A DNA stretch of 64,000 nt from Euglena gracilis (lineage: Eukaryota). The translations under genes and the position numbers were made by a program. The number at the start of each line of letters is the position of its first letter. Within the stretch, counting starts at the first letter, position 1. The stretch is taken from NCBI GenBank assembly GCA_039621445.1, contig CP154954.1:17762589-17826588 (forward strand), given 5' to 3'. Below the pieces are notes generated by a model. That model saw only the letters and a list, made by a program, of their open reading frames with translations. It made no database searches and was not told where the DNA came from. Positions 1 through 64,000 of the stretch are shown in pieces.

Positions 1-706
1 GTGATGATGCCATTTTGCCACAGGGGAAGAGTGGTTGGGACAGAGGGGTAGTGTGAAGCCTGGTCTGGGCTAGGCATCTGTGTCACCGAAATGGTACCGT
101 AAAACAACCTTGTTTTGTTTGCATTTAATTTATTTCATTTCACTTTTTTGGTCGAAGTATTGGGCCGAAATGAACAAACGCTCTGCTGTCGCAGCTCTTG
201 TGACGGGGTCAAACCATTTGTTGCTGCCCAAAGATTTCAGAGTTTTGGGAGAAAGTGCGTTGACCTAAAGAGAATGGGATTTTTCCGCAAATTGACCCCA
301 CCAGCACCATCACTGATATTGTGGGTGAATGTCACGAGAAGCGACAATATGGTCGGGCATCCAGGCTGCTGCTCAAGGGTTCGCAGTACCCCCTGGGGGT
401 GGTCGACTGCAGCTAGTTCAAATTTGGCCAGCAGAAATCCGAGCGATTGGAATCAAAATCCGAGTGATTATTGCGGCATGTGCTGAGGTGGAAATGAGGT
501 TTTTAATGTGTTCTTTTGGCTGATTGTTCCAAAACTGGCCAAACAAATGGGCAATTCGGCCAGTTTGGGGGTGCATGATTTTTGGCGCTGTTCCCCTCCC
601 CTCCCCTAGATCAAAAATATCTTCCAGTCCTGGTCTAGCAAATGGTTATTTTTCCAGAGTCGAGCAAATGGCCAGTCAGTAGACCCCCACCAGGGTTCGA
701 TATAAG

Positions 707-880
707 GAGGGCGTACATGGTTTAGGTGGGGGGGGGTGTCCCCCCCACCCCCCCCCCTCCTGGCCCGCAGGGGGGGGTCCGGACCACCCCCCCACCTGCA
801 AGGGGGGTCCGGACCGACCCTCGGGGGCAAAAATTGACCCCCCCCCAAAAGGGTCAATTTTTTCCCCCGGAAATTTCTGA
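707..880. other. Small G/C-homopolymer-rich element with hairpin (possible non-autonomous TE fragment)
   Basis: Long G and C runs, repeated GGGGTCCGGACC, and inverted repeat AAAATTGACCC...GGGTCAATTTT at ~830-861. No coding signal. Confidence 0.3.
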
Positions 881-1823
881 GAACAGACATGTCCCCACCA
901 CCTTTCAACGGCAGATTCCCGCAAGTCACCATGTGATTTTACCAATTTTTTTGATTCTGCAAGATCCTCTCCCACCACGACAATCCTATTGCGTTCGGAA
1001 ACGGGGAAATGAGAAGAAAGAGGGAGACCCAGTTTGTTTTTTTTTGTGGTATTTTGTGTGTTTTTGGTTTGGCAATTGACATGAAAAATCCCCAATTTGG
1101 TTTCCACGAGATTTTTATGCCCATTTTTTTCAGTGGTCATTTTTGAATCTTTCTGATTTTAATTTGAGTTTTTCTGCTTCATTTGGTGGTCCCCCCCCCC
1201 CGCTTTCGTCCCTCTCATGACAAATTGGTAGTGTTCTGTGTTTGGGCAATGCATTTCTGGCTCTCATCTTGCATTTCCGTTCCATTCTCTGAATGGAGAA
1301 ATGGCAATTCAAAGCGAAACGCACCGCAACTCCTTTGGACCCCATTGCTGTTGCCGTCTTTCGTTATTTGACCTTTTGAAAAGTTTTCAGAGTGGGCTTT
1401 CACAGGCCCCTCCAAAGGCTCCGCTCATTGGGTACGTTGGCTCAGTGCCCACTCTGAGGGTCCAAAAATTGGCGGAAATGTCAACACTGGGGGGAGGGAT
1501 TGCACAGGAATTCCCGGCATTTTTTTTGGGTGGCGCGTGGGGGGCAGTGGCCAGAGTTCTTTCACCACCGCTGGGCCCAACCCAACCACTTTGGGCCAGC
1601 ACACCCCCAAAGACCCTCCCTGACAAGCACCTCCGTTGCTGGGCGAGGGAGGGTTTTTTTGGGGGACCAAACTCCGCAAAAAACCGACGGGTGAAGAAGA
1701 ACACCTTTCGGGGCCACCCGGCTTCCTTCTTCTCCGACTTTTATGACTTTTTTTTTAAGAGGCCGAAAACGGCCGAGCGGGGAAGTCAAAAAATACCCTT
1801 CGAACTGCCTTCGCGACCCAGAT

Positions 1824-1980
1824 TCGGACTCCCACGACAGAGGAAGGGGGAGGAAGGGACCAAGAGGGCGAAGCACAAGAAGATGGTGAGGTCCTGCTTT
1901 CCTTGCCGGCTGTTTTGTTCTGGTGTGTTTGTGCGTGCGCGGGGGGTGCTTCTTACTGCGCCTTTGTTGCCGGAGTTGGC
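1824..1980 (-). repeat. Right ITR plus unique right extension of DIRS family 1 element
   Basis: 1881-1980 is the near-perfect reverse complement of 6262-6360; 1824-1890 is the reverse complement of the ICR first half. Confidence 0.92.
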
Positions 1981-2199
1981 GATGATGAGGCCTCGTCCGA
2001 CACCTTGGCGAAGTGGAACCGCCGTGGCCCCGCCCCCCCCCTTACGCATGGTTGTTTGGTGGGGGGCCCCCCCCTCGATGGGGATGGTTTTCTCTGTCCG
2101 GTGTGTTTCTGGGTGGGTGGTTGGGGCTGCTTGGTTGGGGGCCCCCTTTCTGGTTGGGATGTTTTTCTTTTTGCTGATTTTTTGGGTGGGGGGGTTGGG

Positions 2200-2301
2200 C
2201 TCACCATCTTCTTGTGCTTCGCCCTCTTGGTCCCTTCCTCCCCCTTCCTCTGTCGTGGGAGTCCGAGACCATTCGGGCTCCGCACTGCGAGATGGTGAGG
2301 T
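2200..2301 (-). other. Internal complementary region (ICR) of DIRS element
   Basis: CTCACCATCTTCTTGTG...GGGAGTCCGA is complementary to the right end. It is joined to GACCATTCGGGCTCCGCACTGCGAGATGGTGAG, which is complementary to the left end. Confidence 0.92.
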
Positions 2302-3142
2302 ACTGTGCACCCCCCTTTGGGCCATAATTTTTTGAATTTTTGAAACGACACCAAGTCGCAAATAATGAGCTTGGAAGGCTCCAAAATTTTTCCACTGACC
2401 CAGCTGCTGGACTTCTTCCACTTGTAAACCCGCGTTTTTCCACCATAAAACCCCAGCCCCTCTGGTGCTGTGGGGTTTCCAGTGGGTGGTGTCCACCCGG
2501 TCAAGGAATTCACCCTTTCTGATGTCAAAGGTTTTTTACCATCCAAAGACCACAACAAATTATTCTTGTGCCCAACCATGTGGGCTGTCCTTTCCACATA
2601 CTCTTTCAATAAATGCCAGGGGCTGATGAGGGGGGTGTGTGGCAAAATCAAAACTTCCTCCCATCTTGGGAATTGCCACCCTTTCCTTTGCAACAAAATG
2701 AAAATTTTGTCTCCCACGAAACTGATTTTTCGCTGGGTTCTGGCTAGATCAACCCCCCTGTGGAGGGCCAAAAGCCTCCAACAGATGATGAGTCTGTTTC
2801 TGAGTTCTTTCACCGATAGGTCTGAGAGGGGTGTTGCATTGCCCATGATGTTTTCTAGGAATTCAGTGGGGTCCCAAAAGTGGGCATACTTGCAGACATT
2901 GGAATTCCATTTCCTTTTTAATGGAGACAAAAGAGGGGAAAACCTCAATGACCCAAACCCTGGGAGTAATAAAGCTGCTGCATATGCATTTCGTGCAGTG
3001 TTGAGGCTGTGAACAGCCAAATCAAGGATGGCCTCGGCCATCTTGTGGACTGTGCAGTCCTGCAGGGGCACCCCTTTGTGCAACAATTGGCCCACCAAGG
3101 CCCTGAAGGCTGAGTCATACCGTTTGACATTTCCCAGATTTT

Positions 3143-6106
3143 TTATGTAAGTGTCGATACTGGACATCGAAACTTCCTGGGATTGTAATATTTGCCTGAC
3201 ACAATCAAGCAGGCCAAATTCCACCTTGGGGGGGGCATGTCCTCCCCCCAGCAGTTGGTGAACAGACCCCCCTGGGGGGGTACCAGCAAAACTTTGCTGC
3301 CTGGCTGTCTGATTGCCATTAATTGGCGCCACCATGATGTCGAAGCCCAGTGGGGTACGATTAACAGACATGTCAGGTCTGGGTTTAACATTAATCTTTG
3401 AACCCACTGAGGAATGATGCTCCAGGGGGGGTTGGCATAAACTGGGGGGAGGCCCCTCAAATCTGCCTTCAAGGCATCCACCAGCAAAGCCCCTTGGTGG
3501 GGGTATCGACAAACGAATTTGGGGAATTTTTTGTTGCTGGGGGTACAAAACATGTCCACCTCTGGGGTGATGTCCTTTCTGAAAAAGTGCAGAATTTGGT
3601 GAAAAATGTTCAGGTTTAGGGTATAATCCCCTGGGTCCCTTTGCTCCCTGGTCAGGGAGTCTGCCAATTGCTCTTTTGTGGGAACCCAAACCACCTGCAA
3701 ATTGATTTGCTTTTCTTGGCAATGATACAGCAGGGGTTTTAAAATGGAATTTAGATAGGGCTTTCTGCCTCCCCATTTTGTTAAATAACTTACAGCCACT
3801 TGGCTGTCCACATGAAGCATTATTGTTTGTTTTGGCTTTGCCAGACTTTTTACTGTCTCCACTGCTGACATCAATTCTTTTTGGTTGATGTGAAGGATGT
3901 GCAGATCCCTCCAAAAATCCTGCACTTTTTGGCCTGAATTTTTGTCCAGCCCCCCCCACTGCCAGGTGCTGCTGTCTGAAAACAGTTCCTGAGAGGCCTG
4001 GGATTGAAATGCTCTGCCCACACCTGGCTGCAAAAACGCTTTTTTTAACTCCACAATTTGATCTTTGACCCCCTGGGGAATGGTTAGGGTGTGGTCCCAA
4101 CCCCACTTTGTGTGCAAATCCACCATTTTGCAAAGTTGATCTGTCAGAATTCTGAGAAATGGCATGGAGACTAAATAGCTTCTGACTTGCCCCACAATAG
4201 AACTGAGTTTTCTGCAGCTCATCTTTTGTGCTGTGAGCACCTTGCCTAGCTCCTTTCTTAAGGATTTTAGTTTTTCCTGTGGAATTTCCAGCTGGCCTTT
4301 TTTCAAATTGATCCACTGGCCCAAATGCTTTATTTCCTGTGTTGGTTCTAGACATGATTTGGGGAGGTTTATTCTGAAACCTGCCAGTAAAAGATCTTTT
4401 TTCATTTCTGCCAAATGCTGGGCTGTTGTCTTTTTGCTGGGGGCTAACAGCAAAATATCGTCCAGGTAGATGAAAACTACCTTTCCTTCCTTCCTCCATT
4501 TCCTTTCCCAGACTCTCATGAGAGTCATAAACTTTTGTGGCAGGCTGCTTATGCCAAAGCATGCAGCTTGAAACTGCCACGTTTCCCCCCCCACCTGCAT
4601 GCACACATGTTTCTCCAGACTGCTGTGCAGTTTTAAGTGGAAGTATGCATCTTTCAGGTCTATTTTTCCACAGAACCAACCTTTTCTTAGATATGGGAAA
4701 ATGTTTCCCATATGTTCCAATCTGAATTTCTGTGGGGTAAAATGGAGATTTAACTGTCGACAATCTGATATCAGTCTTTCTTTGGTCTTTTCCCCTTCCT
4801 TTTTGGAAATGATAAAATAAGGAACAAAATGTTTTGCCTCCTCTGGGGGGATTTGTCTGGTTGCCCCTGCACATTCGTATTCTCTCAGAATTTTTTGGGC
4901 AGTCATTATTTCTTGGGGGGTCTTGAATGGAACTTTTTTGGACATTTGAGGGGGGAGGGGAAGATCTGCCATAACACCTTCCCTTATCAGGTTTAATACC
5001 TCTCTGCTGGCTCCTGCCTTTTCCCAATGAGGGATACTGGCCTGCAGGGCTCTGAAAGGGGGTACCCCTGGGTGTAATGTATCTGGGGATTCCACAGGCC
5101 CCATCACTGGGGTCCTTCCCCCTGGCTGCCCCATCACTGGGGTCAGCTCTGGCTGCCCCATCACTGGGGTCCTCTCTGGCTGCCCCATCACTGGGGTCAC
5201 CTCTGGCCCTGCCATAGGGCTGTTCAAAGACAGGCTTTCCCCCTGTTTTTGAAAAATGGGGGAAGGTCTGTGTCTGCAGTGGGGAGGTACATATACAGCT
5301 GGGGGGTGTGGGCTGATTATCTTCTGGGGGGGCCCTGGTGTAGCCATTCTTGGGCCTCCCCCCCAAGGGCTGTGGTCTTGAATGCATGGGCCTCCAATGG
5401 CCATTTGATTTTTGTTGAAATGGCCTCCATTGGCCTTGATACTTTGGCCCTGGCCTCCATTGGCCTCTTGGATATAATGGCCTCCATTGGCCTTCCCCTG
5501 AAGGGGGTGGGGCTTGCTTGGATGGTTGAAATGGCCTCCACTGGCCTTGAGGTCTTGATGCCTCCACTGGCCACCATTGGCCCCTTGATTTTGAATATAA
5601 TGGCTTTTCAGCCTGAGCTTTTGGCTTCCATAGCCTTGCAGCTGGGCTCCATGCCCTTGATGATAAAGGCTGCCATAGCCTTGATGACAAGGGTCTCCAT
5701 GCCCTTGATTCCTCCTGGGTGGGGGGTGGTGATGAGAAAAAGGGGGGGTAATCTGCCAGACCTGTCTCCCCATTTCTTTTCCTCGATTTACTGGCCACCA
5801 CTGTCCAGGGTCCATGGCCGTCGTTGAACTGTTGGAATCGAAATTTCTCTGGGAGATTGGGAGGAGGGGGGGTTGCGACGGCCACGGACTGGTGTTCTGC
5901 TGCTGCCCCGTCATCGTCTCCAGCGCCTGCTGCTCCTCCACTCTTCTCCATTCCAGGTTTCTTCCTTGAAATTCCTGATGATGTCGCTGGACGGTCTGTG
6001 TTGGTTGCACCGGCTTCAGCTGGGACTCCGTCTCTTCCAGCTTCAGCTGCCTTCTCCTGGCTTCCTTTTTGCTCTGCTGGGCCGCTGGACACCAGGTATG
6101 TGGCAT
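3143..6106 (-). CDS. DIRS polyprotein: low-complexity N-terminus, reverse transcriptase, RNase H, N6-adenine DNA methyltransferase
   Basis: RT: RLISDCR, KIDLKDAYFH, CFG, YLDD. RNase H: FSDSS, HINQKEL, VDSQV, LADSLTR. MTase: VDMFC...VDAL...YANPPW...VPHWASTSWW. Confidence 0.93.
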   Translation of the reverse strand: MPHTWCPAAQQSKKEARRRQLKLEETESQLKPVQPTQTVQRHHQEFQGRNLEWRRVEEQQALETMTGQQQNTSPWPSQPPLLPISQRNFDSNSSTTAMDPGQWWPVNRGKEMGRQVWQITPPFSHHHPPPRRNQGHGDPCHQGYGSLYHQGHGAQLQGYGSQKLRLKSHYIQNQGANGGQWRHQDLKASGGHFNHPSKPHPLQGKANGGHYIQEANGGQGQSIKANGGHFNKNQMAIGGPCIQDHSPWGGGPRMATPGPPQKIISPHPPAVYVPPHCRHRPSPIFQKQGESLSLNSPMAGPEVTPVMGQPERTPVMGQPELTPVMGQPGGRTPVMGPVESPDTLHPGVPPFRALQASIPHWEKAGASREVLNLIREGVMADLPLPPQMSKKVPFKTPQEIMTAQKILREYECAGATRQIPPEEAKHFVPYFIISKKEGEKTKERLISDCRQLNLHFTPQKFRLEHMGNIFPYLRKGWFCGKIDLKDAYFHLKLHSSLEKHVCMQVGGETWQFQAACFGISSLPQKFMTLMRVWERKWRKEGKVVFIYLDDILLLAPSKKTTAQHLAEMKKDLLLAGFRINLPKSCLEPTQEIKHLGQWINLKKGQLEIPQEKLKSLRKELGKVLTAQKMSCRKLSSIVGQVRSYLVSMPFLRILTDQLCKMVDLHTKWGWDHTLTIPQGVKDQIVELKKAFLQPGVGRAFQSQASQELFSDSSTWQWGGLDKNSGQKVQDFWRDLHILHINQKELMSAVETVKSLAKPKQTIMLHVDSQVAVSYLTKWGGRKPYLNSILKPLLYHCQEKQINLQVVWVPTKEQLADSLTREQRDPGDYTLNLNIFHQILHFFRKDITPEVDMFCTPSNKKFPKFVCRYPHQGALLVDALKADLRGLPPVYANPPWSIIPQWVQRLMLNPDLTCLLIVPHWASTSWWRQLMAIRQPGSKVLLVPPQGGLFTNCWGEDMPPPRWNLACLIVSGKYYNPRKFRCPVSTLT
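5100..5213. repeat. 4 x ~27-30-bp tandem repeat in DIRS coding region
   Basis: CCATCACTGGGGTC...CTGGCTGCC units, encoding PVMGQPE in one frame and PSDGAAR in the other. Confidence 0.9.
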
Positions 6107-6261
6107 CTTTCATGGAAATCAAATTTTTCTTTCTCCGCTTTTCTATATCGTCCAGATTGCTCTTCCTCCTCTGTATTGACTGGTCGGTGTGGTTGAACGT
6201 TGTTGAACTCGTTGAGTTGAAATTCTTTCTCCTTGAGGTCGAAGGGCAGAATTAAGAATCA

Positions 6262-6383
6262 GCCAACTCCGGCAACAAAAAGCAGTAAGAAGCACCCCCC
6301 GCGCACGCACAAACACACCAGAACAAAACAGCCGGCAAGGAAAGCAGGACCTCACCATCTCGCAGTGCGGAGCCCGAATGGTC
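6262..6383 (-). repeat. Left ITR / left terminus of DIRS family 1 element
   Basis: Inverted copy of 1881-1980; 6351-6383 is complementary to the ICR second half. Confidence 0.92.
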
Positions 6384-6438
6384 GTCTAGGGATGATCTTC
6401 TTTGGACAACGAAAACACCACAGTGACCGCAGAAATTA

Positions 6439-7029
6439 TACTCCCTCGAGGAAGCCCGCAAGGGCATAAGGGACACCTAGGGCGAAGCGCAAAGACCTTG
6501 TGAGGCCACGCCTTGCCCTGTACTCCTACCCCGGGCTCCGCAATTTGCCCTTGTGAGGCCATACGGCCATACCTTGCTCGCCGGCGGTGCGGTGTGGATC
6601 TTTTTTTGGTTTGCTGGGTTAGGCGGTCCCGCGCAGTGCCTTTTTCGCCGGAGGTGGCCGATTCCCATTTTGCCCTTCGACTGCCAAGAAAAAAGGACCT
6701 GAAAACCTTATCCACTGGAAGAAGAAGAAGTCCACTCAACTAAGTTAAAATATCGGGGGAGGCACGCTCGTGAAGAACAAAAAAGAAGAAATTGTTGAGT
6801 TTTTTTGAAAGAAGTTCAAGGAAAGATGCCATTTCAAAGAAGCACAGCGCTGGAGAACTTCAAGAGGGAGAAGCCGAAGCAGCTGGACAACCTGACGACG
6901 TGAACCGACCGTTGCGAACCGTGGCTGCTCCTTACACATCAGAAAATTCAAAATCCAAAAAAACACCCGAAGTGACAACCACGGTCCATGGCAGACAGTG
7001 GTCAGAAGACCCCGGAGGGAGCAGAAGAA
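6439..7029 (+). mobile_element. Remnant termini and 5' ORF fragment of DIRS family 2
   Basis: 6439-6515 resembles the family-2 right extension (cf. 7030-7100). ~6530-6660 resembles the family-2 left terminus plus ITR, followed by CCCTTCGAC as in the other DIRS 5' regions. HGPWQTVV matches HGPWTVV of element 1. Confidence 0.6.
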
Positions 7030-7439
7030 TCGCACTCCCTCGAGGCAAGCGGGCCAGGGAGGAAGGGACACCGAGGGCGAGGCACAAAGACATTGTGAGG
7101 CCATGCCTCGCTCGCCGGCGGTGTGCTGTGATTGTTTTGTGCGCTGTGTTAGGAGGTCACGCTTAGTGCCGCCTCGCCGGAGTTGGCTGCTGATGCTTCT
7201 CAGACGTGGCGACGTGCCTTCTGTCCCTTGGGGGTCCCCCACCCACCACCCCCCCCCTGGCCCGCGTCTTCTGACCGAGGGTGTTTGAACACAAATTTCC
7301 GGACATTGGCGGGGGGGGGGGGGTCGGGCTCACAATGTCTTTGTGCTTCGCCCTCGGTGTCCCTTCCTCCCTGGTCGGCTTGCCGCGAGGGAGTACGAGA
7401 CACCTCGGGCTGCGCACTTTGCCATTGTGAGGCCAGATT

Positions 7440-8630
7440 GTGCACTGAAATTAGGGGGGCCAGGGCATTCTCTAAAGCACCTTGGGCACCAAGTCTTTGG
7501 TAATGGGCTGTAAAAGCCTCCACCCCGTTCCACTGACCAACTTCACAAACTTCTTGGGCAGAAAGGCCCAATTCTTTGAGCAAACCAACCCCTGCTCCTC
7601 TGGTGGAGTGGGATCCCCAAACTTGGGGGGTCCCCATGTTGGGATAAAAATGTTTTTGTAATGGAAGCAACTGTATCAGCACTTATGGCTTTATAGGAGG
7701 GTTTTAACGAATTAAATGGGACCCTCAGGTTTCACAAAGAAACGTGTTGCTGCCACATAGGACATCATCAAAGGAAAGGGACTGATTTAGGGACAGTGAG
7801 GAATTTCAACAACTCTCTCCCACTTGTGGAACTTCTGGCCTTTACGCTTAATTTTGATCTAGGCAGCCCCACCCAACACACTGGTGGTTCTTTGGACCTG
7901 TGCCAAATCTGAACTTCTGTATAAACAGAGAATTATGCAGCAAAAAATGAGTTGTGTACGTAATGTACAAATATCAGTGGGCAGGGGGGACTGTGCCAGC
8001 CCCAGGAGGATTGGGAGGGGATCCCCAAAAGCACCATACTTATATAGATTTTGGTTCCAAAGCCTTTTGTAAGGGGCTAACATGCCATGGAACTTCAGAC
8101 CACCAAGGCCGAAGTTCAAAGCCAGGGATTAAAAGCATAGCACAGTATGCATTACGGACCTGTGCCTTTGAAAAATGAAAAATTTGTATTAAAGCGTCAA
8201 CCACTTGGTCAGTGGTGGCTGTAGGGGGGGGTACCCCCCTTTTCCAGAATGACCCATAGAAGCGTAAAGGCGTTTTGGTAACGCCCTATACTGGGGATTC
8301 TTCCCAGGAAATTGTTAGTGGACTTATTTTGTATTTGTTTCTCTTCCAAAATTTGCCTGAGAAAAACATGCAAAGAAAGGGCCACCTGGGGGGTGGCATT
8401 TCTTCTCCCCTGCAATTGGTGAAAATACCCTTGTAGGGGGTGATTTTCACGGAGGGGGTCCCTGGCACTTTCATTTTTATTAACTGGGGCCACCAGGTGG
8501 CTGATTCCCAGTAGGGGGTTACCATCAAATCTTTTGTCTGCAGAGAATTTTTCAATCTGGGAGGAATTTTTGAATTACTGACCAGGGGGGGGGGTTGCAT
8601 AAAGGTGCCCCAGATTGTCCAGGGGACATT
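7440..8630 (-). pseudogene. DIRS family 2 tyrosine recombinase plus MTase C-terminal fragment, unit 1
   Basis: LYRSSDLA, HSTRGAG, GQW, AHY; LYA(NPP)W region and PYWESATWW; stops and frameshifts. Confidence 0.85.
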
Positions 8631-9251
8631 GCAGTGCAGATGCCATTTCAAAGAAGCACAGCGCTGGAGAACTTCAAGAGGGAGAAGCCGAAGCAGCTGG
8701 ACAACCTGACGACGTGAACCGACCGTTGCGAACCGTGGCTGCTCCTTACACATCAGAAAATTCAAATCCAAAAAAACACCCGAAGTGACAACCACGGTCC
8801 ATGGCAGACAGTGGTCAGAAGACCCCGGAGGGAGCAGAATAATCGCACTCCCTCGAGGCAAGCGGGCCAGGGAGGAAGGGACACCGAGGGCGAGGCACAA
8901 AGACATTGTGAGGCCATGCCTCGCTCGCCGGCGGTGTGCTGTGATTGTTTTGTGCGCTGTGTTAGGAGGTCACGCTTAGTGCCGCCTCGCCGGAGTTGGC
9001 TGCTGATGCTTCTCAGACGTGGCGACGTGCCTTCTGTCCCTTGGGGGTCCCCCACCCACCACCCCCCCCCCCTGGCCCGCGTCTTCTGACCGAGTGTGTT
9101 TGAACACAAATTTCCGGACATTGGCGGGGGGGGGGTCGGGCTCACAATGTCTTTGTGCTTCGCCCTCGGTGTCCCTTCCTCCCTGGTCGGCTTGCCGCGA
9201 GGGAGTACGAGACACCTCGGGCTGCGCACTTTGCCATTGTGAGGCCAGATT

Positions 9252-10447
9252 GTGCACTGAAATTAGGGGGGCCAGGGCATTCTCTAAAGCACCTTGGGCA
9301 CCAAGTCTTTGGTAATGGGCTGTAAAAGCCTCCACCCCGTTCCACTGACCAACTTCACAAACTTCTTGGGCAGAAAGGCCCAATTCTTTGAGCAAACCAA
9401 CCCCTGCTCCTCTGGTGGAGTGGGATCCCCAAACTTGGGGGGTCCCCATGTTGGGATAAAAATGTTTTTGTAATGGAAGCAACTGTATCAGCACTTATGG
9501 CTTTATAGGAGGGTTTTAACGAATTAAATGGGACCCTCAGGTTTCACAAAGAAACGTGTTGCTGCCACATAGGACATCATCAAATGAAAGGGACTGATTT
9601 AGGGACAGTGAGGAATTGCAACAACTCTCTCCCACTTGTGGAACTTCTGGCCTTTACGCTTAATTTTGATCTAGGCAGCCCCACCCAACACACTGGTTGT
9701 TCTTTGGACCTGTGCCAAATCTGAACTTCTGTATAAACAGAGAATTATGCAGCAAAAAAAGAGTTGTGTACGTAATGTACAAATATCAGTGGGCAGGGGG
9801 GACTGTGCCAGCCCCAGGAGGATTGGGAGGGGATCCCCAAAAGCACCAAACTTATATAGATTTTGGTTCCAAAGCCTTTTGTAAGGGGCTAACATGCCAT
9901 GGAACTTCAGACCACCAAGGCCGAAGTTCAAAGCCAGGGATTAAAAGCATAGCACAGTATGCATTACGGACCTGTGCCTTTGAAAAATGAAAAATTTGTA
10001 TAAAAGCGTCAACCACTTGGTCAGTGGTGGCTGTAGGGGGGGGGTACCCCCCTTTTCCAGAATGACCCATAGAAGCGTAAAGGCGTTTTGGTAACGCCCT
10101 ATACTGGGGTTTCTTCCCAGGAAATTGTTAGTGGACTTATTTTGTATTTGTTTCTCTTCCAAAATTTGCCTGAGAAAATCATGCAAAGAAAGGGCCACCT
10201 GGGGGGGTGGCATTTTCTCTCCCCTGCAATTGGTGAAAATACCCTTGTAGGGGGTGATTTTCAGGGAGGGGGTCCCTGGCACTTTCATTTTTATTAACTG
10301 GGGCCACCAGGTGGCTGATTCCCAGTAGGGGGTTACCATCAAATCTTTTGTCTGCAGAGAATTTTTCAATCTGGGAGGAATTTTTGAATTACTGACCAGG
10401 GGTGGGGGGGGTTGCATAAAGGTGCCCCAGATTGTCCAGGGGACGTT
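9252..10447 (-). pseudogene. DIRS family 2 tyrosine recombinase plus MTase fragment, unit 2
   Basis: Near-identical to unit 1, with the same inactivating lesions. Confidence 0.85.
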
Positions 10448-11069
10448 GCAGTGCAGATGCCATTTCAAAGAAGCACAGCGCTGGAGAACTTCAAGAGGGA
10501 GAAGCCGAAGCAGCTGGACAACCTGACGACGTGAACCGACCGTTGCGAACCGTGGCTGCTCCTTACACATCAGAAAATTCAAAATCCAAAAAAACACCCG
10601 AAGTGACAACCACGGTCCATGGCAGACAGTGGTCAGAAGACCCCGGAGGGAGCAGAAGAATTGCACTCCCTCGAGGCAAACGGGCCAGGGAGGAAGGGAC
10701 ACCGAGGGCGAGGCACAAATACATTGTGAGGCCATGCCTCGCTCGCCGGCGGTGTGCTGTGATTGTTTTGTGCGCTGTGTTAGGAGGTCACGCTTAGTGC
10801 CGCCTCGCCGGAGTTGGCTGCTGATGCTTCTCAGACGTGGCGACGTGCCTTCTGTCCCTTGGGGGTCCCCCACCCACCACCCCCCCCCTGGCCCGCGTCT
10901 TCTGACCGAGGGTGTTTGAACACAAATTTCCGGACATTGGCGGGGGGGGGGGGTCGGGCTCACAATGTCTTTGTGCTTCGCCCTCGGTGTCCCTTCCTCC
11001 CTGGTCGGCTTGCCGCGAGGGAGTACGAGACACCTCGGGCTGCGCACTTTGCCATTGTGAGGCCAGATT

Positions 11070-12265
11070 GTGCACTGAAATTAGGGGGGCCAGGGCATTC
11101 TCTAAAGCACCTTGGGCACCAAGTCTTTGGTAATGGGCTGTAAAAGCCTCCACCCCGTTCCACTGACCAACTTCACAAACTTCTTGGGCAGAAAGGCCCA
11201 ATTTTTTGAGCAAACCAACCCCTGCTCCTCTGGTGGAGTGGTATCCCCAAACTTGGGGGGTCCCCATGTTGGGATAAAAATGTTTTTGTAATGGAAGCAA
11301 CTATATCAGCACTTATGGCTCTATAGGAGGGTTTTAACGAATTAAATGGGACCCTCAGGTTTCACAAAGAAACGTGTTGCTGCCACATAGGACATCATCA
11401 AATGAAAGGGACTGATTTAGGGACAGTGAGGAATTGCAACAACTCTCTCCCACTTGTGGAACTTGTGGCCTTTACGCTTAATTTTGATCTAGGCAGCCCC
11501 ACCCAACACACTGGTTGTTCTTTGGACCTGTGCCAAATCTGAACTTCTGTATAAACAGAGAATTATGCAGCAAAAAATGAGTTGTGTACGTAATGTACAA
11601 ATATCAGTGGGCAGGGGGGACTGTGCCAGCCCCAGGAGGATTGAGAGGGGATCCCCAAAAGCACCATACTTATCTAGATTTTGGTTCCAAAGCCTTTTGT
11701 AAGGGGCTAACATGCCATGGAACTTCAGACCACCAAGGCCGAAGTTCAAAGCCAGGGATTAAAAGCATAGCACAGTATGCATTACGGACCTGTGCCTTTG
11801 AAAAATGAAAAATTTGTATTAAAGCGTCAACCACTTGGTCAGTGGTGGCTGTAGGGGGGGGGGGTACCCCCCTTTTCCAGAATGACCCATAGAAGCGTAA
11901 AGGCGTTTTGGTAACGCCCTATACTGGGGTTTCTTCCCAGGAAATTGTTAGTGGACTTATTTTGTATTTGTTTCTCTTCCAAAATTTGCCTGAGAAAATC
12001 ATGCAAAGAAAGGGCCACCTGGGGGGTGGCATTTTTTCTCCCCTGCAATTGGTGAAAATACCCTTGTAGGGGGTGATTTTCAGGGAGGGGGTCCCTGGCA
12101 CTTTCATTTTTATTAACTGGGGCCACCAGGTGGCTGATTCCCAGTAGGGGGTTACCATCAAATCTTTTGTCTGCAGAGAATTTTTCAATCTGGGAGGAAT
12201 TTTTGAATTACTGACCAGGGGGGGGGGGGTTGCATAAAGGTGCCCCAGATTGTCCAGGGGAAATT
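11070..12265 (-). pseudogene. DIRS family 2 tyrosine recombinase plus MTase fragment, unit 3
   Basis: Near-identical to unit 1, with the same inactivating lesions. Confidence 0.85.
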
Positions 12266-12271
12266 GCAGTG

Positions 12272-12512
12272 AACGGGGGGGGGCGGTCGGCCACTCCGAA
12301 AAACGGCCACTTTCCAGTCACTTTAGGCATTTTAAGTCCAAAAAAATTTCTGGCGCCTTCGGCGCCCGGGTCACTCAAGCCACTTTTGCCCACTCCTGGC
12401 CGACCCCCTCCCCTGGGGGGGATGGGGTCCGGGCCAAAAACCAGTCAGTCACTCTGAAAAAACCCAGTCACCCACCCCCCCCCCTGGGGGTGTGGTCGGT
12501 CAGTGCTTAAGC
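12272..12512. other. Short G/C-run-rich element with GCGCC-TTCG-GCGC hairpin (possible non-autonomous TE)
   Basis: AAAAAAATTTCTGGCGCCTTCGGCGCC at ~12340-12366 and repeated CAGTCAC motifs. It abuts the end of the tandem array. Confidence 0.35.
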
Positions 12513-12721
12513 AACTGCCTGTTGGTGGGTTGACCCAAGGCGTATGAATGCCTTCTTTAATAATTTGGCAGGTTGCTGGGGGGGGGGGCATTTTTCTGCC
12601 ACCATTTTAGACTTTTTTGCAGTCTCTGGTGTAGGGGAGGGAATTTCCCCATTTTTCCTCCATCAAATTTATTCCCCAATCAGTTGATATACTGGGGGTT
12701 GGGTTGGGTGTGCTGGACATT

Positions 12722-12839
12722 TGTGAGTGGTCCAGGTGCATTTTTATAGTCACCATGAAATCACAGGCTGAAGCCTAATTCAAACAGGCAGATCCTAATT
12801 CACAGCAAAAATGATGGTGCTGTCTGTAGGTGGCTGTCA
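12722..12839. repeat. ~118-bp direct repeat; the second copy is split by element A (13451-13506 + 44524-44590)
   Basis: TGTGAGTGGTCCAGGTGCATTTT...CACAGGCTGA..CCTAATTCAA.CAGGCAGATCC...GGTGGCTGTCA is intact here and interrupted at CTGAG in the second copy. Confidence 0.85.
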
Positions 12840-13506
12840 ACCATCGAGATGTACAGCCAGATTTGGTGAGATGTCGTTCTGTTGCCTGCCAGACAGATTC
12901 TCTGAGCCAGGAATCCGTGGCTTGCCAGACATCTGGCAAAAGGCGGACAAGGACCAGACGGCTACAGCCGTCTGGTGGCCGAGATGGCTCGACCACCAAA
13001 AAAGTTTGGAAGATTTGAGGATTGATGCACAAAATTGGGGACCAGATTGGACATTGCAAAGACATTGTGATTGGTAATTACAATTTGCTGCAACTTTGAT
13101 TGTGGTCGGCTGCTGGGTATTTGTCTTTGGGTGTGGCCTGACGCCGCGGTACTGTGTGTACACCTGTGGATCGGCTGCGAAAGAATTTATCCGATGTGGC
13201 CTGATGCCGCAGAAGCGTGCTGCAATTTGGCTGCTAATCCCTCATTGGCTGAAACATAATCGCTCAGATCGTGTCACCCCTGTGTGCTGTGTAGTGTGTC
13301 GGTGGCAGGTGTGAAGACAATCACCCAGGACAGTGCCATTACAATTTCAAATGGACCACGTTTTTGCCCGGCCCCTCAAAAAATTTTGATGCCCCTGGCC
13401 CAATTTGGAGTCAGGTGAGATTGCCGAGGGCAATCTCTTGAGCAGGGGTGTGTGAGTGGTCCAGGTGCATTTTCATTTTCATGTCACCAGGAAATCACAG
13501 GCTGAG

Positions 13507-13946
13507 AGTGTACGTCCTACCTTATCGCTTTCGCCGTTTGGTGCGCACAAAAGGATATAAGTAGGCGTAACAAGAAAAAATATCAAATAAATATAAAAGT
13601 TGTTTTGCCCTTTTCCCCAATTAAGAGGCAGAGCACAAGACAGGGGAGAAGCCCTATGGGCTACGGAAATCGATGGCGGTTTTTGACTGTCCTTTCAGGA
13701 CTTCAAATCAGAAAAATCAAAGTTGAAAACTCAAGTCTTGAATCAAAGACCAGAATGGAATAAAATAGAAAATACCACCTGTGGAGAGGAGAACCAGAAT
13801 TATGCTTAGGTATTCCTAATTCAGGCCTTTGGCCATCTGTAGGAATAACACCTAGCATAGTACTGTGTATGGGCACAGAGGTATATCTGGCCGTAGGCTT
13901 ATACCTACATACACAGTACCATCGCCTTACGGCTGCCTGGTACACA
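13507..13946 (-). repeat. 3' LTR of element A
   Basis: Direct repeat of 44077-44518; preceded on the sense strand by PPT GGGAGGGGGA (13947-13956). Confidence 0.93.
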
Positions 13947-14773
13947 TCCCCCTCCCAGGGCTATGCCCGATTTCACTACTGGACCAGGCCAGCCGGAATG
14001 CCGGACACAGTCCTGGAGACGGGGACCTGTCACAGAGCCGTATGCGGCTTTTGGTTCTCCTGTCACCAGGGGTGTGGGAAGGAAATTGCGAAAAAACGCA
14101 AAAAAGCGCAAAAGTGATTAACCGCTTATGCGGTGCCTACTTATTGCGGCAAAGTGGTGGAAGCGGAAGAGCCCATTGGGGGCCGGAAGGTTTCCATTCC
14201 AGAAAGTCCCATCCACCCAGTTTGGGGTGTGTCTATGACACGTCGGGAGGTCTCATTCCATAATTGGAAAGGATGGAAGGGTAGGGTGTGGAAGGAGGGG
14301 GCACCTGGCCAGTCATATCTGACCAGGGAGGAAGACCTATTTACAAAACCAACTGCCGGCGACAGCGAGATTTTGCCCCGGGGGGTAAAGGAGAGAGGAG
14401 TGGGGGGCTGGTCAAAAGACCTTAGCAGAAGTTTTGCTGTCTGGCAATCTTATGTGGCCTTATAGCCGAAAAGTAACAAGTTGGGAGCTATTATTACGGT
14501 GTGCGCGCTGTACGCTGTGTGTCTTCTTACTGGCGGCATATACCGCTGTGGGAAGGCTTCACGGCGCGGCGCGGACACGATGTTGTCGATAGAGTATCCC
14601 TAGAGGCATATACCTCGACAGATGGGCGATAGCCCTAACGAGAGGGGGTCATATGCTAGTAAAAATACATAATGGCAGATGTGCCTGGGAAGGATACCGA
14701 ATACAGGGCCTATAGGCCTGATGGAAAGGTCAGAACAGGGTCCATGGACCTGTGGCTTGTAAGCCTGGGGTAT

Positions 14774-15611
14774 CTATGGCACAGAGGGGCATTTCCTGGG
14801 AGTCGGTGGTCTGATCTCCCGAACGTAATCTCCTTCAGGAGATTCCACTATCTCCAGTATTGGAGGTTCAAAATTTACAAGTTGCCTTTCAGGCTCATCG
14901 ACATCAAAATCGGGATATTCCCATTTTTGTGTAAAACCCATCGGGTAATCGTACTCCAAGCCTGTTGGCTTCTCGATGAAGAAAATTCTGGAGATTATCC
15001 CAGAAGAAAAGTGGCAACATTGCCGGCCAGATCCAAAAATTTAGGCGGGGGTGGTTGCATTGAACCTGTGGGGGTATCCCCGGATAAACGGCAGGATCTG
15101 CCTTGGTGTGCCAATCTGCGACTCGCGCTCGGATGGTGAATGGCCTTAAAACTTCTCTTACCCAATCGGTAAATTCCATTTTGTAGGCCTCAGGGGGGTA
15201 CTCAGGCAACAAAAATGTAAAATTTGGTCGGTTCGGCAGGCTTTGTGCCGAAAAAAGTGGGTATATCACCCTGTCCCAATCGGAATATTGAAAAATGTAT
15301 GGCACTTTGGCCTTGCCTGCTGACTCGACTGCGAGTCTGGCAAGCTGCGCTGTCAAGATGAAAATTTTTGGCGATTCCGCCTGTACGATAGCTGTGTACA
15401 GCTTTAAATTTCTTGAACTGGTAGAAATTGATTTGGGACTTATAGTCCTGCTTGAATTTGACCAGATGGTCTTCATTTTCTGGTATGACTCTGGTCATAC
15501 CGCCAGTGGCAGGTAACCAGAATTCTGCCTGTAGGCAGTTGATGCAACGGACAGGTATGTCCTTATCTTAAACGTTTTCCGTCCGGCGGAAATTGTCCAT
15601 ATTGGACCATG
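14774..15611 (-). pseudogene. C-terminal part of element A accessory ORF (downstream of nested element B)
   Basis: Removing B joins ...VCGDCLLT to WSNMDNFRRTENV*DKDIPVRCINC in frame with ORF 15202..15498. It continues by frameshifts into 14904..15476 and 14774..14959. Confidence 0.65.
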
Positions 15612-16251
15612 AGCTTCCCAGGGGGGGGTCCCGGTCTCGCTGGGGTTCCGGCAGGGTGGGTCCCGGGTCACGGATCCGGCGAGGGGGGGTGCGCGGGTGG
15701 CTCAGCCCCCACGGAGGCCCTGGGAAGCTCCGTGGGTGCTTGGAATGGGTTGGGATCCATTTTTTAGTATTCCCGGCGGCGGAGTGGAGGGGGGTGCCTC
15801 CTGCGATGCCTCTGGGGGTCTGCGGAGCCGCTTAGGTGGGCCCTCGCAGGGGGGTAAATTGAGGGGGGACAGAGGGGGGGCGGAAAAGCCTGGGTGCTAG
15901 GGGTTTTCAGGGGGTGCTTACCACCATTATAGCCACTTAGCCCATCCAAATCCAGAAAGTACCTTTGAAATTGCCTTGGGGCGCTCCTGGTAGGCCAATT
16001 CCTTGAGGTTTTCTTTGATCTCCTTGAAGGTATTTTCTCCTTTGGCAGTTTCCTTTGGTTTCTTTGAATTCTTTGAATTTGATTAAATTGAACAATTGAA
16101 CTTGAACAATTGAATTCCACTGCACAAATCAGATTGAATGCATGGAAACAAGGGAGCCTGCTGAAGGCAAATGCAGAAAGGGGGTGGTCAGGTAGTAGCG
16201 GAGGGTTCCGCTACTTTGTGTGCGCATGCGCTCAGGCCGCCGCCGCCCACA
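15612..16251 (-). repeat. 3' LTR of element B
   Basis: Direct repeat of 28575-29214 with scattered substitutions; PPT at 16252-16261. Confidence 0.93.
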
Positions 16252-19200
16252 CTCCCCTTCCTACCGAGGCGCCGGCCTCGCCTGCCTTTGGCTTACCCCG
16301 GCGGCGGGGGGCGGGAGCGGTGCGCACCAGGCATCGAGTGCACTATGTACAAAAAAAAAGGGAAAGGAACGTTATAACTGAGGGATGCAAGAATGGGGCC
16401 GTTCTGAAGGAACTTCGGCCTGGGGGTCGGCTTTGGCTCCGCCGTCCCTCCACAGAGCCCCGGGCGCGGAGCGCTGTGTGGCTTCCCGCCGCAGCGGTAG
16501 AACCGGCTGCGGGCGGGGCTCTGTGGGCTCGGGTTGGGTGTGCGACCGACCGCCCACTCCCTGTTCGGAAGCGCCGGCAGCCTGGTGGGTGAGGATGTCG
16601 TCCTCCGGGTTGACTTGCAGGCTGCGGCCAGGGAGTGGGTAAGGCATGTGCGCTCCCCGGCGGGCCTGGGGGGCGTGCTTGGGCTCGCCCTTGGCCGGGG
16701 GGGGGCGTGCCTCGCTCTGGGGCTGGCTGGTGCACGCTTGGGTCTGCCGGCTGGGGGGGGGGGTACCCTGCCCCTGGCTGGCTGGTGCGCGCTCGTGGCG
16801 CCTGGTGTGTGCATGCTCTGCGGGTGGCGTGCCTCCTCTTGCCCCCCGCTGTTGCCTGGCGCCCCTTCACACCTACGCCGGGGTGCCGTGGCCTTCCTTG
16901 AGGCCGGGGTCAGGGGGTTCGGTGGTCCAGGAAAGGAAAGAGTGAGACAGGGAAAAGGTGCGGTCCAGGGTCAACCCTCACCACAAGGTCAACCACAGCC
17001 TCCTGTGCTGCTCGCCGAACCACATTGCCACCGGCTGCGCTGCACTGTTGAATCCACGAGAAATCTGACGATGGGCACCAGGATGCAGATAAAACAATAC
17101 GGTAACGATGCAGATTGAACAAAACGGTGGTACTGCCCAAACCCCCTTACTCACCCCAGGTTGGCAGCAGGCTTTTCCGCTTTCCCCCCCCCCGCCCCCC
17201 TCAGGCTTGCGTAGCCGGGGCAAACGGGCGGCGGCCGGCTGGGTCCGGTCCGCCAGGTCGCACCGTGGGCCGGCTGGGCCTTTAGGGCCGGTCCCTCCGG
17301 TGGCGGGCCCCCTACCCGCCTGGGATGCGAGGGACGGGTCACTGGGAAGCCTGGGTACGAACCGTCAGACCTGGGTGAGGCAGGCTCGGGCTCGGTGCCA
17401 CACGGGCACGCACGGCTGCGTTGGGTCGCATGGTAACGTGCATGGGGTGGGACGTGCCATGGGGGGCACGTGTTCGGGCGGTGCTGCGTGGTGACTGGTC
17501 GTTGTGCTGCGGTGCGGTGCGGTGGGAGACGGGTCGGTGGGTCGGAGGCTGAGGTGAGGAGAACTGCGGGGCTGCGGGATTGGGGTGGCACTAGGGTACG
17601 GAGCTGATGTATGAGTTGTGGTGAGAGGTTGGGGAAGCTGGAAGCTGAGGGTGCTGTTGGAGGTTGGAGCTATGTTGAGGTTGCCGCTTCTGCCGTTGAC
17701 TAGGCCAGGTGGACCCGACCGGGCGCCTATGGTGGGCCTCTCTTTTGGCCTGCGTGGGCTTGGGCGTTTTTGGGGCTCTCCCCTTCCTGGCTTGCTGTTC
17801 CCTCGGCTGGTGTCGGTCTCTCCCGTTTCTCGTTGGGTGCTGTGGTGGCTCTTCGCCATTTTCTCTTGTGCTGGTGGGGTGTTTTTGTCTCTGCGGTTTT
17901 GCTGTCTCTCCTCTTGCTGGTGGCCCCGTCGCTGGGGTTCTGGGGGCTTCTGCCCCTCACAGCTGCTGGTTCGCCTCCTTCTCCTCCCATGTCCACTCAG
18001 TGGGGGGCTCTTCCCACTCAAGTGGCCACTTCTTGTCTTGCCTCGGTCCTCCTTCTACTGCTGACAGCCACACCCTGGACACCTCTGTTGGGTGTTTGGC
18101 CAGATGGGCCATGACATCCTCCTTCAGGTTCTTCTTCTGGAAGTAATCAACGATGGGCTGACTGTAGCTGTGGAAGAAATGGTGCAGTGGTTCCCAGGTG
18201 AGTTCGGTGGAACCTTCCCACTGCACCTTGAACTCCAACTCTCCTCCTGGCGTTCTTCGGTGGGTCACCACTTTTTCGACGTTCCACTCATCGATCCCGG
18301 TTGGAGGATCTGACCGGGCGTGCTTGAAGTGGAATAGCTTCACCGGTGATCCCAGCTCTTCATCGCCCTCTGTGTACGCCTTCAGCTGGCATCGGTGTGC
18401 TTCTTGCATCCTTCCTTCCTGCAGCTCCACCACGTAGCCGTGCTCACTCCTCCTCTCCATCACGCGGCATGGGCCCAGCCAGTAGCTCTCCAGCTTCTCT
18501 CCTGGCCTGCCCCTTGGCCGCAGGTAGCACGCCTTGCTGCCCACTTGCAGTGGTGTCAACTCCTTGCGTCGCTTGTTCAACTGCTCGGTCTTTTTTTGAT
18601 GCAACTGGTTCACGGTGTCTGCGACTTTCTTGTCCACCAGCTTCTGCCGCTCGAAGAAGCTCACTGCATCTTCGGCCTTGGTGGGTGGCTCGTAGGGGAC
18701 ACCAGCATACGGCCGGTGCCTTCCATAGAGCACTTCGTATGGCGATAGCCCGCCTTGGTCCTTCTTTGTCGTTGAGGCGTTGGACAGCGATGGGGAGTGC
18801 TTCCACCCACGGAATTCCTTTCTCTTCGTGGATGTGCCGCAGCTGCTTCTGCGGCTGTGCTCCCATCTGCTCTGCTCTGCCGTTGGCGGGGTGGTGGTGT
18901 GCTTGGGAGTAGGCGTGCTGCACGCCTTGCAGGGCACACATCGTTCGCCACCACGCTCCTGCGAAGTGGGGCCCCCTGTCCGAGGTGATCACACTTGGGA
19001 TCCCATGGGGCGACCACCACTTGCGGTACATCGCCTTGGCGACCTTGGCTGCCGTCAACCCCCTCGTGTGGTGTGCCGTGGCCACCGCCCAGCCGCTGTG
19101 TCTGTCGACGCAGCCCGCGACGACATTGAACAGCTTGCCCTCGAACTCCACCTCGGGCATCACAAACAGGTCGATGCAGACACTGGTCATGATGTCGGGC

Positions 19201-22200
19201 GGCACCGGTGTCGGTGTCACCTTCAGGTGCAGCGGCTAATGGGGGTGTTCCACTGCTTGGCAGTAGCTGCAGATTTTCTGCATCCTCTCTGCCAGCTTCT
19301 TTGCCTCCTCCTCGTCGGCGAACTGGAAGAAACGGTGAGCCTCCTTCATGAGCATCTCGCCTGCCCAATGGCCCGTTTGGGCATGCTGTGCTCTGAGGAC
19401 CTTGCCCCCCAGGCCCGTTGGCACGCACCAGACCCCATCCTTCAGGAGCCTCTTGTGTTAAACCCGGTAGCCCTTGGGCCACGGGTCTCCGATCGTGGTG
19501 TCATGCCACACGGTTTGTCATCTGGGGCACTTCTCGTAGTGCGGTCCCCAGTCCATGGTGTAGATGTCGATGTCCTCCTCGGCGTCTGCGGGGTCGGTGA
19601 TGGGATGATCAGGGGCAGATGTGGTTGGGGAGGGTGTTGGAATGTGTGGTGATGATGAGGATGGTGAGGGTGCTGGGATGCTGGATGACGGGGGTTGCGG
19701 CTGCACGATAGAGGTTTCGGGATGTTGATGGGGTGATGAGGTTGCTGGGTCGGCGGTTGATGTTGTGGCATCCTTTTCCTTGGGTGTTTCTGCTGTGGGT
19801 GCTGTGATTTCCACCACGTCATCCTCGTCCTCCACTGAGTCTTTGGCTGATTTGCTGCTGGTCTGTGGGACTGCTGGCTTTTCGTTTTTCTTTGGCATGC
19901 TGCTGGCTTGTCTGGCGGGTCTGGTGGGTCTTGCTGTGTCTTGCTGTGCTGGGCTTGGCGTCTCCATGTCGGTGGACCCCTTGGCTGTTGGTGCTGGCTG
20001 GTTCTTTTTCATCTGTGCTCGGGTGGTCACTGCCACTTCGGTGTTCTCGGTGGTTTTGTGCTTGAGCCGTATGATGCACACTTGCTTTTCTTCGGTGGCT
20101 GTGTCGATTGGGTGAGTGGCCTTTGGACACGATCTCTCCTCTTCCTTCTCCTTCTGGATTTGTTTTTGCATTTCTTTCGTGTCTTGATCGGTGCCATGCC
20201 AGGTGATGTCCTTGAAGCCTTGGCTGGCGGGATATGCCCATCTTGAGAGCGCATCTCCGATGGTGTTTGCTTGGCCTGGCACATGGATGACTTCCAGCCG
20301 GAAGTTGTTGAGCTTTGCATGCCACCTTGCTCGGCGGCCTTGTGGGCCGACTCCTGCGACATGCTCTTTGTACCACCCTTGTAGGCTCTTGTGGTCTGTC
20401 AGCACCAGCACCTCGTTGTCCAGAATGTACGGCGCCCACTTGTCCAGGGCGGAGACGATTGCATATGTCTCCTTGTCCCTGGTGTCCCACTTCTGCCGTT
20501 GGCCATCGGTGAGCTTGCGGCTCATGAAAGCCACGGGGATGGAGGCACCTGGCTTGATGTCCGCGAGGGACGGGAGTCCTTCCACCAGTGGTAACTGCTC
20601 CAGCGCCGCACCCACCGCATAGTCCGATGCATCTGTCCGAAGGACAAACGGCTTGGTCGGGTCCATGTGGTACAGCGCGAGGTCTGCCACGAGTGCCTGC
20701 TTCAGGCGCTCAAATGCGTTCTCTTCCTCGTTGGTCCATGTCACCGGGTGTTTGCTGCCTGCTTTGGCGAGCTCTCGGGGCAGCTTCAGCTTTTCCTGCA
20801 GCGGTGCCGCATATTCGGCGAACATTCGCACGTATCCGCTGTAATAATTGCACAACCCCAGAAATGCCTGGAGGTTGGAAACGTTTTTGGGCAGCTCCCA
20901 CTTCTGGACAGCTGCCAGTTTTCCTGGGGCTGGCGACCTTCTTCCTCCTCCCAGCACATGGCCGACAAACTCCACTCGGCGCATGAACAGCTTGACCTTC
21001 TTGGGGTCTGAGAACCACTTGTCGCACTCGAGGGCTGCCAGCGTCTCCCGGACATCTGCGGCATGGGCCTTCAGGAAGTCTTCTTCCGATTGGCCGACTT
21101 CTCTTTTGGTGCAGATGATGATGTCATCAAAGTACGGCCTTGTGCCTTTGCAGTCCGGCACACGTCGCATCGATGTCCCGTTGCAGCAGTGCTGGGCCCA
21201 CATTGATCCCTTGTGGGACCACGGTCCACTGCCACAGGCCGCCCGGCATTTGGATGTTGGTGATTGGCCGGGACTCGGCGTCAAGGGCGACTTGATGGAA
21301 GGCATCCCTGAGGTCCACTGTGCTGAACAGCTCACATCTTGCTTGCCCGGCCACGATATCCTCGGTGAGGGGCAGCGGGTAGCTGTCCGGCTGCAGCTGC
21401 TTGTTGGTGAGCGCATAATCGCACACCAGTCTCCACTTCCCGCTTTTCTTTTTTATTGGGAAGGCGGCTGCCCTCCATGGACCCCTCCCGGGTTCCAGCT
21501 TGCCGTCCTTCCGGCACTCTGCCTCCATTTCCCTCAGGGCATCATGCCTTTCTCCTCTCAGGTGGATCACTCTGCCCACCACTGGCACTGCACCTGACTT
21601 CAGCCTGAGCACGGCCTTGCCATGCGTCCCTCTTGCTGGGGGATTTGGCCACACTCTTTCCCGGAAGACGCGTCCTGCGTATTCATCCAGGATTTCTTGC
21701 CGGAGCTTGGATGCCAGTGGATCTGGATGCTCGTCGTCTGACTGCACCACGCCTCTGATTTCCACCTGCTCGCCCTGCACTTGGAGGACGTGCCTTGCTG
21801 CTTCCTGGAGTGCCTCGTTGTTGGAGATCTCCTCATCCGACGCACCTTCATCCTCCTCGGCTTCATGGACCTCTCCGGGGATGCACATCCGCATCTTCTT
21901 CACGAATGCCAGCATTTGCTCCTCCACATCTTCTTCTTCTTCCCACAGACACTCTTCTTCCTCTTGATGTCGTGTTGCCGTTGATGACAGGGGTTGCTGG
22001 AGGAGATGTTGGGTTGAGGATGCTGGGTGTGGTTGCGGCTCTTGCTGGGTGACCACTGTTGCTGTCGATCTTCCTTGTCCTTGGACGGTGCTGTTCTTCT
22101 GCGGCCACAGCACCCACCGTGGCGGATCATGCAGCTGGAGTGCATCTCTCCATGGCTGCACATCGAGGCGATTGACCTTCAACCACGGATATCCGAGGAT

Positions 22201-22639
22201 GAGGTCGCAGCCGATGTCCCCGTCGTGTGCGGTGACGGTGCTGCTCCACTGACTGCCCACTGGCACGCCCTCTTCGGTTCTCGCCTCGAAGGAGAGAGTG
22301 ATGGTGGCCACATTCTTTCCTCCGTTGAGCTCTTCGCCACTCACTGTCTTGAGCAGCAGCGGCTTGCTGGACTGCGTGAAGCAGGCTTCTGGAAGCAGGT
22401 CCTTCCGGCAGAGAGACGTCTGGGCTCCGGTGTCGATGAGCGCTTTTGCTTGGCGGCACTCACCATTGGCTTCCACGGTCACTTCCAGCAGCAGCTGGCA
22501 TCCGCCTCCTCTCCTTTGCATCCTGCCCACTCGAAAGCGGGCCGGCTTCAAATGCCATGGCTTGATGGTCACCTCTTGCACTTGGCTGTTGCGTACTGCT
22601 CCTTCTGCTTCGGTCGCTGCTTGTGGTCCTGTGCCTTGG

Positions 22640-23245
22640 CACAGGTACTCCACCACGCCGCTTGGGATTCTGTATGCCTCCTCTCGTGACACCCTGTGGG
22701 GGCACCTGCCTCCCAGCTGGAACCGGTGGCGCCGTCTTCCTTTGTCCCCTTGCACCGAGCTTTTGCATCGGCCATCGCACAACACGTTGGTGAGATCCCT
22801 GGCCATCTCCTTCGGTAACCAGAACCGGGTGGGCTTCCGGTAGCCGAAGTCTTCGAACATGCAGTAGTCGAGGTCCACAAAGGCCAGGTCTCGGACTACT
22901 CGCCTCCTGCGGAGCAGCCCGTGCCGGGGAATCTCGATCCACCACTTCGCCGGAGCGAGGTACTGGATGATCTCTTTTGTCTTCCTCACCACCGCATCTG
23001 CTTCCCTCAACCGCCTCGGCCTTGTCGTCATTGCCGACGAGTACTCGGTGCATGGTGGGGATGCTGCCACCAGATCGAAGTCACCAGGGGGATACTGCTG
23101 CCAGTACTCCCATCGCCTGATGTCTGCCACCACATCGGGATGCCACCGGGAGTCCCAGTCGACACTCACGACATGGTAGCCCATTGCCTCGAGGGCCCGG
23201 CGGACACTGCCCGTCTCGGAGAACAGGTCCAGTGCCCAGAGCTCA
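22640..23245 (-). CDS. C5-cytosine DNA methyltransferase domain within pol of element B
   Basis: Motif I LDLFSETGS, II VSVD, III ADI, IV FDLVAASPPCTEYS, VI WWIEIP (ENP-like), VII LDYCMF, VIII YRKPTRFW, and C-terminal YRIP. Confidence 0.88.
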
Positions 23246-23399
23246 CGTCCGCGGCTCTGCTGGTGCTTCTCTTCTTTTGCTTCAGGCGTCACTGAGCCTG
23301 GAGGCACGGATGTGGATGTGGCTTGGGCGATGTTGCTGGATGTTGGATGCGGATGCGGTGTTTCTTGTTGTAGATGTTGTCTTGATCCTTCTTGAGGCG

Positions 23400-24560
23400 G
23401 TTGTGGTTGATGCTGGTAATCGCTTGGTGGTTGGTGTTGTTGGTGGGGATGCGGCGATGTAGAAGTCGGTTCCGGTGGAGGTTGTTGTTGAGGTAGTTGC
23501 TGAGACGAAGTTGAAGGTTCTTGTGGGAGAGGTAGCGGGGTGTTTCCTTGTGATGATGATGGTGGTTCGAGTGGCGGCTGTAGCGATTGTGGATGTTGCG
23601 GAGGAGATAACGGTTCCTGTGGGCGATGAAGTTGGTGTGGGTGTCGCTGAGATGACGGAGACGGTTCTCGTGGTGGCAGCCGCGAAGGTGGGTGTCGCGA
23701 AGAAGATGAAGGTTCTGGTGGACGATAATGTTGGGGTGGATGTCGCTGCAAAGATGAAGACAGTTCTCGTGGCAGTGGCTGCGATGGCGGATGTCGTGAT
23801 GTGGATGAAGGTTCTCGTGGGAGTTGTGGTTGGTGTGGGTGTGGCTTAGATGATGTAGTCGGTTCTCGTGGCGGCAGCGGCGATGGTGGATGCTGTGGAT
23901 AAGATGAAGGTTCTGGTGGATGTTGACGTCGGAGTAGATGTCGCTCTGATGATGATGCGGGTTTGTGGGGTAGCTGCTGTCGAGGTAGTTGTTGCGGTGA
24001 AGATGAAGGTTCTGGTGGGAGTGGTCGTTGGGGAGGATGCAGCTTGGATGATGGTGTCGGTTCTAGTGGCGGCGGCTGCAGTCGGTGTCGGGGTTCGGAT
24101 GTCCGTTCTGGTGGGAGATGTCGTTGGAGGAGATGTTGGGGTGGGGATGACGGTTCTTGTGGATGATGCCGCTCGTGGGGTGGCTGCTGCGGGTTACATG
24201 TCCGTTCTGGTGGGGGATGTCGATGGTGGAGATGCTGGGGTGGAGATGACGGTGCTTGTGGCTGATGATGCTCGTGGGGTGGCTGCAGCGGGTTAGAGGA
24301 GCGTTTTGGTGGGAGCTGTTGATGGTGGGGATGTTTGGGTGGAGATGACGGTTCTTGTGGCGGATGATGCTCGTGGGGTGGCTGCCGGGTTTCTGGTCGC
24401 TTGTTGTCGGGCTGTTGCATGGCTGTCAGGCTTCTTGGGTGCTCTTCTTGTGGTGGATGCCGGTCGGTGTCACGCAGTGGATGTTGCTTTCTTTGGGGTA
24501 GGTGTTGCTTTTCTTGTTGTGGATGCCGGTTGGTGTCGCGGGGAGGGTGTTGTGTGGTAT
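23400..24560. repeat. Degenerate ~57-bp minisatellite encoding a P/Q/S/H-rich linker upstream of the MTase
   Basis: Recurring GATGA(A/C)GGTTCT(C/G/T)GTGG units, translating as (P/R)EPSSS.QHP repeats. Confidence 0.8.
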
Positions 24561-24929
24561 ATGTTGACCCTTGAGGTGGTTGTCGCGATGAGGTTGTTGT
24601 TTCCTGCTTACTTCCTTTTCCCTTGGAGTGGTTGTTGTTCTTTGTCGTTGATCTTTGCCATTTCCTTGGCATAGATCTCTCCCTTTTTCTTCCTTCCTTC
24701 CCTTTGTGCCTTGATCCCTTTCGGGTTGTGTCATCGGAGGTGATTGTCTTGGCTTGCGGTTTCTTTTCTTTTTCTCCACCACCTGCCATCCTTCCTCCTC
24801 TCAATGCCTGGACAGGGTGGTGGAGCACACCTGCACGGTTCTCACCTCGTGCACTTCCTCTTGCCCGTCTCCGGCTCGGGGTTTTGACTGCCTGCCCAGG
24901 CCTCCTCCCCTGGGGCCTGGGCGGCCCCT

Positions 24930-27900
24930 TCACTCCTCACACTCCTCCACTGCGGCGACACTCCTCCCTCGGCCGCCGTCCTTTTCACCTTTGCCTTTTC
25001 CATCTCCCTTTCCTCTGCTCTTGCCTTTCTCATCGCCTTTGCGTTTGCCACCCTTGTCTTGTCCACCACCTTTGCCATCTCCTCCCTTTGACCATTGTGG
25101 GTTGCCTTTTCCTTTGCCTTTGGCATCCCATGAGTTGTTCCACGACGCTCCGCCTTGGTACGGGGCATTCTGCCACTGTCCCGATGATGACCACTCTGGT
25201 TGTCGATCTCCTCCCTTCACCGCCGGTGGCGGTGAAGGTGCACTTTGGGTGGGCTGTGGTCCGGGTTGCACCGTGCTTGTCGGTTGCTCCTCCTTCTTCT
25301 CAGACACCTTTGGAGGTGTCGGGGGCCTCTTATCTTGCCGTTTGTTTCCCTTGCCCACTTGCCGGACAACTTCTTCCTCTTCTTCTTCTGCACCATCCCA
25401 CTCTGCATCCACTTCCCGGTGCCACCGCGGCTGTGGCCGATGGTCTTGCCTTTGGGGGCCGGAGCTTTGCTGCGGCTCGGGCGCGTTGGCGATCCGCTCC
25501 TCCGTTCGGAGCCAACGAGTCATCAGCTCGTTGATTTCTTTCGGCCCCAACTCCGCATTGTCCGGGGAGACCTTGACAACGCTCCCGCCTTGGAGCCGCT
25601 GCCGGTCATAGAGGATTTTGATGGCATGCCGATGCTCTTCCCCTTGCGGCGTCACCTTCACTCGCTTTCCGAACCGTCGCACGGCAAGTGGTCTCAGCCC
25701 GGTCTCCGCCAGCACCATGTTCTCCACCTCCTCTGTGGCCACATCGATTGGCAGCCCATCGAGCACCAAGGTGCCCCTCTCTGTCCTTTTGTCCTCCTCC
25801 GTCGCCAGCTTTCTTCGCCACGGATCCCTTGGGATCGCATTCATCAACAGGCGACTCAGTTCTGCATCACTGACATCGCCAAGTTGCCCAGCCAGGGTCA
25901 TCATCTGTGCGTAGAGCTCACGCCACGACTTCTCCGTTGGCTTGCCCGCGTGCGCCATCTTCAGCCGGTGGAGCTTGCGGCGGAGGACCTCCTTGTCTTC
26001 CGCACCGAACTCCAGGTCGAGGCGCGCCCAGTACTCCTCGTACCCGAGGTCCGGATTGGCTTCCAGCTCCTGGACCACCAGGAGAGCCCCGGCCTCGTCG
26101 AGTGCACTTCGCAGCAACGCCAATCGCTGTGCGTCGGTCATTGCTGGCATCAGCCCTTCCGTTTCTCGTAGATACGGAATCCACTTTCTTCTCCACATTG
26201 GCCAATCTTCTGCGATCCCGCTGAACCTTCCGGGATGTCTGCCGCTGATGGACTCCAGGAGTTGTGGGGGTAGGAGTTGGAGTTGTGGACTGACGGTGTG
26301 TGCTTGCACTGGGGCGATGGTCACTTCCACCCCCCGCACCGCCGTTCTGGTTGTGCTCCTGGGTGGCTGTGTCACTTGCGTCATTGGCATCACTGCTTGT
26401 ACTGGGATTGATGTAACTGCTTCACTTTGCACCATTGATCGCGTGCTCTTTCTTGCCAACCTGAACGCCGGTCGCACCGCAACCGAAGATTGTTGTCGTG
26501 CTTGTATTTCTGGGTACGGTTGGGACGGAAATGTGTGGACCTCTGCACGTTGACGGACTTCTTCACGGGGGATGTGTGGTTCCTGGATGGGCGTTGTTGT
26601 GCTGAGCTGTAGCCGTGCGACTTGTCTCGCCAGATCTTGCACTTCTCGCTCCATCTGTTCACTGCTGCTCATATTGGGGCGTGATTGTTGCCGGATTAGC
26701 TGAATGTCCCTCTGTATTTCCCTGAGCTGTGTCTTTGTCTCCTTGATGGCCTTGGAGAACGCTCCCTCCCAATGGAGCACTCTCTCCCGCAATTGTTGGA
26801 TGCCGTCCTCCATCTCTTCCGCTGATTGCAGTGGTTGTTGTGGGAGTTGAAGTCGTTTGATCTCCTCGTGCATCTTGTTCTCCACCCGCTCCATGGCCCT
26901 TGCCAGTGCTTCGTTCGCCATCTCGACCTTCTTGCTCAGCCGGAGAAGGTCTCTGTCCTTCTCATCTTTGGCTCGGGCCATGGAGGTCTCCAGGGCTTGT
27001 ACCCTGCCCCCAAGGAGATGGAAGTCGTGCACCTGGATCTCGAGCTTCCGGACGTACTCCGTCGTCTCGCGCTTGAACTGCTTGTTGTTCTGCTCGAGGG
27101 CCTGCACCTTGAAGATCAGATCCTGGATGAGAGTGTCGGATGTGGTCGGTTGTTGGAGTTGCGTTGTCTGTTGTTTTTGCTTCATCTCCTGGATCTCCTT
27201 TGCCATCACCGCCACCTGAGTCTGTTGTGCTTGTTTCATTGCCTCCACCTCCTTCTTGATCGCCGTCACTTCCTCCACCATTGCCCGTTTCAGTCGGTTT
27301 TTCGATTGTTCGATTTCTTGGATCCGCACCGTCATTCTGTTCATTGCCACCTCCATCTCCGGGTTCTGGATCGGTTGTTGTGGTTTTGGTGATCCTTTTG
27401 CTGCTTGCTGCTCGTGTTCGCGCCGCATCATTTCCACTAGGGACCGGATGTCGCTGTTTCGCGTCACTGTTTCCATCTTGATCTGCTCCTTCACCATTTG
27501 GACCTCGCTTTCAACGACGGTGATTCGCGCATCGTGTTTGCTGATTGCGTGTATTGTCGCGGTGTCGATGGCTGCACCATTGGAGGATGATGATGATGCC
27601 GCCTCGGTCTTGATCTGCTCCTTCAACCCTTGGACATCTCGTTCCACCATCGCGAAGCGAACCTCGTGCTGTGTGATCGCAGTTTGCGCAGCACTCGCGG
27701 CTTCGTGCAGCGTTGTGGTCTCCGCCGCGCATCGCATTGAAACGTCATACGCACGTGTTGCTTGCTCGCGGACGAGATTGACTGCGGTGTCGCACGCGGT
27801 GATCAGTCGTTTGACTACCTCGATGTCTTGTTGTTGTTGCGCCGCCATCGCTTCGATGTCGTTGAACACGTCGTCCTGCTTGTAGTCACCCTCGGTAGGC

Positions 27901-28250
27901 CACCATCCTCCTTCAGACCCCCAAGGTTCCCACCGTTGTTCCTCCCACTGCTCCTGCTCCTCTGTCTCCTCTGCTCCCCCTTCCTCTGGGGAGAGTGTCG
28001 GGACCTTCTGGGGCCGGGGAGTGGCCCCAGAGGAAAACGGGGTCCGCAGCCCCATGTCTCGGCTCCCTTGGGGGGGCTGCGGTCCATCGGTTGGGTCCGG
28101 GACGTCGGATGTCGGGGAGGAGTAGGATGGGGGATGAGGGCTGAAGGATGGGGGATGTGTGGTGTATGAGAAGGAGGGTGGGGGACGGATGGAGAAGATG
28201 GAGGGATGGTTTGGGTCGGAGTCGGTGGGGGAGAAGGGTGGAGGCAGCAC
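24930..28250 (-). CDS. Gag of element B (coiled coil, capsid-like region, RRM-like domain, KG-rich tail; no CCHC knuckle)
   Basis: 1106-aa intact ORF after the PBS. PGRFSG..EDWPMWRRKW is a capsid-type motif; long heptad-rich region; GKGKG C-terminus. Confidence 0.82.
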   Translation of the reverse strand: MLPPPFSPTDSDPNHPSIFSIRPPPSFSYTTHPPSFSPHPPSYSSPTSDVPDPTDGPQPPQGSRDMGLRTPFSSGATPRPQKVPTLSPEEGGAEETEEQEQWEEQRWEPWGSEGGWWPTEGDYKQDDVFNDIEAMAAQQQQDIEVVKRLITACDTAVNLVREQATRAYDVSMRCAAETTTLHEAASAAQTAITQHEVRFAMVERDVQGLKEQIKTEAASSSSSNGAAIDTATIHAISKHDARITVVESEVQMVKEQIKMETVTRNSDIRSLVEMMRREHEQQAAKGSPKPQQPIQNPEMEVAMNRMTVRIQEIEQSKNRLKRAMVEEVTAIKKEVEAMKQAQQTQVAVMAKEIQEMKQKQQTTQLQQPTTSDTLIQDLIFKVQALEQNNKQFKRETTEYVRKLEIQVHDFHLLGGRVQALETSMARAKDEKDRDLLRLSKKVEMANEALARAMERVENKMHEEIKRLQLPQQPLQSAEEMEDGIQQLRERVLHWEGAFSKAIKETKTQLREIQRDIQLIRQQSRPNMSSSEQMEREVQDLARQVARLQLSTTTPIQEPHIPREEVRQRAEVHTFPSQPYPEIQARQQSSVAVRPAFRLARKSTRSMVQSEAVTSIPVQAVMPMTQVTQPPRSTTRTAVRGVEVTIAPVQAHTVSPQLQLLPPQLLESISGRHPGRFSGIAEDWPMWRRKWIPYLRETEGLMPAMTDAQRLALLRSALDEAGALLVVQELEANPDLGYEEYWARLDLEFGAEDKEVLRRKLHRLKMAHAGKPTEKSWRELYAQMMTLAGQLGDVSDAELSRLLMNAIPRDPWRRKLATEEDKRTERGTLVLDGLPIDVATEEVENMVLAETGLRPLAVRRFGKRVKVTPQGEEHRHAIKILYDRQRLQGGSVVKVSPDNAELGPKEINELMTRWLRTEERIANAPEPQQSSGPQRQDHRPQPRWHREVDAEWDGAEEEEEEVVRQVGKGNKRQDKRPPTPPKVSEKKEEQPTSTVQPGPQPTQSAPSPPPAVKGGDRQPEWSSSGQWQNAPYQGGASWNNSWDAKGKGKGNPQWSKGGDGKGGGQDKGGKRKGDEKGKSRGKGDGKGKGEKDGGRGRSVAAVEECEE

Positions 28251-28560
28251 TGATGGGGCTTCATAGAGCGATGGGAACGGGGGGAAAAGGGGATTTCCGG
28301 TTGACTTTCCTTTCCGTGGGGTGGGGGTTCGATCCCGAGGGCTATCGAGATCAAAATCATTTGTACTTGGGGACAGCAGGGCTAGGGCTGTGCATTGGGC
28401 ATCCCCGTGGGGCTACCACGGAGATGTGATGGGGGGCCCCCGTAGGGGATTGCGGGCATCGCTGGGGTGGGGTCGCGGAGTGCTGGACCTCGGCCGGTGA
28501 TGTGAAAGTTCACCTCAGAGTGGGCCGCGAGGAATGGGTTGTTGTGTGGGGTAGGGTCGT

Positions 28561-28575
28561 AAGCCTCTGCTACCA
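28561..28575 (-). promoter_or_regulatory. Primer binding site (initiator tRNA-Met type) of element B
   Basis: TGGTAGCAGAGG directly after the 5' LTR; an identical copy is at 50121-50135. Confidence 0.85.
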
Positions 28576-29214
28576 GTTTCCCAGGGGGGGTCCCGGTCTC
28601 GCTGGGGTTCCGGCAGGGTGGGTCCCGGGTCACGGATCCGGCGAGGGGGGGTGCGCGGGTGGGATCAGCTCCCACGGAGGCCCTGGGAAGCTCCGTGGGT
28701 GCTTGGAATGGGTTGGGATCCATTTTTTAGTATTCCCGGCGGCGGAGTGGAGGGGGGTGCCTCCTGCGATGCCTCTGGGGGTCTGCGGAGCCGCTTAGGT
28801 GGGCCCTCGCATGGGGGGAAATTGAGGGGGGACAGAGGGGGGGCGGAAAAGCCTGGGTGCTAGGGGTTTTCAGGGGGTGCTTCCCACCCTTATAGCCACT
28901 TAGCCCAGCCAAATCCAGAAAGTACCTTTGAAATTGCCTTGGGGCGCTCCTGGTAGGCCAATTCCTTGAGGTTTTCTTTGATCTCCTTGAAGGTATTTTC
29001 TCCTTTGGCAGTTTCCTTTGGTTTCTTTGAATTCTTTGATTTTGACTAAATTGAACAATTGAACTTGAACAATTGAATTCCAATGCACAAATCAGATTGA
29101 ATCCATTGAAACAAGGGAGCCTGCGGAAGGCAAATGCAGAAAGGGGGTGGTCAGGTAGTAGCGGAGGGTTCCGATACTTTGTGTGCGCATGCGCTCAGGC
29201 CGCCGCCGCCCACA
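28575..29214 (-). repeat. 5' LTR of element B
   Basis: Direct repeat of 15612-16251; begins TGTGGGCGG on the sense strand. Confidence 0.93.
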
Positions 29215-32200
29215 CATGTCAGTAGGCAATCGCCACAAACCAATGATGCGCAATTGTGCACATAAGCATCATGTTGGAAGCTTATGCTGTCCGGGTTGCG
29301 TGTGCAGATATGCACTGCGGGCATATCGTTTCGTAGTCTATGGCATGCTGTACATAACCACAATAGTGGACCATTTTCCTGGAAATCCAGGACGAAATTT
29401 CCTCCAAAATATTGGGCTAATACCCTTGGAGATTTCGCATTCCAAAAACGCCAAGTGTGGCTGGTTGTGAAAATACCGGGTTGATCCCGGTGGAACAAGG
29501 GCTTGATCCACTTGTTCAGCCAGGGGTCACTGCTTTTTTGCGATCATATTGATCCTAGCCTGGCGAGTGTTGAGGAGGTCCACTCTGGACAACACGTCCT
29601 CAGTCCAAAATGGCTCATCGGCCTCGTGAGGGACATTAGACCGAATCGGTCTGATTGTGGGTTTGCGCTTAGCGCCTTCAGAGGTTGCAGCCACATAGCT
29701 GGCCATGGGTATAGTAGGCCTATGGCCAGTGCCAGAGCCGTCTCCACCAGAAGGTGGCGGCTCATCATCCCGTCGCTGTTCAGCGGGCTTGCAGCCTTCG
29801 GCTGAAGGTTTAGCCTTAGGCTTCTTATGTTTGCCATATCGGCGTTCTTCCCGAGGGTCTGCCGGAGGCAGTGGTCTTTCCGCCGTTGGCGGTTTCGGGG
29901 CTGCCGGTTTGGCAGGAGGTGCCGATAATTTGGCAGGAGGTGGTTGCATATCTGCTGTTGGCGGTGTTGGTGCAGCTGGTTTGGCTGCTGGGATATCTAA
30001 CTCCATTGGAGTTGTGATCGCAGCCTGTACGGCTGTTGTGCAGCTATTTGCAGCCGTAACCCTTTGGGTTTCGGCAGGGGAAGCGGCTGGTGAGCCTCGA
30101 GGGGTCAGTACTGCTGATACTGCGGACATTGCCGCGGTCAGACCCTATAGCACACCACCTAAAACACCTGTAGGTATTGTTGGTGATGCGACAGGTTCTG
30201 TCGGGGTTGGTGCCGTTGGCACTGCGGGTAAGGCTAGGGGTGGTACCGGAGGTACCGGTGGCCGTTCGGCATCGAATGTAGGAGATTCAGTCTCTGAGCT
30301 GACATCACCTTCAGGTGGAAGGGGTGTCCTAGAGCCCATTGGGACTGGTGGAAGGGCTGATTTCTGCGTTTCATCAGCACATATGTCTTCCAGCCGTTCC
30401 ATGCGGTCTTCACCGCCCTCACCATCATTCTCCCTACTGTCCTCCACCGTTTCTGGTGAAGCGGCAGTGGCTGCTGGTTGTTCCGCTATAGCGGTAAGCA
30501 CAGGTGTTGGTTGCGCAATCGCGCTGGTGATGGGAGTCGCTATTGCGGGCTGGGGGGAAGAGATAGCCACAGAAGATTGACTCTCCTGGAATCCCTTAGG
30601 GATAAATGGTTCCGCAGTAGCCGACAGGCTTGAACCGATATAGTGCCTACCACGCCCGAAAACGGGTGGAGGTGTTTCACCAGGAATTCCCGGGGGAACG
30701 GGTGTTGCCGATTGCGGCTGAGCTGTGACTGATGTTGCCAGTTGCGGCTGGGTTGAGGATTCCGATTGCGGAACTTCCGCAGCCGGTTGCGGCTGTGGCC
30801 GTGGCACATGTCTTTTCCGTAATCGGAAAAGATCCCATGGTTTCCTTTCGTCTTCAACCATTCTGTGGTTGAAGCGCAGGAGGGGTGGGGCCATGCCCAG
30901 CTCGTTCCGTCTGCCGCCTTGGAAAAACGGCTGGAACAGCGCCTTATCGAGCGTATCGCCGAATCGGCGTTTGACATAATCGTCCATGCTTTCCTTCTCG
31001 AACCGGGGCCAGATGGGGACATACATAGTCCGGGGGAATTTCCCTATCGGGATTGAGATAATAATATATCTCCATGATCTGGCAGGCCCACGCCCTGAAC
31101 CAGAATTGCTGCAAATACAGCAGGAGTTGACGGTGGTTGTGTCGCCCGTTCGAGCTTTGGTGAACATCCTTTGGATTTCTGCAACGGTGCAGCAGCATGA
31201 CGCGCTTTGGCGCTGCCTGCGGGACATTGGCCTGTTGGCCTTCCTCGTCCTGGCCTTCGGCCTGTGGTTGAGTACTGCGTACTCCGAATCCCCAGAAGTC
31301 CACTGCAAATTTTTCGTGACAGTGGGAACATCTGACGATGTACGTCTGGGGGAAGCGTAGGTCAATATCGACCACTTCGAAGTGATAGGCATATTTCCAG
31401 TGGTAGAAGACTTGCAGATTGCTGCAGAACATGTTTTCTGCCAATTTGGCAATATTGTCAGGCAGTGGGTAGATCTCCCACTCCAGGCCTTTTGGGCCCA
31501 CACTGCGAATGCAGTCGAATAACTGCCGTAGCAGATCTTTACCTGTATTGTATCGGTCTTCCCGACCACAACCCAGGTAAGGATATCCACAGGAGTTCAA
31601 GAATCTGCCGAAACTTTGGGTGGGGTATCCCGCCCAGAACCAAACATGCCAGAATCCCGGCAGATCGTCCAGTATCGGACCGAGGATGACGTTGCCCTCA
31701 TAGGCATACAGAGTTCCATCATGGTGGAACTCACGGTTACGCTCCAGATAGAGCTGTCGGGTCACGGTCACAACGGGAGATGCGACCTAGATTGGGAGAG
31801 AAAGTTCGTTTTGGAACTTTCGCATGGCCTCGAATGCGAGTTCATGGTTGCTTTTGATGTGCTCGAATAGAGCTTCCATGTCGGCCTCATAGACGTTCCG
31901 ATATTGGCCTTTCTGGCCTTTAGCTGGGGGTCGTTTGGGAGCACTTTCGGCTTTACCCCTGCCCGATCGGGCTTCCCTTCGGGCAATCTCTTCTCTGGCT
32001 TGTTTCCAAGCATGAGGATTGAGATTGGCTGCAAAACGAGGGCCTATAAAGATCGGATTTATATCGCTTGTGCGGCCAATCAATTCCTGTGGGGCATAAG
32101 CCATTTTGGCGGCTGGGTAAGCTGCAGGTTGATCCTGCATGTCCGCCAATAGCGGTGGGTTATTGTCAGGGAGGGGTTCGCCTCTAGGCGGATCGATGTA

Positions 32201-34210
32201 GGTGGGGTTACGTACACGTTCGAGGGTATCCTCGAAAAATTTATTCACGCGTGCACGCTCTGCAGCTTCGTGCTCGACTTCTGCCCTTTCTGCTCTTTGC
32301 GCCAGTTCGGCTTGTTCGAGCTGTTGTCGGGTGGGTTCAGGAACAGGCAGTACCTCGGTGGTGGCTTGTTGGCCTGGAGATACCGGTGTTTCCTGGGGTG
32401 GTGTCGCCTTTGGCGCGATGACAGGCTGTGGCGTCGTTGGCGCTGCTACAGGCTGTGACGCCGTTGGCGCTGCTGTGGCTGCTGGTTCTGCTGACTTTGC
32501 TGGCACCGGTCTGGAGGGTTGCGACACTGGCGCTGGCCTGGCCGGCGCAGCTAACGGTACAGGCACTGGAGGGGGTGCGGCCTGTTGGCCTCCCGATGCC
32601 CGACGTTGCTGTGCAGGGGTAGCCTGTCTGGCTGGGGCTGAGGCAGGGGCTGGGGGTTTCGGTCTCCCCATTGGGGATGAAGATTCTGGCCTGCCCCGTT
32701 CACTACCTAGGTCTGCTGGCCTGTACAGCTGTGACGCATATCTGCGTTCTGCAGACCGTGGGCCCTGGAGCTGCTCCAGGGACTGGTAGTACTGGATGGC
32801 CTGCTGAGGTGATGTGAAGCGAGGTGCCGGGAGAGGTTCATGTACCGTTGGTACATCCTCTTCCACAGCCATACGGCCTTCGGCCTCGGCTTGCTCCACA
32901 TCCTCAACCCAGGATCCAGGTACCTGAGCCACCGACATATCCCGTTGTACGGGTAACTGACTTCCAGCTTCCAGATGGGCTGGATAAGGAAATGGTGGTA
33001 GTGCCGTTGACGGTTGCGTCGTTGGCTGATACGCATATTGCGTTGGGATTTCCCGATATTCGGGTGGTGGTGGTCTCGGCATACGAGTTGGGGACGGGAT
33101 ATCGCGAAAAATTCGCGATGGCTGCACCATTGGTGCTGGGATATCTCCCGTCTCGCTCTCCTCCACTGGGGGGCTATGCTCCCGCATGTATTCGGTGAAT
33201 GCACCTGAGTGATGGCGTATCCGCGGGATAGGCGGTACTGGAATACCCAGTGTACGCATGCTGACCTGAGGGGGATATTCCCCGGGCATGAAGCACACTT
33301 TTCCTGTCATCAAAGTCTGGCCACATGCGCACCATTGTGCAATAGGCCTACTGGCCAGGCCTAGAATTTGACGACAGTGGGTATCCCACAGCACCTGTAG
33401 AGATGGGTCTACTCTCTCTAGGTTGCTCGCCCGCAAGGCCGTTCACAGAGTCTTCTCTGCGAGATTCACCAATTCTGCGGTGAAGGCGTGGTATGGCACC
33501 GTTGGTGCCACCTGTGGCGTCTCATGCGCCACAGGGATCGCATAAGCGGATATACTATTGCTGCTGGCTGCGGTTTGAGCAGCGGGTTCCCGGACGGGAT
33601 TAGCAGCAGGTTGGGGCATCGCCTGTACGGCGTGTACTTGATGCGGGGTACCCTGTACGGGTTGAGATTGGGGTTGGGATTGGGGTTGCTGAGATGTAAC
33701 ATACTGTGGGGTATACAGGATGGGAGGTGAGGGGCCATGCATGGCGTAATGCGCCAGCTCCACTGGAGGTGCCTGTCCCTGCCTCGCATGCTGTTGTTGC
33801 TCCATTGGAACTTGGTGTACCTGCTGGGGTTGTGACTGTTCCATTGGAACCTGATATGCCTGTTGAGGCTGTGCCGCATATGCAGCACCCATTTGCACAG
33901 GGTCCGCATAAGCGACAGGTGGCGTTTGCGCCTGAGATGGGGGCGGCATTTGTGCCTGAGAGGGGGGCGGCATTTGTGCCTGAGAGGGGGATGACATATG
34001 TGACTGAGAGGGGTATGGCATTTGTGCCTGAACCATTTGAGGGGGGGTGGCACTTGTGCCTGAGCCGCATAAGCGGCTGGAGGGGGTTGATATACCGCAT
34101 ATGCGGGCTCCCCTTAGGCTGGGGGTGCCGCCGCATAGGCGTGTGGGGGGGTAGAGAGGGATGGCATACTGTATAGGGGGCGGTCCTGGGCCGCGCCCTG
34201 GGTCTTGCAT
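29215..34210 (-). pseudogene. N-terminal/central part of a very long accessory ORF downstream of pol in element A
   Basis: ORFs 33443..34336, 31787..33436 and 30944..31771 are in one frame separated by single stops, as are 30145..31590 and 29527..30129. P/Q/A-rich tracts alternate with Cys/His clusters. Confidence 0.7.
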
Positions 34211-34332
34211 TGGTCCGGGGACCGAAAGCAAAAAAAAAAGTAGCTTTGATGAGCTGTAGAAAAAGAAGAGATAAATGAATTGGTGGATGGTCAAAAACAC
34301 AGAGAGGGGAGGAAAAGGCCTATAGGCCGATT

Positions 34333-37300
34333 TCAAAAATGATTCACAGAAATGTCTATGTTATTTCTTTTATTCCACAGCTTCCAGTCCTGTTGGACAT
34401 AACCAATAAAACTGGAGGCTGGCTCCCAGGTGTCCTCCTCTGGCCCATAGCCTTTCCACCTGGACTTCCAGTAGTGGACTCCTCGATCAATTTTGTGATC
34501 GAGAATTTTTTCCACCCCAAAATCATCCGTTTCGAGTAACTTGGAGCGGGGCTTGAAATAAAGGCACGGTAGTGCTTTGCCATTAGGCGGGGAAAGATAT
34601 GGCTTGAAATCATCCATGTGAACATCCTTGATCCCGTTGGGCAGTGCCACCCTATAGCGGCCACTGTTACCAACGCGTTCGTGGATTTCACAGGGTCCGA
34701 GCCAGAGGGGGTCTAGCTTGGAAGCCTGCACACGGATTCGGCTATTCCGAACCCATACGCGATCACCAGCACTATAGCCAGGTGATTTGAATTCTTGTAA
34801 AAATTTATTTCTCTTTTGAGAATGGATATCAGTAATGCGTTGCTGAACAGTAGTTCTGAGAGACTCTACCTCAGAGAACCATGTCTCACATGTTACGCTA
34901 CTTCGAGCTGGCCTCTCTGATGGTATGTCACCAAATGCTGGGGGGTCTCGCCCAAAACAATTTTATATGGGGAGTGCGGTAAAACTAAACCCGGTAGGGT
35001 GTTTATATAAAATAGGGACCATGGCAAAACCTGGACCCAGGCCTGGCGCGAGTCAGCCAGTGAAAGACGGAGCATATTTACAACAGCTTTCACTGCTGCC
35101 TCGGCGCGGCCATTGCCCTTCGGGCGATATATAATGGAAAAATGCTGCTCGATTCCCAGTAAACCACATAGGGTTGTGAACAATCGAGAGGAGATCAAAT
35201 GATCTTGATCACTGGGAATCTCGTTCGGTAAGCCCATTAGGCATATGCACTTCTCCATAAATATCTGCGCCAAAATGTGCGCGGTCAACCCTGCCTTTTG
35301 GCATGGAGTGTCTACTATGTAACCACTCAGCCTACAGACGACAATAAAAACATAATCGTAAATTTTGCCGTCTGATCCTTTGCAAGGTTCTAATTCCATA
35401 AAATACATGCAGAGGGACGTAAAAATGTCAGGGGGTACGGAGAAAAAGTCCAGCGTACCAGGGGGGGTACCACTGCGCGGTTTCACCGCTTGACAAATTT
35501 GGCACCGTTGAGAAATTTGCAAGCAGCGCGAATGCAAATCGTTTTCTTTCAAGGGTGTTACGCACCTGCGACCCACCAAAGAAAGAAGTTTGGGGGCCCC
35601 AAGGTGACCTTGGTTGTGATAACACAATATTACCATCAACCAAGTCACGGGGTATACAATATTTATATCCCGCATCATCGCGGTAAACCAACCGTAAAGG
35701 GGAAAAGGAATAATCATGTACAGTCTCGGCATTGCGCAGTCTGTGCACTATCGTGCTATATACAGGATCATGGGAATAATCCCATTCGCGAAAGAAAAGG
35801 GGGGAAGGAGATTCAGATCGCGTAATGCGACGGGGACCAGGCGTGCGGCCTCGCGGCCTTCTCCCCCGTATAGGAGAGACTGGCAATGAACGAAAAATCG
35901 ATGAAACGGGAAAAGAATCCAACATACCGTCGGCTGCGTCATATCGACGTGCCAATTCATCAGCCCCGTGGCTTCCCCGAAAGGTGGCATCACCTTCATC
36001 CGGGTTACCGGGGTAATACCTGGGTGCTCGACTGAGCGGGTCTGCTACTTTTTGTGTATGGCCAGGGGTATATACAACCACTAGGTTGAACTGGCTTAAA
36101 AATTCATGCCATCGGCATCTTCGGCCTACAGATGACATGGCATTGTTCAGATCCTCAGTACACCAGTGTTGAAGACTCTCATGGTCAGTCAACACCAGTA
36201 TTTGTACCAAGGAACTGGCAACCCAGCTACGGAATTTTTACAAAATAAGTACGATTGCGTACGTTTCTTTCTCACGGGTACTCCATTTGACTTGGCCTTT
36301 GCCATCTTCACCTTACAGCTTTCTACTGAAGAATGCTACAGGGCGTAATTCGTTAGCCGCGTTATGCTGGCTTAGAACTCCGCCCACAGCATAATCGCTG
36401 CTATCGACTTCTAGCACATAAGGCTTGTAGGGATCCGCGATGTCGAGTACGACATTTTCAAGCATTAGCTTTTTAATGCTCTCTAGAGCTTCACACATAT
36501 CTGCGTCCAATTTGATTTTTGTATTCTCAGGTGCGCGATTTTTGAGTTGCCTCGATAGAGGTACTGCGATTTTTGCGAAATCTTTCATGTAAATCGCGTA
36601 ATATTGCGCTAATCCCAAAAATCCTTTCCAATGCGTGATGGTCTTGATGACCTCAGGTGTCCATTTCTTAATGGCCTCCAGCTTACTAGGCGCCGCTCGG
36701 CGTTGGCCATTATTGAGATTGTGACCGCAAAACTTTATCGTTTCGCGAAATAAGTGCATTTTAGCACCTTTGACAAAAAGTCTGTGTTTGAGAAATGCAG
36801 CTAATACCGCGCGAACATCACGATAGTGAATGTCGAGAATATTCTCGTGTGTATTCGCTGAAGGAGGAGGGCAAAACATCATCAATGTATACCAGCGCAA
36901 ACGGGAAATCCCGTAAGACCCATTGAATCATGCGCAGAAACATTGCTTGTCCATTCTTAACACCCATTGGTAAAACCGTACACTGGTAAACACCTTTGGA
37001 TGTTACAAAAGCCGTATAGGCTTGCGAATCGGGATCCAGGTGCATTTGGTGGAAACCATCCTCCAGGTCTAAAATTGACCACAAGCCGTTATCCGCTTGT
37101 TTTGTGATAAGGTCCTCAATTAGAGGTAACGGGAATGGGTCATCCTTAGTCTGAGAATTTAATTACCGATAATCCAGTACTAGCCTCCACTTTTTCTGAC
37201 CTGATGGGTCTGGGGGCTTAGGAACCACAAAAGCTTGGGAGGTCCACTCACTTTTGGAAGGGATGATCCACTTCCGCTCTATGAGCTTTTCAATCATTTC

Positions 37301-39619
37301 ATTGAGAGCTATCTCTCTTTCTCCTGAACAACGGAAAAATTTCCGATGCATTGGCTTTGCACCTTCCTTAAGCTCAAACTTACAAACTCCAAAAGGTCCG
37401 CGAATAGGATAATAAACAGGATTTTACAAAACACCAGAAAATTCGCGACTGGTGCGCGTACAAAATTCTGCAGAATTGGGCTGCTGTCCTGCACTTTCAT
37501 TGACAGCGGAAACCTGTTGATGGGTCATATCGACCATAGGGGGTTCTGAACGGTGATGCCTATCGGCATTATGGATAAAAGCCGTATCGGCTCCCACGTA
37601 GTCAGTATGATCCAACACACTAACATTCAGGGGTGGAGATTGAGAAACATGGAAAGCATCAAAGAAACAAACACGGAAAATGATCTCTTGAAAAGGTGGT
37701 AATACCACACCACGGAAATCCTCGAATAGAGGAACATCGTTTGGTAGGTCCCACCACTAAAATGTGACATAAGTCAAATTTTGAAACCATTCCGCTCCAG
37801 GATTCACAGAAACAAGTAATGCGCCTCGCGCTTGATCCTGGAAAATCTTATCTACAACAAGTGGGATAAGTTTTAGGGGAAGATGCATCCATAGGATAGT
37901 GTCTCCCCAAAACTTATCAAAAGCGTTAGAATGTTGCGACCAATGTCGCGGTAATCGCGAATGCGCGTCGGAAGAGAATGCATCCATTTCTAAGGTCAAA
38001 TCAAATGAATCCGCCATATCGGCGATTTTTGAAAAACGATGCTTCAAAATTCGATATTGACCAAATTCAAAAGCATTCCAGGTATCGTTGGTGTACTTGG
38101 AGATCTGTTCAACACCTGAAGGGGGGGAACACGCTGTAACACAGAACAACGGAATTGTGAATCATCCACACACATGTCCATAGGACTGAATCCAGGTGAT
38201 GCATGGGTGGGTTGGGCATATAGCCAGTCATCGATGATGCGCGATAGCGCGGAATGCGCGGTATGCGCGGGATTCGCACTATGTGCTGCAAGCGCAATAT
38301 GCACGGGATTCGCACTATTTGCGGCAAGCGCGATATGTGCGGGGGTGGTGGAGAGCGCCATAGGCGCATAGGGAGCGCTATGCGCAAATCCGAAGAGGGA
38401 GGCTATGCCTTTGCACTGTAGTGCTTGATTCACTTTCGCGAATTGCGAAAAACTGCCAAGTGTATTTGTGGGCTGTGAATAACTACCAAGTGTACTGATG
38501 GGTGTATCACCCATGGTACCAAGGCTGTGTACCCTTTGGTTATCTATTAAATTCGTACAGGTGTATAGGTACCAGTACCAGTTGAAGGGGGAGAAAAATT
38601 CCCGGTTGCAGGATCCAATCGGATTAGTTTGGAAGTTTCAACTAGACATCCACAATCAAAATCATGGTAAGCAAAAAATCTCCGACAGTGAGCGCATTGG
38701 TAAGAGGGTTGCTGCATGTGGTGCACGTTTGTGTGGGTGTCAGTGCATAAGTTGGTGTCGGTTGGGGTAGCCGCTGGGCGGTGTACAGGGGTATCTGAAA
38801 TCGACACACCTGGTGGAAAACGTAAAAGTTGTGCAGCTGGGCGGCTACTCGACACCGAAATTTCCTTTGGGCTTTCGCCTGGGAACCCAGCGAAACGTGC
38901 GGGGTTAAGCTACTGGCTTTCCCTACTGTATGGGAAACGAGCGGTAAAAGTGCGGTGGGTAGGGGGGCAGATTTCTCTTTACCCCTAGGGTAGGAAACGG
39001 TGTTTTCGGTTGTGGAAAACGTTGTGGAAATGCGGGGGGACATCCCGGGGAAGGTCACAGAGAACAAGTTCGGGGGTGTGGTGTGTGTGCGGGGGGTAGT
39101 GCACAAACCGTGCGAAGGACAATCCACCACCAATCGGTGTTGCCGGAGGAACGGAAAACCGAGTATGACATCTGACCCGCCGATATTCGCCTCGAATGCC
39201 CAAGTACCCAGAAAAATTTGGAATTGTGTGGGGTGTGTGTGGTGCTTCGGGATAATGGGGAGGACTATGTCCAAAATGCATCCCAAGTCACCACCGCACA
39301 TGGGGCTGTTGTCAGCGGTCATAATATTGATGGGATTCTTGGCATTAACCAAGAGGGGGGTGGGTATAAGTCCTTTGCGGAAAAGAAGGGGGATTCGACA
39401 CCCTGTGTCGACTAAAATTTTGGCTTGTGCACAGAAATTTTGAGTTTTGATTTTCACTTGGACCAAAAGCTCCATGGGGGGTACGCAAAGCGAAGGGTCG
39501 GGTGTAAAATTGTTGTTGTGCCAACTGTTCCATGACCCTTGGCTTACGTTGCTCAACATTCCAAGCAGAAATTTGGCGCGGGCAGTGGTGGACCCGAAAA
39601 TTTTCCGGGTACCGACCAA
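34333..39619 (-). pseudogene. Pol of element A: protease, Dam-like MTase, RT, RNase H, integrase, chromodomain (degenerate)
   Basis: Protease LVDTGC. RT: WRLVLDYR, LDLEDGFHQ, LPMG, YIDD. RNase H: VDSSDYAVGGVL, TDHESL. Integrase: HNQGH..CQIC, SDQD, GRAE. Chromodomain: VEKILDH..WKGYGPEEDTWEP. Confidence 0.92.
37650..38070 (-). pseudogene. Dam-like N6-adenine DNA methyltransferase domain between protease and RT of element A
   Basis: QYRI..F..LEMDAFSSDAHSRLPRHW..NAFDKFW..LWMHLP..IPLVVDKIFQDQARGALLV..WF..*WWDLP..PLF..LPP. This is collinear with the DIRS MTase at ~3200-3620. Confidence 0.75.
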
Positions 39620-42600
39620 AAGGCCGACGGGCAGGGGGGGCAGTGGTAATCAGTTCCTACCTCCATCTGTTCATCAGCCCAGAGGTCCGTGCCCTCAGAC
39701 CTCGGGCTCCCGTACTCCATATTGGAGTCGGCCTTTTGGCCTATGGTGGACTTCCTAGAATACATTGCGTGTATCCCGCGAATGACATTACTATCTTCCA
39801 CCAGCTCATCCTCGGTGCTCTCATCCCCCTCCGTGCCCAAAGCCAGGTCTTTCTCCTTGATAGAGGATATTTTGAAACCAACCCGCTGCCTATTGGCAGA
39901 ACCGCGATTGGAATCGCGACGACCATGGCCAGGGCGGGGAGAGCGGGAACGGGGGCACTTGGATGAATGGTGGTCTTTAGACCCACAAAGGGAACAACGG
40001 TTTCGCGAATGCGATTGCCTTTTGGCATCATACCGACGCGGGGAGCGGTTATCCGCTCGACCGCGGTCGGATCGCGAAGAGGATGACCCACTTCGCGACC
40101 GAGATCGCGAAGAATCGCGACTGGCGTCCCGATTCCGGGTAGGGGGGCGGGGGGACCGACCACGCTGTATAAAACCACGTCCGCTATTGCGGTGGGGTGA
40201 ACGGGAACGCGGTCCTATATCACCCGATCGGTATCCCGACCGCTGTGAATGCGCAGATCGTGAGGAACGCGAACTCCAGGAAGAGAGGGATCCTCGGGGG
40301 CTCTTACTGCGCTTTCGCGCTTGGGGGTTCGGACATTCGCGAGACATGTGTCCCGGTTGGTTACACAAAAAGCACACTTCGTCCGAAACTTGGTCAGAAG
40401 AGCGCGAATAGCGCGGTTTGGATTCCCGTGTCGGGGATTTGGGGTTTGAGCGCGGATAGCGATTGGAATCACTCGATGGTGATTTTGGTGATTTTGGGGA
40501 GGTAGTCCTTTGGACTGCATGGACTGAACCGGTGGGTACACCCGCGGTAGGGTGGTGGTTATATGCCGCTTCAATCTGTCCCAGAAGTTGTGCTAACTTC
40601 ATTTGTTTGGAAATATAATTCCATCTCTCATCAAGAGTCAAAACGTGTCCCGCGAGTTCCTCGCGGTGAGTTTCTTTGATGAGTTTGGTAGCGCAGTAAT
40701 ACCGCATCAAATTGTTCTTTGATTTGCTTTTCCCCTAACTCATCAACCTCGGCTGCTAATGCAAGCCACTTGGAGTACCATAAGTCTATCGACTTCCATT
40801 TGCGGTCCGGGGGGGTGAATTGCCGCCATTTGTTTTCCAGACTGATTCTGGAAACCAAACTGGAGCATGAGGAAGCGTATTGCTCAACCGATTCTTCAAA
40901 AGAATGCGCCTGCCAATGACCAATTGTCTGGCGCGTTCTTTTTCATCCCTGGGGAGGCAATCGATGAATACCATCTTGATCACCTCGGGCTTGTCATCTT
41001 GGGTGGGTCCCTTCAAATCCCAATAATATTCCCAATCGCGGAAAAATTGTTTCCATGTGGTAGGGTCACCGTCCCATTGGGGCTTCACCTTGTTCGCCAT
41101 CGCGATGGTGCCTTTGAAATCCTTCTGAGAAACCCGTGGCCCTTCGGTGGTATTCCAGGGGTGTGGGCCCGGGCGCGAAATCGCACAATGTGCAGGTACA
41201 CCGGTGGTTGCACCAAGGGTATTGTTCGGGTTATTTTGCGAATGTGCATGGAACATACCACTTAGTGTACATAGGTACCATGCACATTTAGGGAGTCGCG
41301 ATTGCGCGATTGGTGATGCGGTTGCGCATGTGGGGGTGAGGTATCACATGGTTGCACCATTGGTGCTACTAAGCGAATTTGGGAGGTATGATCAATACCC
41401 GGTGTGGGGGTGCGGATCATACCACGAATTAGTTCGGATTCCCAAAACTCTTGATTTAAGAGGGGGGTGGGTCTGGTTTTTGCTTGAAAACTCGACTCAT
41501 CATCCGAAAACTCGTCCATTGGGACTGGTAATGCTAGTGGGGGAACCACCACATGAGTGGAAACGCGATTTGGTGGCAATGTGCCTGTGGACTCAGGAAT
41601 TGGTGCGCGAATAGCGCTTTTGGAGCTTGAAGATGCGGCAAGTGTGCCTACCATACCCGATTGCGGGTTTTGGTGGATGGAACGCAATTGTGCGTGAATT
41701 TGGTCCAACGTTGTTGCAAATTCATGCACACTTTGCTCCAGATGGTCAACAACTTGCCAATTTTCGGTTATCCGACCCACATCCTCCTGCAAACGCTTAA
41801 TCCGCCTACGGTATGCGGGTAGCTCGTCCAAAAGCGGGATTTTGTCAGAAATTGACTCAAAATCGTGCGAAATTGCACCAAAACCAGTGTCCAATTCCTG
41901 TACTCTTGTCACCAAAGTGCGCATCGCACTGGAAATGGCCTCCAATTGTGGAGTTGGCTTGGTGGCCGGATGCGGACTTTTGACTTTTTCAGCCATTGGC
42001 TGTTCCATCAAGACAGAAACTTGCGCAGATAGCGCGGTAATGTCATTTTGCAGTTTTGTGACATCCTGTTTCACCGTTTTCTCGGTGTTCATAAGACTGT
42101 CACAAAATCCTTGCATGATTTGGTGATTTTCTGCGCGCATTTCAGCGCAAATCTTGTCCAAGTGTGTTTTTGGGAGCGTGGGGGTAGGTGTTGGTAACAG
42201 CAATGTGCCTTGAGGTGGTGATTGCACCTGAAGCATTTTTGTTCTCATTTCTTGCATGCGTTTGTGCAAATCCGCTATCGCGGTTAGAATGCCGGTAACA
42301 TCCGGGATCCTACCAGCTACTTCTGCATAGCGGGCATGCAACTTAGCCAATGAGGCTTCAATGTTACCAACATCCTGTTGTAACTGTTTGTGCAAATCGG
42401 ACATGGTGGCCTTAAGTCCGCTAATATCTGATGTTGGTGCCCGGGTTGCCGCACTGCGGTTCTGCAAATCCGCAATAGCGGTTCGGAATTCCATTGTGTC
42501 ATTCTGCCACTGTTGTTGCAAATTCTCAATCCTACTCGCGATATTCGCGATTTGGGTGTGAAAACTTGCAATTTCAGCAGGAATTTCACCACAATGGCAA

Positions 42601-43815
42601 GATTTCTGCTCCAATCGAGAAAGTATTTCCTCCAATTGTTGCACATACGTGCGGGGGGCAAAACTTTCATTGGCTTGGGCAGAAAAGTGGGCAAATTTCG
42701 CGGAATCACCGCTCAACTGGAAAATGCGCTGTTGCGCTTCCTGAAATGCGGTTGCAAGTGTGGAGAATTGCTCCATTGTAATAAGTTGTCCCAAATCGGG
42801 ATTTTTGAAGGGGGTTCATGCAATTTTTGCTGCAATTGTCGAAAAATTGCCGTAATTGGCTCCAATTGATGGGACAAAGCTTGCAAACTATGTTGCATGT
42901 TGGAGAAAATCGCATCATTGCGGGATTGTGTTTCACACATGGCTTCACTCACCTTTTGGAAGTGTTGTGGCAAATATGCCTGCAAATGTGTGTCTAAACC
43001 TTGCCGCAAAGTTGCTAGGTCCACATTGGTGGATTGAAAGTTTGTTTGGCAATATTGACCACATCACGCACATAACTCCAAAGGTAATTGAGCTTGTGTT
43101 CTACAACCTTTTGGTTGTTCTCATCAAAATCCAAAACCTTGTTAAGTGTCATAGCGCAATCCGCCACACAAGTGTGGACATGTGAAATTTGCCGCGTTAG
43201 CGGGTGGTCCACTGGAAGATTTGCGACTATGCGCTGAATCACGGTGATGGGTTTAGGCGAAATATTTTCCAACTCTTCCGCATCACTGCTCATGGACTCT
43301 GTGGGACTTGTATAAGCCGGGACTGTCAAACGCATCACCGGATGCCATGGCAATGCCGGAAAAGTGCCCGTATCGGGTGGTGCGGGCAATTGTCCAATCG
43401 GACTTGTGGGGGGAAGCATAGGGGGGGGGCTGAAAGAAACATGGTGTTTCTAACCCACCCTCAACAAAAATTTGCCTTGGCGTATCCGCCTCAGAGTCAA
43501 ATGTGCCTATCGGCACCAGTGCGAGATCTCGCTGGGGGGAATGGGTGTTAGCCGATCGGCTTTCCAACAAAAGGGTTGTGCCTGTTGGGCATGGGGTTGC
43601 TCTATAGAGCTTGACACCGATAGGGGAGGATTACTCAACACAGACACCGATAGGTGTGACACACGCAGGGAAGGAGGATTATTGGAATGTATCAATGCTT
43701 GATTACCCCTATGGGGTTGTGAATGCTCAATAGAGCTGGTCGAAGGTGCTGCATGTTCAAGTCCACAAAGTGAACCAATCAATGCAGCGTAGTCGATGGA
43801 AGTTGTGCTCTGCAT
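39553..43815 (-). pseudogene. Gag of element A (coiled coil, capsid-like region, two CCHC knuckles, RS-rich), frameshifted
   Basis: PQWDGDPTTWKQFFRDW; CFLCNQPGHMSREC; CSLCGSKDHHSSKC. Collinear with the gag of element C. Confidence 0.88.
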
Positions 43816-44050
43816 TTTTAAGGCAAAAATTCAAAAACCAAGAGTAGATTGTGGACTAAAATACAGGAACAAGTGCAAAAAAGAGGGGATAGTATAAAAA
43901 GTCAGCAGAGACCCAAACTCTGAGGTTTGAAGCAGCGTATACTGCGAACCGTCAGAGGACGTGTCCGTGCGTACGGCTTTGGGCGTAAACGGCTTGTAGT
44001 GCCTGTAGTCGCCTATAAGCGGGGCACCTCACGACCGTTTGCGGTCAAAA

Positions 44051-44076
44051 GGATCGAAAAACCTAAACTGCTACCA
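44051..44076 (-). promoter_or_regulatory. Primer binding site of element A (initiator tRNA-Met-like)
   Basis: The plus strand reads GGATCGAAAAACCTAAACTGCTACCA, resembling the T-loop to CCA end of eukaryotic tRNAi-Met. Confidence 0.75.
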
Positions 44077-44518
44077 AGTGTACGTCCTACCTTATCGCTT
44101 TCGCCCTTTGGTGCGCAGAAAAGGATATAAGTAGGCGTAACAAGAAAAAATATAAAATAAATATAAAAGTTGTTTTGCCCTTTTCCCCAATTAAGAGGCA
44201 GAGCACAAGACAGGGGAGAAGCCCTATGGGCTACGGAAATAGATGCCAAGTTCTTGGCTGTCCTTTCAGGACTTCAAATCAGAAAAATCAAACTTGAAAA
44301 CTCAAGTCCTGAATCAAAGACCAGAATGGAATAAAAAAGAAAATACCACCTGTGGAGAGGAGAACCAGAAATACGCTTAGGTATTCCTAATTCAGGCCGT
44401 TGGCCATCTGTAGGAATAGCACCTAGCGTAGTACTGTGTATGGGTCACAGAGCTATATCTGGCCGTAGGCTTATACCTACATACACAGTACCATGGCCTT
44501 ACGGCTACCTGGTACACA
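44077..44518 (-). repeat. 5' LTR of element A
   Basis: Direct repeat of 13507-13946. Confidence 0.93.
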
Positions 44519-44784
44519 CTGAGCCCTAATTCAATCAGGCAGATCCTAATTCACAGAAAAAATGATGGTGCTGTCTGTAGGTGGCTGTCAACATACACTG
44601 TTCACTCCGTTGTCTGGGATTACTTTCCTGAGTTTGGATTTGTTTGTTTTTGTCTGCGGCGCAGGTTTATTTCAAGTTTGGTCATTGCTGCTGGAAGTGG
44701 GATTTTGGGAAAGAGATTTCAGTGAAAGGGATGTCAAGTAAAGGAAGGGGCTCCAGAAGTCAGGTCCGTGGTAAGGGGACCTCG

Positions 44785-45120
44785 GACTTTCACGGTGATC
44801 TGGCTGTGCCACCTCTTCACTCCTCCACTCCTCTCTCCTTCACTCCTCGCGTTGAACACCAGGAGGACGTCCGCCTCGTTGCTGCCGCCCGCCAGCAGGT
44901 CGCCGTTCACGGTCCGTAGCAGCAGTGGTCGCTCGCTACGGCGGAAACATCCGCTCGGGAACAAGTCCTGACGGATCAGCGATGTCTGCGCCCCCGTGTC
45001 GATGAGGGCCTTCGCCTTCTCCTCCCGGCCGTCGATCTCGATGACCACATCCAGCATCAGCTGGTAGCTGCCGCCCCGCCTCTCCGTGCGGCCAACCGGG
45101 AAGGGCCAGCTGGGGCGGTA
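44785..45120 (-). pseudogene. Aspartic protease of element D (truncated)
   Basis: QLMLDVVIE..KALIDTGAQTSL..PLLLRTVNG, homologous to the B protease. Confidence 0.85.
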
Positions 45121-45404
45121 CTGCCACGGCAAGACGGTGACCTTGTGGACCTTCCGCGAGGGGTGGGCTCGTCGGCGGCGGTGGTGACGGACTCGGTGGC
45201 TGCATCGTTGGGCGGCTCGGCGGGGGTGCAGGATGCTTGGCGGGTGCACGATGGTCGTCGTTGGCGCGGAGCTCGGGACAGCGCCGCTGCTGGCGGGGAA
45301 GCGCCGTCCGGCTTGGTGGCGTGAGGGCGGACGAGGGTGCGGGTGACGGCGACGGAGGTATCACGCTGGGTGGCACGGCTGCTTGGTGGGTTGGTGGGGT
45401 GCGC

Positions 45405-46010
45405 TCACACAGGTATCGGGACGACACCTGCTGGAATGCGATACGCCTGCTCTCGGGTGCCGCGCTGCTTGGATGCCACACCCAGCTGCCGTCGGTGATG
45501 TCTCCGTCCATCTTGCTCCTCCACGATGTTCTAGCACTGGCCGTCGCACACGATGTCCTGCATGGGGGCCATGGAGTCCGCGATCCAGAAGCGTGTGGGC
45601 TTGCGATAGCCCCACGCCTCGAACATGCAGTAGTCCACATCGACATACTGCATGTCCTCGACGACCTTGCTGTGGCGGAGTTTCCCATATCCGGGATTCT
45701 CCTGCCGCCACAGGGACGGCCGCAGGTATGCGATGATCTCCTTCATCTTGCGGACCAGGAAGTCGGCCTTCCGCAGCCACCGCCTCCTGGTCGTCATCAC
45801 GCTGGAGTACTCGGTGGACGGCGGCGAGGCGGCGACCAGCTCGAAGTCGCCGGGCCAGTACTCCTCCCAGTACAGCCAGCGCGGCACGTCCACCGTCTTG
45901 TTCGCCTTCCACCGCGGGTCGGCGTCCACCGAGACGACGGAGTAGCCGAGCTTCTCCAGCGCCCGCTTCACCGAACCCGTTCTGGGGAACAGGTCCAGGT
46001 CCACCTCTGC
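45405..46010 (-). pseudogene. C5-cytosine DNA methyltransferase domain of element D
   Basis: LDLFPRTGS, VSVD, FELVAASPPSTEYS (Cys>Ser), WRQENP, VDYCMF, YRKPTRFW; in-frame TAG at ~45531; YRIP. Confidence 0.85.
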
Positions 46011-46538
46011 GGCGATCAGGTTGGCGGTGACGATGCAGCCGGCTTCGGTGCCGCCCGTGAGGACGGTGCGCTCTGCGGGGGAACGGTGCGCTGGTTGCTG
46101 CGGGTGCGGAGCGTGGTGCCGCTGACGGCGCTGCTGATGGCGGGGGCAGCGTCGTCCGCCTTGGTGCGGACTGGCGCGGTGCTCTCTCCTGCTGCTGCCG
46201 AGCTGGGGGCATCGCGGTGGCAAGATGCTGCGTAGACGATGACACGGGCGCTGCTGGCTTGGCGGGCGGCGCGCAGACGAGACCGGTCGCGCCGCAGATG
46301 TTTGCTCGGAACGACGGGACTTATTCTGTAGCGCGGACCAGTAGTTGTTTGTTGAAATCTCATGGGCCCCGCCTTGACCGTGAGCTTCCGGGCACGGTCT
46401 CTCCCCTCCCTTGGAGATTTGGGGCTTGCTGGGTCTGGGGGGCGTGCGGAGTCCTTTGGTGATTGCCCGCACGCTCACGCTGGCGTTGGGATTTGACGGC
46501 CGGCCCAGACCCCAATCCCTGGGGCCTGGGCGGCCCTT

Positions 46539-49500
46539 TCACTCATTTTACTGCTCCTGGACGGCTGAGACGTTCCTCTTGCCGTCCTTGCCTTTGCCAT
46601 TGGATTTTCATTTTCCTTGATCTCCTTTGGCTCCACCTTTCGCCTTGCCTTTTCCTTTGCCTTCATCTTGTCTTGGTGCATTCGATGTCCACTGCTCGCG
46701 TTGATACCCACCACCCTTTCCTTTTCCTTCATTTCCTTGCCATGCACTCGATGACCACTGCTCCGCTTGGTATCCACCCGTTACTTTTCATTTTTCACTC
46801 GTCCATGGGCTCGATGAAAAATGCTTCGGGCACCCACGATCCCCCTTGGCCTTGTCTTTTGCCTTGGGGCGCGGGTACCGGCGTTGTCGGCGGGCGTTGG
46901 TTGCTGCGCTTGCCTCTCCTTCTTCGGCCGCACATTCGTCTTCTCCACCTCCTGGAAGTATGGCTCCTCGATGGTATCGTCGACCTCCACGTCCCGCTGC
47001 CACCGTGGTACCGGCAGCTTCTCCTGGATCTCCTTCTCTTCTCGCGCGCCATCTTCGCCTTCATCTCACCATGACGTTGTGGATGTCCTTCACCGGTAGG
47101 TCGCACGAGTCGGCCGTCACCGTGACGATGCTGCCGCCCTCGAGCCGCTGGCGGTCGTACACGGCCTTCACCAGGGTGCGGTGCTCGTCGCCCACTGGCA
47201 CCACCACGAAGCGGCGCCCCGCCTTCCGCACTGAGGCGGGGGCCACAGTGGTCTCTTGCTTGAACGTCTCCTTCAGCTCCTCCACCGTCGTGTCCATCGG
47301 CAGGCCCTCCAGCACGATGGACCGGTGGTCCACCCGCTTGTCCTCCTCCTGCTCCACCTTCCGGCGCCAGGGGTGGAGGGGCATTGTCTCCACGAGGAGC
47401 TTCCCCAGTTCCTCCTCCTCCATGCCCACCTGCCTCGCCATGGGCGCCATCTGCGCGTAATACTCCCTCCACGACTTCTCATTCAGCTTCCCGCTCGTCA
47501 CCAGCTGCAGCTTCCTCATTCGTCGCCGCAGGACCTCCTTTCTCCACCATTCGCAAGGTCCACCTCCGCGAACAGCACGGCACTCTCCACCTCTCCCTTG
47601 GTTTCGATCTCCTCGTCCAACATCAGCACCGTGGCCTCGTCCAAAGCCGCGCGGAACATGGCGAGGCGCTGAGCTGACGTGATGGACGGCCACGCCTGCT
47701 CCAGTTCCGGAAGTAACAGAAGCCACCGTCTCCGCCACTGCGGCCAGTCCTCCGGATGCCCGGAGAACCGGCCCGGGTGGAGGCCGATGTTGGAGTCCAC
47801 CAGAGGCGCCGGGAGGAAGTGCAGGGCCGATGGCTGGGCCTGCACCGGGGCGATGCGGACCTCTCGCACCGCGGACGCGCTGGCGACGGGGACGGCGGCC
47901 GGCGTGGTCAGGCGGGCGATGGAGAGGGACGGCACCCCGCCCCCTCCCGCCGCGGCCTGCTTCCGGAGCAGCCGGAGAGCTGGTCGGAGGGTGGACGACG
48001 GCTTGGACTTCTCCATCTGGACTGTCCTCACCCTTGGCACTGGCCGCTTCTGGGCCACCGGCCCCGGCTGCTGCTCAGCCGGGGGTGGCGGAGCCTTGGC
48101 GGGCATTGCCTGCACCGCATTGGCTTGGGAGGATACGATCTCCTTCGAGACGATCTGGACCAGCCGCTGCACGGCCATCACCACTGCTTGCGTCCGGACG
48201 TTCACCTTCTGCACTTCGGTCTCCACAACCTGGATCTTTTCACCGGGGATGTCCGCGGCGAGCCGTTGCACGGCCACGGTCAGTCCTTGAGCTTGGGCTC
48301 CCACCTTCTGGATCTCTGTCTCCACCTTCTGGATCCTTCCCACGACCAGCGGCGGCAGCTCGGCGAGTTTTGGCTCCTTGGCCGCGGCTGCCTCTACCTT
48401 GCTTGTTAGGGTGGACACCTGCGCCTCCAGGAACTTGACCTGCTCCTTCAGCCAGGCGTTCTCGGCCTGGTGAGACTGCAGCTGCTCCACCAGGCGCGGC
48501 GTCACCTCCACCACCTTGCCTTGCGCCACAGCTGTCGCCTCCACCTTGGCGGTGAAGGCGGCCATCTGCACCTCGACGGCGTTGAGCTACCCCTGCAGCT
48601 GGACGTTCTCGGCCCGCCACCGCTCCTTCTCCTGCGGCAGCTCCTGCACGGCGGCCCTGAGGTGCGCCACCTCCACCAGCTCGGTGAGTCCACTCGTCGG
48701 CACACCGCTCTTCACCGCCATTACCGCGGCCGCGGCGTTGTCTTCCGCCTCCTTCACCTTCGCCCGCATCCTTCGGAGATCTTCACCGAAGTCTCCGAGC
48801 GCGTCGTGGGTGTACTTCTCCACTCTTGTCATCCGCTCCTCCGCCGTGGCCACCATGGGAATGAGCTTGTGGAGTTGTGATATTCCTTGATGTAGTCTGA
48901 CGATGTCGTCCTTCACCTTCACCACATTCAGCATCAATTCCACGTGGGCCCCTTCTTGGGCCGCCATTCTTTTCCTCAGCTCTTGCACCGCCACTCATAC
49001 AGCCTCCCACTCGGGGGGGGCCTGCATGACCTCGTCCGGCTTCTCTTCGACGTCGTACATCTCGCTCTGGTCTCCGGCCGCCAGCCACACCTCGTCGTAA
49101 TCACGAGGACCTTCTCCCTGGCGTTGTTGATCACTTTCTCCTTCTCCCTCACCTTCGTCATCTCCTTCGTCGCCGGAGAGGCCCAGCCCCGGCACCTTGT
49201 GCGGCCGGACCGATGATGGTGGGGTGCGTAAATGCGGGTGCACGGCGGTGGTGCTCGGGTGTTCGCTGGGAGACCGGTAGGGAGGCAGAACTATCACCGG
49301 TGCGGCGATGGCTTGGCTGGACGACGACGCCATCTGCGGCGACGAGGGCCCTGCCACCGGCACAGGTGGCAGAGCAGACTGCATGGACGGATGCACGGAT
49401 GGGATCAGACCAGCCACGGGGACGGGGATCCCGTCTCGGCCCTCGGACTCGCCGGGGCCCAGCTCGTGGCCGGGGTGATAAGTGATGGCCCGCATGCCCT

Positions 49501-49792
49501 CATCAGGGCTCCTCGGTGACCCAAGGCTGGGCACGGGCACCGGCAGGCCTGCGAAGGCCCGCTCACTCTGCAGCTCCTGGACGCCCCACAGGTGGGGCAC
49601 CTCGGACAGGAACGGGAACGGGAAGGGCAGGGAAAGGATCAGCTGGGGAAAGGGTGGGGTCCCGGTGAAAACCTGAGAGGGTGTGGCCCCGGATGGTAGC
49701 CAGGGGGTCGGGTCCCAGCTCCTGGGCTTGGCTGATTTCGGGAGCAGGAGGGGGACTTGGGACGAGTCTCGAGGGTTATCGACTAGGGACAC
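46539..49792 (-). pseudogene. Gag of element D (stops and frameshifts)
   Basis: HPGRFSGHPEDWPQWRRRW, PWRRKV, YDRQRLEGG and KG-rich tail, all homologous to the B gag. Confidence 0.85.
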
Positions 49793-50134
49793 GGATTGGA
49801 GGGGGATGAGTGGGAGTCGGGGTGGTGCTGGGAGCGCGGGAAACGGGGATTGTGGGAATGGGAGTGGGGATGGGGCAAGGGATCAGGGGTTCCTTTTCGG
49901 GGTGTTTTCTTGCGCTTCCTGAGGGCTATCGGAAAGACTTGCGGTGGGGGCTACCACTTCAGCGTCCGCCGCAAGGGTTGGGATCTGTGTCCCAAGGGTC
50001 TGTGTCCCGGTTGGCTGTAGCCTTTTCGTGTGTGGAAAATTCTGGGGAGGTGTGTACACTTTGAATTTCAAAAAGAAGGCACTCGAGAAAATGGCCTTCA
50101 ATGGAAAACGTAGAACGAACAAGCCTCTGCTACC

Positions 50135-50727
50135 AGTTTTCCTCTCTCGCCGGTTCGGTGACCGTGAGCGGAATGGGCCTCCGGCAGGCCGAGTGGGGGA
50201 AAACAGTCACCCGACACTCCGGTAAAAATAGGCACACGCGCCGCAAAAATTCCTTTTTTTTTGTGTCTTTCGGTCCTTGAAGTCAGCCAAGAACCTGGGT
50301 TCCGGCAGCCAAATAATTCAAAAAATGGGGGGGGGGGTATTTTTGGCCAACTCCTTGGGGGTGTCTCTAAAGCAATAGCGGGGGGAGGAAAAGCCTGGTT
50401 TGAATTTAAAACAAGGGAGCGGGGGGGTAGCGGAAGAACACCTTCATCTTGCTTTCCAGCACTGCTTGCTCTTCCTTTTTCGAAATAGATTTGCTGCCTT
50501 TTGTTTGACCTTCCGAAGTGACTTTTTGAAATTCTCGGACAAATGTTTTCTCGAATTCAGATTAATATTTTGATTCTTCTTGATTCAGCACGCACAATTC
50601 TTTGAATGAACCATTCCGAAAAGAGAACTTGCGGGGGAAAAGTACACAGGTAAAAAAAGTAGCGGAATGGGGCAGAAATTTTGCTAATTCAGGTGCACAG
50701 GCGCCAGGCCGCCTCCCGCCTCCCACA
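50135..50727 (-). repeat. Putative 5' LTR of element D
   Basis: Begins TGTGGGAGGCGG (cf. B TGTGGGCGG) and ends at the PBS. No partner LTR in the window. Confidence 0.65.
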
Positions 50728-51035
50728 TGGCTGGCCCGTGCATAATTGGCTGGGACACAGCAATTTCTGGGCTTCCCTGACCCAAAAACTGCTGGCTGGT
50801 TGACTGAGCCGGCTCCTGCATGATGGGCTTGGCTGGCCCGTGCATGCTTGGCTGCGCTGGCGCTTGCAGGATTCGTTGTGGCTGGGCTAACTCCAGCCTA
50901 GCTGACTGAGCTAGTGCTACAGCTGGCTGGCTCTGGGCTGGCCCCCTGACTGTTGACTGGGGCTGGGCTGCCCCTCCGACGGCCGGCTGTTGCTGGGCTG
51001 GCCCTCCGTTTGCCTGGTGCTGGGCTGGCCCTTAA
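50728..51035. repeat. Degenerate GGCT(G)GGC low-complexity repeats
   Basis: Repeated GCTGGGCTGGCCC / GGCTGGCCCGTGCAT words. Confidence 0.5.
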
Positions 51036-52426
51036 TTTGGAAATGCAATTCCCAATTGAAATTTCAAACGGGCTTCAGCTCCCAAAACTCTCGTGGGTAA
51101 AAACTTGCTGACTCATTTCTGCTGGCTGTGGCTGGCACTGAGCTGGCGTTGGGCTGGGCTGTGCAATTCCAATCATGAATTGCGACTCAGCCCGCCCAAT
51201 TTCCAGACCCCCTGGGACTGAAAATTGTTGAACACCATCGTCACACCTTGCAACTTCGTCGTCTTGCTTGCTGTGATTCTGGTCCCGTCGGCTATCCTCG
51301 TTCGATTGATAATATTTCGGTCCGCTGCCAATTGAACTTCTGGACTCCACAGGGCCTCGGTCCCCTTGGCCCTCTCGCAGCACCTGAGGCATGGACGCCT
51401 GCAACAAACTGGAATTCTTTTCAAATAGGTTGGGAGGCAACAGAAAACTTTCATGGTCACCCAGATTGTTGTAATCAGCAAAAAACACCTGGGGTTCCGT
51501 CTGGAAACCCCCTTGGATCTCCCCGAATTGCAATGTCGGCGACATTACAAACCAACACCACACGGCTGCTGTCCTCAAACCAATGATGACAATCGTCACC
51601 AAAACATCTAACCCATCACCGCAACCAGTTCCATAATTGTTGGTGTCTGAAGTTTGCCTCTGCGAAACTGAGGGCAAAACAACTTACACAGACAAAATCA
51701 TTCACTGACAGTCCAACCAAAAAACTGATTGCAGCTTTCTCCCCTCTGATTACCATGTTTACGCTGGGAAACATGAATTTTGAAATTGCTGAAAAACACA
51801 AAACAGCAACCGCAGCACAAACCTCTGCGACCATGTCCATGTGAACGCGAGACATCCACCCCGAGTCCGCCCCCCCCCCCGAGGGGGATCCCGGCGGCGT
51901 AGGATCTTTATTCTCCACCTCAGTTTCAGGGGATCCAACACCAACTCGAATCCCTTCAGGATCTTCTCTGGGTTCCCTTTTGGGTAAAACCAGGGTGGGC
52001 TCAGGTCCCTGATTCCTACCCAAACCCACTGTAATGTCCAGGGGGGGAAGAACTCCAAGCCATCTGGTCTCTTTCCCAAACCCACACCAACCCTCCCGCA
52101 AGAAACACTTCCAGACTGTTTCTGGATAAATCCAAGGCCTGTGTTGGAAAAACAAAACCCAAACAAACAGGCAAAACAGCCTGACTTCGCAACCAACAAA
52201 ACAAAGTTTCACGAGTGACCGTTCAGCCAATGGACGTTACCGCAGTTTCAACGGACAATGCCTTTTTTTGATTTGCTTGACTTCTTTCAATGATGTTTCA
52301 TAGTCCAAGAATCTTAACAACTTGCATCTTTGAGAAACTTGGAAAACTTGGAAACCCACTGTGGAAAGTGGAACATGAAAACAAATGTGCAGAACGCGGG
52401 CAACTCAATGAGACTATGCGACATAC

Positions 52427-52840
52427 TGTGTACCAGGCAGCATGAACACCATGACGCTGTGCATAGCAGCAATCTGCAGAATGTACAGTGGCATGCCGGA
52501 TAGCACCATTCCAGGTTCTGCAATACAAATTGCAGAATTAGGAATGGCCTATCCTATCTCGGATCTGCCTTTCCCTTCACAGGTGGTATTTTTTCTTTCA
52601 TGATTTCATTTGCCTGATCAAAGGCATTTTCGATTTCAACACTCCGATTGGAGAACAACTGTGGAACCGAAGTTCCGAAATCACACCTGGTTTGCCTTGT
52701 GCTCTGCATAAGCCCAAAGGCAAAAAAAACTAATAGTTAAGTGAAAGACTTTTCTTTTTTGTTACTCTCCTGGTTCTGTTCCCACGGGAGGGTGTAAGTA
52801 GGCCGACAGGCAGTGGGAATAGAGTCAGGGGACGTACACT
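52427..52840 (+). repeat. 5' LTR of element C
   Basis: Direct repeat of 60618-61031. Confidence 0.93.
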
Positions 52841-53088
52841 TGGTTGCAGATTAGGTTTCCTTCCTACGTCCCTTCTTCCCCCCCTATCTCAACAGGTGAC
52901 CTCAAACAGTGAGTGGTGCTGAGCCTATAGGCTACAAAGCAACCACGAGCTGTTTGGAGCCAACTCCTAAGCACAGGTACAAGCTTCAGGAGGCTCTGTG
53001 CGGTATACGCTGCCACAACCTTCTAAGTTTGTTCCTTTGCTTACCTTTTGGGGTTTTTCTTGTGTTTGTTTCTGCAAATAAATAAAAT

Positions 53089-56000
53089 ATGCAGAGCTCA
53101 AGCACCAAGACATCAAAAGCTTTGATTGGTTCTTTGAGAAACTTTGATGAAGATTTGTTGCAGGAGTATATGCTCCAACCCAGGTGTGTCGCCCTATATG
53201 GGGCAACTCTCAGCTCTATTGAGCATCCCCCCACCACAGTGGTTTCCAGCTCTATTGAGCACCCACCCACCCCAGCTTTCAGCTCTATTGAGCATCCCCT
53301 TACCGTAATTTTCAGCTCTACCGAGCACTCCCCCACCCCGTTTTCCGGCTCTATCGAGCATTCCCCCCACAGCTCTATCGAGCAACCCCCCACCCAATGG
53401 GTGCCACACCTAACGGTGTCCAGCTCTATCGAGCATCCCCCCACAGTGGCCAGCTCTACCGAGCAATTACCTCCAACCCCCAGCTCTATAGAGCATTCCC
53501 CCACCGTTCCCAGCTCTATCGAGCATTCCAACGCCCAAAAGGTGCAATACCTGACGGTATCAAGCTCCATCGAGCATCTCCCCACTCAGGAGTTTCCACA
53601 CCTAACAGTGTTTGACTTAGGCGATAACCCCGCTGCGCAATGGGTGCAACGCCTATCGTCGTGTGGCCCTATCGAGCAAACCAGCGCCCAGTGTGATTGT
53701 CAACCTTTGCTGCAAAGTCAGGCACCTTGTGGTAACTCTCTGCACCAGGATGTCGCAACGGTGCCTACAGGCACAATTGGCAAACAACCCACTGATGTGG
53801 TTTACCGCATGCTGCCAAAGGAGGTATTTTTGCACATGCAACATAGTTTGCAGGCTTTGTCTAATCATGTGGAGCCAATTATGGCAATTTTTCCGCAATT
53901 GCAGCAAAAGTTGCATGAACCTCCCACCAAATATCCCGATTTGGGAAAGTTTATTACACTGGAGCAGTTCGACACCCTAGCTGCTGCATTCCAGGAAGCG
54001 CAACAGCGCATTTTGCAACTGAGCCGTGAATCGGCAAATTTTCACCATATACACACCCAACCTGGTGAAGGTTTCGCTTCCAGCACTTATGTGCAGCAAT
54101 TGGAGGAAAGACTTTCCCAGTTGGAGCGAAAATCATGTTGGTGTGGTGAACATTCTGCTGAAATGACAAGTTTTTACGCCAATATCGCGAATATCGCAAG
54201 CAGGCAGGATGCTTATCGCCAACGGTGGCAGAATAATATTGCTGACATCCAAACCGCAATTGGTGAGTTGCAGAACCGCAATGCGGTACCATGTGCACAT
54301 AATTTCAAATTTCAGCGATTTTCTGCAGATATGCGTGATGAAAATCACCACCTCAAGAAACATTTTTGACGGTCCGATACGGACCGAGCAAACAGTGAAC
54401 CAGCAAGTCAAAAACTTGCAGAAAGAGTTCTCAGCGCTATCCGCGCAAGTTTCGGTGTTCTTGGAACAGCCAATGGCTAAAAACGTGTGGAATTCGCAAA
54501 GTACCCCTCCTTCAAAACCATCTCCACAACTGGAGTCTATTTCCGAAGCCGTGCACACTCTAGCTGTGCGACTACGGGAATTGGAAGGTGGTTTTGGAAA
54601 AATTTCGCAAGATTTTCGGTCTTTTTCTGACAAAATCCCTCTTCTGGACGATATGTCCAAACATCGCAGGCATATTAAGCGTTTGCAGGAAGATATTCGT
54701 GCAATCACCGATCATCTGAAAATTCTCGATGATTTGGAGAAAATTTTTGGTGACTTTACAGAAAATTTGGATCAAGTGCACGCACAATTACGTTTGTTAC
54801 AACAAAAACCGATACGGGTGTTGTAGGCACACTTGCGGCAGATTCCAGCTCCAAAAGTGCTAACATCGCAACTGTGGCAGAGCCTATTGGCACATTGCCA
54901 CAAAATTACGATTCTGCTCATGCAGTGGTCCCCCTCCCCCAGCGGTACCAGTCCCAATGGACCATTTTTTGGATGATGGGGTTGGTTTTCAAGAGAAAGC
55001 CAAGCGAAACCCTCAAAGAAATCGAAAAATTTGGGAATATGAACTTTGTTGCGGTATGAGCCGCACTCCCGCACATGGTATTGATCCTGAGATGCATCAT
55101 CATCACCATTCGTGCATTCGCGATTCACCAAGTTTGCAAGGTACCTATGGTACACCAAGTGGAATATTGAACGCGCATTCGCATAATACACCCAAAAGTA
55201 CACTTGGTTCAACCACCGAGGTACCCGCGCATGGTGCGGTTTTGCGCCCAGGCCAATCCTCCTTGAATACCACCGAAGGGCCATGGGAGTCTCAGAAAGA
55301 TATCAAAGGAATCATCGCTATCGCGAAAAAGGTGAAGCCCCAACGGGACGGTGACCCAACAACATGGAAACAGTTTTTCCGTGATTGCGAATATTATTGG
55401 GATCTGAAAGCATCAACCCGGGACGAAAATCCGGAGGTGACCAAAATGTAATTGATAGATTGTCTACCAAAAGACGAAAAGGAACGCGCCAGACAATTGG
55501 TCATTCGCGGGCGCATTTCTTTTCAGGATTTGGTTGAGCAATATGCTTCATCATGTTCCAGTTTGGTTTCCAGAATAACTCTAGAGAAAAAATGGCAGCA
55601 ATATTCCTCCCATGACCGAAAATGGAGGTCGATACACCTATGGTACTCAAAATGGCTTTCTTTGGCAGCCGAAGTAGACGAGTTAGGCGAAACCCAAATG
55701 AAAGAGCAATTTGACGCAGTATTACTGCACTTTATACCCAAACTCATCAAAGAAAATCACCGCGAGGAACTCGCAGGACATGTTTTGACGCTCGATGAGC
55801 GATGGAACTATGTTTCCAAACAGTTGAAGCTATCACAGCTTCTGGGACAAATCCAGTCGGCTTATACGAGCCACCCCACAGCAGGAATACCCGCTATACA
55901 AGTCAGTTCTGTGAAAAAAGTGTCACGCTTATCACATACCGCTATAGCGGAATCCAAATTGCGCAATTCGCGCTCTTCAGAAGGATTTTCAGACAAATTG

Positions 56001-56462
56001 TGCTTTTTGTGTAACAAAAAGGGTCATATATTTTGCCATTGTCCAAATCCCGCAGCGCGAAAGCGCAACACAAGCCCAAGAGGATCGGCATCATCATGCA
56101 GTTCTCGTTTTTCACATAATGCGCATTCGCAAAAATCAAAATATCGATCACAATCCACATGTTCACTGTGCGGAATCACCAACCCCCCCTCACCCAAATG
56201 TCGCTATGCGACTCCTCCCCACCCAAGCCATAGCCATCGCGATATGACTCGCAGTTCAAAAGATCATACTTCAGCCAAAAGGCATAAGGTAGGTCAACGA
56301 ACAACCTCTATTGAGGAGTATCACCCGGCTTCGGGCAGGGAGGGGGATGATACCCCACGTAACCAAAGGGATCATCCCTGCTTAAGCGCTCATAAATTCA
56401 GAGACGTATATGCGTCAAGAAAGTCAATGGCTGATACGGCCACCGGTTCGGATTTTGAGTAA
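53089..56462 (+). pseudogene. Gag of element C (frameshifts/stops)
   Basis: DGDPTTWKQFFRD, HLWYSKWL, CFLCNKKGHIFCHC; collinear with the A gag. Confidence 0.88.
53211..53585 (+). repeat. Tandem SSIEHPPT-encoding repeats at the Gag N-terminus
   Basis: About a dozen copies of AGCTCTAT(T/C)GAGCA.CC; only 2-3 similar words occur in the A gag. Confidence 0.85.
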
Positions 56463-59400
56463 AGACACGCGAAACCCAGGAATGCGGACTACAGAGGCTA
56501 CTAGAAAGGAGGTGACAGGAGTCATGACCCTAGTCATCCCCTGCCCAGTATCCTTTCTGGTCATCGTTCCAGGATTTTCTGGTGTCCCCGCTCAAAATTC
56601 TGCCACATTGTTGACATAGAGATAGTGTTTTTGTTACCGGTTGTTGATGCACTAGGGGATACCCCATTTGTGTAACTTGTGCTTGAATGGATTTACGCTC
56701 CAAGAATGCACACAGCTCCGCAAACTTCTTTCCCCCCCCCAAAAAAAACTTCCACTACTCATCACTTTTACATACCGTTTTCGATGACAGCAATACCGTT
56801 TTCTACAACACCAACACCGTTTTCAACCCAGGGGTAAAGAGAAAGTGCCCCCCCTACCCACCGCATATCCACAAAGGTTCCACATGCGGTAGGGGTAACA
56901 AGTAGCTTAACCCCCCCAACGTTTCACTGGGTTCCAAGACGAAAGCCCTAAGGCCTGAAATTGGAATGGTGTCGAGTAGTCGCCCAGCTGCTTTCATTTT
57001 CCGTTTTCCACCAGGTTTGTCGATTGCAGACAATCCTGTAAACCCCCCGCAGCTCAAATTCGCATACAATTTTTCTTACACACTCCACCCCCCCCCAGAC
57101 CAACATGCGCGACAAGGACAACTATTCAGCACCTCCACCCAAGGTGTGCACTCTAGGAGAAATTTCCACACAACCAACAACCAAACACAAAAGGAAATAA
57201 CTGAAACCAAACTAACCACCACCCCCGCGCCTATGGCGCCCCCCAAGCGCCTATGGAACCCACTTGGAACCCACTACCCCCCCCGCGCCTTTGGCGCCTC
57301 CCTGCGCATATTGCGCAAAGTGCGTACAGCACAGACGCTGCGCCTATGGCGCCACCCACCATCGCGCATAGCGCAAATCTTGCGCATAATGCCCCCCCCG
57401 CGCTATATGGCGCCCCCAACCACCGTGCCTATGTCGCTCACACCCCCGCGCATATTACGCTCCCCACGCGCATAGCGCTCATCGCGTGCCTATTGTTTTG
57501 CACACCGCGCATAGCGCGCACCTCCCCACCCGCGCATATTGTGCAACCCGCAAACAAGATGCGCCCCCCCGCCCCCCACCTGTGCATAGCGCAAATCTCG
57601 CACAATCGCGTATATATCTTCAAAATGGGTATCTGCCCAACCCAACCATATTATTTTGGGAATAAGTCCCAAAGATGTTTGTGTACATATTTCACAATGG
57701 CATTTTTGTTGCTGATTTGCAAACCACATGCTCAAAATGCAGATTTGGTTTACTTAAGCAACAAAAGTAGCCATCCCCCCCTCTTTGACCACGAACTTGT
57801 TGGTCAACTTGGCGAACACCAAAGGTGTTTTGATCATTCAAGCGCACAGTTGCGCTGACTTCAAAGTTATTTGCAAAAACACAAGATGTGTGATAAGTTT
57901 TTGGGATACATTGCTAATACTGTATTTTTCCCATGAACTTGCACAGCTTTGTGAAGAACAGCTATTTTGTGAACAAAATGGCCTTTTTCTTATTGCAGAA
58001 GTGAATCCCGATAGGGAAAAAGTTGAATTCCTCGAGAAAATATGCAACATAGTTGCCACCCCCCCCAAAAAAAATGAAGAAATTTCATTCAAACATGCAT
58101 TTTTGTGGACTTGACCACTTAGCCTTAGGTCTATGTGACCAATACACCCTATGATGTGCAAGGCCTATGGGCCATTACCATGGGTCCATAGGACCAATTT
58201 GCACAAATTGCAAGGACCCAAAGGACCAAAGGTCCACAAATCCATGTTATAAAGTGAAAAGTCCATAGGACGTTTCACCTCAAAAAAAAATGGTTCAAAA
58301 GCTTCAAAATTTCTGGCACCTCGTACCATGAGGTTTTGACTGTACGTAGTAGTGCGTATGAGATAGAAACCAAAAGTTGTCTTTGTAGAATAAATTATTG
58401 GAGCTTATAGCAAAAACTCACTCACACTGGCAAAAGATCAAAGACGTATCTCAGCGCCTGTAGCTGGCCGATAGGCCATGTTACCCCTCATTCGAAAGCT
58501 CGTTCGATGAGCCGTCCAGCGGTGCAAACAGATCGCTGTAACTCTGCACGGTACTCTTATTTGAGAAGATCGTGAAAAATTGAATTAAGCCCGGCCAATC
58601 CGGCCAAAAGCCAAATTTTGGGCCAGATCTTGTACGATCGTGTACCAGACTGGCAAATCAGCCTGAAAAGCTTCTATACTGTTCCCCACATCGTTTCTGA
58701 TGGCTAATTACCATTGGTTACCAGATGGGCTAATGGCATTTTTTTTAGTACCTTTGGCAGGAATCTGCCCATTACCCCCTCTTTATGGGCTATTAGGCCT
58801 CGTACAGTTCAGAGGGCTATAGCCCACCGTTTGGAGCCATTTCGACTCACTAGAATCATTTTTAGGAGCACTTATGTGCAAATTTTCATTTAAATCATTG
58901 ATTTTCTGCAATTTTTGGTGATTTTTCTTTATTCTGGCACTCATATCCCTAATGGGAGTGACCATGAGTCACTATGCCAGAGTGGAATGCAAAGGAATAT
59001 GCTGATATTGCAATTTCCTTTGCTCAAGATGTCATCGACATGTTTTACTTGCATCTTCAGGCGTATTTTTGCTTTTTTGCGATATTTCTACACAATTATA
59101 CAAATGTTTGGGTGATGTGGGATCCCAAAATCTGTAAAAACAACAAACATCCAGTGTTATTGGACACTCTCAACAAGCACTATGTGCACTTGGCGAATTT
59201 GCAGTCTTAATGACTCAAAATGCAACGAAGTTGCACTTTTCGTCACAAAAATGCAGCTCTCGACGCAGAATCTGCATTTCTGCCCTAAATCGTGACAGGG
59301 ATCGCCCTAAAAATCTGACAAAAGTCAGTATTTCTCAGTGGCATAGTCACTAATGATGAGATTTTGTCATATTTGCAGTATTTTATCTACCTACCACACT

Positions 59401-60617
59401 AACGGCATTCCTGCCCCCCCCACTTTATTCAGTGGGACCCCCTTACCGATATAATTCGGAGGACCTAATGGTCATCATGTGCAACACCAATGGTGTCATT
59501 CTGCAAGGTTATAAGAACCATAGCTCAAAAATGGTGAAATCCAGCTTTTTGTGATGAATTTCACCGCACTGGAACAATGTTCCACCATTTTATGTGCATT
59601 CACAGTTCATTTGCGGTTTTTCAAAGTGGTATAAGCCACACCAACCACAGTTGTTCTGTGAATTGGCAGCAGCCTGCCACAATTCCGCATTTTTTCTGTG
59701 GTTGTACACATCAGTATGATCTTTTTGGCAATCTGCCGATTTTTTTGATTCGGGTATACACCCATTAGTATTTTTGTGCCATGCACACTCCGCAAGACAA
59801 TGTTTCTGGGCGATAAAGCCTACCCCCCCATTATTTTTGGCTAAGGCCAACCCTTCAGCCTACAGGCTGCACACCCAAGGCACAAATGCTAAATCTACAG
59901 TTTTTAGGGCTACTGCCCGCTATTCTGAGGTATACGCCTCTGGGGTACCCCATCGGCAACATCGTGTCCGTGCCGCGCTGCGAAGTCTTCCCCAGCGGTA
60001 TAGGCCGCCATTAAGAAGACGCACAGCGCACAGCGCGCACACCGTAATAATAGTTCCCAACTTGTTACTTTTCGGCCTTAAGGCCCCCATAAGACTGCCA
60101 GACAGCAAAAATTCTTTGTAAGGTCTTTAGACCAGCCCCCCACTCCTCTCCCCTTCCCCCTCCCCGGGCAAAATCGCTGTCGCCGGCAGTTGGTTTTGTA
60201 AATAGGCTTTCTTCCCTGTCAGGTATGACTGGCCAGGAGCCCCCTCCTTCCACACCCACCCGAGAATACGTTTTCCGATCATGGAATACACCACCCCAAG
60301 TGCCATAGGCACACCCAATCCTGGGAGGATGGGATTCTGGAAAGAAAACCTTCCAGCCCCACTTTCCAAGCGGGCTCTTCCACTTCCACCCGTTTACCGC
60401 AGTAAGTAGTTAGCCGCAGAAGCGGGTGAACTCTTTTGCGCGTTTTGGGTTTTTGGGTTCCCCTCTCTACCTAGCCGTTTCTGGTTTTAGACTTTGTGAT
60501 GGAGAAGCAGACACAAGACTTGCGGTTCCTGGTGTACATTCCTCAATCTCAGAGCTCTGCTTGAATCCTTGCTGGCCTGGTCCAGTAAGGAAATCGGGCA
60601 AAGCCCTGGGAGGGGGA

Positions 60618-61031
60618 TGTGTCCCAGGCAGCATGAACACCATGACGCTGTGCATAGCAGCAATCTGCAGAATGTACAGTGGCATGCCGGATAGCACCAT
60701 TCCAGGTTCTGCAATACAAATTGCAGAATTAGGAATGGCCTATCCTATATCTCTTCACCCTTTCCCTTCACAGGTGGTATTTTTTCTTTCATGATTTCAT
60801 TTGCCTGATCAAAGGCATTTTCGATTTCAACACTCCGATTGGAGAAGAATTGTGGAACCGAAGGTCCGAAATCACACCTGGTTTGCCTTGTGCTCTGCAT
60901 AAGCCCAAAGGCAATAAAAACTAATAGTTAAGTGAAAGACTTTTCTTTTTTGTTACTGTCCTGGTTCTGTTCCCACGGGAGGGTGTAATTAGGCCGACAG
61001 GCAGTGGGAATAGAGTCAGGGGACGTACACT
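60618..61031 (+). repeat. 3' LTR of element C
   Basis: Direct repeat of 52427-52840. Confidence 0.93.
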
Positions 61032-61702
61032 CATACCAACCCCCACCTCCCAATACCGCCCACTGCCCTTTGCATGTGCTGGCTGGGTTATTGGAAGGTT
61101 ACTGATTAGGCATGGCCACAGATTAGGATAGGAACCTATGAAGGCACTCCCTACCTTTGGCGTCATTCCCTCCTCTCTTCCTGCGCCCTGCCCCCCAGGT
61201 CCCACACTCTGGAAAATGACTCTGGCCATTTATCGGTATGTGGGAACTCAACTTTCATCCTGGAAGAAAAATTCAAAGTGCAAAGATATTTCTCCCCTAT
61301 CATTCCAGGTCACACTCCAGTTTAACCAACCACAGGACCACACACTGGCTCGCACAAGCTTGCAAACAAACGGTCATTCACCTTTCTGGATGCGCAGGGG
61401 CTATGTGCGGTCATAGCGACTCCTCGCACACACTCCCCCCCCTTTAGCGCTCAGAAAGACCTTGAATCCCCCCCCCCGTGGGGATGACAAGAGGCACATT
61501 TCTCCCGCCTCGGCAGGAGGTACCCAAGGACCTGCCCTCCCCCCAAACCTCAGGTGGGGCGGGACTACTTCTCCTCACTCTACACATTGTTTGCGTGATG
61601 AGCGGACTTACCACAGGAAGCCTCACCCCTCTTCAGCGGAGTGGGTGTTCTTCCCGCAGGTTTCCCGGACCCCCCCACAGGAGAAGGTGGCTAATCTCCC
61701 AC

Positions 61703-64000
61703 GACCATTCGGGCTTCGCACACTCTGGGGGTGAGATCCTGCTTTGTGTGCCGGCTGTTTTGTTGTTTGCGTTCTTTTGGCGGGGTGCTTCTTACTGCTT
61801 TTTGGTGCCCGAGTTGGCGTATATTAACGTCCTTCGACAATCAGAATGGCAACGTACGAAAAATTAACATCAGAAGACGAGAACGTGTTCAACAACGCGT
61901 GGACAGAACTGTTCTTCAACGAGGGCAACATGGCGAAACTACTGGCGTAATCGTCCCCGGAATCCCTCGTGAGCGTCATCGCGGCCGGCCAAAACTGGCT
62001 GGGAGGCGGATGGCACACTACGAAGTGCGCAACGAAGGTCCACGAGTTGACCCAGGTGGCGATGGTCTCCAGCCAAATCGGAGACTACAGGAATTCTTTC
62101 TTGTACTCGGTGGCGTTAGCAGGAAGCGTGGAGGTACCCCTAATAGACTTGGGGCAGACAGCGGCGGACGTGGCGTTCAAGCTGGCTGATCGTTGGCTGA
62201 ACAAGAGTTCGAAGAAAGACAAGGGGATGACGCAGAAAGCGGAGCGGTCCGCGATGGAGGAGGACGGAGAAGACGAGGAGGACAACGACAACGACGACGC
62301 GGAAGAACGGCTCCCCTGGCAGGAGGAACTGGCGCCACTGGCGCCAGAGCTGGCAGCGTGCCTTCGGCACGTCGAAAAGGGAGTGAGAATCCCCTGGAAG
62401 ATGGTCCTGGGAGAGCTGCCCAGGTACCAGGGGTTAAAAATGCGAGCAGAGGATAATAACCACAACCAGGACGGCAAAGGGGCCTGGGACAAGCAATTGA
62501 AGGCATGGCAACAAAAGATGTTACACCTGGAAAGAATGGTGGCCTGCCTGTATGGCAGTGTGGAGACAGACTATCAAATATTGGCTCAACAATTGTTTTT
62601 TGCTGTGGCAGAGCTGGAGCAGACGCTGCTGAGGGAGAGGAAGAAGTGCAGCATTCCAGGGGCCATCCCAAGTACAAACAACGGGCTGTTCTCCAAAGAA
62701 GATTTGGCTGTTGACAAAGCCCAATGGGCTCTGAATCAAGCAGGCTTGGCAACAGCTTTCTCCAGACATTCTATGTCTCATTTTCCCATTCCCACAGGAA
62801 ACAAAGGATTTAAATTCAAGTTTGGCAAAGGCAAAGGCTATGGCAGCCAATTCAAGTCTGGGAGAGGAAGAGGCTATGGCAGCCTGTGGAAGAGCCCAGG
62901 AGGGCAGAAGGGGTATGGATCCCCTACTGAATCTTCCACCTCCCCAATCATGTCCCCAGGAAAGGCAAGGGCAAAGCATGAAGCATCAAAGACCCCAAGA
63001 AGGGGTGAAGCCATCAAGGCCAGACCATCCAGGGAGTGGGGGAGAGACCCCCCAGCTGAACTCCATGGAGGAGATAATCCCCCTGCTAACCCCTGCTCTG
63101 AGGCCATCCCCAGTCTGGCAAGAGATCCGGGAGACAGTGACCTGGCCCACAACAAACTCCCTACCAGAGAATGGGAGAAAGGAATCATCCAGGGCCTGGA
63201 TTTCAAAGAAAGGGCATGGCTGGGGGTGCCCTTGTTTCAGAGACTAAGGAAATGTCTGCCATGGTGGCAGGAGAATGCAAATCAGTGGGTAGTAGCACTA
63301 ATTCAAACAGGTGTGCAGCCAGACCAACCCCTACCCAGGTGTCTGTCAACAAGACAGCAGCAAAAGTCAGAACAAGAAGTCAGCGTGGCCTCAAAAATCC
63401 TAAGGGAGTACCAAGAAAGTGGGGCAACCAAAAAGTTGCAAAATGCCCAAGACACTGTCCACCTAGTGCCATGGTTTGTGTTGTCCAAACCAGAAGGGGA
63501 GGGGGTCAAGCATCGACTTATCACAGATTGTCGAGACCTAAATCAATTCTGCTGTCCAGAAAAGTTCACTTTGGAAAATATGTCCACAATTTTCCCTACT
63601 CTGAAAAAAGGGGATTGGGCAGTCAAACTAGACTTGAAAGATGCATACTTTCATCTGGGACTGGAAAAATATTTCAAAAGGTTTGTCAGAATTCAAGTGG
63701 GACCAGACCTGTGGGAGTTTCAGGGAGCCTGTTTTGGCCTAGGCACCCTCCCAAAATTGTTCATGTCACTGATGAAAGTTCTGCTAAAACTGTGGAGGTC
63801 AAAGGGAATGCAGGTGTTCGTCTATTTGGACGACATCATTCTGTTTTGTTCAACAGAAAATTTGGTGAAAAAACATTTGCTGCAGATGCTGGACACATTA
63901 GGGGAGGATGGGTTCCAGGTCAGCCAGAAAAAGTCTGTGTTTACTCCCACACAAAGGATACAACATTTGGGATTCATCACAGACTTGCAAAAAGGTCAGC
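61703..64000 (+). mobile_element. 5' part of a third DIRS1-like element (runs off window)
   Basis: Left terminus GACCATTCGGGCT.CGCAC...GTGAG..CTGCTTT...GAGTTGGC, homologous to the element-1 left ITR, followed by gag-RT. Confidence 0.9.
61846..64000 (+). CDS. DIRS Gag-like/RT ORF (partial; premature TAA at 61948-61950; missed by the ORF track because it lacks a stop in the window)
   Basis: One frame from ATG 61846 through a helical gag-like region to RLITDCR, KLDLKDAYFH, CFGL, VYLDD. Confidence 0.88.

Follow-up and report, generated by a model that had tools for sequence, protein, structure and literature searches.

The window analyzed here, a stretch of 64,000 nucleotides of Euglena gracilis DNA (contig CP154954.1; all positions below refer to the window), represents a nested pile of mostly decayed multi-copy retrotransposons carrying DNA-methyltransferase-like modules. 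The E. gracilis genome is rich in such retrotransposon families, and, from a single DNA run, 50,442 contigs map onto 19.9 kb. Two kinds of methyltransferase (MTase) module were observed, namely a DAM/PCIF1-like domain (DAM) and a C5-cytosine MTase domain (C5), and no element within the window carries both. Almost zero reads of two RNA runs were found over either domain, and no tRNA genes were predicted by ARAGORN. The co-location of the MTase-bearing elements needs no special cause, since one Gypsy element (Gypsy B) is inserted inside another (Gypsy A) and both are multi-copy.

A DIRS1-like retrotransposon of family 1 (1824..6383, minus strand) features ITRs and an internal complementary region (ICR), with repeat pairs at 1881-1980/6262-6360 (97% alike) and 1824-1890/2200-2266 (100%). 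Its open gag-RT-RNaseH-DAM frame (3146-6109, minus strand) follows the order RT-RH-MT, the RNase H being assigned from an SDSS motif and its position, with no Pfam match. The DAM domain at the C-terminus of Pol (3203..3631, minus strand; VDMF...VYANPPW) has an intact frame and matched Pfam Dam with E 2.9e-4, which misses the cut-off, phrog_111 with E 1.7e-5 and, weakly, Pfam PCIF1_WW. The tyrosine recombinase-like (YR) frame is split by a frameshift near 2535; its ORF yielded Atlas matches to integrase/XerD clusters (0.95-0.97) and no match in Pfam, NCBIfam or PHROG. Gag, the RT-RH-MT Pol, the overlapping YR frame, ITRs and the ICR are common to the DIRS1-like retrotransposons of Piednoel et al. 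2011 (PMC3266345), and, relative to the accessible part of that paper, no essential difference is apparent apart from the split YR frame of the window copy. DIRS family 2 comprises three tandem 5'-truncated units of about 1.8 kb, about 99% alike (6824..12271, minus strand), with a broken YR. These units contain neither RT nor RNase H, and of DAM they retain only the C-terminal half (profile positions 80-138 of 140), with a motif interrupted by a poly-C frameshift. A third DIRS element (gag-RT; 61700..64000, plus strand) meets the window end before RNase H/DAM.

Gypsy A (13507..44518, minus strand) was identified as a Ty3/Gypsy LTR element by its LTRs (44077-44518 and 13507-13946), its TSD (CTGAG) and its PR-RT-RH-IN order. 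It comprises about 17 kb of its own sequence, including a long 3' extension, and its coding frames are broken. Between PR (39233-39475) and RT (36670-37348), a DAM-like domain with one in-frame stop is located (37652..38071, minus strand; MDAF...WMHLPL), and the integrase is followed by a chromodomain (34426..34614, minus strand; Chromo E 4.8e-8). The DAM-like domain matched Pfam Dam (PF05869) with E 0.0045, short of the 1e-5 threshold applied in a recent preprint (bioRxiv 10.64898/2026.05.21.726589), and the family profile with E 2.7e-43; precomputed PF05869 assignments are present on 14 of the best 25 RT-RH relatives of Gypsy A. A word-based search returned only one relative of this domain and a HMMER-wide search 157. 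The Gypsy A copy carries HLP instead of the catalytic triplet NPP, and HPP occurs in five of its six nearest DAMs. In Gypsy C, a relative of Gypsy A (52427..61031, plus strand; LTRs; TSD CATAC), pol is deleted beyond the post-PR linker, DAM and RT being gone.

Gypsy B (15612..29215, minus strand; LTRs 97% alike; 4-bp TSD CATG) lies inserted within the 3' part of Gypsy A and encodes gag followed by a Pol with several frameshifts. Its C5 domain (22636..23241, minus strand), located upstream of PR (22264-22503), retains the catalytic SPPC, with FSETGS in motif I and EIP in motif VI as against FSGxG and ENP in the family; its chromodomain (18194..18388, minus strand) was detected with a Chromo E of 6.4e-5, which misses the cut-off. 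Gypsy D, a shortened relative of Gypsy B (about 44.6-50 kb, minus strand), encodes C5 and then PR (44830-45069) and has neither RT nor chromodomain. Its C5 domain (45420..46001, minus strand) is dead, the catalytic PC being changed to PS (Cys lost) and a stop being present. A six-frame profile scan detected no DAM in Gypsy B and D. The structural model of the C5 domain (pLDDT 90.5) matched, among the matches listed, C5-MTases only (best E 1.2e-6), and the domain sequence gave 0 matches against the PDB. The domain is compact (about 200 aa), its nearest library matches are phage/prokaryote C5-MTases, and in Gypsy B it is 39-51% identical to the C5 of dual-MTase relatives. Across 24 aligned C5 domains, the catalytic PC and the Glu of motif VI are nearly invariant, and dN/dS between Gypsy B and D is 0.29, similar to that of PR (0.30). 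In the window as a whole, the domain is damaged in three of the four domain-bearing families, and two motif substitutions occur in the fourth Gypsy copy. The MTase domains named in a preliminary description of this DNA are accordingly real in DIRS1 and Gypsy A, B and D, but DIRS family 2 holds a half-domain without RNase H and most modules are damaged; likewise, the chromodomains said to end both Gypsy types are present in A and B but not in the truncated D.

In an RT-RNaseH tree of 45 hand-picked rows, sampled around Gypsy A and B, both elements fall within one Ty3/Gypsy clade (support 100/100). A 22-row clade holding all C5 elements (99/97) joins four PR-DAM rows at 95/94, and an AU test rejected the 17 DAM-only rows as a single clade (p-AU 0.009). 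A quick tree of 122 rows agrees with this topology, in which the C5 elements are predicted to nest inside PR-DAM-RT elements. The DAM domain, which DIRS1-like elements normally carry as their MT domain, also occurs between PR and RT in the large chromodomain Ty3/Gypsy clade of Gypsy A, and the compact C5-MTase is carried by a sub-branch of this same clade. The Gypsy DAM and the DIRS MT domain are homologous; in a DAM tree (139 columns) run to find the donor, the DAM of DIRS1 was not placed. Among 57 proteins of the clade in which PR could be seen, 47 carry DAM and/or C5, compared with 0/20 outside the clade; the remaining ten, some of them possibly incomplete, are without MTase. At least seven orders of the two cassettes around PR were observed, Gypsy B representing C5-PR-RT. 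The three independent lineages of the preliminary description were therefore overstated: the block probably holds two MTase modules and not three inventions, namely a DAM also found in DIRS and a C5 gained once, at a later stage. Several independent captures are preferred in the accessible part of the preprint (10.64898/2026.05.21.726589).

DAM-DIRS, DAM-LTRs and the DNMT/chromodomain 'EpiLTRs' of Euglena were already published in that preprint, the accessible part of which reports near-default 5mCG plus 6mA for E. gracilis. As described there, DAM-LTRs share with Gypsy A the Ty3/Gypsy affiliation, RT, RNase H, integrase, chromodomain and a DIRS-type DAM, whereas the window copy is no longer intact, and in the Gypsy A lineage NPP(F/W/Y) is replaced by HPP/HLP followed by a non-aromatic residue. 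The accessible part of the preprint does not state the order PR-DAM-RT explicitly for Euglena. EpiLTRs, reported from E. gracilis and Cymbomonas, combine DAM, DNMT and chromodomain. Gypsy B resembles them in its chromodomain and C5 domain and belongs to one RT clade with dual-MTase relatives, but is without DAM and represents a C5-only relative, not an EpiLTR. The DNMT retrotransposons of Symbiodinium and charophytes (de Mendoza et al. 2018, PMC5890265), in the available text, likewise place a C5-DNMT in a retrotransposon of a widely CG-methylated host and show purifying selection and mostly silent copies; they are LINE-Dnmt and DIRS-/Gypsy-Dnmt3 elements, whereas a compact C5 was found here. 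CG activity is reported, in the accessible literature, for other TE DNMTs, and Euglena is not mentioned in PMC12695648.

As the best reading of these data, pre-marking or mimicry of host methylation at new copies by the elements is proposed. DAM would have entered the Gypsy clade once, at its base, and C5 would have been gained once, at a later stage, with shuffling and loss coming afterwards. In intact members, PR would free the modules from Pol, and their targets would lie in cis, namely the cDNA of the element itself or its newly inserted copy. C5 would add CpG methylation, matching a genome methylated by default. DAM would establish permissive chromatin of the 6mA type; in lineages with a degenerate motif, such as that of Gypsy A, it may instead bind nucleic acid without catalysis. 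Moreover, the chromodomain may steer insertion into TE-rich chromatin, and it is proposed that the elements cluster because of this steering. Taken jointly, the two-module, one-clade origin, cis-acting methylation and chromodomain targeting are regarded as fairly probable. CpG is under-represented in all five in-frame ORF sets tested; CpG decay between LTR pairs as a sign of methylation was not seen, CpG transitions accounting for only three of 61 LTR/tandem differences.

It is conceivable, and rather unlikely, that DAM is instead a PCIF1-like RNA-binding, RNA-methylating or catalytically dead accessory acting on the transcript or an RNA/DNA hybrid, and that only C5 touches DNA methylation. 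The best fold matches of the DAM structural model are RNA adenine MTases, PCIF1/CAPAM (E 1.8e-3) and then DIMT1/KsgA, with no match at E<=0.001. These folds, the PCIF1_WW match on DIRS1 and the work of Iyer et al., who group DIRS MTases with PCIF1 and judge them likely inactive, all point in this direction, as does the seven-row DAM clade of Gypsy A, in which His replaces Asn in six rows and the final aromatic residue is kept in none, yet the domain is 45-51% identical compared with 20-30% for the linker. However, NPP is kept in 124 of 209 DAM matches, PHROG and Pfam connect DAM with the DNA adenine MTases of phages, and the accessible part of the preprint (10.64898/2026.05.21.726589) reports more 6mA on DAM-LTR insertions. 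An E. coli assay of eukaryotic DAMs is given there as negative.

The preliminary description had suggested that the host may apply a modification-dependent self/non-self test, in which new cDNA lacking the modification is degraded or silenced, unrelated retroelements being repeatedly selected to methylate their own DNA. The commonness of MTases in the Gypsy clade, their purifying selection and the near-default 5mCG reported for the host, against which unmethylated DNA would be conspicuous, are compatible with such a filter, which is nevertheless considered improbable. The argument from repeated independent selection fails because Gypsy A and B belong to one clade and the DAM of the Gypsy elements shares its ancestry with the DIRS MT, a domain that is ancestral to its superfamily and widespread among hosts that lack 6mA. 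Furthermore, MTase-free relatives exist, the Gypsy A lineage lost the canonical motif, and adenine- and cytosine-modifying modules swap, which a single filter would forbid. No modification-sensitive nuclease or reader was found among the 48 window ORFs scanned, and a literature search on restriction of cDNA in connection with TE MTases yielded two listings, neither of them on the subject. Palindrome avoidance was not consistent, no 4-mer palindrome showing z < -2 in more than two of five valid ORF sets, a gag+pol set with 11 stops from a frame error being left out; for an element that methylates its DNA, such avoidance would not be required. The raw 4-mer counts of Gypsy B suggested a depletion of GATC/CATG, but this arose artefactually from counting both strands and from protein repeats; synonymous-codon shuffling of its gag gave 22 GATC versus 20.8 expected and a CATG z of -2.7, low in that set only. 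In summary, the host epigenome very likely matters, as the reported 5mCG and 6mA and the low CpG indicate, and the silencing/mimicry branch of the filter idea is close to the published view, but its restriction-like branch is unsupported. Little credence is also given to a version in which one chromodomain Gypsy clade carries a swappable methylation cassette adjoining PR and a sub-branch switched from the adenine to the cytosine module since new cDNA lacking methylation is detected, and removed or blocked, in a host whose CpG is methylated by default. If true, TE-encoded methylation would be a licence to integrate in a eukaryotic self/non-self filter, beyond a chromatin tweak; such a restriction-like defence in a eukaryote would bear on the upkeep of foreign DNA in this host, and nothing here shows so.

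Neutral hitch-hiking of modules that no longer matter, as passengers of a successful Gypsy clade, would suit the freely shuffled and apparently at times lost cassettes and the damaged window copies, but is very improbable given the C5 dN/dS, the near-invariant C5 residues and the conservation of DAM far above the linker, and is already largely ruled out for C5.

The block is a good illustration of a phenomenon that has only recently been published. The present analysis makes two small additions to it, namely a C5-only chromodomain Gypsy element and trees in which elements with DAM alone, with C5 alone and with both would form one clade with a shuffled cassette, as opposed to separate inventions.

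Six retroelement blocks cover approximately 57 of the 64 kb (57,327 bases, edges approximate), and no host gene was recognised among the 48 window ORFs scanned. The DIRS-type element DIRS1 (1824-6383, minus strand) has ITR/ICR repeats, a YR-like frame and a single open frame encoding gag, RT, RNase H and a DAM/PCIF1-like methyltransferase domain (DAM). As previously proposed, DAM follows RNase H in an open frame containing VYANPPW, the C-terminus reading VDMF...VYANPPW; DAM-DIRS elements are classical. The methyltransferase (MTase) ascribed to DIRS family 2 (6824-12271) is partly present, but its three tandem 1.8-kb stubs retain only half a DAM domain and lack RT. These 5'-truncated units lie head to tail as a triple and carry ICR-like inverted repeats, an arrangement that may reflect integration of a circular intermediate or a local duplication.

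Among the Ty3/Gypsy LTR elements, Gypsy B (15612-29215, TSD CATG) is inserted in the 3' region of Gypsy A (13507-44518, TSD CTGAG), Gypsy C (52427-61031, TSD CATAC) is related to A but has lost pol, and Gypsy D is a B-type stub. A primer-binding site beginning (T)GGTAGCAG is common to A (44040-44076) and B (28540-28575), with one change in C (52841-52880); we take that of A and B to resemble the 3' end of initiator-Met tRNA. Gypsy A extends approximately 7 kb past its chromodomain (29530-34360 and 13947-15611, minus strand), where several ORFs of 280-550 codons had no hit at E<=0.05 in Pfam or, for those ORFs compared there, in PHROGs. In Gypsy B, the head of Pol before its C5-cytosine MTase domain (C5) is a long Pro/Gln/His-rich linker encoded by a 99-bp tandem repeat region (23230-24900, minus strand).

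A six-frame window scan with profiles built from relatives located DAM in DIRS1, all three DIRS family 2 units and Gypsy A, C5 in Gypsy B and D, chromodomains in Gypsy A and B, and none of these domains in the other window elements. The scan corroborated the DAM-like and C5 assignments; chromodomains, expected in both Gypsy types, were found in A and B but not in the D stub. Gypsy B C5 scored weakly against Pfam (E 0.0015) and strongly against PHROGs (E 2e-14), its predicted fold reached pLDDT 90.5, and all structural matches listed for the model are C5-MTases. The catalytic PC is retained, with G->E in motif I and N->I in motif VI. Since all contigs from two DNA runs covering position 23216 carry the Gly-coding base, the motif I change is private to the window copy or an assembly error. 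Gypsy D C5 lost its catalytic Cys. C5 is under purifying selection (dN/dS between B and D 0.29, against 0.30 for PR). The Gypsy A DAM fold (pLDDT 91.1) obtained no structural match at E<=0.001, the best being PCIF1/CAPAM (E 1.8e-3) and KsgA/DIMT1. Its motif reads HLPL, the canonical form being [DNSH]PP[YFW] in the available text of PMC4738411; within its seven-row DAM clade, His occurs in 6/7 and the final aromatic in 0/7. Despite the motif change, the Gypsy A-type DAM remains conserved, with pairwise identity of 45-51% versus 20-30% in the linker (6/6 pairs).

The two Gypsy types had been considered independent, which phylogeny contradicts. From 151 sampled proteins (the best 120 of 240 relatives of A's RT-RNaseH, the 34 of B's C5, and the protein P0039), a quick tree of the 118 with RT of at least 190 aa plus four window rows, 33 proteins being left out, placed A and B in one 100-row clade (SH-aLRT 96). 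A careful RT-RNaseH tree, built from A, B and 43 rows chosen by hand, supported this clade at 100/100. Therein, every C5-bearing row falls within a 22-row branch (99/97) that groups with four PR-DAM-RT rows (95/94), the remaining PR-DAM-RT rows lying outside. Monophyly of the 17 DAM-only rows was rejected (p-AU 0.009, LG+G4, constraint picked post hoc with the tree already known). Among RT-query relatives with PR in view, modules (DAM and/or C5) were present in 47/57 and absent in 10/57 clade proteins, the latter having 9-117 residues upstream of their first PR match, which means that a C5 in that direction could have escaped notice; outside the clade, 0/20 carried one. Four MTase-free proteins within the C5 branch (P0087, P0095, P0098, P0100) have two tandem protease-like matches preceding RT.

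No special cause seems to be needed for the co-location: B inserted within A, and the abundance of the elements together with such nesting would suffice to explain the clustering. In one DNA run, 50,442 contigs map to a 19.9-kb portion of A and B; depth, not to be read as copy number, is approximately fivefold higher over A's pol than over B. Targeting of insertions to TE-rich chromatin by the chromodomain, established for other chromoviruses in work cited in the available text of a preprint (bioRxiv 10.64898/2026.05.21.726589), may by analogy also be at work here.

The preliminary description, largely right in its observations, had further suggested that a modification-dependent host filter on new cDNA (restriction-like or silencing) may repeatedly select for TE-encoded DNA modification. 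Modules are indeed common in the Gypsy clade and under purifying selection, and CpG is below codon-shuffled expectation in all five valid ORF sets, with z between -2.6 and -8.7 and DIRS1 strongest. According to the preprint, E. gracilis has 5mCG almost by default and 6mA at promoters, so a host of that species would not lack these marks. However, Gypsy A and B are not independent cases, the DIRS MTase is a standard domain (PMC3266345, available text) common among hosts without 6mA (preprint), MTase-free relatives exist, adenine and cytosine modules swap for each other, no palindrome was consistently avoided across the ORF sets, and the E. coli DAM assay was negative (preprint). The restriction-like form of the filter is unsupported and of low probability. 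DNMT retrotransposons were already described (PMC5890265, available text); a literature search with most subscription papers outside its coverage returned nothing on C5-only Euglena Gypsy elements or a cDNA restriction filter.

CpG o/e is 0.27 in DIRS1 (1824-6383), far poorer than in C5-bearing Gypsy B (0.69) and in Gypsy A (0.89). Heavy methylation-driven decay of the window copies is not supported, because CpG transitions account for just 3 of the 61 sites at which paired LTRs or tandem copies differ. Transversions constitute 46/61 (LTR pairs of A, B and C; DIRS family 2 units 1-2), half being C/A or G/T, an excess unusual for a CpG-methylated genome, although the sample is small and some of the differences may be assembly errors. 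From a single study, two RNA runs (approximately 5% read), tied to the window only through the species label, yielded 52 and 37 reads within the 19.9-kb A and B portion and zero in the C5 bins; this near-absence agrees with low LTR expression reported for Euglena.

Pre-RT domain orders include PR-DAM, C5-PR, PR-C5, DAM-PR-C5, C5-DAM-PR, PR-DAM-C5 and PR-C5-DAM. In the DAM tree, which gives the DIRS1 DAM no placement, 10/10 dual-element DAMs side with the four PR-DAM rows that group with the C5 branch in the RT-RNaseH tree (80/94, not firm). In the preprint's reading, the situation in Euglena is more complex and involved multiple exchanges. For the present sample, which is centred on A and B, the simplest history suggested by the sequences would be a single DAM capture by the Gypsy clade, followed by a single C5 gain and, afterwards, module shuffling and loss.

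Follow-up and report, generated by a model that had tools for sequence, protein, structure and literature searches.

Element A, a Ty3/gypsy chromovirus within a 64-kb window (the whole stretch of DNA analyzed), carries a third gene downstream of pol, and this gene is a genuine component of a very abundant element family. The open reading frame, here called ORF3, comprises ~1,940 codons and lies in sense orientation between the pol stop and the putative polypurine tract. It starts with an ATG at 34210, ~120 nt past the pol stop, and ends at 14774 (stop codon 14774-14776), 830 nt ahead of the 3' LTR. ORF3 would encode a nuclear zinc-binding accessory protein in a position like that of CERV in the retrotransposon Cer1; we infer this function with a probability of roughly 0.5. 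The features are summarized in Table 1.

Table 1. Coordinates of element A, ORF3, and the nested element B in the window
Feature	Position	Strand	Remarks
Element A, Ty3/gypsy chromovirus	13507-44518	minus	paired LTRs, target duplication, Pfam domains
LTRs of element A	13507-13946 and 44077-44518		95.25% alike over 442 nt
Target duplication CTGAG (5 bp) flanking element A	13502-13506 and 44519-44523		read in the flanks
Pol end of element A: integrase SH3 domain and chromodomain	34336-34962	minus	SH3_Tf2-1 E 3.4e-07; Chromo E 4.8e-08
Pol stop of element A	34333-34335	minus	
Pyrimidine tract ending in CAG, putative splice acceptor	34254-34270	minus	44 nt before the ORF3 ATG
ORF3 open frames, upstream part	33443-34360, 31787-33442, 30944-31786, 30145-31596, 29527-30144, 29151-29543	minus	
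ORF3 open frames, downstream part	15202-15567, 14904-15494, 14774-15040	minus	
In-frame stops of ORF3	33443-33445, 31787-31789, 30145-30147, 15568-15570	minus	
Frame changes of ORF3	near 31019-31026; at 29541; within 15205-15494; within 14907-15040		1 nt at 29541
ORF3 N-terminal part, Pro/Gln/Ala-rich low complexity	32294-34210	minus	P 15-18%, Q up to 15%
ORF3 central globular region	30900-32293	minus	homologous core about 31259-31720
ORF3 Pro/Ala/Thr-rich linker with basic patch	29700-30899	minus	lowest contig depth here
ORF3 C-terminal domain, upstream half	29219-29699	minus	six Cys at 29226-29354: CTAC, C, C, CGDC
ORF3 C-terminal domain, downstream half	14774-15611	minus	CINC at 15535-15546
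3' untranslated end of element A	14092-14638	minus	shared with deleted relative D (59904-60454)
Element B, GC-rich nested LTR element	15612-29214	minus	inserted inside ORF3 of element A
LTRs of element B	15612-16252 and 28575-29215		97.35% alike over 642 nt
CATG target duplication of element B	15608-15611 and 29215-29218		

Anatomy of element A and its neighbors

Element A was assigned to the chromoviruses by its paired LTRs and target-site duplication and by the order of its coding parts, in which a gag CCHC knuckle is followed by protease, RT, RNase H, integrase, and a C-terminal chromodomain. Pfam matched zf-CCHC (E 5e-08), RT_RNaseH_2 (E 1.6e-16), rve (E 3e-05), and Integrase_H2C2, as well as Peptidase_A3 with a weak score (E 0.0032). 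On the sense strand, the sequence adjoining the 5' LTR opens with TGGTAGCAG, a candidate primer-binding site with a putative match to the initiator tRNA-Met, and the run GGGAGGGGGA, a candidate polypurine tract, stands ahead of the 3' LTR. Rfam and tRNA scans across the 64-kb window were empty. The copy is decayed and dead and has acquired stops, small indels, and a younger nested LTR element.

Besides gag, protease, RT, RNase H, integrase, and a chromodomain, this nested element B codes for a Pro-rich repeat and a C5-MTase-like domain. The only MTase-like domains found were that of B, at 22597-23259, and one at 45420-45998 in a third element, which lies outside A; A itself has none. The original prediction that ORF3 is carried together with a methyltransferase is therefore wrong.

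A deleted relative of element A, designated D, has kept its LTRs and ends and is missing ORF3, RT, and integrase. The 3' ends of A and D share 82.9% identity over 562 nt, a likeness also seen by tblastx. No second copy of ORF3 was found within the window.

Coding capacity of ORF3 and presence in the family

Besides element B, ORF3 is interrupted by four in-frame stops and four frameshifts, in line with the original prediction of a sense frame of ~1,900 codons joined via single stops and a few frameshifts. The frame change at 31019-31026 is a 4-nt tandem duplication. Element B had been proposed to split the frame at its CATG duplication; the duplication is clean, and removal of B together with one CATG, done by arithmetic, indeed joined the frame with first codon 29699 to the frame starting at 15609.

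The longest open frames of ORF3 (551 and 483 codons) lie beyond those of dinucleotide shuffles (n = 300; mean 164, maximum 314 codons), and the downstream frame of 196 codons exceeds its shuffle maximum of 179 (n = 300). The central domain shows a codon-position bias, with G at 0.32 in position 1 and A at 0.36 in position 2.

Contigs from two DNA runs were placed on 29100-36300 (7.2 kb). The 24,897 and 28,278 contig pieces covered 30 of 30 bins. Since family contigs cover all bins, the ORF3 region is not a private capture of the window copy, an outcome that would have counted against the original prediction. Summed depth, which is not copy number, was 76k-481k in the ORF3 bins versus 430k-1,210k in the pol bins.

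At least three breaks are private to the window copy: family contigs without three of its five breaks in 29100-36300 are present. At 31788, within the stop 31787-31789, all contigs differ from the window copy (13/13 and 10/10 in the two runs). At 29541 one base is missing in most contigs (13 and 12 contigs; depth 1622/1947 and 3464/4019), and at 31023, 27 and 23 contigs continue without the 4 nt that the window copy has twice. The stops 33443-33445 and 30145-30147 do not appear in the 40 of 368 variant rows listed and thus cannot be called private.

RNA support, for which a search had been suggested, was next to nil. On the 7.2 kb, 30 and 27 reads were placed from ~12.9 million per run, 24 and 26 of them fitting partly, and no splice joint was seen among the RNA reads on 29100-36300, a stretch that ends short of the 5' leader.

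The sequence reads as a protein with a disordered head rich in Pro and Gln, followed by a central globular domain that carries a four-ligand motif. A linker rich in Pro and Ala, with patches of basic residues, then leads to a C-terminal globular domain of ~400 residues, in which the eight-Cys cluster lies; signal peptide and membrane helix are absent. No 19-residue window in any piece exceeded a Kyte-Doolittle mean of 1.12, and no TM helix was seen in this simple scan. As ORF3 has no hydrophobic helix, it is not env-like, which agrees with the earlier assessment. A repeat of the central domain was not found inside ORF3. Among nine ORF3 pieces, none gave a Pfam match above threshold; DUF7560 was rejected as a below-threshold match (E 0.075, 13.2 bits versus a cut-off of 27). 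Sequence searches of the PDB gave no match below E 0.6, and nothing was found in scans of viral contigs and prokaryote genomes.

The C-terminal cysteine cluster

The eight Cys of the C-terminal domain follow the spacing C-x2-C-x12-C-x17-C-x4-C-x2-C-x24-C-x2-C, where x24 includes one stop and the two flanks were translated separately. Of 20,000 composition shuffles, five placed three CxxC within 80 residues; the cluster is non-random. Its spacing is exactly as originally noted, while the accompanying comparison to RING, PHD, and ADD fingers was not borne out by the consensus patterns. RING fingers follow C-x2-C-x(9-39)-C-x(1-3)-H-x(2-3)-C/H-x2-C-x(4-48)-C-x2-C. PHD and ADD fingers have the order C4-H-C3, with x2-4 between the third and fourth ligands and x4-5 between the fourth and fifth. 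ORF3 departs from the RING spacing: if the His that stands two positions ahead of the fourth Cys is counted, x1 results, and the next gap is still x4. It departs from the PHD/ADD order in its fifth ligand, which is Cys and not His, and in its third-fourth gap of x17, or x1 with the His.

That the cluster is nevertheless a cross-brace finger of the RING/PHD/ADD type, through which ORF3 would work against host silencing as an E3 ligase or chromatin reader, appears doubtful. The non-random arrangement of four Cys pairs within ~76 residues, three of them CxxC, is consistent with such a finger. Element A also already has a chromodomain, so that chromatin contact is part of the element's biology. 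Among the Atlas language-model neighbors of the six-Cys flank, the ten best matches with a family were all RING-type (10/10), yet their scores of 0.78-0.81 are lead-grade only, scores below 0.9 being leads and a third of shuffled proteins also obtaining ten concordant families. Against a cross-brace finger stand the gaps x12, x17, x4, and x24, which as a set lie outside the RING consensus, and the His expected as fifth ligand in PHD fingers. Moreover, neither the six-Cys flank nor the downstream piece (scanned as two halves split by B) matched any Pfam family at E ≤ 0.1, RING (PF00097, PF13639, and kin), PHD, and ADD included, the flank folded alone reached a mean pLDDT of 35, and the proposed methyltransferase link did not hold.

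Relatives of the C-terminal domain were found neither in the metagenome scan nor in the word-index search, which gave no candidate of 59-191 residues for the six-Cys flank. A 20-residue match of this flank to a 502-kb metagenome contig was treated as chance, because the remaining pieces of ORF3 had no match there. A literature search for element-encoded RING or PHD fingers returned nothing relevant among the matches listed.

The central domain and its relatives

The central domain contains CSHC at 31319-31330 and, further on, HRC; this cluster and the WCAC cluster had been named in the original prediction, and both are present in ORF3. Among 1.84 billion proteins, five relatives (P0004-P0008) were retrieved at E ≤ 0.001, with E-values from 9.3e-21 to 2.4e-05; the best value, 9.3e-21, was followed by 8.3e-11, and a pair of diverged full-length proteins scored 3.9e-08 and 2.8e-06. 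The window copy aligned with P0007 over ~160 residues (pairwise E 2e-13). In the alignment, the first Cys of the CxxC is invariant in 5/5 rows, and HRC or HHC is kept in the 4/4 rows that reach this position. The window copy shares the motif CxxC...DFWGF...H-x-C with P0006, P0007, and P0008, and the fragment P0005 retains part of it. Judged by this likeness over core and motif, the central region of ORF3 and P0006, P0007, and their kin constitute a putative new domain family. Elsewhere, the domain is also found in proteins that appear to stand alone, with lengths of 332 and 426 residues.

Pfam gave nothing usable on P0006, P0007, and P0003. Queried with the central domain, the word-index protein search had no result among 3,453 candidates of 226-720 residues, and with the central-domain profile it returned only two rows, both its own input. 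The structure predicted for P0007 was of poor quality (mean pLDDT 53); its core at residues 128-215 reached 70-86. This model had no match at E ≤ 0.001 in Foldseek searches against PDB and BFVD, and the best match in VIA wide (Z 3.4) was a single helix. The Atlas neighbors of P0007 were zinc-ribbon families at 0.89-0.90, a lead only. A likeness seen by eye between the C-terminus of P0007 and the frame past the shift at 31020 was dropped, as BLASTP did not support it (E 2.8).

The occurrence of the central domain in apparently stand-alone proteins, and the joining of unrelated-looking modules by long low-complexity linkers, would also fit a passenger, that is, pieces of host genes captured by the ancestor of the family and without a role in the element cycle. 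We regard this as unlikely. A passenger of 5.8 kb is costly, yet it is found throughout a very abundant family, and the frame is open apart from recent private breaks; the stand-alone relatives may themselves be element genes. Relative D, which kept LTRs and ends and does without ORF3, could be counted in favor of a passenger, but D also does without RT and integrase and is thus non-autonomous, so that it is uninformative on the need for ORF3.

Extent and coding status of the downstream part

The breaks are unevenly distributed, with three in the 838 nt downstream of B versus five in 5 kb upstream. As the stretch 14774-15611 lies outside the read placement, the three breaks there may be real features, and ORF3 could in fact terminate at the stop 15568-15570. 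The region would then hold two or more genes, with 14904-15494 as an ORF4 and the last CxxC outside the finger. The 196-codon frame does have an early Met of its own. Still, a division into two or more genes seems improbable: the chance of a CxxC within ~30 residues past the stop is roughly 0.007 at a Cys fraction of 0.015, and 121 codons stay open after the stop 15568-15570.

Finally, the view that the region is non-coding, with chance open frames in GC-rich, Pro-codon-rich DNA, could draw on a GC content of 56%, frames of 293 and 195 codons on the opposite strand, and the few RNA reads, but it is close to refuted by protein relatives down to E 9e-21 in the sense frame only and by frames longer than in 300/300 shuffles, and at least three of the breaks are private to the copy in the window.

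Proposed role and implications

Regarding the nuclear accessory protein that we favor, the acceptor-like tract ahead of its ATG suggests translation from a subgenomic mRNA that is probably spliced. The protein may then enter the nucleus, where it would bind nucleic acid or chromatin in a zinc-dependent manner and help its element to be expressed or targeted. It would thereby serve its element as CERV serves Cer1, which it resembles in placement and overall construction. That the Cys cluster acts as a ubiquitin ligase is conceivable, though less probable. A more far-reaching proposal is quite improbable in its entirety: ORF3 would represent a new class of retroelement accessory genes, encoding a protein of ~1,940 residues and kept in thousands of chromovirus copies, and combine an undescribed zinc-binding domain, also present as small stand-alone proteins of other eukaryotes, with a non-canonical cross-brace finger that opposes host silencing, either as a ubiquitin ligase or as an effector on chromatin.

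Extra genes downstream of pol are common in LTR retrotransposons. To our knowledge, almost none has a known function, and CERV of Cer1 is a rare studied case. ORF3 is unusually large, its family occupies a sizeable part of the host genome, and it holds a conserved domain that is described in no database. If intact copies exist, they would provide many natural variants from which selection could be read module by module, and a tractable pair of small zinc domains for studies of nucleic-acid binding and ubiquitin transfer. For annotation, ~6 kb per copy should count as coding sequence of the element, neither as host genes nor as spacer.

Comparison with known systems

The Env proteins of errantiviruses and endogenous retroviruses share the post-pol position with ORF3, but they possess a signal peptide and a membrane-spanning stretch, whereas ORF3 has neither. 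RING and PHD fingers resemble the ORF3 cluster in having eight potential ligands in four pairs, with CxxC as outer pairs; they differ in the inner spacing, and neither half of the cluster gave a profile match.

Retrotransposons with captured epigenetic domains (DNMT, DAM, MBD, and ALKB) are described in a recent preprint (10.64898/2026.05.21.726589). The neighboring elements B and C, with a C5-MTase-like domain and a chromodomain, are of this kind. Element A is similar as an LTR element with modules beyond gag-pol, but these modules match no known epigenetic domain and form a separate ORF, not a part of pol.

The plant element Retand is likewise a Ty3/gypsy element that owes its size to several kb after pol with extra coding capacity, possibly for nucleic-acid binding (PMC11963269). 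However, Retand is a non-chromovirus with antisense extra ORFs encoding TRP28 (PMC11963269), whereas element A has a chromodomain and a sense ORF, in which no Pfam family was found.

A parallel in position is CERV, the product of the 3' ORF of the Caenorhabditis elegans LTR retrotransposon Cer1 (PMC10309623); ORF3, from its ATG at 34210 to its end at 14774, occupies a CERV-like position. CERV has 517 residues and is translated from a five-exon mRNA starting in gag, in contrast to the ~1,940 codons and the own ATG of ORF3 (PMC10309623). Accessory proteins of the CERV type are further marked by a spliced subgenomic mRNA, a nuclear location, and a requirement in the export of genomic RNA; for ORF3, splicing is only suggested by the acceptor-like tract. 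The hosts of the two elements differ as well. Both proteins are not env-like and have no relatives of known function, and both combine globular domains and flexible linkers with basic NLS-like patches and a Cys-rich putative zinc site (PMC10309623).

Results

Self-comparison of the window revealed, on the minus strand, one LTR element nested in another: the outer (element A) and the inner (element B). The LTRs of B are more alike than those of A, as expected of a younger, nested insertion. In A, a coiled-coil gag, a CCHC knuckle, a weak aspartic-protease match, RT-RNase H, integrase zinc and core, integrase SH3, and a chromodomain were placed by Pfam, and on this domain set the element was classified as a Ty3/gypsy chromovirus. 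Its pol ends at 34333–34335. A primer-binding-site-like run beginning TGGTAGCAG (sense strand), which would pair with the 3' end of initiator tRNA-Met, adjoins the 5' LTR of both A (44051–44076) and B (28561–28574).

Positions of LTR element features and of the breaks in ORF3, the long extra ORF after pol of element A
Feature	Position	Strand	Remark
LTRs of element A	13507–13946 and 44077–44518	−	95.25% alike over 442 nt
CTGAG	both outer sides of element A		flanks read
LTRs of element B	15612–16252 and 28575–29215	−	97.35% alike over 642 nt
CATG bounding element B	15608–15611 and 29215–29218		flanks read
Element D	52427–61031	+	LTRs 96.9% alike; relative of A
In-frame stops of ORF3	33443–33445, 31787–31789, 30145–30147, 15568–15570	−	
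Frame changes of ORF3	near 31019–31026; at 29541; one somewhere in 15205–15494; one in 14907–15040	−	
Pyrimidine tract ending in CAG	34254–34270	−	44 nt before ORF3 ATG; sequence read

The sense frame of ORF3 runs from an ATG at 34210 to 14774, a path of about 1,940 codons; the stop-to-stop ORF list and three-frame readings of the flanks of B bore out the ORF account of the original prediction. The upstream frame stops two bases inside the CATG of B and the frame from 15609 continues exactly, so that taking out B and one CATG leaves no interruption of the frame at this site. This junction, worked out by arithmetic on two separate translations, agrees with the predicted in-frame split, and the cysteine spacing was recovered as predicted: C-x2-C, x12, C, x17, C, x4, C-x2-C, x24 (including one stop), C-x2-C.

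Two open runs, of 551 and 483 codons, exceed anything in 300 dinucleotide-preserving shuffles (mean 164, maximum 314), and the 196-codon open frame downstream of B likewise exceeds its shuffle maximum of 179 (300 shuffles of the same kind). Codon-position bias of the usual coding kind was found in the central domain of ORF3. Three CxxC within 80 residues occurred in 5 of 20,000 composition shuffles, and four or more anywhere in 24 of 20,000.

Between 38 and 46% of the sampled words of 29216–34360 are contained in 14 DNA runs of coded organism A (a run label separate from element A). Two of the DNA runs (X1, X2) and two RNA-seq runs were mapped onto 29100–36300 (7.2 kb) at 90% likeness. The contig pieces (24,897 and 28,278) covered 30 of 30 bins; the region is therefore not a captured piece private to this copy, a case that the original prediction had itself considered. 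Summed depth in X1 was of the same order in ORF3 bins (76k–481k) and pol bins (430k–1,210k), depth not being copy number; the lowest-depth bins were low-complexity linkers of ORF3. As far as contigs can show, ORF3 is part of the element. No second copy was found within the window. Within 34198–34302, contig depth fell to ~1,300–2,000 at 34291–34292 against hundreds of thousands nearby, and several rare contigs omit 100–390 nt between 34081 and 34483, so that family copies differ at the pol-ORF3 junction.

Three of the five ORF3 breaks within 29100–36300 were absent from family contigs. Position 31788, which falls in the second stop, has a different letter in 13/13 (X1) and 10/10 (X2) contigs. 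At 29541, one base of this copy is missing in 13 (X1) and 12 (X2) contigs, accounting for the bulk of the depth. At 31023, 27 (X1) and 23 (X2) contigs continue without four bases that this copy carries as a tandem duplicate, confirmed against the window sequence and responsible for the frame change there. The two further stops in this interval had no entry among the 40 variants listed of 368.

RNA reads on the same interval numbered 30 and 27 (about 12.9 million records per run), mapped to both strands, were mostly partial fits (24/30 and 26/27) and included no splice joint; none of them bore on the pyrimidine tract ahead of the ORF3 ATG. Transcription of ORF3 is without support in these two samples, which have little bearing on other conditions.

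No Pfam family matched any piece of ORF3. A full HMMER pass over 1.84 billion representatives yielded five relatives of the central 411 residues, none of them named: two close fragments from Logan contigs (58–61% identity), a 74-residue fragment, and two diverged proteins from ENA assemblies, one of 426 residues (E 3.9e-08) and one of 332 (E 2.8e-06). With the latter, the pairwise E value was 2e-13 over about 160 residues. The alignment keeps FPQ-x-Y-x2-(R/E)-C-x2-C, then DFWGF, then H-R-C or H-H-C 20–40 residues on, so that the predicted "CSHC..HRC" cluster is a conserved four-ligand motif, for which a zinc ribbon or knuckle may be the simplest reading. For the 332-residue relative, the nearest language-model neighbours were zinc-ribbon families at 0.89–0.90, a lead only; its AlphaFold model was poor (mean pLDDT 53, core 70–86) and found no match in PDB or BFVD. 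ORF3 contains one domain family described in no library.

The evidence is weakest for the eight-Cys cluster of the C-terminal domain. This domain is split by the 13.6 kb of B, and its halves were analyzed separately, not as a joined sequence; used in this way, they gave no relatives in any search run, and the upstream half alone was predicted to fold at pLDDT 35. The RING consensus has a gap of 2–3 between the fourth and fifth ligands, and the PHD consensus has His as the fifth ligand. In the cluster, 17 residues separate the third and fourth Cys. Even if the His that precedes the fourth Cys by two residues is taken as the ligand, a gap of 4 follows, and Cys stands in the fifth position. The predicted RING/PHD-like spacing thus fits neither consensus. 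That the cluster is a cross-brace RING, PHD, or ADD finger and ORF3 an E3 ligase appears unlikely. The Atlas neighbours of the six-Cys flank are RING-type, but only at 0.78–0.81. There are good grounds for taking the cluster as a zinc-binding module of some type with four ligand pairs.

The only methyltransferase-like sequence of the region lies in B (22597–23259; Pfam DNA_methylase E 0.0062, below cut-off), with a copy in element C (45420–45998) that is 59% identical in protein and outside the 5' LTR of A. As A has none, ORF3 was not carried with the methyltransferase, as had been proposed; the two merely became nested. B (15612–29214) and C (about 44700–50000) are GC-rich (58–65%), chromovirus-like LTR elements with the C5 cytosine-methyltransferase-like domain between gag and protease. 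In the second large ORF of B (methyltransferase-protease-RT frame), a tandem array of 99-nt period (23453–24400) encodes a Pro-rich 33-residue repeat directly upstream of this domain. Both elements are of a known kind, DNMT-bearing retrotransposons, as outlined in a preprint (10.64898/2026.05.21.726589); given the E value, the domain is a diverged member of this theme.

Element D has in common with A the gag (about 81% nt), the first part of the protease, and the final 550 nt ahead of the 3' LTR, and lacks RT, integrase, and ORF3 all together. It is a deleted relative of A, probably non-autonomous, and as such uninformative on whether ORF3 is needed.

Elsewhere in the window, a 1.8-kb unit occurs in three head-to-tail copies (6824–12271; 98.6% identity), adjoining RT-bearing elements at 3146–6109 (−) and 61951–63999 (+). 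In these two elements, the RT domain alone was confirmed by Pfam; by eye, the ORFs downstream of RT look like those of DIRS-type recombinase elements.

Discussion

ORF3, a sense ORF located after pol, occurs throughout the family and was formerly intact. The observation in the original prediction is confirmed, and its interpretation is partly supported. With a hydropathy maximum of 1.12, ORF3 is not env-like, as had been expected; it comprises a pair of globular domains with Cys/His residues, set among long Pro-rich linkers and basic patches. The protein would be made from subgenomic RNA, with which the tract upstream of its ATG, a possible splice acceptor, would fit. The product may be a nuclear protein that binds nucleic acid or chromatin in a zinc-dependent manner and would act in the expression or targeting of the element itself.

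The element belongs to a known kind, LTR retrotransposons that carry a large accessory ORF. The closest studied case is CERV, the 3' ORF product of Cer1, translated from a spliced mRNA; it carries an NLS together with a Cys loop, and genomic RNA depends on it for export. The authors of that study state that many LTR elements bear 3' ORFs of unknown function (PMC10309623). In plant Retand elements, too, additional ORFs lie in a long region from pol to the LTR, but these are antisense, whereas ORF3 is sense (PMC11963269).

What the first reader, a model, noticed from the sequence alone, without database searches (positions are those of the whole stretch)
15612..29214. Ty3/Gypsy chromodomain retrotransposon encoding its own C5-cytosine DNA methyltransferase between Gag and protease
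Seen: a compact ~200-aa domain (22640-23245) with C5-MTase motifs in order (DLFSxTG, SPPC, E(N/I)P, DYC, YRKPTR). It is in frame with protease and RT, inside an element with intact LTRs, TSD, PBS and PPT. Established: canonical Gypsy Pol lacks such a domain. Retrotransposon-borne DNMTs have been reported in dinoflagellates and a charophyte alga, so the concept is not wholly new. Inference: the short architecture resembles viral/prokaryotic-type MTases more than DNMT1/3, so this may be an independent capture. A protease-released MTase packaged in the particle could methylate the cDNA before chromodomain-guided integration. This copy has G>E in motif I and N>I in motif VI and may be inactive.
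Basis: partly seen in the sequence, partly recalled or inferred. Interest (0 to 1): 0.88.

Follow-up and report, generated by a model that had tools for sequence, protein, structure and literature searches.

The report
Gypsy retrotransposon carrying compact cytosine methyltransferase
A decayed copy of a jumping gene of the Gypsy type carries, in front of its protease, a very small DNA cytosine methyltransferase of a kind otherwise seen in viruses. The idea is already known, but this enzyme type and its position in the element seem not to have been described.

Summary
An LTR element (15612-29214) has 640-bp LTRs 97.7% alike and a CATG target duplication. Empty-site contigs in three public DNA runs support those ends. 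It encodes Gag-like ORF, repeat linker, a ~204-aa C5-cytosine methyltransferase (22633-23244), protease, RT/RNase H, integrase and chromodomain.

Pfam PF00145 alone is marginal (E 0.0016). The fold is decisive: pLDDT 93.6, and Z about 15 to DNMT3A/B and M.HhaI over about 200 residues.

The domain is not a one-off. A second copy, 59% identical and in the same order, lies at 45420-45998. An intact metagenome relative (L007) has methylase-protease-RT-RNase H in one ORF. At least 28 database relatives carry the domain next to protease, RT or Dam. All 28 keep the catalytic Cys, motif-I Gly and motif-VI Glu.

Its nearest structural relative is a 218-aa giant-virus methylase (TM 0.81).

Both window copies are dead. 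Copy 1 has G>E, N>I, two frameshifts and three stops. Copy 2 has lost the catalytic Cys.

Retrotransposon DNMTs are known (2018), and DAM+DNMT "EpiLTRs" were described in 2026. This is a new variant, not a new kind. Methylation of the element's cDNA is inferred and untested.

The parts
15608..15611 (.). target-site duplication CATG (left)
   Evidence: empty-site joint with 4 shared letters
15612..16251 (-). 3' LTR (in the element's own sense), 640 bp, begins TGTGGG
   Evidence: 97.7% identical to the other LTR
16252..16265 (-). polypurine tract GGTAGGAAGGGGAG abutting the 3' LTR
   Evidence: read from the sequence
16266..17956 (-). GC-rich (66.5% over 16252-17956) stretch between the chromodomain stop and the PPT; no recognised coding
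17957..18751 (-). integrase C-part with chromodomain (about 18134-18286)
   Evidence: Pfam Chromo E 6.4e-5, 23.2 bits, under the 25.1-bit cut-off; tblastn to P0010 and P0217
18756..19565 (-). integrase N-part and core, with three in-frame stops (19518-20, 19458-60, 19236-38); separated from the C-part by a frameshift near 18753
19521..21452 (-). RT C-part and RNase H (ORF P0003), in a different frame from the RT N-part (frameshift near 21141)
   Evidence: Pfam RT_RNaseH_2 E 2.2e-24
21130..21456 (-). RT N-part, same frame as methylase and protease
   Evidence: Pfam RVT_1 E 3.1e-16
22153..22521 (-). retropepsin-type protease, DTGAQ at 22420-22434
   Evidence: RVP seen in relative L007
22633..23244 (-). 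compact C5-cytosine methyltransferase domain (about 204 aa) with E at the motif-I Gly and I at the motif-VI Asn
23453..24385 (-). 99-nt (33-aa) tandem repeats coding a Pro/His/Gln-rich linker upstream of the methylase
24930..28412 (-). Gag-like ORF (coiled-coil, then Gly/Lys-rich tail; no Pfam match); Pol lies in the -1 frame with a 7-nt overlap
   Evidence: 47% identity to the Gag-like part of copy 2
28564..28575 (-). primer-binding site TGGTAGCAGAGG (likeness to the initiator tRNA-Met 3' end is recalled, not tested)
28575..29214 (-). 5' LTR
29215..29218 (.). target-site duplication CATG (right)
44746..48046 (-). second, diverged and truncated element of the same build: Gag-like 47067-48046, methylase 45420-45998 (59% aa identity; catalytic Cys replaced by Ser, motif-I Gly by Arg, premature stop), protease 44746-45153

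Best explanation
SHOWN. The locus is a decayed copy of a multi-copy Ty3/Gypsy chromovirus on the minus strand. Its Pol polyprotein begins with a compact (about 200 aa) C5-cytosine methyltransferase, followed by protease, RT, RNase H, integrase and chromodomain. The methylase has the complete catalytic core of C5 DNA methyltransferases (motifs I, IV, VI, VIII, X). In place of a normal target-recognition domain it has a stretch of about 45 residues with invariant Cys/Cys/His. The domain is an inherited, selected part of this retroelement lineage. It belongs to a large family whose stand-alone members sit on viral contigs and in a giant virus. INFERRED. The domain came from a DNA virus or phage-like source and was later moved around inside Pol and combined with DAM in sister lineages. 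In active copies it is made as part of Gag-Pol, enters the particle, and methylates the newly made cDNA, or the copy at or just after chromodomain-guided integration. In a genome that methylates CpG by default, the new copy would then look like host DNA. I rate that mechanism at about 0.4; the identity and lineage statements at about 0.9. SHOWN. Both copies in the window are dead. Copy 1 has substitutions at two conserved catalytic-core positions and five breaks in Pol. Copy 2 has lost the catalytic cysteine.
For: Fold: the AF2 model has pLDDT 93.6 and pTM 0.89. All of the listed top Foldseek PDB matches are C5-methyltransferases, E about 4e-7. VIA-align gives Z 15.0 to DNMT3A (197 aligned, rmsd 4.5), 14.5 to M.HhaI (195 aligned, rmsd 3.3) and 13.7 to DNMT1 and M.HaeIII, covering model residues 4-215.
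Sequence: PF00145 matches 42 of 47 and 100 of 150 family members. The family profile hits DNMT1 chains at E 1.7e-4.
Lineage: a second copy in the window has the same Gag-like, methylase, protease order. L007 has methylase, RVP, RVT_1 and RNase H in one open 1196-aa frame and is 70% identical in the methylase. P0010, P0215 and P0217 are methylase-PR-RT-RH-INT-chromo polyproteins. A retropepsin motif follows the methylase in 23 of 163 proteins scanned and precedes it in 9; most of the rest are short fragments.
Selection: among 28 relatives with protease, RT or Dam context, Cys75, Gly20, Glu114, Cys138, Cys166, Cys170 and His183 are each kept in 28 of 28. Window versus L007 gives methylase dN 0.214, protease dN 0.273, RT dN about 0.09-0.11, with dS saturated (NG86 ratio about 0.08).
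Origin: the best viral structure match is the Tetraselmis virus 1 putative cytosine methylase, 218 aa, TM 0.81, 30% identity, E 3.5e-18. The nearest Atlas clusters are ~215-aa viral methylases. Stand-alone relatives lie on six IMG/VR contigs. In a 101-row tree, all 28 retroelement-context rows and both window copies fall within a 63-row set split off at SH-aLRT 96 from the mostly stand-alone rows.
Multi-copy: 16788 contigs of run X1 lay on the element at 90% likeness or more.
Decay. P0006, 96% identical, keeps Asn where the window has Ile.
Host CpG depletion: CpG observed/expected is 0.45 in the left flank and 0.70 in the element.
Against: No activity, target or timing was tested. In the only published functional test that I read (PMC5890265, section 10), the Gypsy-borne and LINE-borne DNMTs gave no methylation in yeast; the authors called that result inconclusive. 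This copy scores below Pfam's cut-off (18.4 versus 22 bits). No RNA reads covered the methylase region: 0 depth over 22410-23397, and 62 reads in all on the 14.8-kb stretch, from about 5% of run X22. The Gag-like and Pol frames overlap by only 7 nt with no slippery heptamer, so how Pol is translated is unclear. The tree is a quick search with SH-aLRT only, is unrooted, and uses labels from regular expressions. 29 rows on the retroelement side have no known context and 4 look stand-alone. No reference sequences of DNMT1/3/4/5/6 or of other transposon DNMTs were in the tree. dS is saturated, so the ratio is only 'well below 1'.
Confidence: 0.7

Rival explanations
1. It is not a separate capture. 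The element is a DAM-less member of the LTR lineages already described in 2026 as DAM-LTRs and EpiLTRs (DAM + DNMT + chromodomain, Euglena gracilis and Cymbomonas tetramitiformis), and its methylase is the same module. This concerns novelty and does not conflict with the mechanism above.
For: Relatives P0043, P0057 and P0218 carry Dam and this same compact methylase in one protein. By motif search, five tree rows are DAM-linked, and they are scattered among the sister clades of the window's clade. P0223, with a Dam domain, is 64-75% identical to this element's RT/RNase H. A decayed Dam-like stretch lies between protease and RT of another Gypsy element in the same window. The preprint reports DAM-LTRs in only 13 species, none of them animals or streptophytes.
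Against: No Dam match inside 15612-29214. The preprint places its DNMT at the 3' end of pol (Cymbomonas) and gives no order for Euglena. It describes the module as sister to DNMT4. I could not compare sequences, and its supplements were not seen.
Confidence: 0.35
2. The domain methylates RNA (the element's genomic RNA or the primer tRNA), like DNMT2, rather than DNA.
For: It has no normal target-recognition domain. The family profile also touches tRNA-Asp methyltransferase chains (9hgm E 0.015, 1g55 E 0.023). De Mendoza et al. raise RNA methylation as a possibility for the LINE-borne DNMT (PMC5890265, Discussion).
Against: DNA methyltransferases score better by sequence (DNMT1, E 1.7e-4). DNA methyltransferases fill the listed top structural ranks. 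The stand-alone relatives sit on DNA-virus contigs, where DNA is the expected substrate.
Confidence: 0.12
3. The enzyme acts on host chromatin around the insertion, or genome-wide, and not on the cDNA in the particle. For example, it may mark or silence the new copy to limit harm to the host.
For: The chromodomain in the same polyprotein points to chromatin-directed action. De Mendoza et al. discuss host-directed effects (PMC5890265, Discussion).
Against: Nothing in the sequence separates this from cDNA methylation. In the window's own clade the domain lies at the N-terminus of Pol, far from integrase and chromodomain.
Confidence: 0.2
4. The domain is a recent passenger of this copy alone, or a chance motif match, with no role in the element.
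For: This copy's Pfam score is under the cut-off, and two core residues are changed.
Against: A second, diverged copy lies in the window. There is an intact relative, L007. All 28 relatives with retroelement context keep the catalytic residues. dN is like that of the protease. No separate duplication flanks the domain, and it is in frame on both sides.
Confidence: 0.02

Closest known systems
KnitGypsy-Dnmt3 of Klebsormidium nitens (de Mendoza et al. 2018, PMC5890265; sections 6, 7, 9-11 read)
   Same: A Gypsy-type LTR retrotransposon with a C5-methyltransferase inside the Pol ORF. Key catalytic residues are conserved and the domain is under purifying selection.
   Different: That domain is reported as Dnmt3-derived, of host origin. 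Here the domain is about 200 aa, and its closest structure is a 218-aa giant-virus enzyme (TM 0.81, against 0.47-0.59 for DNMT3 chains). No sequence comparison was possible.
EpiLTRs / DAM-LTRs (bioRxiv 10.64898/2026.05.21.726589; abstract, section 7 and passages read, supplements not seen)
   Same: Chromovirus-like LTR elements carrying a DNMT. Relatives of this element carry DAM plus this same methylase. A Dam-like remnant sits in a neighbouring Gypsy element in the window.
   Different: This element has no DAM. Its methylase precedes the protease, whereas in Cymbomonas it is at the 3' end of pol. Their DNMT is described as sister to DNMT4. Whether the two modules are identical was not tested.
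SymbioLINE-Dnmt and SymbioDIRS-Dnmt3 of Symbiodinium (PMC5890265)
   Same: Retrotransposon-encoded C5-methyltransferases under purifying selection. SymbioLINE-Dnmt is likewise an 'orphan' DNMT outside the eukaryotic families.
   Different: The element classes differ (LINE ORF1; DIRS with tyrosine recombinase). None of the 150 best family hits matched a LINE endonuclease family. A separate ORF1 would not show that, so kinship with SymbioLINE-Dnmt stays open.
Compact stand-alone viral C5-methyltransferases, e.g. Tetraselmis virus 1 A0A2P0VN45 (218 aa)
   Same: Same size and fold (TM 0.81, rmsd 2.4, 30% identity), and the same invariant residues, including Cys138/Cys166/Cys170/His183.
   Different: Those are free-standing genes of DNA viruses. 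Here the domain is fused into a retroelement polyprotein. In the tree, the retroelement-borne ones lie apart from most stand-alone ones (SH-aLRT 96).
Catalytic domains of DNMT3A/B and M.HhaI (solved structures)
   Same: The whole domain aligns from motif I to motif X (Z 14.5-15.0, 195-200 residues).
   Different: 14-17% identity. The large target-recognition domain of M.HhaI and the DNMT3 dimer/tetramer interface regions have no counterpart. The region between motifs VIII and X is about 45 residues.

Membership tests
C5-cytosine methyltransferase (Pfam PF00145 fold class) | Motif I, SAM-binding loop F-x-G-x-G | tested here: not met
   The window copy reads F-S-E-T-G. Gly is kept in 28 of 28 retroelement-context relatives and 36 of 36 stand-alone ones. 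The lineage meets the feature; this copy does not.
C5-cytosine methyltransferase (Pfam PF00145 fold class) | Motif IV, Pro-Cys with the catalytic cysteine | tested here: met
   SPPC at 23050-23061. Cys is kept in 28 of 28 relatives. Copy 2 has Ser.
C5-cytosine methyltransferase (Pfam PF00145 fold class) | Motif VI, E-N-V type | tested here: not met
   Glu is kept but Asn is replaced by Ile (EIP). Relatives have Asn in 23 of 28 and Thr in 5 of 28, never Ile. The 96%-identical P0006 has Asn.
C5-cytosine methyltransferase (Pfam PF00145 fold class) | Motifs VIII and X in order after VI | tested here: met
   YRKPTR and AYRIP are aligned across the family. The structural alignment runs to the C-terminal helix of M.HhaI and DNMT3A. 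The motif numbering is recalled.
C5-cytosine methyltransferase (Pfam PF00145 fold class) | Score at or above Pfam's gathering cut-off | tested here: not met
   18.4 bits against a 22-bit cut-off, with only profile positions 4-77 matched. Relatives pass: P0013 27.2, P0057 29.1, P0010 25.3 bits.
C5-cytosine methyltransferase (Pfam PF00145 fold class) | Class-I methyltransferase fold as in solved C5-MTases | tested here: met
   Z 13.3-15.0 to DNMT3A/B, M.HhaI, M.HaeIII, DNMT1 and DIM-2 over 190-207 residues.
C5-cytosine methyltransferase (Pfam PF00145 fold class) | Target-recognition domain between motifs VIII and IX | tested here: inconclusive
   Only about 45 residues lie there, with invariant Cys166, Cys170 and His183. 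Whether they bind zinc or read DNA was not tested.
C5-cytosine methyltransferase (Pfam PF00145 fold class) | Transfers methyl to C5 of cytosine in DNA | not testable with these tools
   No assay was possible. Methylation calls over the copies were not available.
Ty3/Gypsy chromovirus | LTRs, short target duplication, PBS and PPT | tested here: met
Ty3/Gypsy chromovirus | Pol order PR-RT-RNase H-INT with a C-terminal chromodomain | tested here: met
   The chromodomain scores E 6.4e-5, slightly under the cut-off (23.2 versus 25.1 bits). Relatives P0010 and P0107 pass.
EpiLTR (DAM + DNMT + chromodomain LTR elements) | DAM domain in the same element | tested here: not met
   No Dam match by Pfam or by tblastn with five Dam-bearing relatives inside 15612-29214.
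EpiLTR (DAM + DNMT + chromodomain LTR elements) | DNMT module of the clade described as sister to DNMT4 | not tested
   No EpiLTR or DNMT4 sequences were at hand. The preprint's supplements were not seen.
Dnmt3-derived transposon DNMTs (KnitGypsy-Dnmt3, SymbioDIRS-Dnmt3) | Branches within the eukaryotic Dnmt3 clade | not tested
   No Dnmt3 sequences were in my tree. By structure DNMT3 is tied with M.HhaI (Z 15.0 versus 14.5), while the viral 218-aa enzyme is much closer (TM 0.81).

The most novel reading that the evidence does not exclude
A virus-derived, TRD-less 'mini' C5-methyltransferase was captured once by an ancestral Gypsy/chromovirus element. It has since been kept under selection, moved to at least three places in Pol (before the protease, between protease and RT, after RNase H) and joined with DAM in some lineages. 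This would give a widespread, mostly undescribed clade of self-methylating LTR retroelements in protists, separate from the Dnmt3-derived captures.
Probability: 0.4. Interest if true: 0.65.

Novelty: new variant of a known kind. Interest (0 to 1): 0.52.

Why it matters
Cytosine methylation is the classic host weapon against transposons, so elements that carry their own methylase challenge that picture. The known cases are Dnmt3-like domains in DIRS and Gypsy elements, an orphan DNMT in a LINE, and the DAM+DNMT EpiLTRs.

If this compact module is a further, virus-derived capture, then such acquisitions are more frequent and draw on more sources than reported. The enzyme is about 200 aa with no normal target-recognition domain, and it is conserved across many diverged elements. 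That makes it a handy minimal system for asking what a retroelement gains from methylating DNA.

The copy in this window is dead, so its value is as a pointer to the family, not as an active element.

Tried and rejected
- phmmer of the domain against PDB sequences found nothing at E<=10. Only the family profile reached DNMT1.
- The whole genome is not held, so copy number, genome-wide dN/dS and host genes could not be studied.
- Host identification failed. There were no Rfam families, no tRNAs, and no dinoflagellate spliced-leader motif (recalled sequence; 0 matches at up to 3 mismatches). The three protein searches returned no organism names that help: the one name (Genlisea aurea, for P0057 on a 2.5-kb contig) may be contamination. 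Run organisms are coded.
- With P0004 alone, viral contigs gave no relative and metagenome contigs gave one (L007).
- The RNA run X22 gave 62 reads, mostly 90-95% alike and mostly over 15988-16975, and none over the methylase. That is no evidence of expression, and too thin to show silence.
- YN00 dN/dS failed with a math error and NG86 dS was saturated or undefined, so no exact ratio is claimed.
- I looked for a -1 slippery site at the Gag/Pol junction and found none in the 7-nt overlap.
- Literature: four searches and passages of PMC5890265, PMC9998398, PMC12344493, PMC6338049 and the 2026 preprint. None describes a compact viral-type DNMT at the N-terminus of a Gypsy Pol. That is absence from those searches, not proof that it is unpublished.


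Full report
1. WHAT IS THERE

The element lies on the minus strand. Stop-to-stop ORFs there are:
- 24930-28412: 1160 aa, Gag-like by position, coiled-coil then a Gly/Lys-rich tail, no Pfam match.
- 21127-24936: 1269 aa.
- 19518-21452: 644 aa.

The 1269-aa frame holds, in order:
- a basic stretch;
- about 28 copies of a 33-aa Pro/His/Gln-rich repeat (99-nt period, 23453-24385);
- the methylase-like domain (residues 565-768, window 22633-23244);
- the retropepsin motif DTGAQ (22420-22434);
- the start of RT (RVT_1, E 3.1e-16).

2. THE ELEMENT'S ENDS

- The LTRs are 15612-16251 and 28575-29214, 640 bp each. 624 of 639 aligned bases are identical, with 2 gap columns. 12 of the 15 mismatches are transversions.
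- CATG flanks both ends.
- TGGTAGCAGAGG follows the 5' LTR. Its likeness to the 3' end of initiator tRNA-Met is recalled, not tested.
- GGTAGGAAGGGGAG precedes the 3' LTR.
- Contigs of three public DNA runs join 15607 directly to 29215, with four letters shared by both sides (6, 1 and 2 contigs). This is the empty site and confirms the ends and the 4-bp duplication.
- The flanks are three to five times deeper than the element in those runs, so the element sits inside a more abundant repeat.
- 16788 contigs of run X1 lay on the stretch at 90% likeness or more, so the family is high-copy there.

3. THIS COPY IS BROKEN

- RT changes frame near 21141.
- The integrase region has three in-frame stops (19518, 19458, 19236) and a frame change near 18753.
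- At the RT frame change, at the integrase frame change and at the stop at 19518, most or all contigs of the other runs differ from the window. Those three breaks are therefore private to this copy. The other two stops are not among the differences shown.
- The Gag-like ORF and Pol overlap by 7 nt. Pol is in the -1 frame and there is no slippery heptamer. How Pol is reached is unclear.
- Between the chromodomain stop (17957) and the PPT lie 1.7 kb of 66.5% G+C with no recognised coding.

4. IS THE DOMAIN A C5-METHYLTRANSFERASE?

By Pfam alone the evidence is marginal. PF00145 scores E 0.0016 and 18.4 bits against a 22-bit cut-off, and only motifs I-IV are aligned. phmmer against PDB sequences found nothing.

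The family settles it:
- phmmer against 1.84 billion cluster representatives gave 2469 hits at E<=0.001 and 127 at E<=1e-30.
- PF00145 matches 42 of 47 (E<=0.01) and 100 of 150 (E<=0.001) members.
- The family profile reaches DNMT1 chains at E 1.7e-4.
- An AlphaFold model built on 47 sequences has pLDDT 93.6.
- Every listed top Foldseek PDB match is a C5-methyltransferase.
- VIA-align gives Z 15.0 to DNMT3A, 14.5 to M.HhaI, and 13.7 to DNMT1 and M.HaeIII, aligning 190-207 residues across model residues 4-215. These Z values are tied within about 1.

The domain is the full catalytic core with almost no target-recognition domain. About 45 residues lie between motifs VIII and X, carrying invariant Cys166, Cys170 and His183, with Cys138 also invariant. 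A zinc site is my inference.

5. IS IT PART OF THE ELEMENT OR A ONE-OFF?

It is part of the element.

(a) A second element in the window has the same order: Gag-like 47067-48046, methylase 45420-45998, protease 44746-45153. It is 59% identical in the methylase and 47-49% in the Gag-like and protease parts.

(b) L007, a 3.6-kb metagenome contig, has one open 1196-aa frame with DNA_methylase, RVP, RVT_1 and RNase H. It is 70% identical in the methylase and has Gly, Cys and Asn at the key places.

(c) P0010 (2513 aa), P0215 and P0217 are methylase-PR-RT-RH-INT-chromo polyproteins. P0212 and P0008 reach RT.

(d) Of 163 family proteins scanned with motif patterns, a retropepsin motif follows the methylase in 23 and precedes it in 9. 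Most of the others are short fragments.

(e) Other arrangements exist: PR-methylase-RT (P0329), RT-RH-methylase (P0300), and, with DAM, P0043, P0057 and P0218.

6. SELECTION

Among 28 relatives with protease, RT or Dam context:
- the motif-I Gly, the catalytic Cys, the motif-VI Glu, Cys138, Cys166, Cys170 and His183 are each kept in 28 of 28;
- the motif-VI Asn is kept in 23 of 28, with Thr in the other 5.

The window's first copy has Glu for that Gly and Ile for that Asn. The second has Arg for the Gly, Ser for the catalytic Cys, and a premature stop. P0006, 96% identical to copy 1 over residues 82-221, has Asn, so the Ile is recent.

Between the window and L007, dN is 0.214 in the methylase, 0.273 in the protease region and 0.09-0.11 in RT/RNase H. 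dS is saturated (NG86 2.7-3.3 or undefined; YN00 failed). The ratio is well below 1 but not measurable.

7. WHERE DID IT COME FROM?

- The closest viral structure is the 218-aa putative cytosine methylase of Tetraselmis virus 1 (TM 0.81, rmsd 2.4, 30% identity, E 3.5e-18). Next is an unnamed 210-aa viral protein (TM 0.73). DNMT3 chains reach a query TM of 0.47-0.59.
- The nearest Atlas clusters are 213-219-aa methylases labelled viral.
- Stand-alone relatives of P0173 lie on six IMG/VR contigs. One of these carries a primase-helicase-like gene.
- I built a tree of 101 domain rows. Starting from 117 near-full rows, I dropped 17 near-duplicates of clusters and added the second window copy. All 28 context-bearing rows and both window copies fall in a 63-row set separated at SH-aLRT 96 from 36 mostly stand-alone rows. 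The window copies sit in a 5-row clade (98) with P0005, P0212 and P0008.
- This fits one capture followed by reshuffling.
- Cautions: the tree is a quick search, it is unrooted, it has no reference DNMT families, and 29 rows on the retroelement side have unknown context.

8. WHAT IS KNOWN

- De Mendoza et al. 2018 (PMC5890265; sections 6, 7, 9-11 read) described SymbioLINE-Dnmt (an orphan DNMT in LINE ORF1), SymbioDIRS-Dnmt3 and KnitGypsy-Dnmt3. They showed CG methylation by the DIRS enzymes in yeast. The LINE and Gypsy enzymes gave no signal, which the authors called inconclusive.
- A 2025 survey (PMC12344493; passages read) speaks of lineage-specific 'orphan' DNMTs, some from transposons or giant viruses.
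- A May 2026 preprint (10.64898/2026.05.21.726589; abstract, section 7 and passages read) describes DAM-LTRs and 'EpiLTRs' with DAM, DNMT and chromodomain in Euglena gracilis and Cymbomonas tetramitiformis. It places their DNMT as sister to DNMT4 and as distinct from the 2018 cases.
- My relatives with DAM plus this methylase, the Dam-bearing P0223 at 64-75% RT identity, and a decayed Dam-like stretch in a neighbouring Gypsy element of this window make kinship with those elements a serious possibility.
- I could not test this for want of sequences. Supplements were closed.
- In four literature searches I found no description of a DAM-less chromovirus with a compact viral-type methylase ahead of the protease.

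9. MECHANISM

Shown: the enzyme is encoded in the Pol frame upstream of the protease and is conserved like a working enzyme.

Inferred, at about 0.4: it is translated with Pol, packaged, perhaps cut free by the protease, and methylates the cDNA or the freshly integrated copy. In a host that methylates CpG broadly, the new copy would then resemble host DNA. CpG observed/expected is 0.45 in the left flank and 0.70 in the element.

Rivals are RNA methylation, action on host chromatin, and self-limitation. Nothing here separates them.

No transcripts of the methylase region were seen in about 5% of one RNA run.

10. VERDICT

The domain is an inherited part of a multi-copy chromovirus lineage, and the two copies in the window are dead. 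The concept is known, so this is a new variant. The compact enzyme type, its position and the size of its family are the interesting points.

Noticed in passing
window 34342-42815 (-): A third Gypsy element without the C5-methylase: coiled-coil Gag 41262-42815, zf-CCHC 39553-40734, protease 39125-39472, RT 36926-37468, RNase H 35956-36858, integrase/chromo about 34342-35519. Between protease and RT (37646-38059) it has a Dam-like stretch. That stretch has a stop and a degenerate catalytic motif.
   Followed up: partly
window 1953-6251 (-), esp. 3167-3730: A 1432-aa open frame with no Pfam match at E<=0.001. It holds a weak Dam-like segment (PF05869, E 3.1e-4, 20.9 bits, under the cut-off; also tblastn to Dam-bearing relatives).
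   Followed up: partly
window 6824-12271: Three tandem copies of a unit of about 1814 bp, 98.6% alike (self-BLAST).
   Followed up: no
window 61951-63999 (+): Another retroelement Pol frame (RVT_1, E 9.5e-19) running off the end of the window. No methylase match.
   Followed up: no
window 15612-16251 vs 28575-29214: 12 of the 15 LTR mismatches are transversions. That is unusual for decay in a CpG-depleted genome. It may reflect sequencing or assembly error, or gene conversion with other copies.
   Followed up: no
proteins among the 150 best family hits: Three members pair the compact methylase with PHD fingers (PF00628, best E 4.3e-10). This may be a further, non-retroelement domain combination.
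   Followed up: no
L004 (IMG/VR contig), 2-2467: The stand-alone compact methylase lies beside a primase-helicase-like gene (Herpes_ori_bp E 9.7e-21, PriCT_2). This suggests a small eukaryotic DNA virus or a polinton-like element rather than a phage.
   Followed up: partly
window 13507-13946 and 44077-44518: A 442-bp repeat, 95% alike, lies just downstream of the truncated second methylase-bearing element. It may mark the sequence that cut that element short.
   Followed up: no

Follow-up and report, generated by a model that had tools for sequence, protein, structure and literature searches.

Retrotransposons with cytosine methyltransferases were reportedly described by de Mendoza et al. in 2018 (PMC5890265), and retrotransposons with their own DNA-modifying enzymes bear on how mobile elements engage host epigenetic marking. 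For DIRS elements, which are tyrosine-recombinase elements, it is established that a Dam-like methyltransferase (DAM) sits at the C-terminal end of Pol, after RNase H, as is also set out in the Introduction of Fernandez-Moreno et al. (bioRxiv 10.64898/2026.05.21.726589, May 2026). That preprint covers 13 species and reports DAM domains in LTR retrotransposons (DAM-LTRs), chromovirus-like ones included. Five lineages are named in its text: Chlorophyta chromovirus-like, Chloro-Ochrophyta with the DAM between reverse transcriptase (RT) and integrase, Ichthyosporea, Pyropia and Euglena. The Asn-Pro-Pro-aromatic pocket is stated there to be preserved in DAM-LTRs, more 6mA is reported on DAM-LTR DNA in three species, and according to its Results no gain of 6mA followed the expression of such domains in E. 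coli. A first-pass annotation of the DNA analysed here had spotted, from raw sequence, the same element class that the preprint's text presents as new.

The window, a stretch of 64,000 nucleotides, contains an LTR retrotransposon of non-DIRS type (element A) whose Pol includes a Dam domain. Element A belongs to the class already reported, and is not the first of its class because DAM-LTRs were published in May 2026. The segment in question is very probably the DAM domain of a Ty3/Gypsy chromovirus of the DAM-LTR kind, with a Pol made up of protease, DAM, RT, RNase H, integrase, SH3 and chromodomain.

Structure of element A

Element A is a 31-kb Ty3/Gypsy chromovirus on the minus strand, as are its parts and the element nested in it. 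It is bounded by a 5′ LTR of 442 nt (44077..44518) and a 3′ LTR of 440 nt (13507..13946), which are 95.2% identical to each other and share their termini with the LTRs of a sister copy, A′ (52427-61031). A 5-nt target-site duplication, CTGAG, flanks the element at 44519-44523 and 13502-13506, and a paralogous, uninterrupted version of this site lies at approximately 12748-12841; copy A′ has a duplication of its own, CATAC. Adjoining the 5′ LTR is a stretch resembling a primer-binding site (44057..44076), whose reverse complement starts with TGG and which, as read from the sequence, is similar to its counterpart in copy A′. A polypurine-tract-like stretch precedes the 3′ LTR (13947..13966), its reverse complement ending in GGGAGGGGGA, again as in A′.

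Pfam places the coding regions in the chromovirus order gag, protease, RT, RNase H, integrase and C-terminal chromodomain, the same order as in intact relatives. Upstream of gag is a 517-aa coiled-coil frame (41262..42815) that is common to copy A′ at 73-77% nucleotide identity; its coiled-coil-type Pfam matches were all below cut-off except NPV_P10 at 41.5 bits. The gag frame (39553..40734) holds a CCHC zinc knuckle at approximately 40377-40327 (PF00098, E 5e-8, 33.1 bits, above cut-off). The protease frame (38642..39649, core approximately 39469-39224) gave only a weak Peptidase_A3 match below cut-off (E 0.0032), and was identified also by BLASTP to the N-terminal residues 1-320 of DAM-carrying relatives (1e-42 to 1e-15). 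It is followed by a low-complexity spacer rich in His, Ala and Pro (38044..38637), by the DAM domain, and by a linker (37424..37636) in the DAM frame with a stop at its end, which can be aligned with the relatives P0156, P0158 and P0163 as far as the RT. Since spacer and DAM are translated in different frames, a frameshift lies within 38161-38044. The RT (36496..37423; RVT_1, E 1.1e-13) has one stop and one frameshift, and relatives share 70-92% identity with its N-terminal 86 aa. RNase H (36088..36495) matched RT_RNaseH_2 at E 1.6e-16 and also RT_RNaseH. The integrase, with H2C2 zinc finger and DDE core (35121..35633), matched PF17921 at E 2.7e-4 and PF00665 at E 3e-5, in each case below cut-off, and is intact in relatives, and the C-terminal SH3_Tf2-1 domain and chromodomain (34414..34767) are both above cut-off (PF24626, E 3.4e-7; PF00385, E 4.8e-8).

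The copy in the window is dead: it has a TAG within the DAM, a copy-specific change in the catalytic motif, additional stops and frameshifts elsewhere in pol, LTRs that are just 95% alike, and a second element nested in it. This nested element is an unrelated 13.6-kb chromovirus lying in element A's 3′ part (15612..29215; LTRs 15612-16252 and 28575-29215, 97.4% identical) that carries RT, RNase H, integrase and chromodomain, and no DAM match was obtained in it. A weak Pfam match to a C5-DNMT in this nested element (E 0.006) was unsupported, the PDB sequence search giving RT matches only. Elsewhere in the window, an Rfam scan of the full length gave no match, and Pfam on 64 further frames gave no host gene. 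The CpG observed/expected ratio of the window is 0.68, a value that suggests cytosine methylation.

A Dam-like domain between protease and reverse transcriptase

The DAM domain spans approximately 146 residues at 37637..38074, in agreement with the 37650-38070 given by the first-pass annotation, and is supported by Pfam, phmmer, hhalign, AF2 and structural alignment. The segment was translated from 38161-37424 with its lone TAG (37757..37759) read as X; this codon falls in a variable column with a sense residue in relatives. All the peptides that the annotation had listed were recovered from this read-through translation (MDAFSS, HSRLPRHW, NAF, LWMHLPL, LIPLVVDKI, DQARGALLV, WF, WWDLP, PLF and LPP), and those of the DIRS methyltransferase of the same window (VDMFC, NKKFPKF, DAL, YANPPW, LIVPHW, WW, LF and MPP) are present in its own 988-aa minus-strand frame (6109-3143), in which the domain lies at 3640-3179.

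PF05869 (Dam) aligned residues 52-127 of the segment to profile positions 25-104 with E 0.003 and 17.7 bits, below the Pfam cut-off of 28.1; the window DIRS methyltransferase matches the same stretch of that profile. A phmmer search of 1.84 billion representative proteins gave 208 homologues with E<=1e-3, of which 64 reach <=1e-10 and 9 reach <=1e-30, the matches covering query residues of approximately 28-175. Many of these homologues exceed the PF05869 cut-off themselves, e.g. P0109 (49.2 bits), P0104 (42.8) and P0018 (39.7), and among the relatives with phmmer E-values of 1e-39 to 1e-17 so do P0018, P0021 (37.9), P0015 (35.8) and P0177 (33.5). Because these matched relatives pass the cut-off, the DAM of element A is assigned to PF05869 by transitivity. 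The family profile further aligned with the DIRS methyltransferase region of the window over 140 columns (hhalign probability 97.3%, E 1.8e-11, 19% identity), which shows homology of the two domains at the sequence level. The motif-for-motif likeness to which the annotation had drawn attention is real in these alignments, but it is visible statistically only through profiles, pairwise BLASTP between the two domains being non-significant (E 0.19).

The annotation had proposed structure prediction as a check, and the AF2 model of the domain (pLDDT 93.2, pTM 0.87) has the predicted fold of a class I SAM-dependent methyltransferase of the N6-adenine type. Foldseek gave PCIF1 (E 4e-4, TMq 0.55-0.59) and KsgA as its top matches. 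In VIA-align the Z values were 10.5 for PCIF1, 9.6 for PH1948, 8.9 for METTL5, 8.5 for KsgA, 8.3 for T4 Dam, 7.8 for E. coli Dam and 7.5 for M.TaqI, and values of 8-10 are only slightly above the level of unrelated Rossmann-type methyltransferases. PCIF1 superimposed with an rmsd of 2.7 over 127 residues and T4 Dam with 3.0 over 107 residues; the top match PCIF1 is an RNA cap methyltransferase and not a DNA enzyme. The PDB sequence search gave no useful match for the single DAM protein, and a profile of the family likewise failed to match any solved structure, so that the fold is a predicted one. Taken together, the sequence family, this predicted fold and the DIRS homology back the annotation's designation of a Dam-like domain of the N6-adenine-methyltransferase type.

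Conservation of the domain and the state of motif IV

DAM, linker and RT N-terminus of element A share one frame, and intact relatives are built alike, in keeping with the in-frame position between protease and RT that the annotation had assigned. All RT relatives of at least 1200 aa (17/17) carry the DAM at the same place. Several have open frames of 1600-1900 aa in the order protease (PR), DAM, RT, RNase H, integrase and chromodomain, and DAM, RT, RNase H, integrase, SH3 and chromodomain were found in single frames of P0158-P0163, P0177, P0192 and P0154. The annotation had let its reading hang on family copies having the segment; this holds for the long relatives, but not for copy A′, where no DAM was detectable (hhalign 0.2%). 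RT, RNase H and integrase are missing from copy A′ too, which makes it an internally deleted derivative. A candidate DAM remnant in it at 57872-58045 (tblastn E 0.06) was rejected by the same hhalign value.

In a quick tree with SH-aLRT support and midpoint root, the DAM of element A groups with P0156 (SH-aLRT 99) inside a clade of 22 rows (SH-aLRT 95), and all clade rows with known context (11/11) have the DAM beside protease or RT. Across eight intact relatives the DAM aligns along 141-146 residues with very few gaps and 43-62% identity, compared with 78-93% for the RT N-terminus and 25-41%, with gaps, for the stretch before the DAM. Throughout this chromovirus clade the DAM is shown to be passed on jointly with the RT. 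The clade with PR-DAM-RT order and chromodomain is large, at approximately 200 clusters at 50% identity. All 43 RT relatives, and the 10 DAM matches for which a source is given, derive from assemblies of ENA, JGI or Logan. In three DNA runs, contigs span 30/30 bins of 34300-40800, the DAM segment included, and those of a leaf-litter metatranscriptome (X19) cover 29/30 bins thinly, in an RNA library that may contain DNA. In run X3, a single contig leaves out 37495-38068, most of the DAM, and other contigs leave out bigger parts of pol. Metagenome contig scans with the single protein and with P0156 as queries gave no confirmed relative.

Motif IV of the window copy reads H-L-P-L (37874..37885) and aligns with N-P-P-F/I/L or H-P-P-x of homologues. 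Position 37881 has a different letter in nearly all contigs of three DNA runs, giving Pro, and other copies thus read H-P-P-L. The canonical (D/N/S)-P-P-(F/Y/W) is absent from the window copy and from all the clade relatives (0/21), which have N-P-P-I/L/V (11), H-P-P-x (5), H-P-M-F (2), Y-P-P-I (1), N-P-S-L (1) and N-P-H-Y (1). The canonical form occurs in 59/140 of all DAM matches with residues at all four columns. Decay of the window copy, by which the annotation had accounted for HLPL, explains the copy-specific Leu, but not the His for Asn and the non-aromatic fourth residue, which are common to the closest intact relatives. Of the two consensus forms that it had named for a check on intact members, H-P-P-x occurs in five of the 21 clade relatives and NPPF in none.

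Since none of the 21 closest relatives has a canonical N/D-P-P-aromatic, catalysis by the DAM of the clade around the window copy is doubtful. The domain may nevertheless quite possibly still be an adenine-N6 methyltransferase with a relaxed motif. With somewhat less confidence, it could be a conserved non-catalytic module that selection maintains as a part of Pol for binding SAM, DNA or protein, with no methyl transfer. Such a pseudo-methyltransferase is favoured by the wholesale lack of the canonical form and by the setting of the noncanonical motifs, which sit in 1200-1800-aa open frames where the remainder of the domain is conserved with hardly a gap; METTL3 has an inactive partner, METTL14, that reads E-P-P-L at motif IV. 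On the other hand, Asn-Pro-Pro is retained in 11/21 clade relatives and full N-P-P-F by more distant PR-DAM-RT members, e.g. P0177, P0180, P0169 and P0172. In enzymes that have been studied, activity drops when the aromatic residue is missing but need not vanish. The negative E. coli assays of related transposable-element DAMs reported in the preprint (10.64898/2026.05.21.726589), the sole assays published for such domains, also count for a pseudo-methyltransferase.

That the DAM of this clade acts on some other substrate, e.g. RNA, is unlikely, and methylation specifically of RNA rather than DNA, be it the genomic RNA of the element or a cap-adjacent adenosine, is more improbable still. The top structural matches, PCIF1, PH1948, METTL5 and KsgA, are RNA N6-adenosine methyltransferases and rank above T4 Dam and E. 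coli Dam, but the gaps in Z are within approximately 2 units among proteins of one fold, PF05869 is a family of DNA methyltransferases, and the preprint's text places the additional 6mA of three species on DAM-LTR DNA (10.64898/2026.05.21.726589). Finally, a DIRS fragment landed in one Gypsy copy, or an assembly chimera, is brought to mind by the DAM-bearing DIRS elements in the window, its mosaic of nested repeats and the DAM-less copy A′, but is extremely improbable and already contradicted by the frame shared with RT, the same placement in all 17 long relatives from independent assemblies, the low identity of the window DIRS DAM and its distant position on the tree, and coverage of the segment by contigs of four runs.

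Comparison with described elements

If the DAM domain works as modelled for DAM-LTRs in the preprint (10.64898/2026.05.21.726589), whose text has the DAM travelling with the replication complex, it would in live members be made as part of Gag-Pol, would travel with that complex, and may bind S-adenosylmethionine and the element's own nucleic acid, as cDNA or RNA:DNA hybrid, whereby it could influence the marking of the new insertion. A more far-reaching joint reading, which is rather unlikely as a whole, would have the clade as a sixth type of DAM-LTR lineage outside the five published, in a host group beyond the preprint's list and seen only in environmental assemblies, with a DAM (N-P-P-aliphatic or H-P-P-x) converted under selection to a non-catalytic or re-targeted module. 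If true, the converted DAM would be a retrotransposon-borne pseudo-methyltransferase.

Element A is not a DIRS element. Its DAM is homologous to that of DIRS elements and precedes the RT, whereas the DIRS DAM follows RNase H, and the window DIRS copy keeps N-P-P-W where element A reads H-L-P-L. DIRS elements have a tyrosine recombinase and lack a protease, a DDE integrase and simple LTRs with target duplication; the protease, DDE integrase, chromodomain, LTRs and 5-nt duplication of element A rule out this assignment. The cytosine-methyltransferase retrotransposons share with element A the theme of a retroelement Pol with a captured DNA methyltransferase, but theirs is of the C5 DNMT enzyme family and introduces another modification. 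T4 Dam and E. coli Dam match the DAM of element A at the level of the fold and through the weak Pfam hit; the DAM of element A has only approximately 146 residues, no canonical D/N-P-P-Y and no detectable sequence match to solved structures.

The closest described systems are the DAM-LTRs, above all the chromovirus-like ones, which like element A have a Ty3/Gypsy-type Pol with a eukaryotic transposable-element-type Dam related to DIRS DAMs, in element A along with a chromodomain. The five-stranded sheet with flanking helices described for their fold is found likewise in the AF2 model. By the preprint's text description, the Chloro-Ochrophyta lineage, with its DAM between RT and integrase, is set apart from element A, with its DAM between protease and RT, and the Asn-Pro-Pro-aromatic described for DAM-LTRs contrasts with the clade of element A, which is without canonical motif IV. 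What is added here is that the PR-DAM-RT plus chromodomain architecture defines a large clade, and that the part of it nearest the window copy lost the canonical catalytic motif and kept the domain, a pattern that, as far as sequences can indicate, bears on whether these DAM domains methylate anything.

Layout of element A and its neighbours

Element A, the Ty3/Gypsy chromovirus copy on the minus strand, was bounded at 13507-44518 by self-comparison of the window and inspection of the ends. Its LTRs of about 440 nt are 95.2% identical, and the element is flanked at either end by CTGAG. The 5′ LTR is followed by a stretch beginning with TGG and the 3′ LTR is preceded by a run of purines, and the target site has an uninterrupted paralogue at about 12748-12841. 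Along the minus strand Pfam identifies a coiled-coil frame (42815-41262, NPV_P10-like match of 41.5 bits), gag with a CCHC knuckle (40734-39553) and a protease frame (39649-38642, weak Peptidase_A3 match), followed by a His/Ala-rich spacer, the Dam-like segment (DAM) and, 3′ of it in this order, RVT_1, RT_RNaseH_2 with RT_RNaseH, Integrase_H2C2 with rve, SH3_Tf2-1 and a chromodomain (34518-34414). P0001, the translation of the DAM region, comprises 245 residues (minus strand 38161-37424, single TAG at 37759-37757 translated as X). The domain proper occupies 38074-37637 (residues about 30-175), in agreement with the span 37650-38070 proposed in the first-pass annotation, and every peptide quoted there was recovered in P0001, as were its DIRS comparator peptides in the 988-aa DIRS Pol P0002 (6109-3143). 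DAM, the linker and the first 86 RT residues share one frame, which two stops interrupt in this copy, and frameshifts occur at the spacer/DAM junction, within RT, ahead of the integrase and ahead of the SH3/chromodomain frame.

About 5 kb (29216-34332, minus), which may be part of element A or further nested material, separates the chromodomain from a nested insertion and holds long Pro/Gln-rich frames without Pfam match (33443-34360, 31787-33442 and 30145-31596, minus) and a 24-nt tandem repeat (33894-34037). The insertion is an unrelated chromovirus (15612-29215, minus, LTRs 97.4% identical) in which a search for DAM found none. It has two very long open frames upstream of RT, one without Pfam match (24930-28412, 1160 aa) and one (21127-24936, 1269 aa) with a sub-threshold Pfam match to C5 DNA_methylase (residues 569-635, E 0.006), to which comparison with PDB sequences gave no backing.

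The DIRS-type Pol frame (3143-6109, minus) is open throughout its 988 aa and carries RVT_1 and a C-terminal Dam-like domain (about 3640-3179, minus) that keeps N-P-P-W. An array of three units, each about 1.8 kb long (6824-12271, 98.6% identity), looks like a tandemly amplified DIRS-like fragment; its minus frames 8289-8969, 9944-11080 and 11922-12317 match the DAM profile in its C-terminal half only (E 1e-8 to 2e-5). An open 683-aa frame at 61951-63999 (plus) is cut off by the end of the window; RVT_1 covers its residues 520-676, its RT region resembles the DIRS Pol, and its long N-terminal part gave no matches. CpG observed/expected in the window is 0.68, with TpG and CpA about 1.2, consistent with host cytosine methylation of these repeats. 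Pfam and Rfam found no host gene or Rfam RNA in the window.

Identity of the Dam-like domain and its place in Gypsy Pol

The presence of a Dam-like domain in Gypsy Pol was confirmed, and its identity is well supported. P0001 gave a sub-threshold match to Pfam Dam (PF05869; E 0.003, 17.7 bits, cut-off 28.1) in which residues 52-127 align with profile positions 25-104. The window DIRS methyltransferase aligns with this part of the profile about equally well (E 0.0045). A phmmer search of 1.84 billion representatives gave 208 proteins with E≤1e-3, of which 64 reach ≤1e-10 and 9 reach ≤1e-30; the best match to the DAM segment has 46% identity, and many of these matches themselves exceed the Pfam cut-off. 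A 48-row alignment of the family, A1, has in order the common pattern D-A-F, A-F..W, L-W-x-N-P-P-x, K-I..D.A.G-I...P, W-F and W-W-D. The motif parallel earlier drawn with the DIRS methyltransferase was borne out by the A1 profile (hhalign probability 97.3%, E 1.8e-11, 140 columns), although pairwise BLASTP between the two window domains was not significant.

A methyltransferase fold is predicted. The AlphaFold2 model from A1 (pLDDT 93.2, pTM 0.87) had as top Foldseek matches the cap-adenosine N6-methyltransferase PCIF1 (E 4e-4) and KsgA/DIMT1, and VIA-align over 48,161 chains gave moderate Z-scores for PCIF1 (10.5), PH1948 (9.6), METTL5 (8.9), KsgA (8.5), T4 Dam (8.3), E. coli Dam (7.8) and M.TaqI (7.5). 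Dam is carried by 10-16% of members in the nearest ESM Atlas clusters, and sequence searches of solved structures with the DAM protein and the family profile gave no match. Together, the predicted fold and the family matches argue against the absence of such a fold.

The placement between protease and RT, as first annotated, holds, and DAM is inherited together with RT. The window RT/RNase H frame retrieved 43 relatives (33-95% identity); DAM was present in 17/17 of at least 1200 aa, and the 22 without a DAM match were all shorter than 1100 aa, P0155 among them starting 29 residues ahead of RT. Relatives P0158-P0163, P0177, P0192 and P0154 each encode DAM, RT, RNase H, integrase, SH3 and chromodomain in one uninterrupted frame of 1640-1880 aa, and the window protease frame aligns to their N-terminal residues, about 1-320 (BLASTP E 1e-42 to 1e-15). 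A Pfam scan of 47 longer DAM matches placed DAM upstream of RVT_1 in 11 and a protease match upstream of DAM in 4, with the orders RNase H-DAM-integrase, RNase H-DAM and DAM-Copia-type RVT_2 seen once each. In a quick maximum likelihood tree (102 segments, short search, midpoint root) the window DAM pairs with P0156 (SH-aLRT 99) within a 22-row clade (SH-aLRT 95) where DAM lies beside protease or RT in 11/11 context-known rows; the window DIRS DAM falls elsewhere, on a long branch.

The sister copy A′ (52427-61031, plus, 8.6 kb, LTRs 96.9% identical, duplication CATAC) shares its LTR termini, PBS and PPT with element A. It retains the coiled-coil frame, gag and a portion of the protease, regions in which the two copies are 73-77% identical in nucleotides; DAM was not detectable, and RT, RNase H and integrase were also absent. 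The long coiled-coil frame upstream of gag in both copies (41262-42815 minus, 53086-54826 plus) is an extra 5′ gene of the family. Contigs of three DNA runs covered 30/30 bins of 34300-40800, DAM included (for example a 292-nt contig, 37802-38093), and a leaf-litter metatranscriptome gave thin coverage of 29/30 bins. One contig of run X3 skips 37495-38068 and others omit larger pol parts. Since these and A′ look like internally deleted derivatives, the segment is not lacking from the family as a whole.

Motif IV and constraint

The first-pass interpretation of the segment was partly supported, as seen at motif IV, where the window reads H-L-P-L and homologues N-P-P-F or similar, a degeneracy earlier ascribed to decay of this copy. 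At position 37881 nearly all contigs carry another letter (X1 depth 269,266/269,860, 65 contigs; runs X3 and X14 alike) that turns the Leu codon into Pro, so the family motif is H-P-P-L, as in the closest intact relative P0156. Only the first Leu is therefore copy-specific; the His and the final Leu belong to the family. None of 21 clade relatives has N/D/S-P-P-F/Y/W: they carry N-P-P-I/L/V (n=11), H-P-P-x (n=5), H-P-M-F (n=2) and, once each, Y-P-P-I, N-P-S-L and N-P-H-Y. The canonical motif occurs in 59/140 DAM matches having residues at all four columns, and N-P-P-F is kept in more distant PR-DAM-RT elements. In eight intact relatives DAM aligns nearly gap-free at 43-62% identity, against 78-93% for the RT N-terminus and 25-41% with many gaps for the stretch ahead of DAM, and it looks constrained.

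Putative function and relation to published DAM-LTRs

DAM would be made inside Gag-Pol and would act on the element's own replication intermediates. Because the clade motif is non-canonical, ordinary catalysis by the clade DAM appears doubtful. That it is a still-active adenine methyltransferase is quite possible, if short of probable. A non-catalytic module is a tentative, somewhat less likely alternative. Action on another substrate seems unlikely. In the model proposed by the preprint (Fernandez-Moreno et al., bioRxiv 10.64898/2026.05.21.726589), in the text accessible, DAM puts 6mA on reverse-transcribed intermediates and host AMT1 then maintains the mark; the preprint reports raised 6mA on the DAM-LTRs of Euglena and of two ichthyosporeans, but no DAM activity in E. 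coli.

This preprint of 22 May 2026 was the sole description of Dam in non-DIRS LTR elements found by full-text literature search. Its accessible text claims to be the first to identify DAM in LTR retrotransposons and names five DAM-LTR lineages, none in Metazoa or Streptophyta, and since it already describes such elements, the window element belongs to a published kind. The accessible part makes no mention of a protease-side position, an H-P-P motif or Dam in a Copia-like element; the 522-aa environmental protein P0104 has Dam (42.8 bits) directly upstream of Copia-type RVT_2 (E 2e-65). The catalytic pocket of DAM-LTRs is there said to be preserved as a general rule, whereas the motif of the window element departs from that rule.
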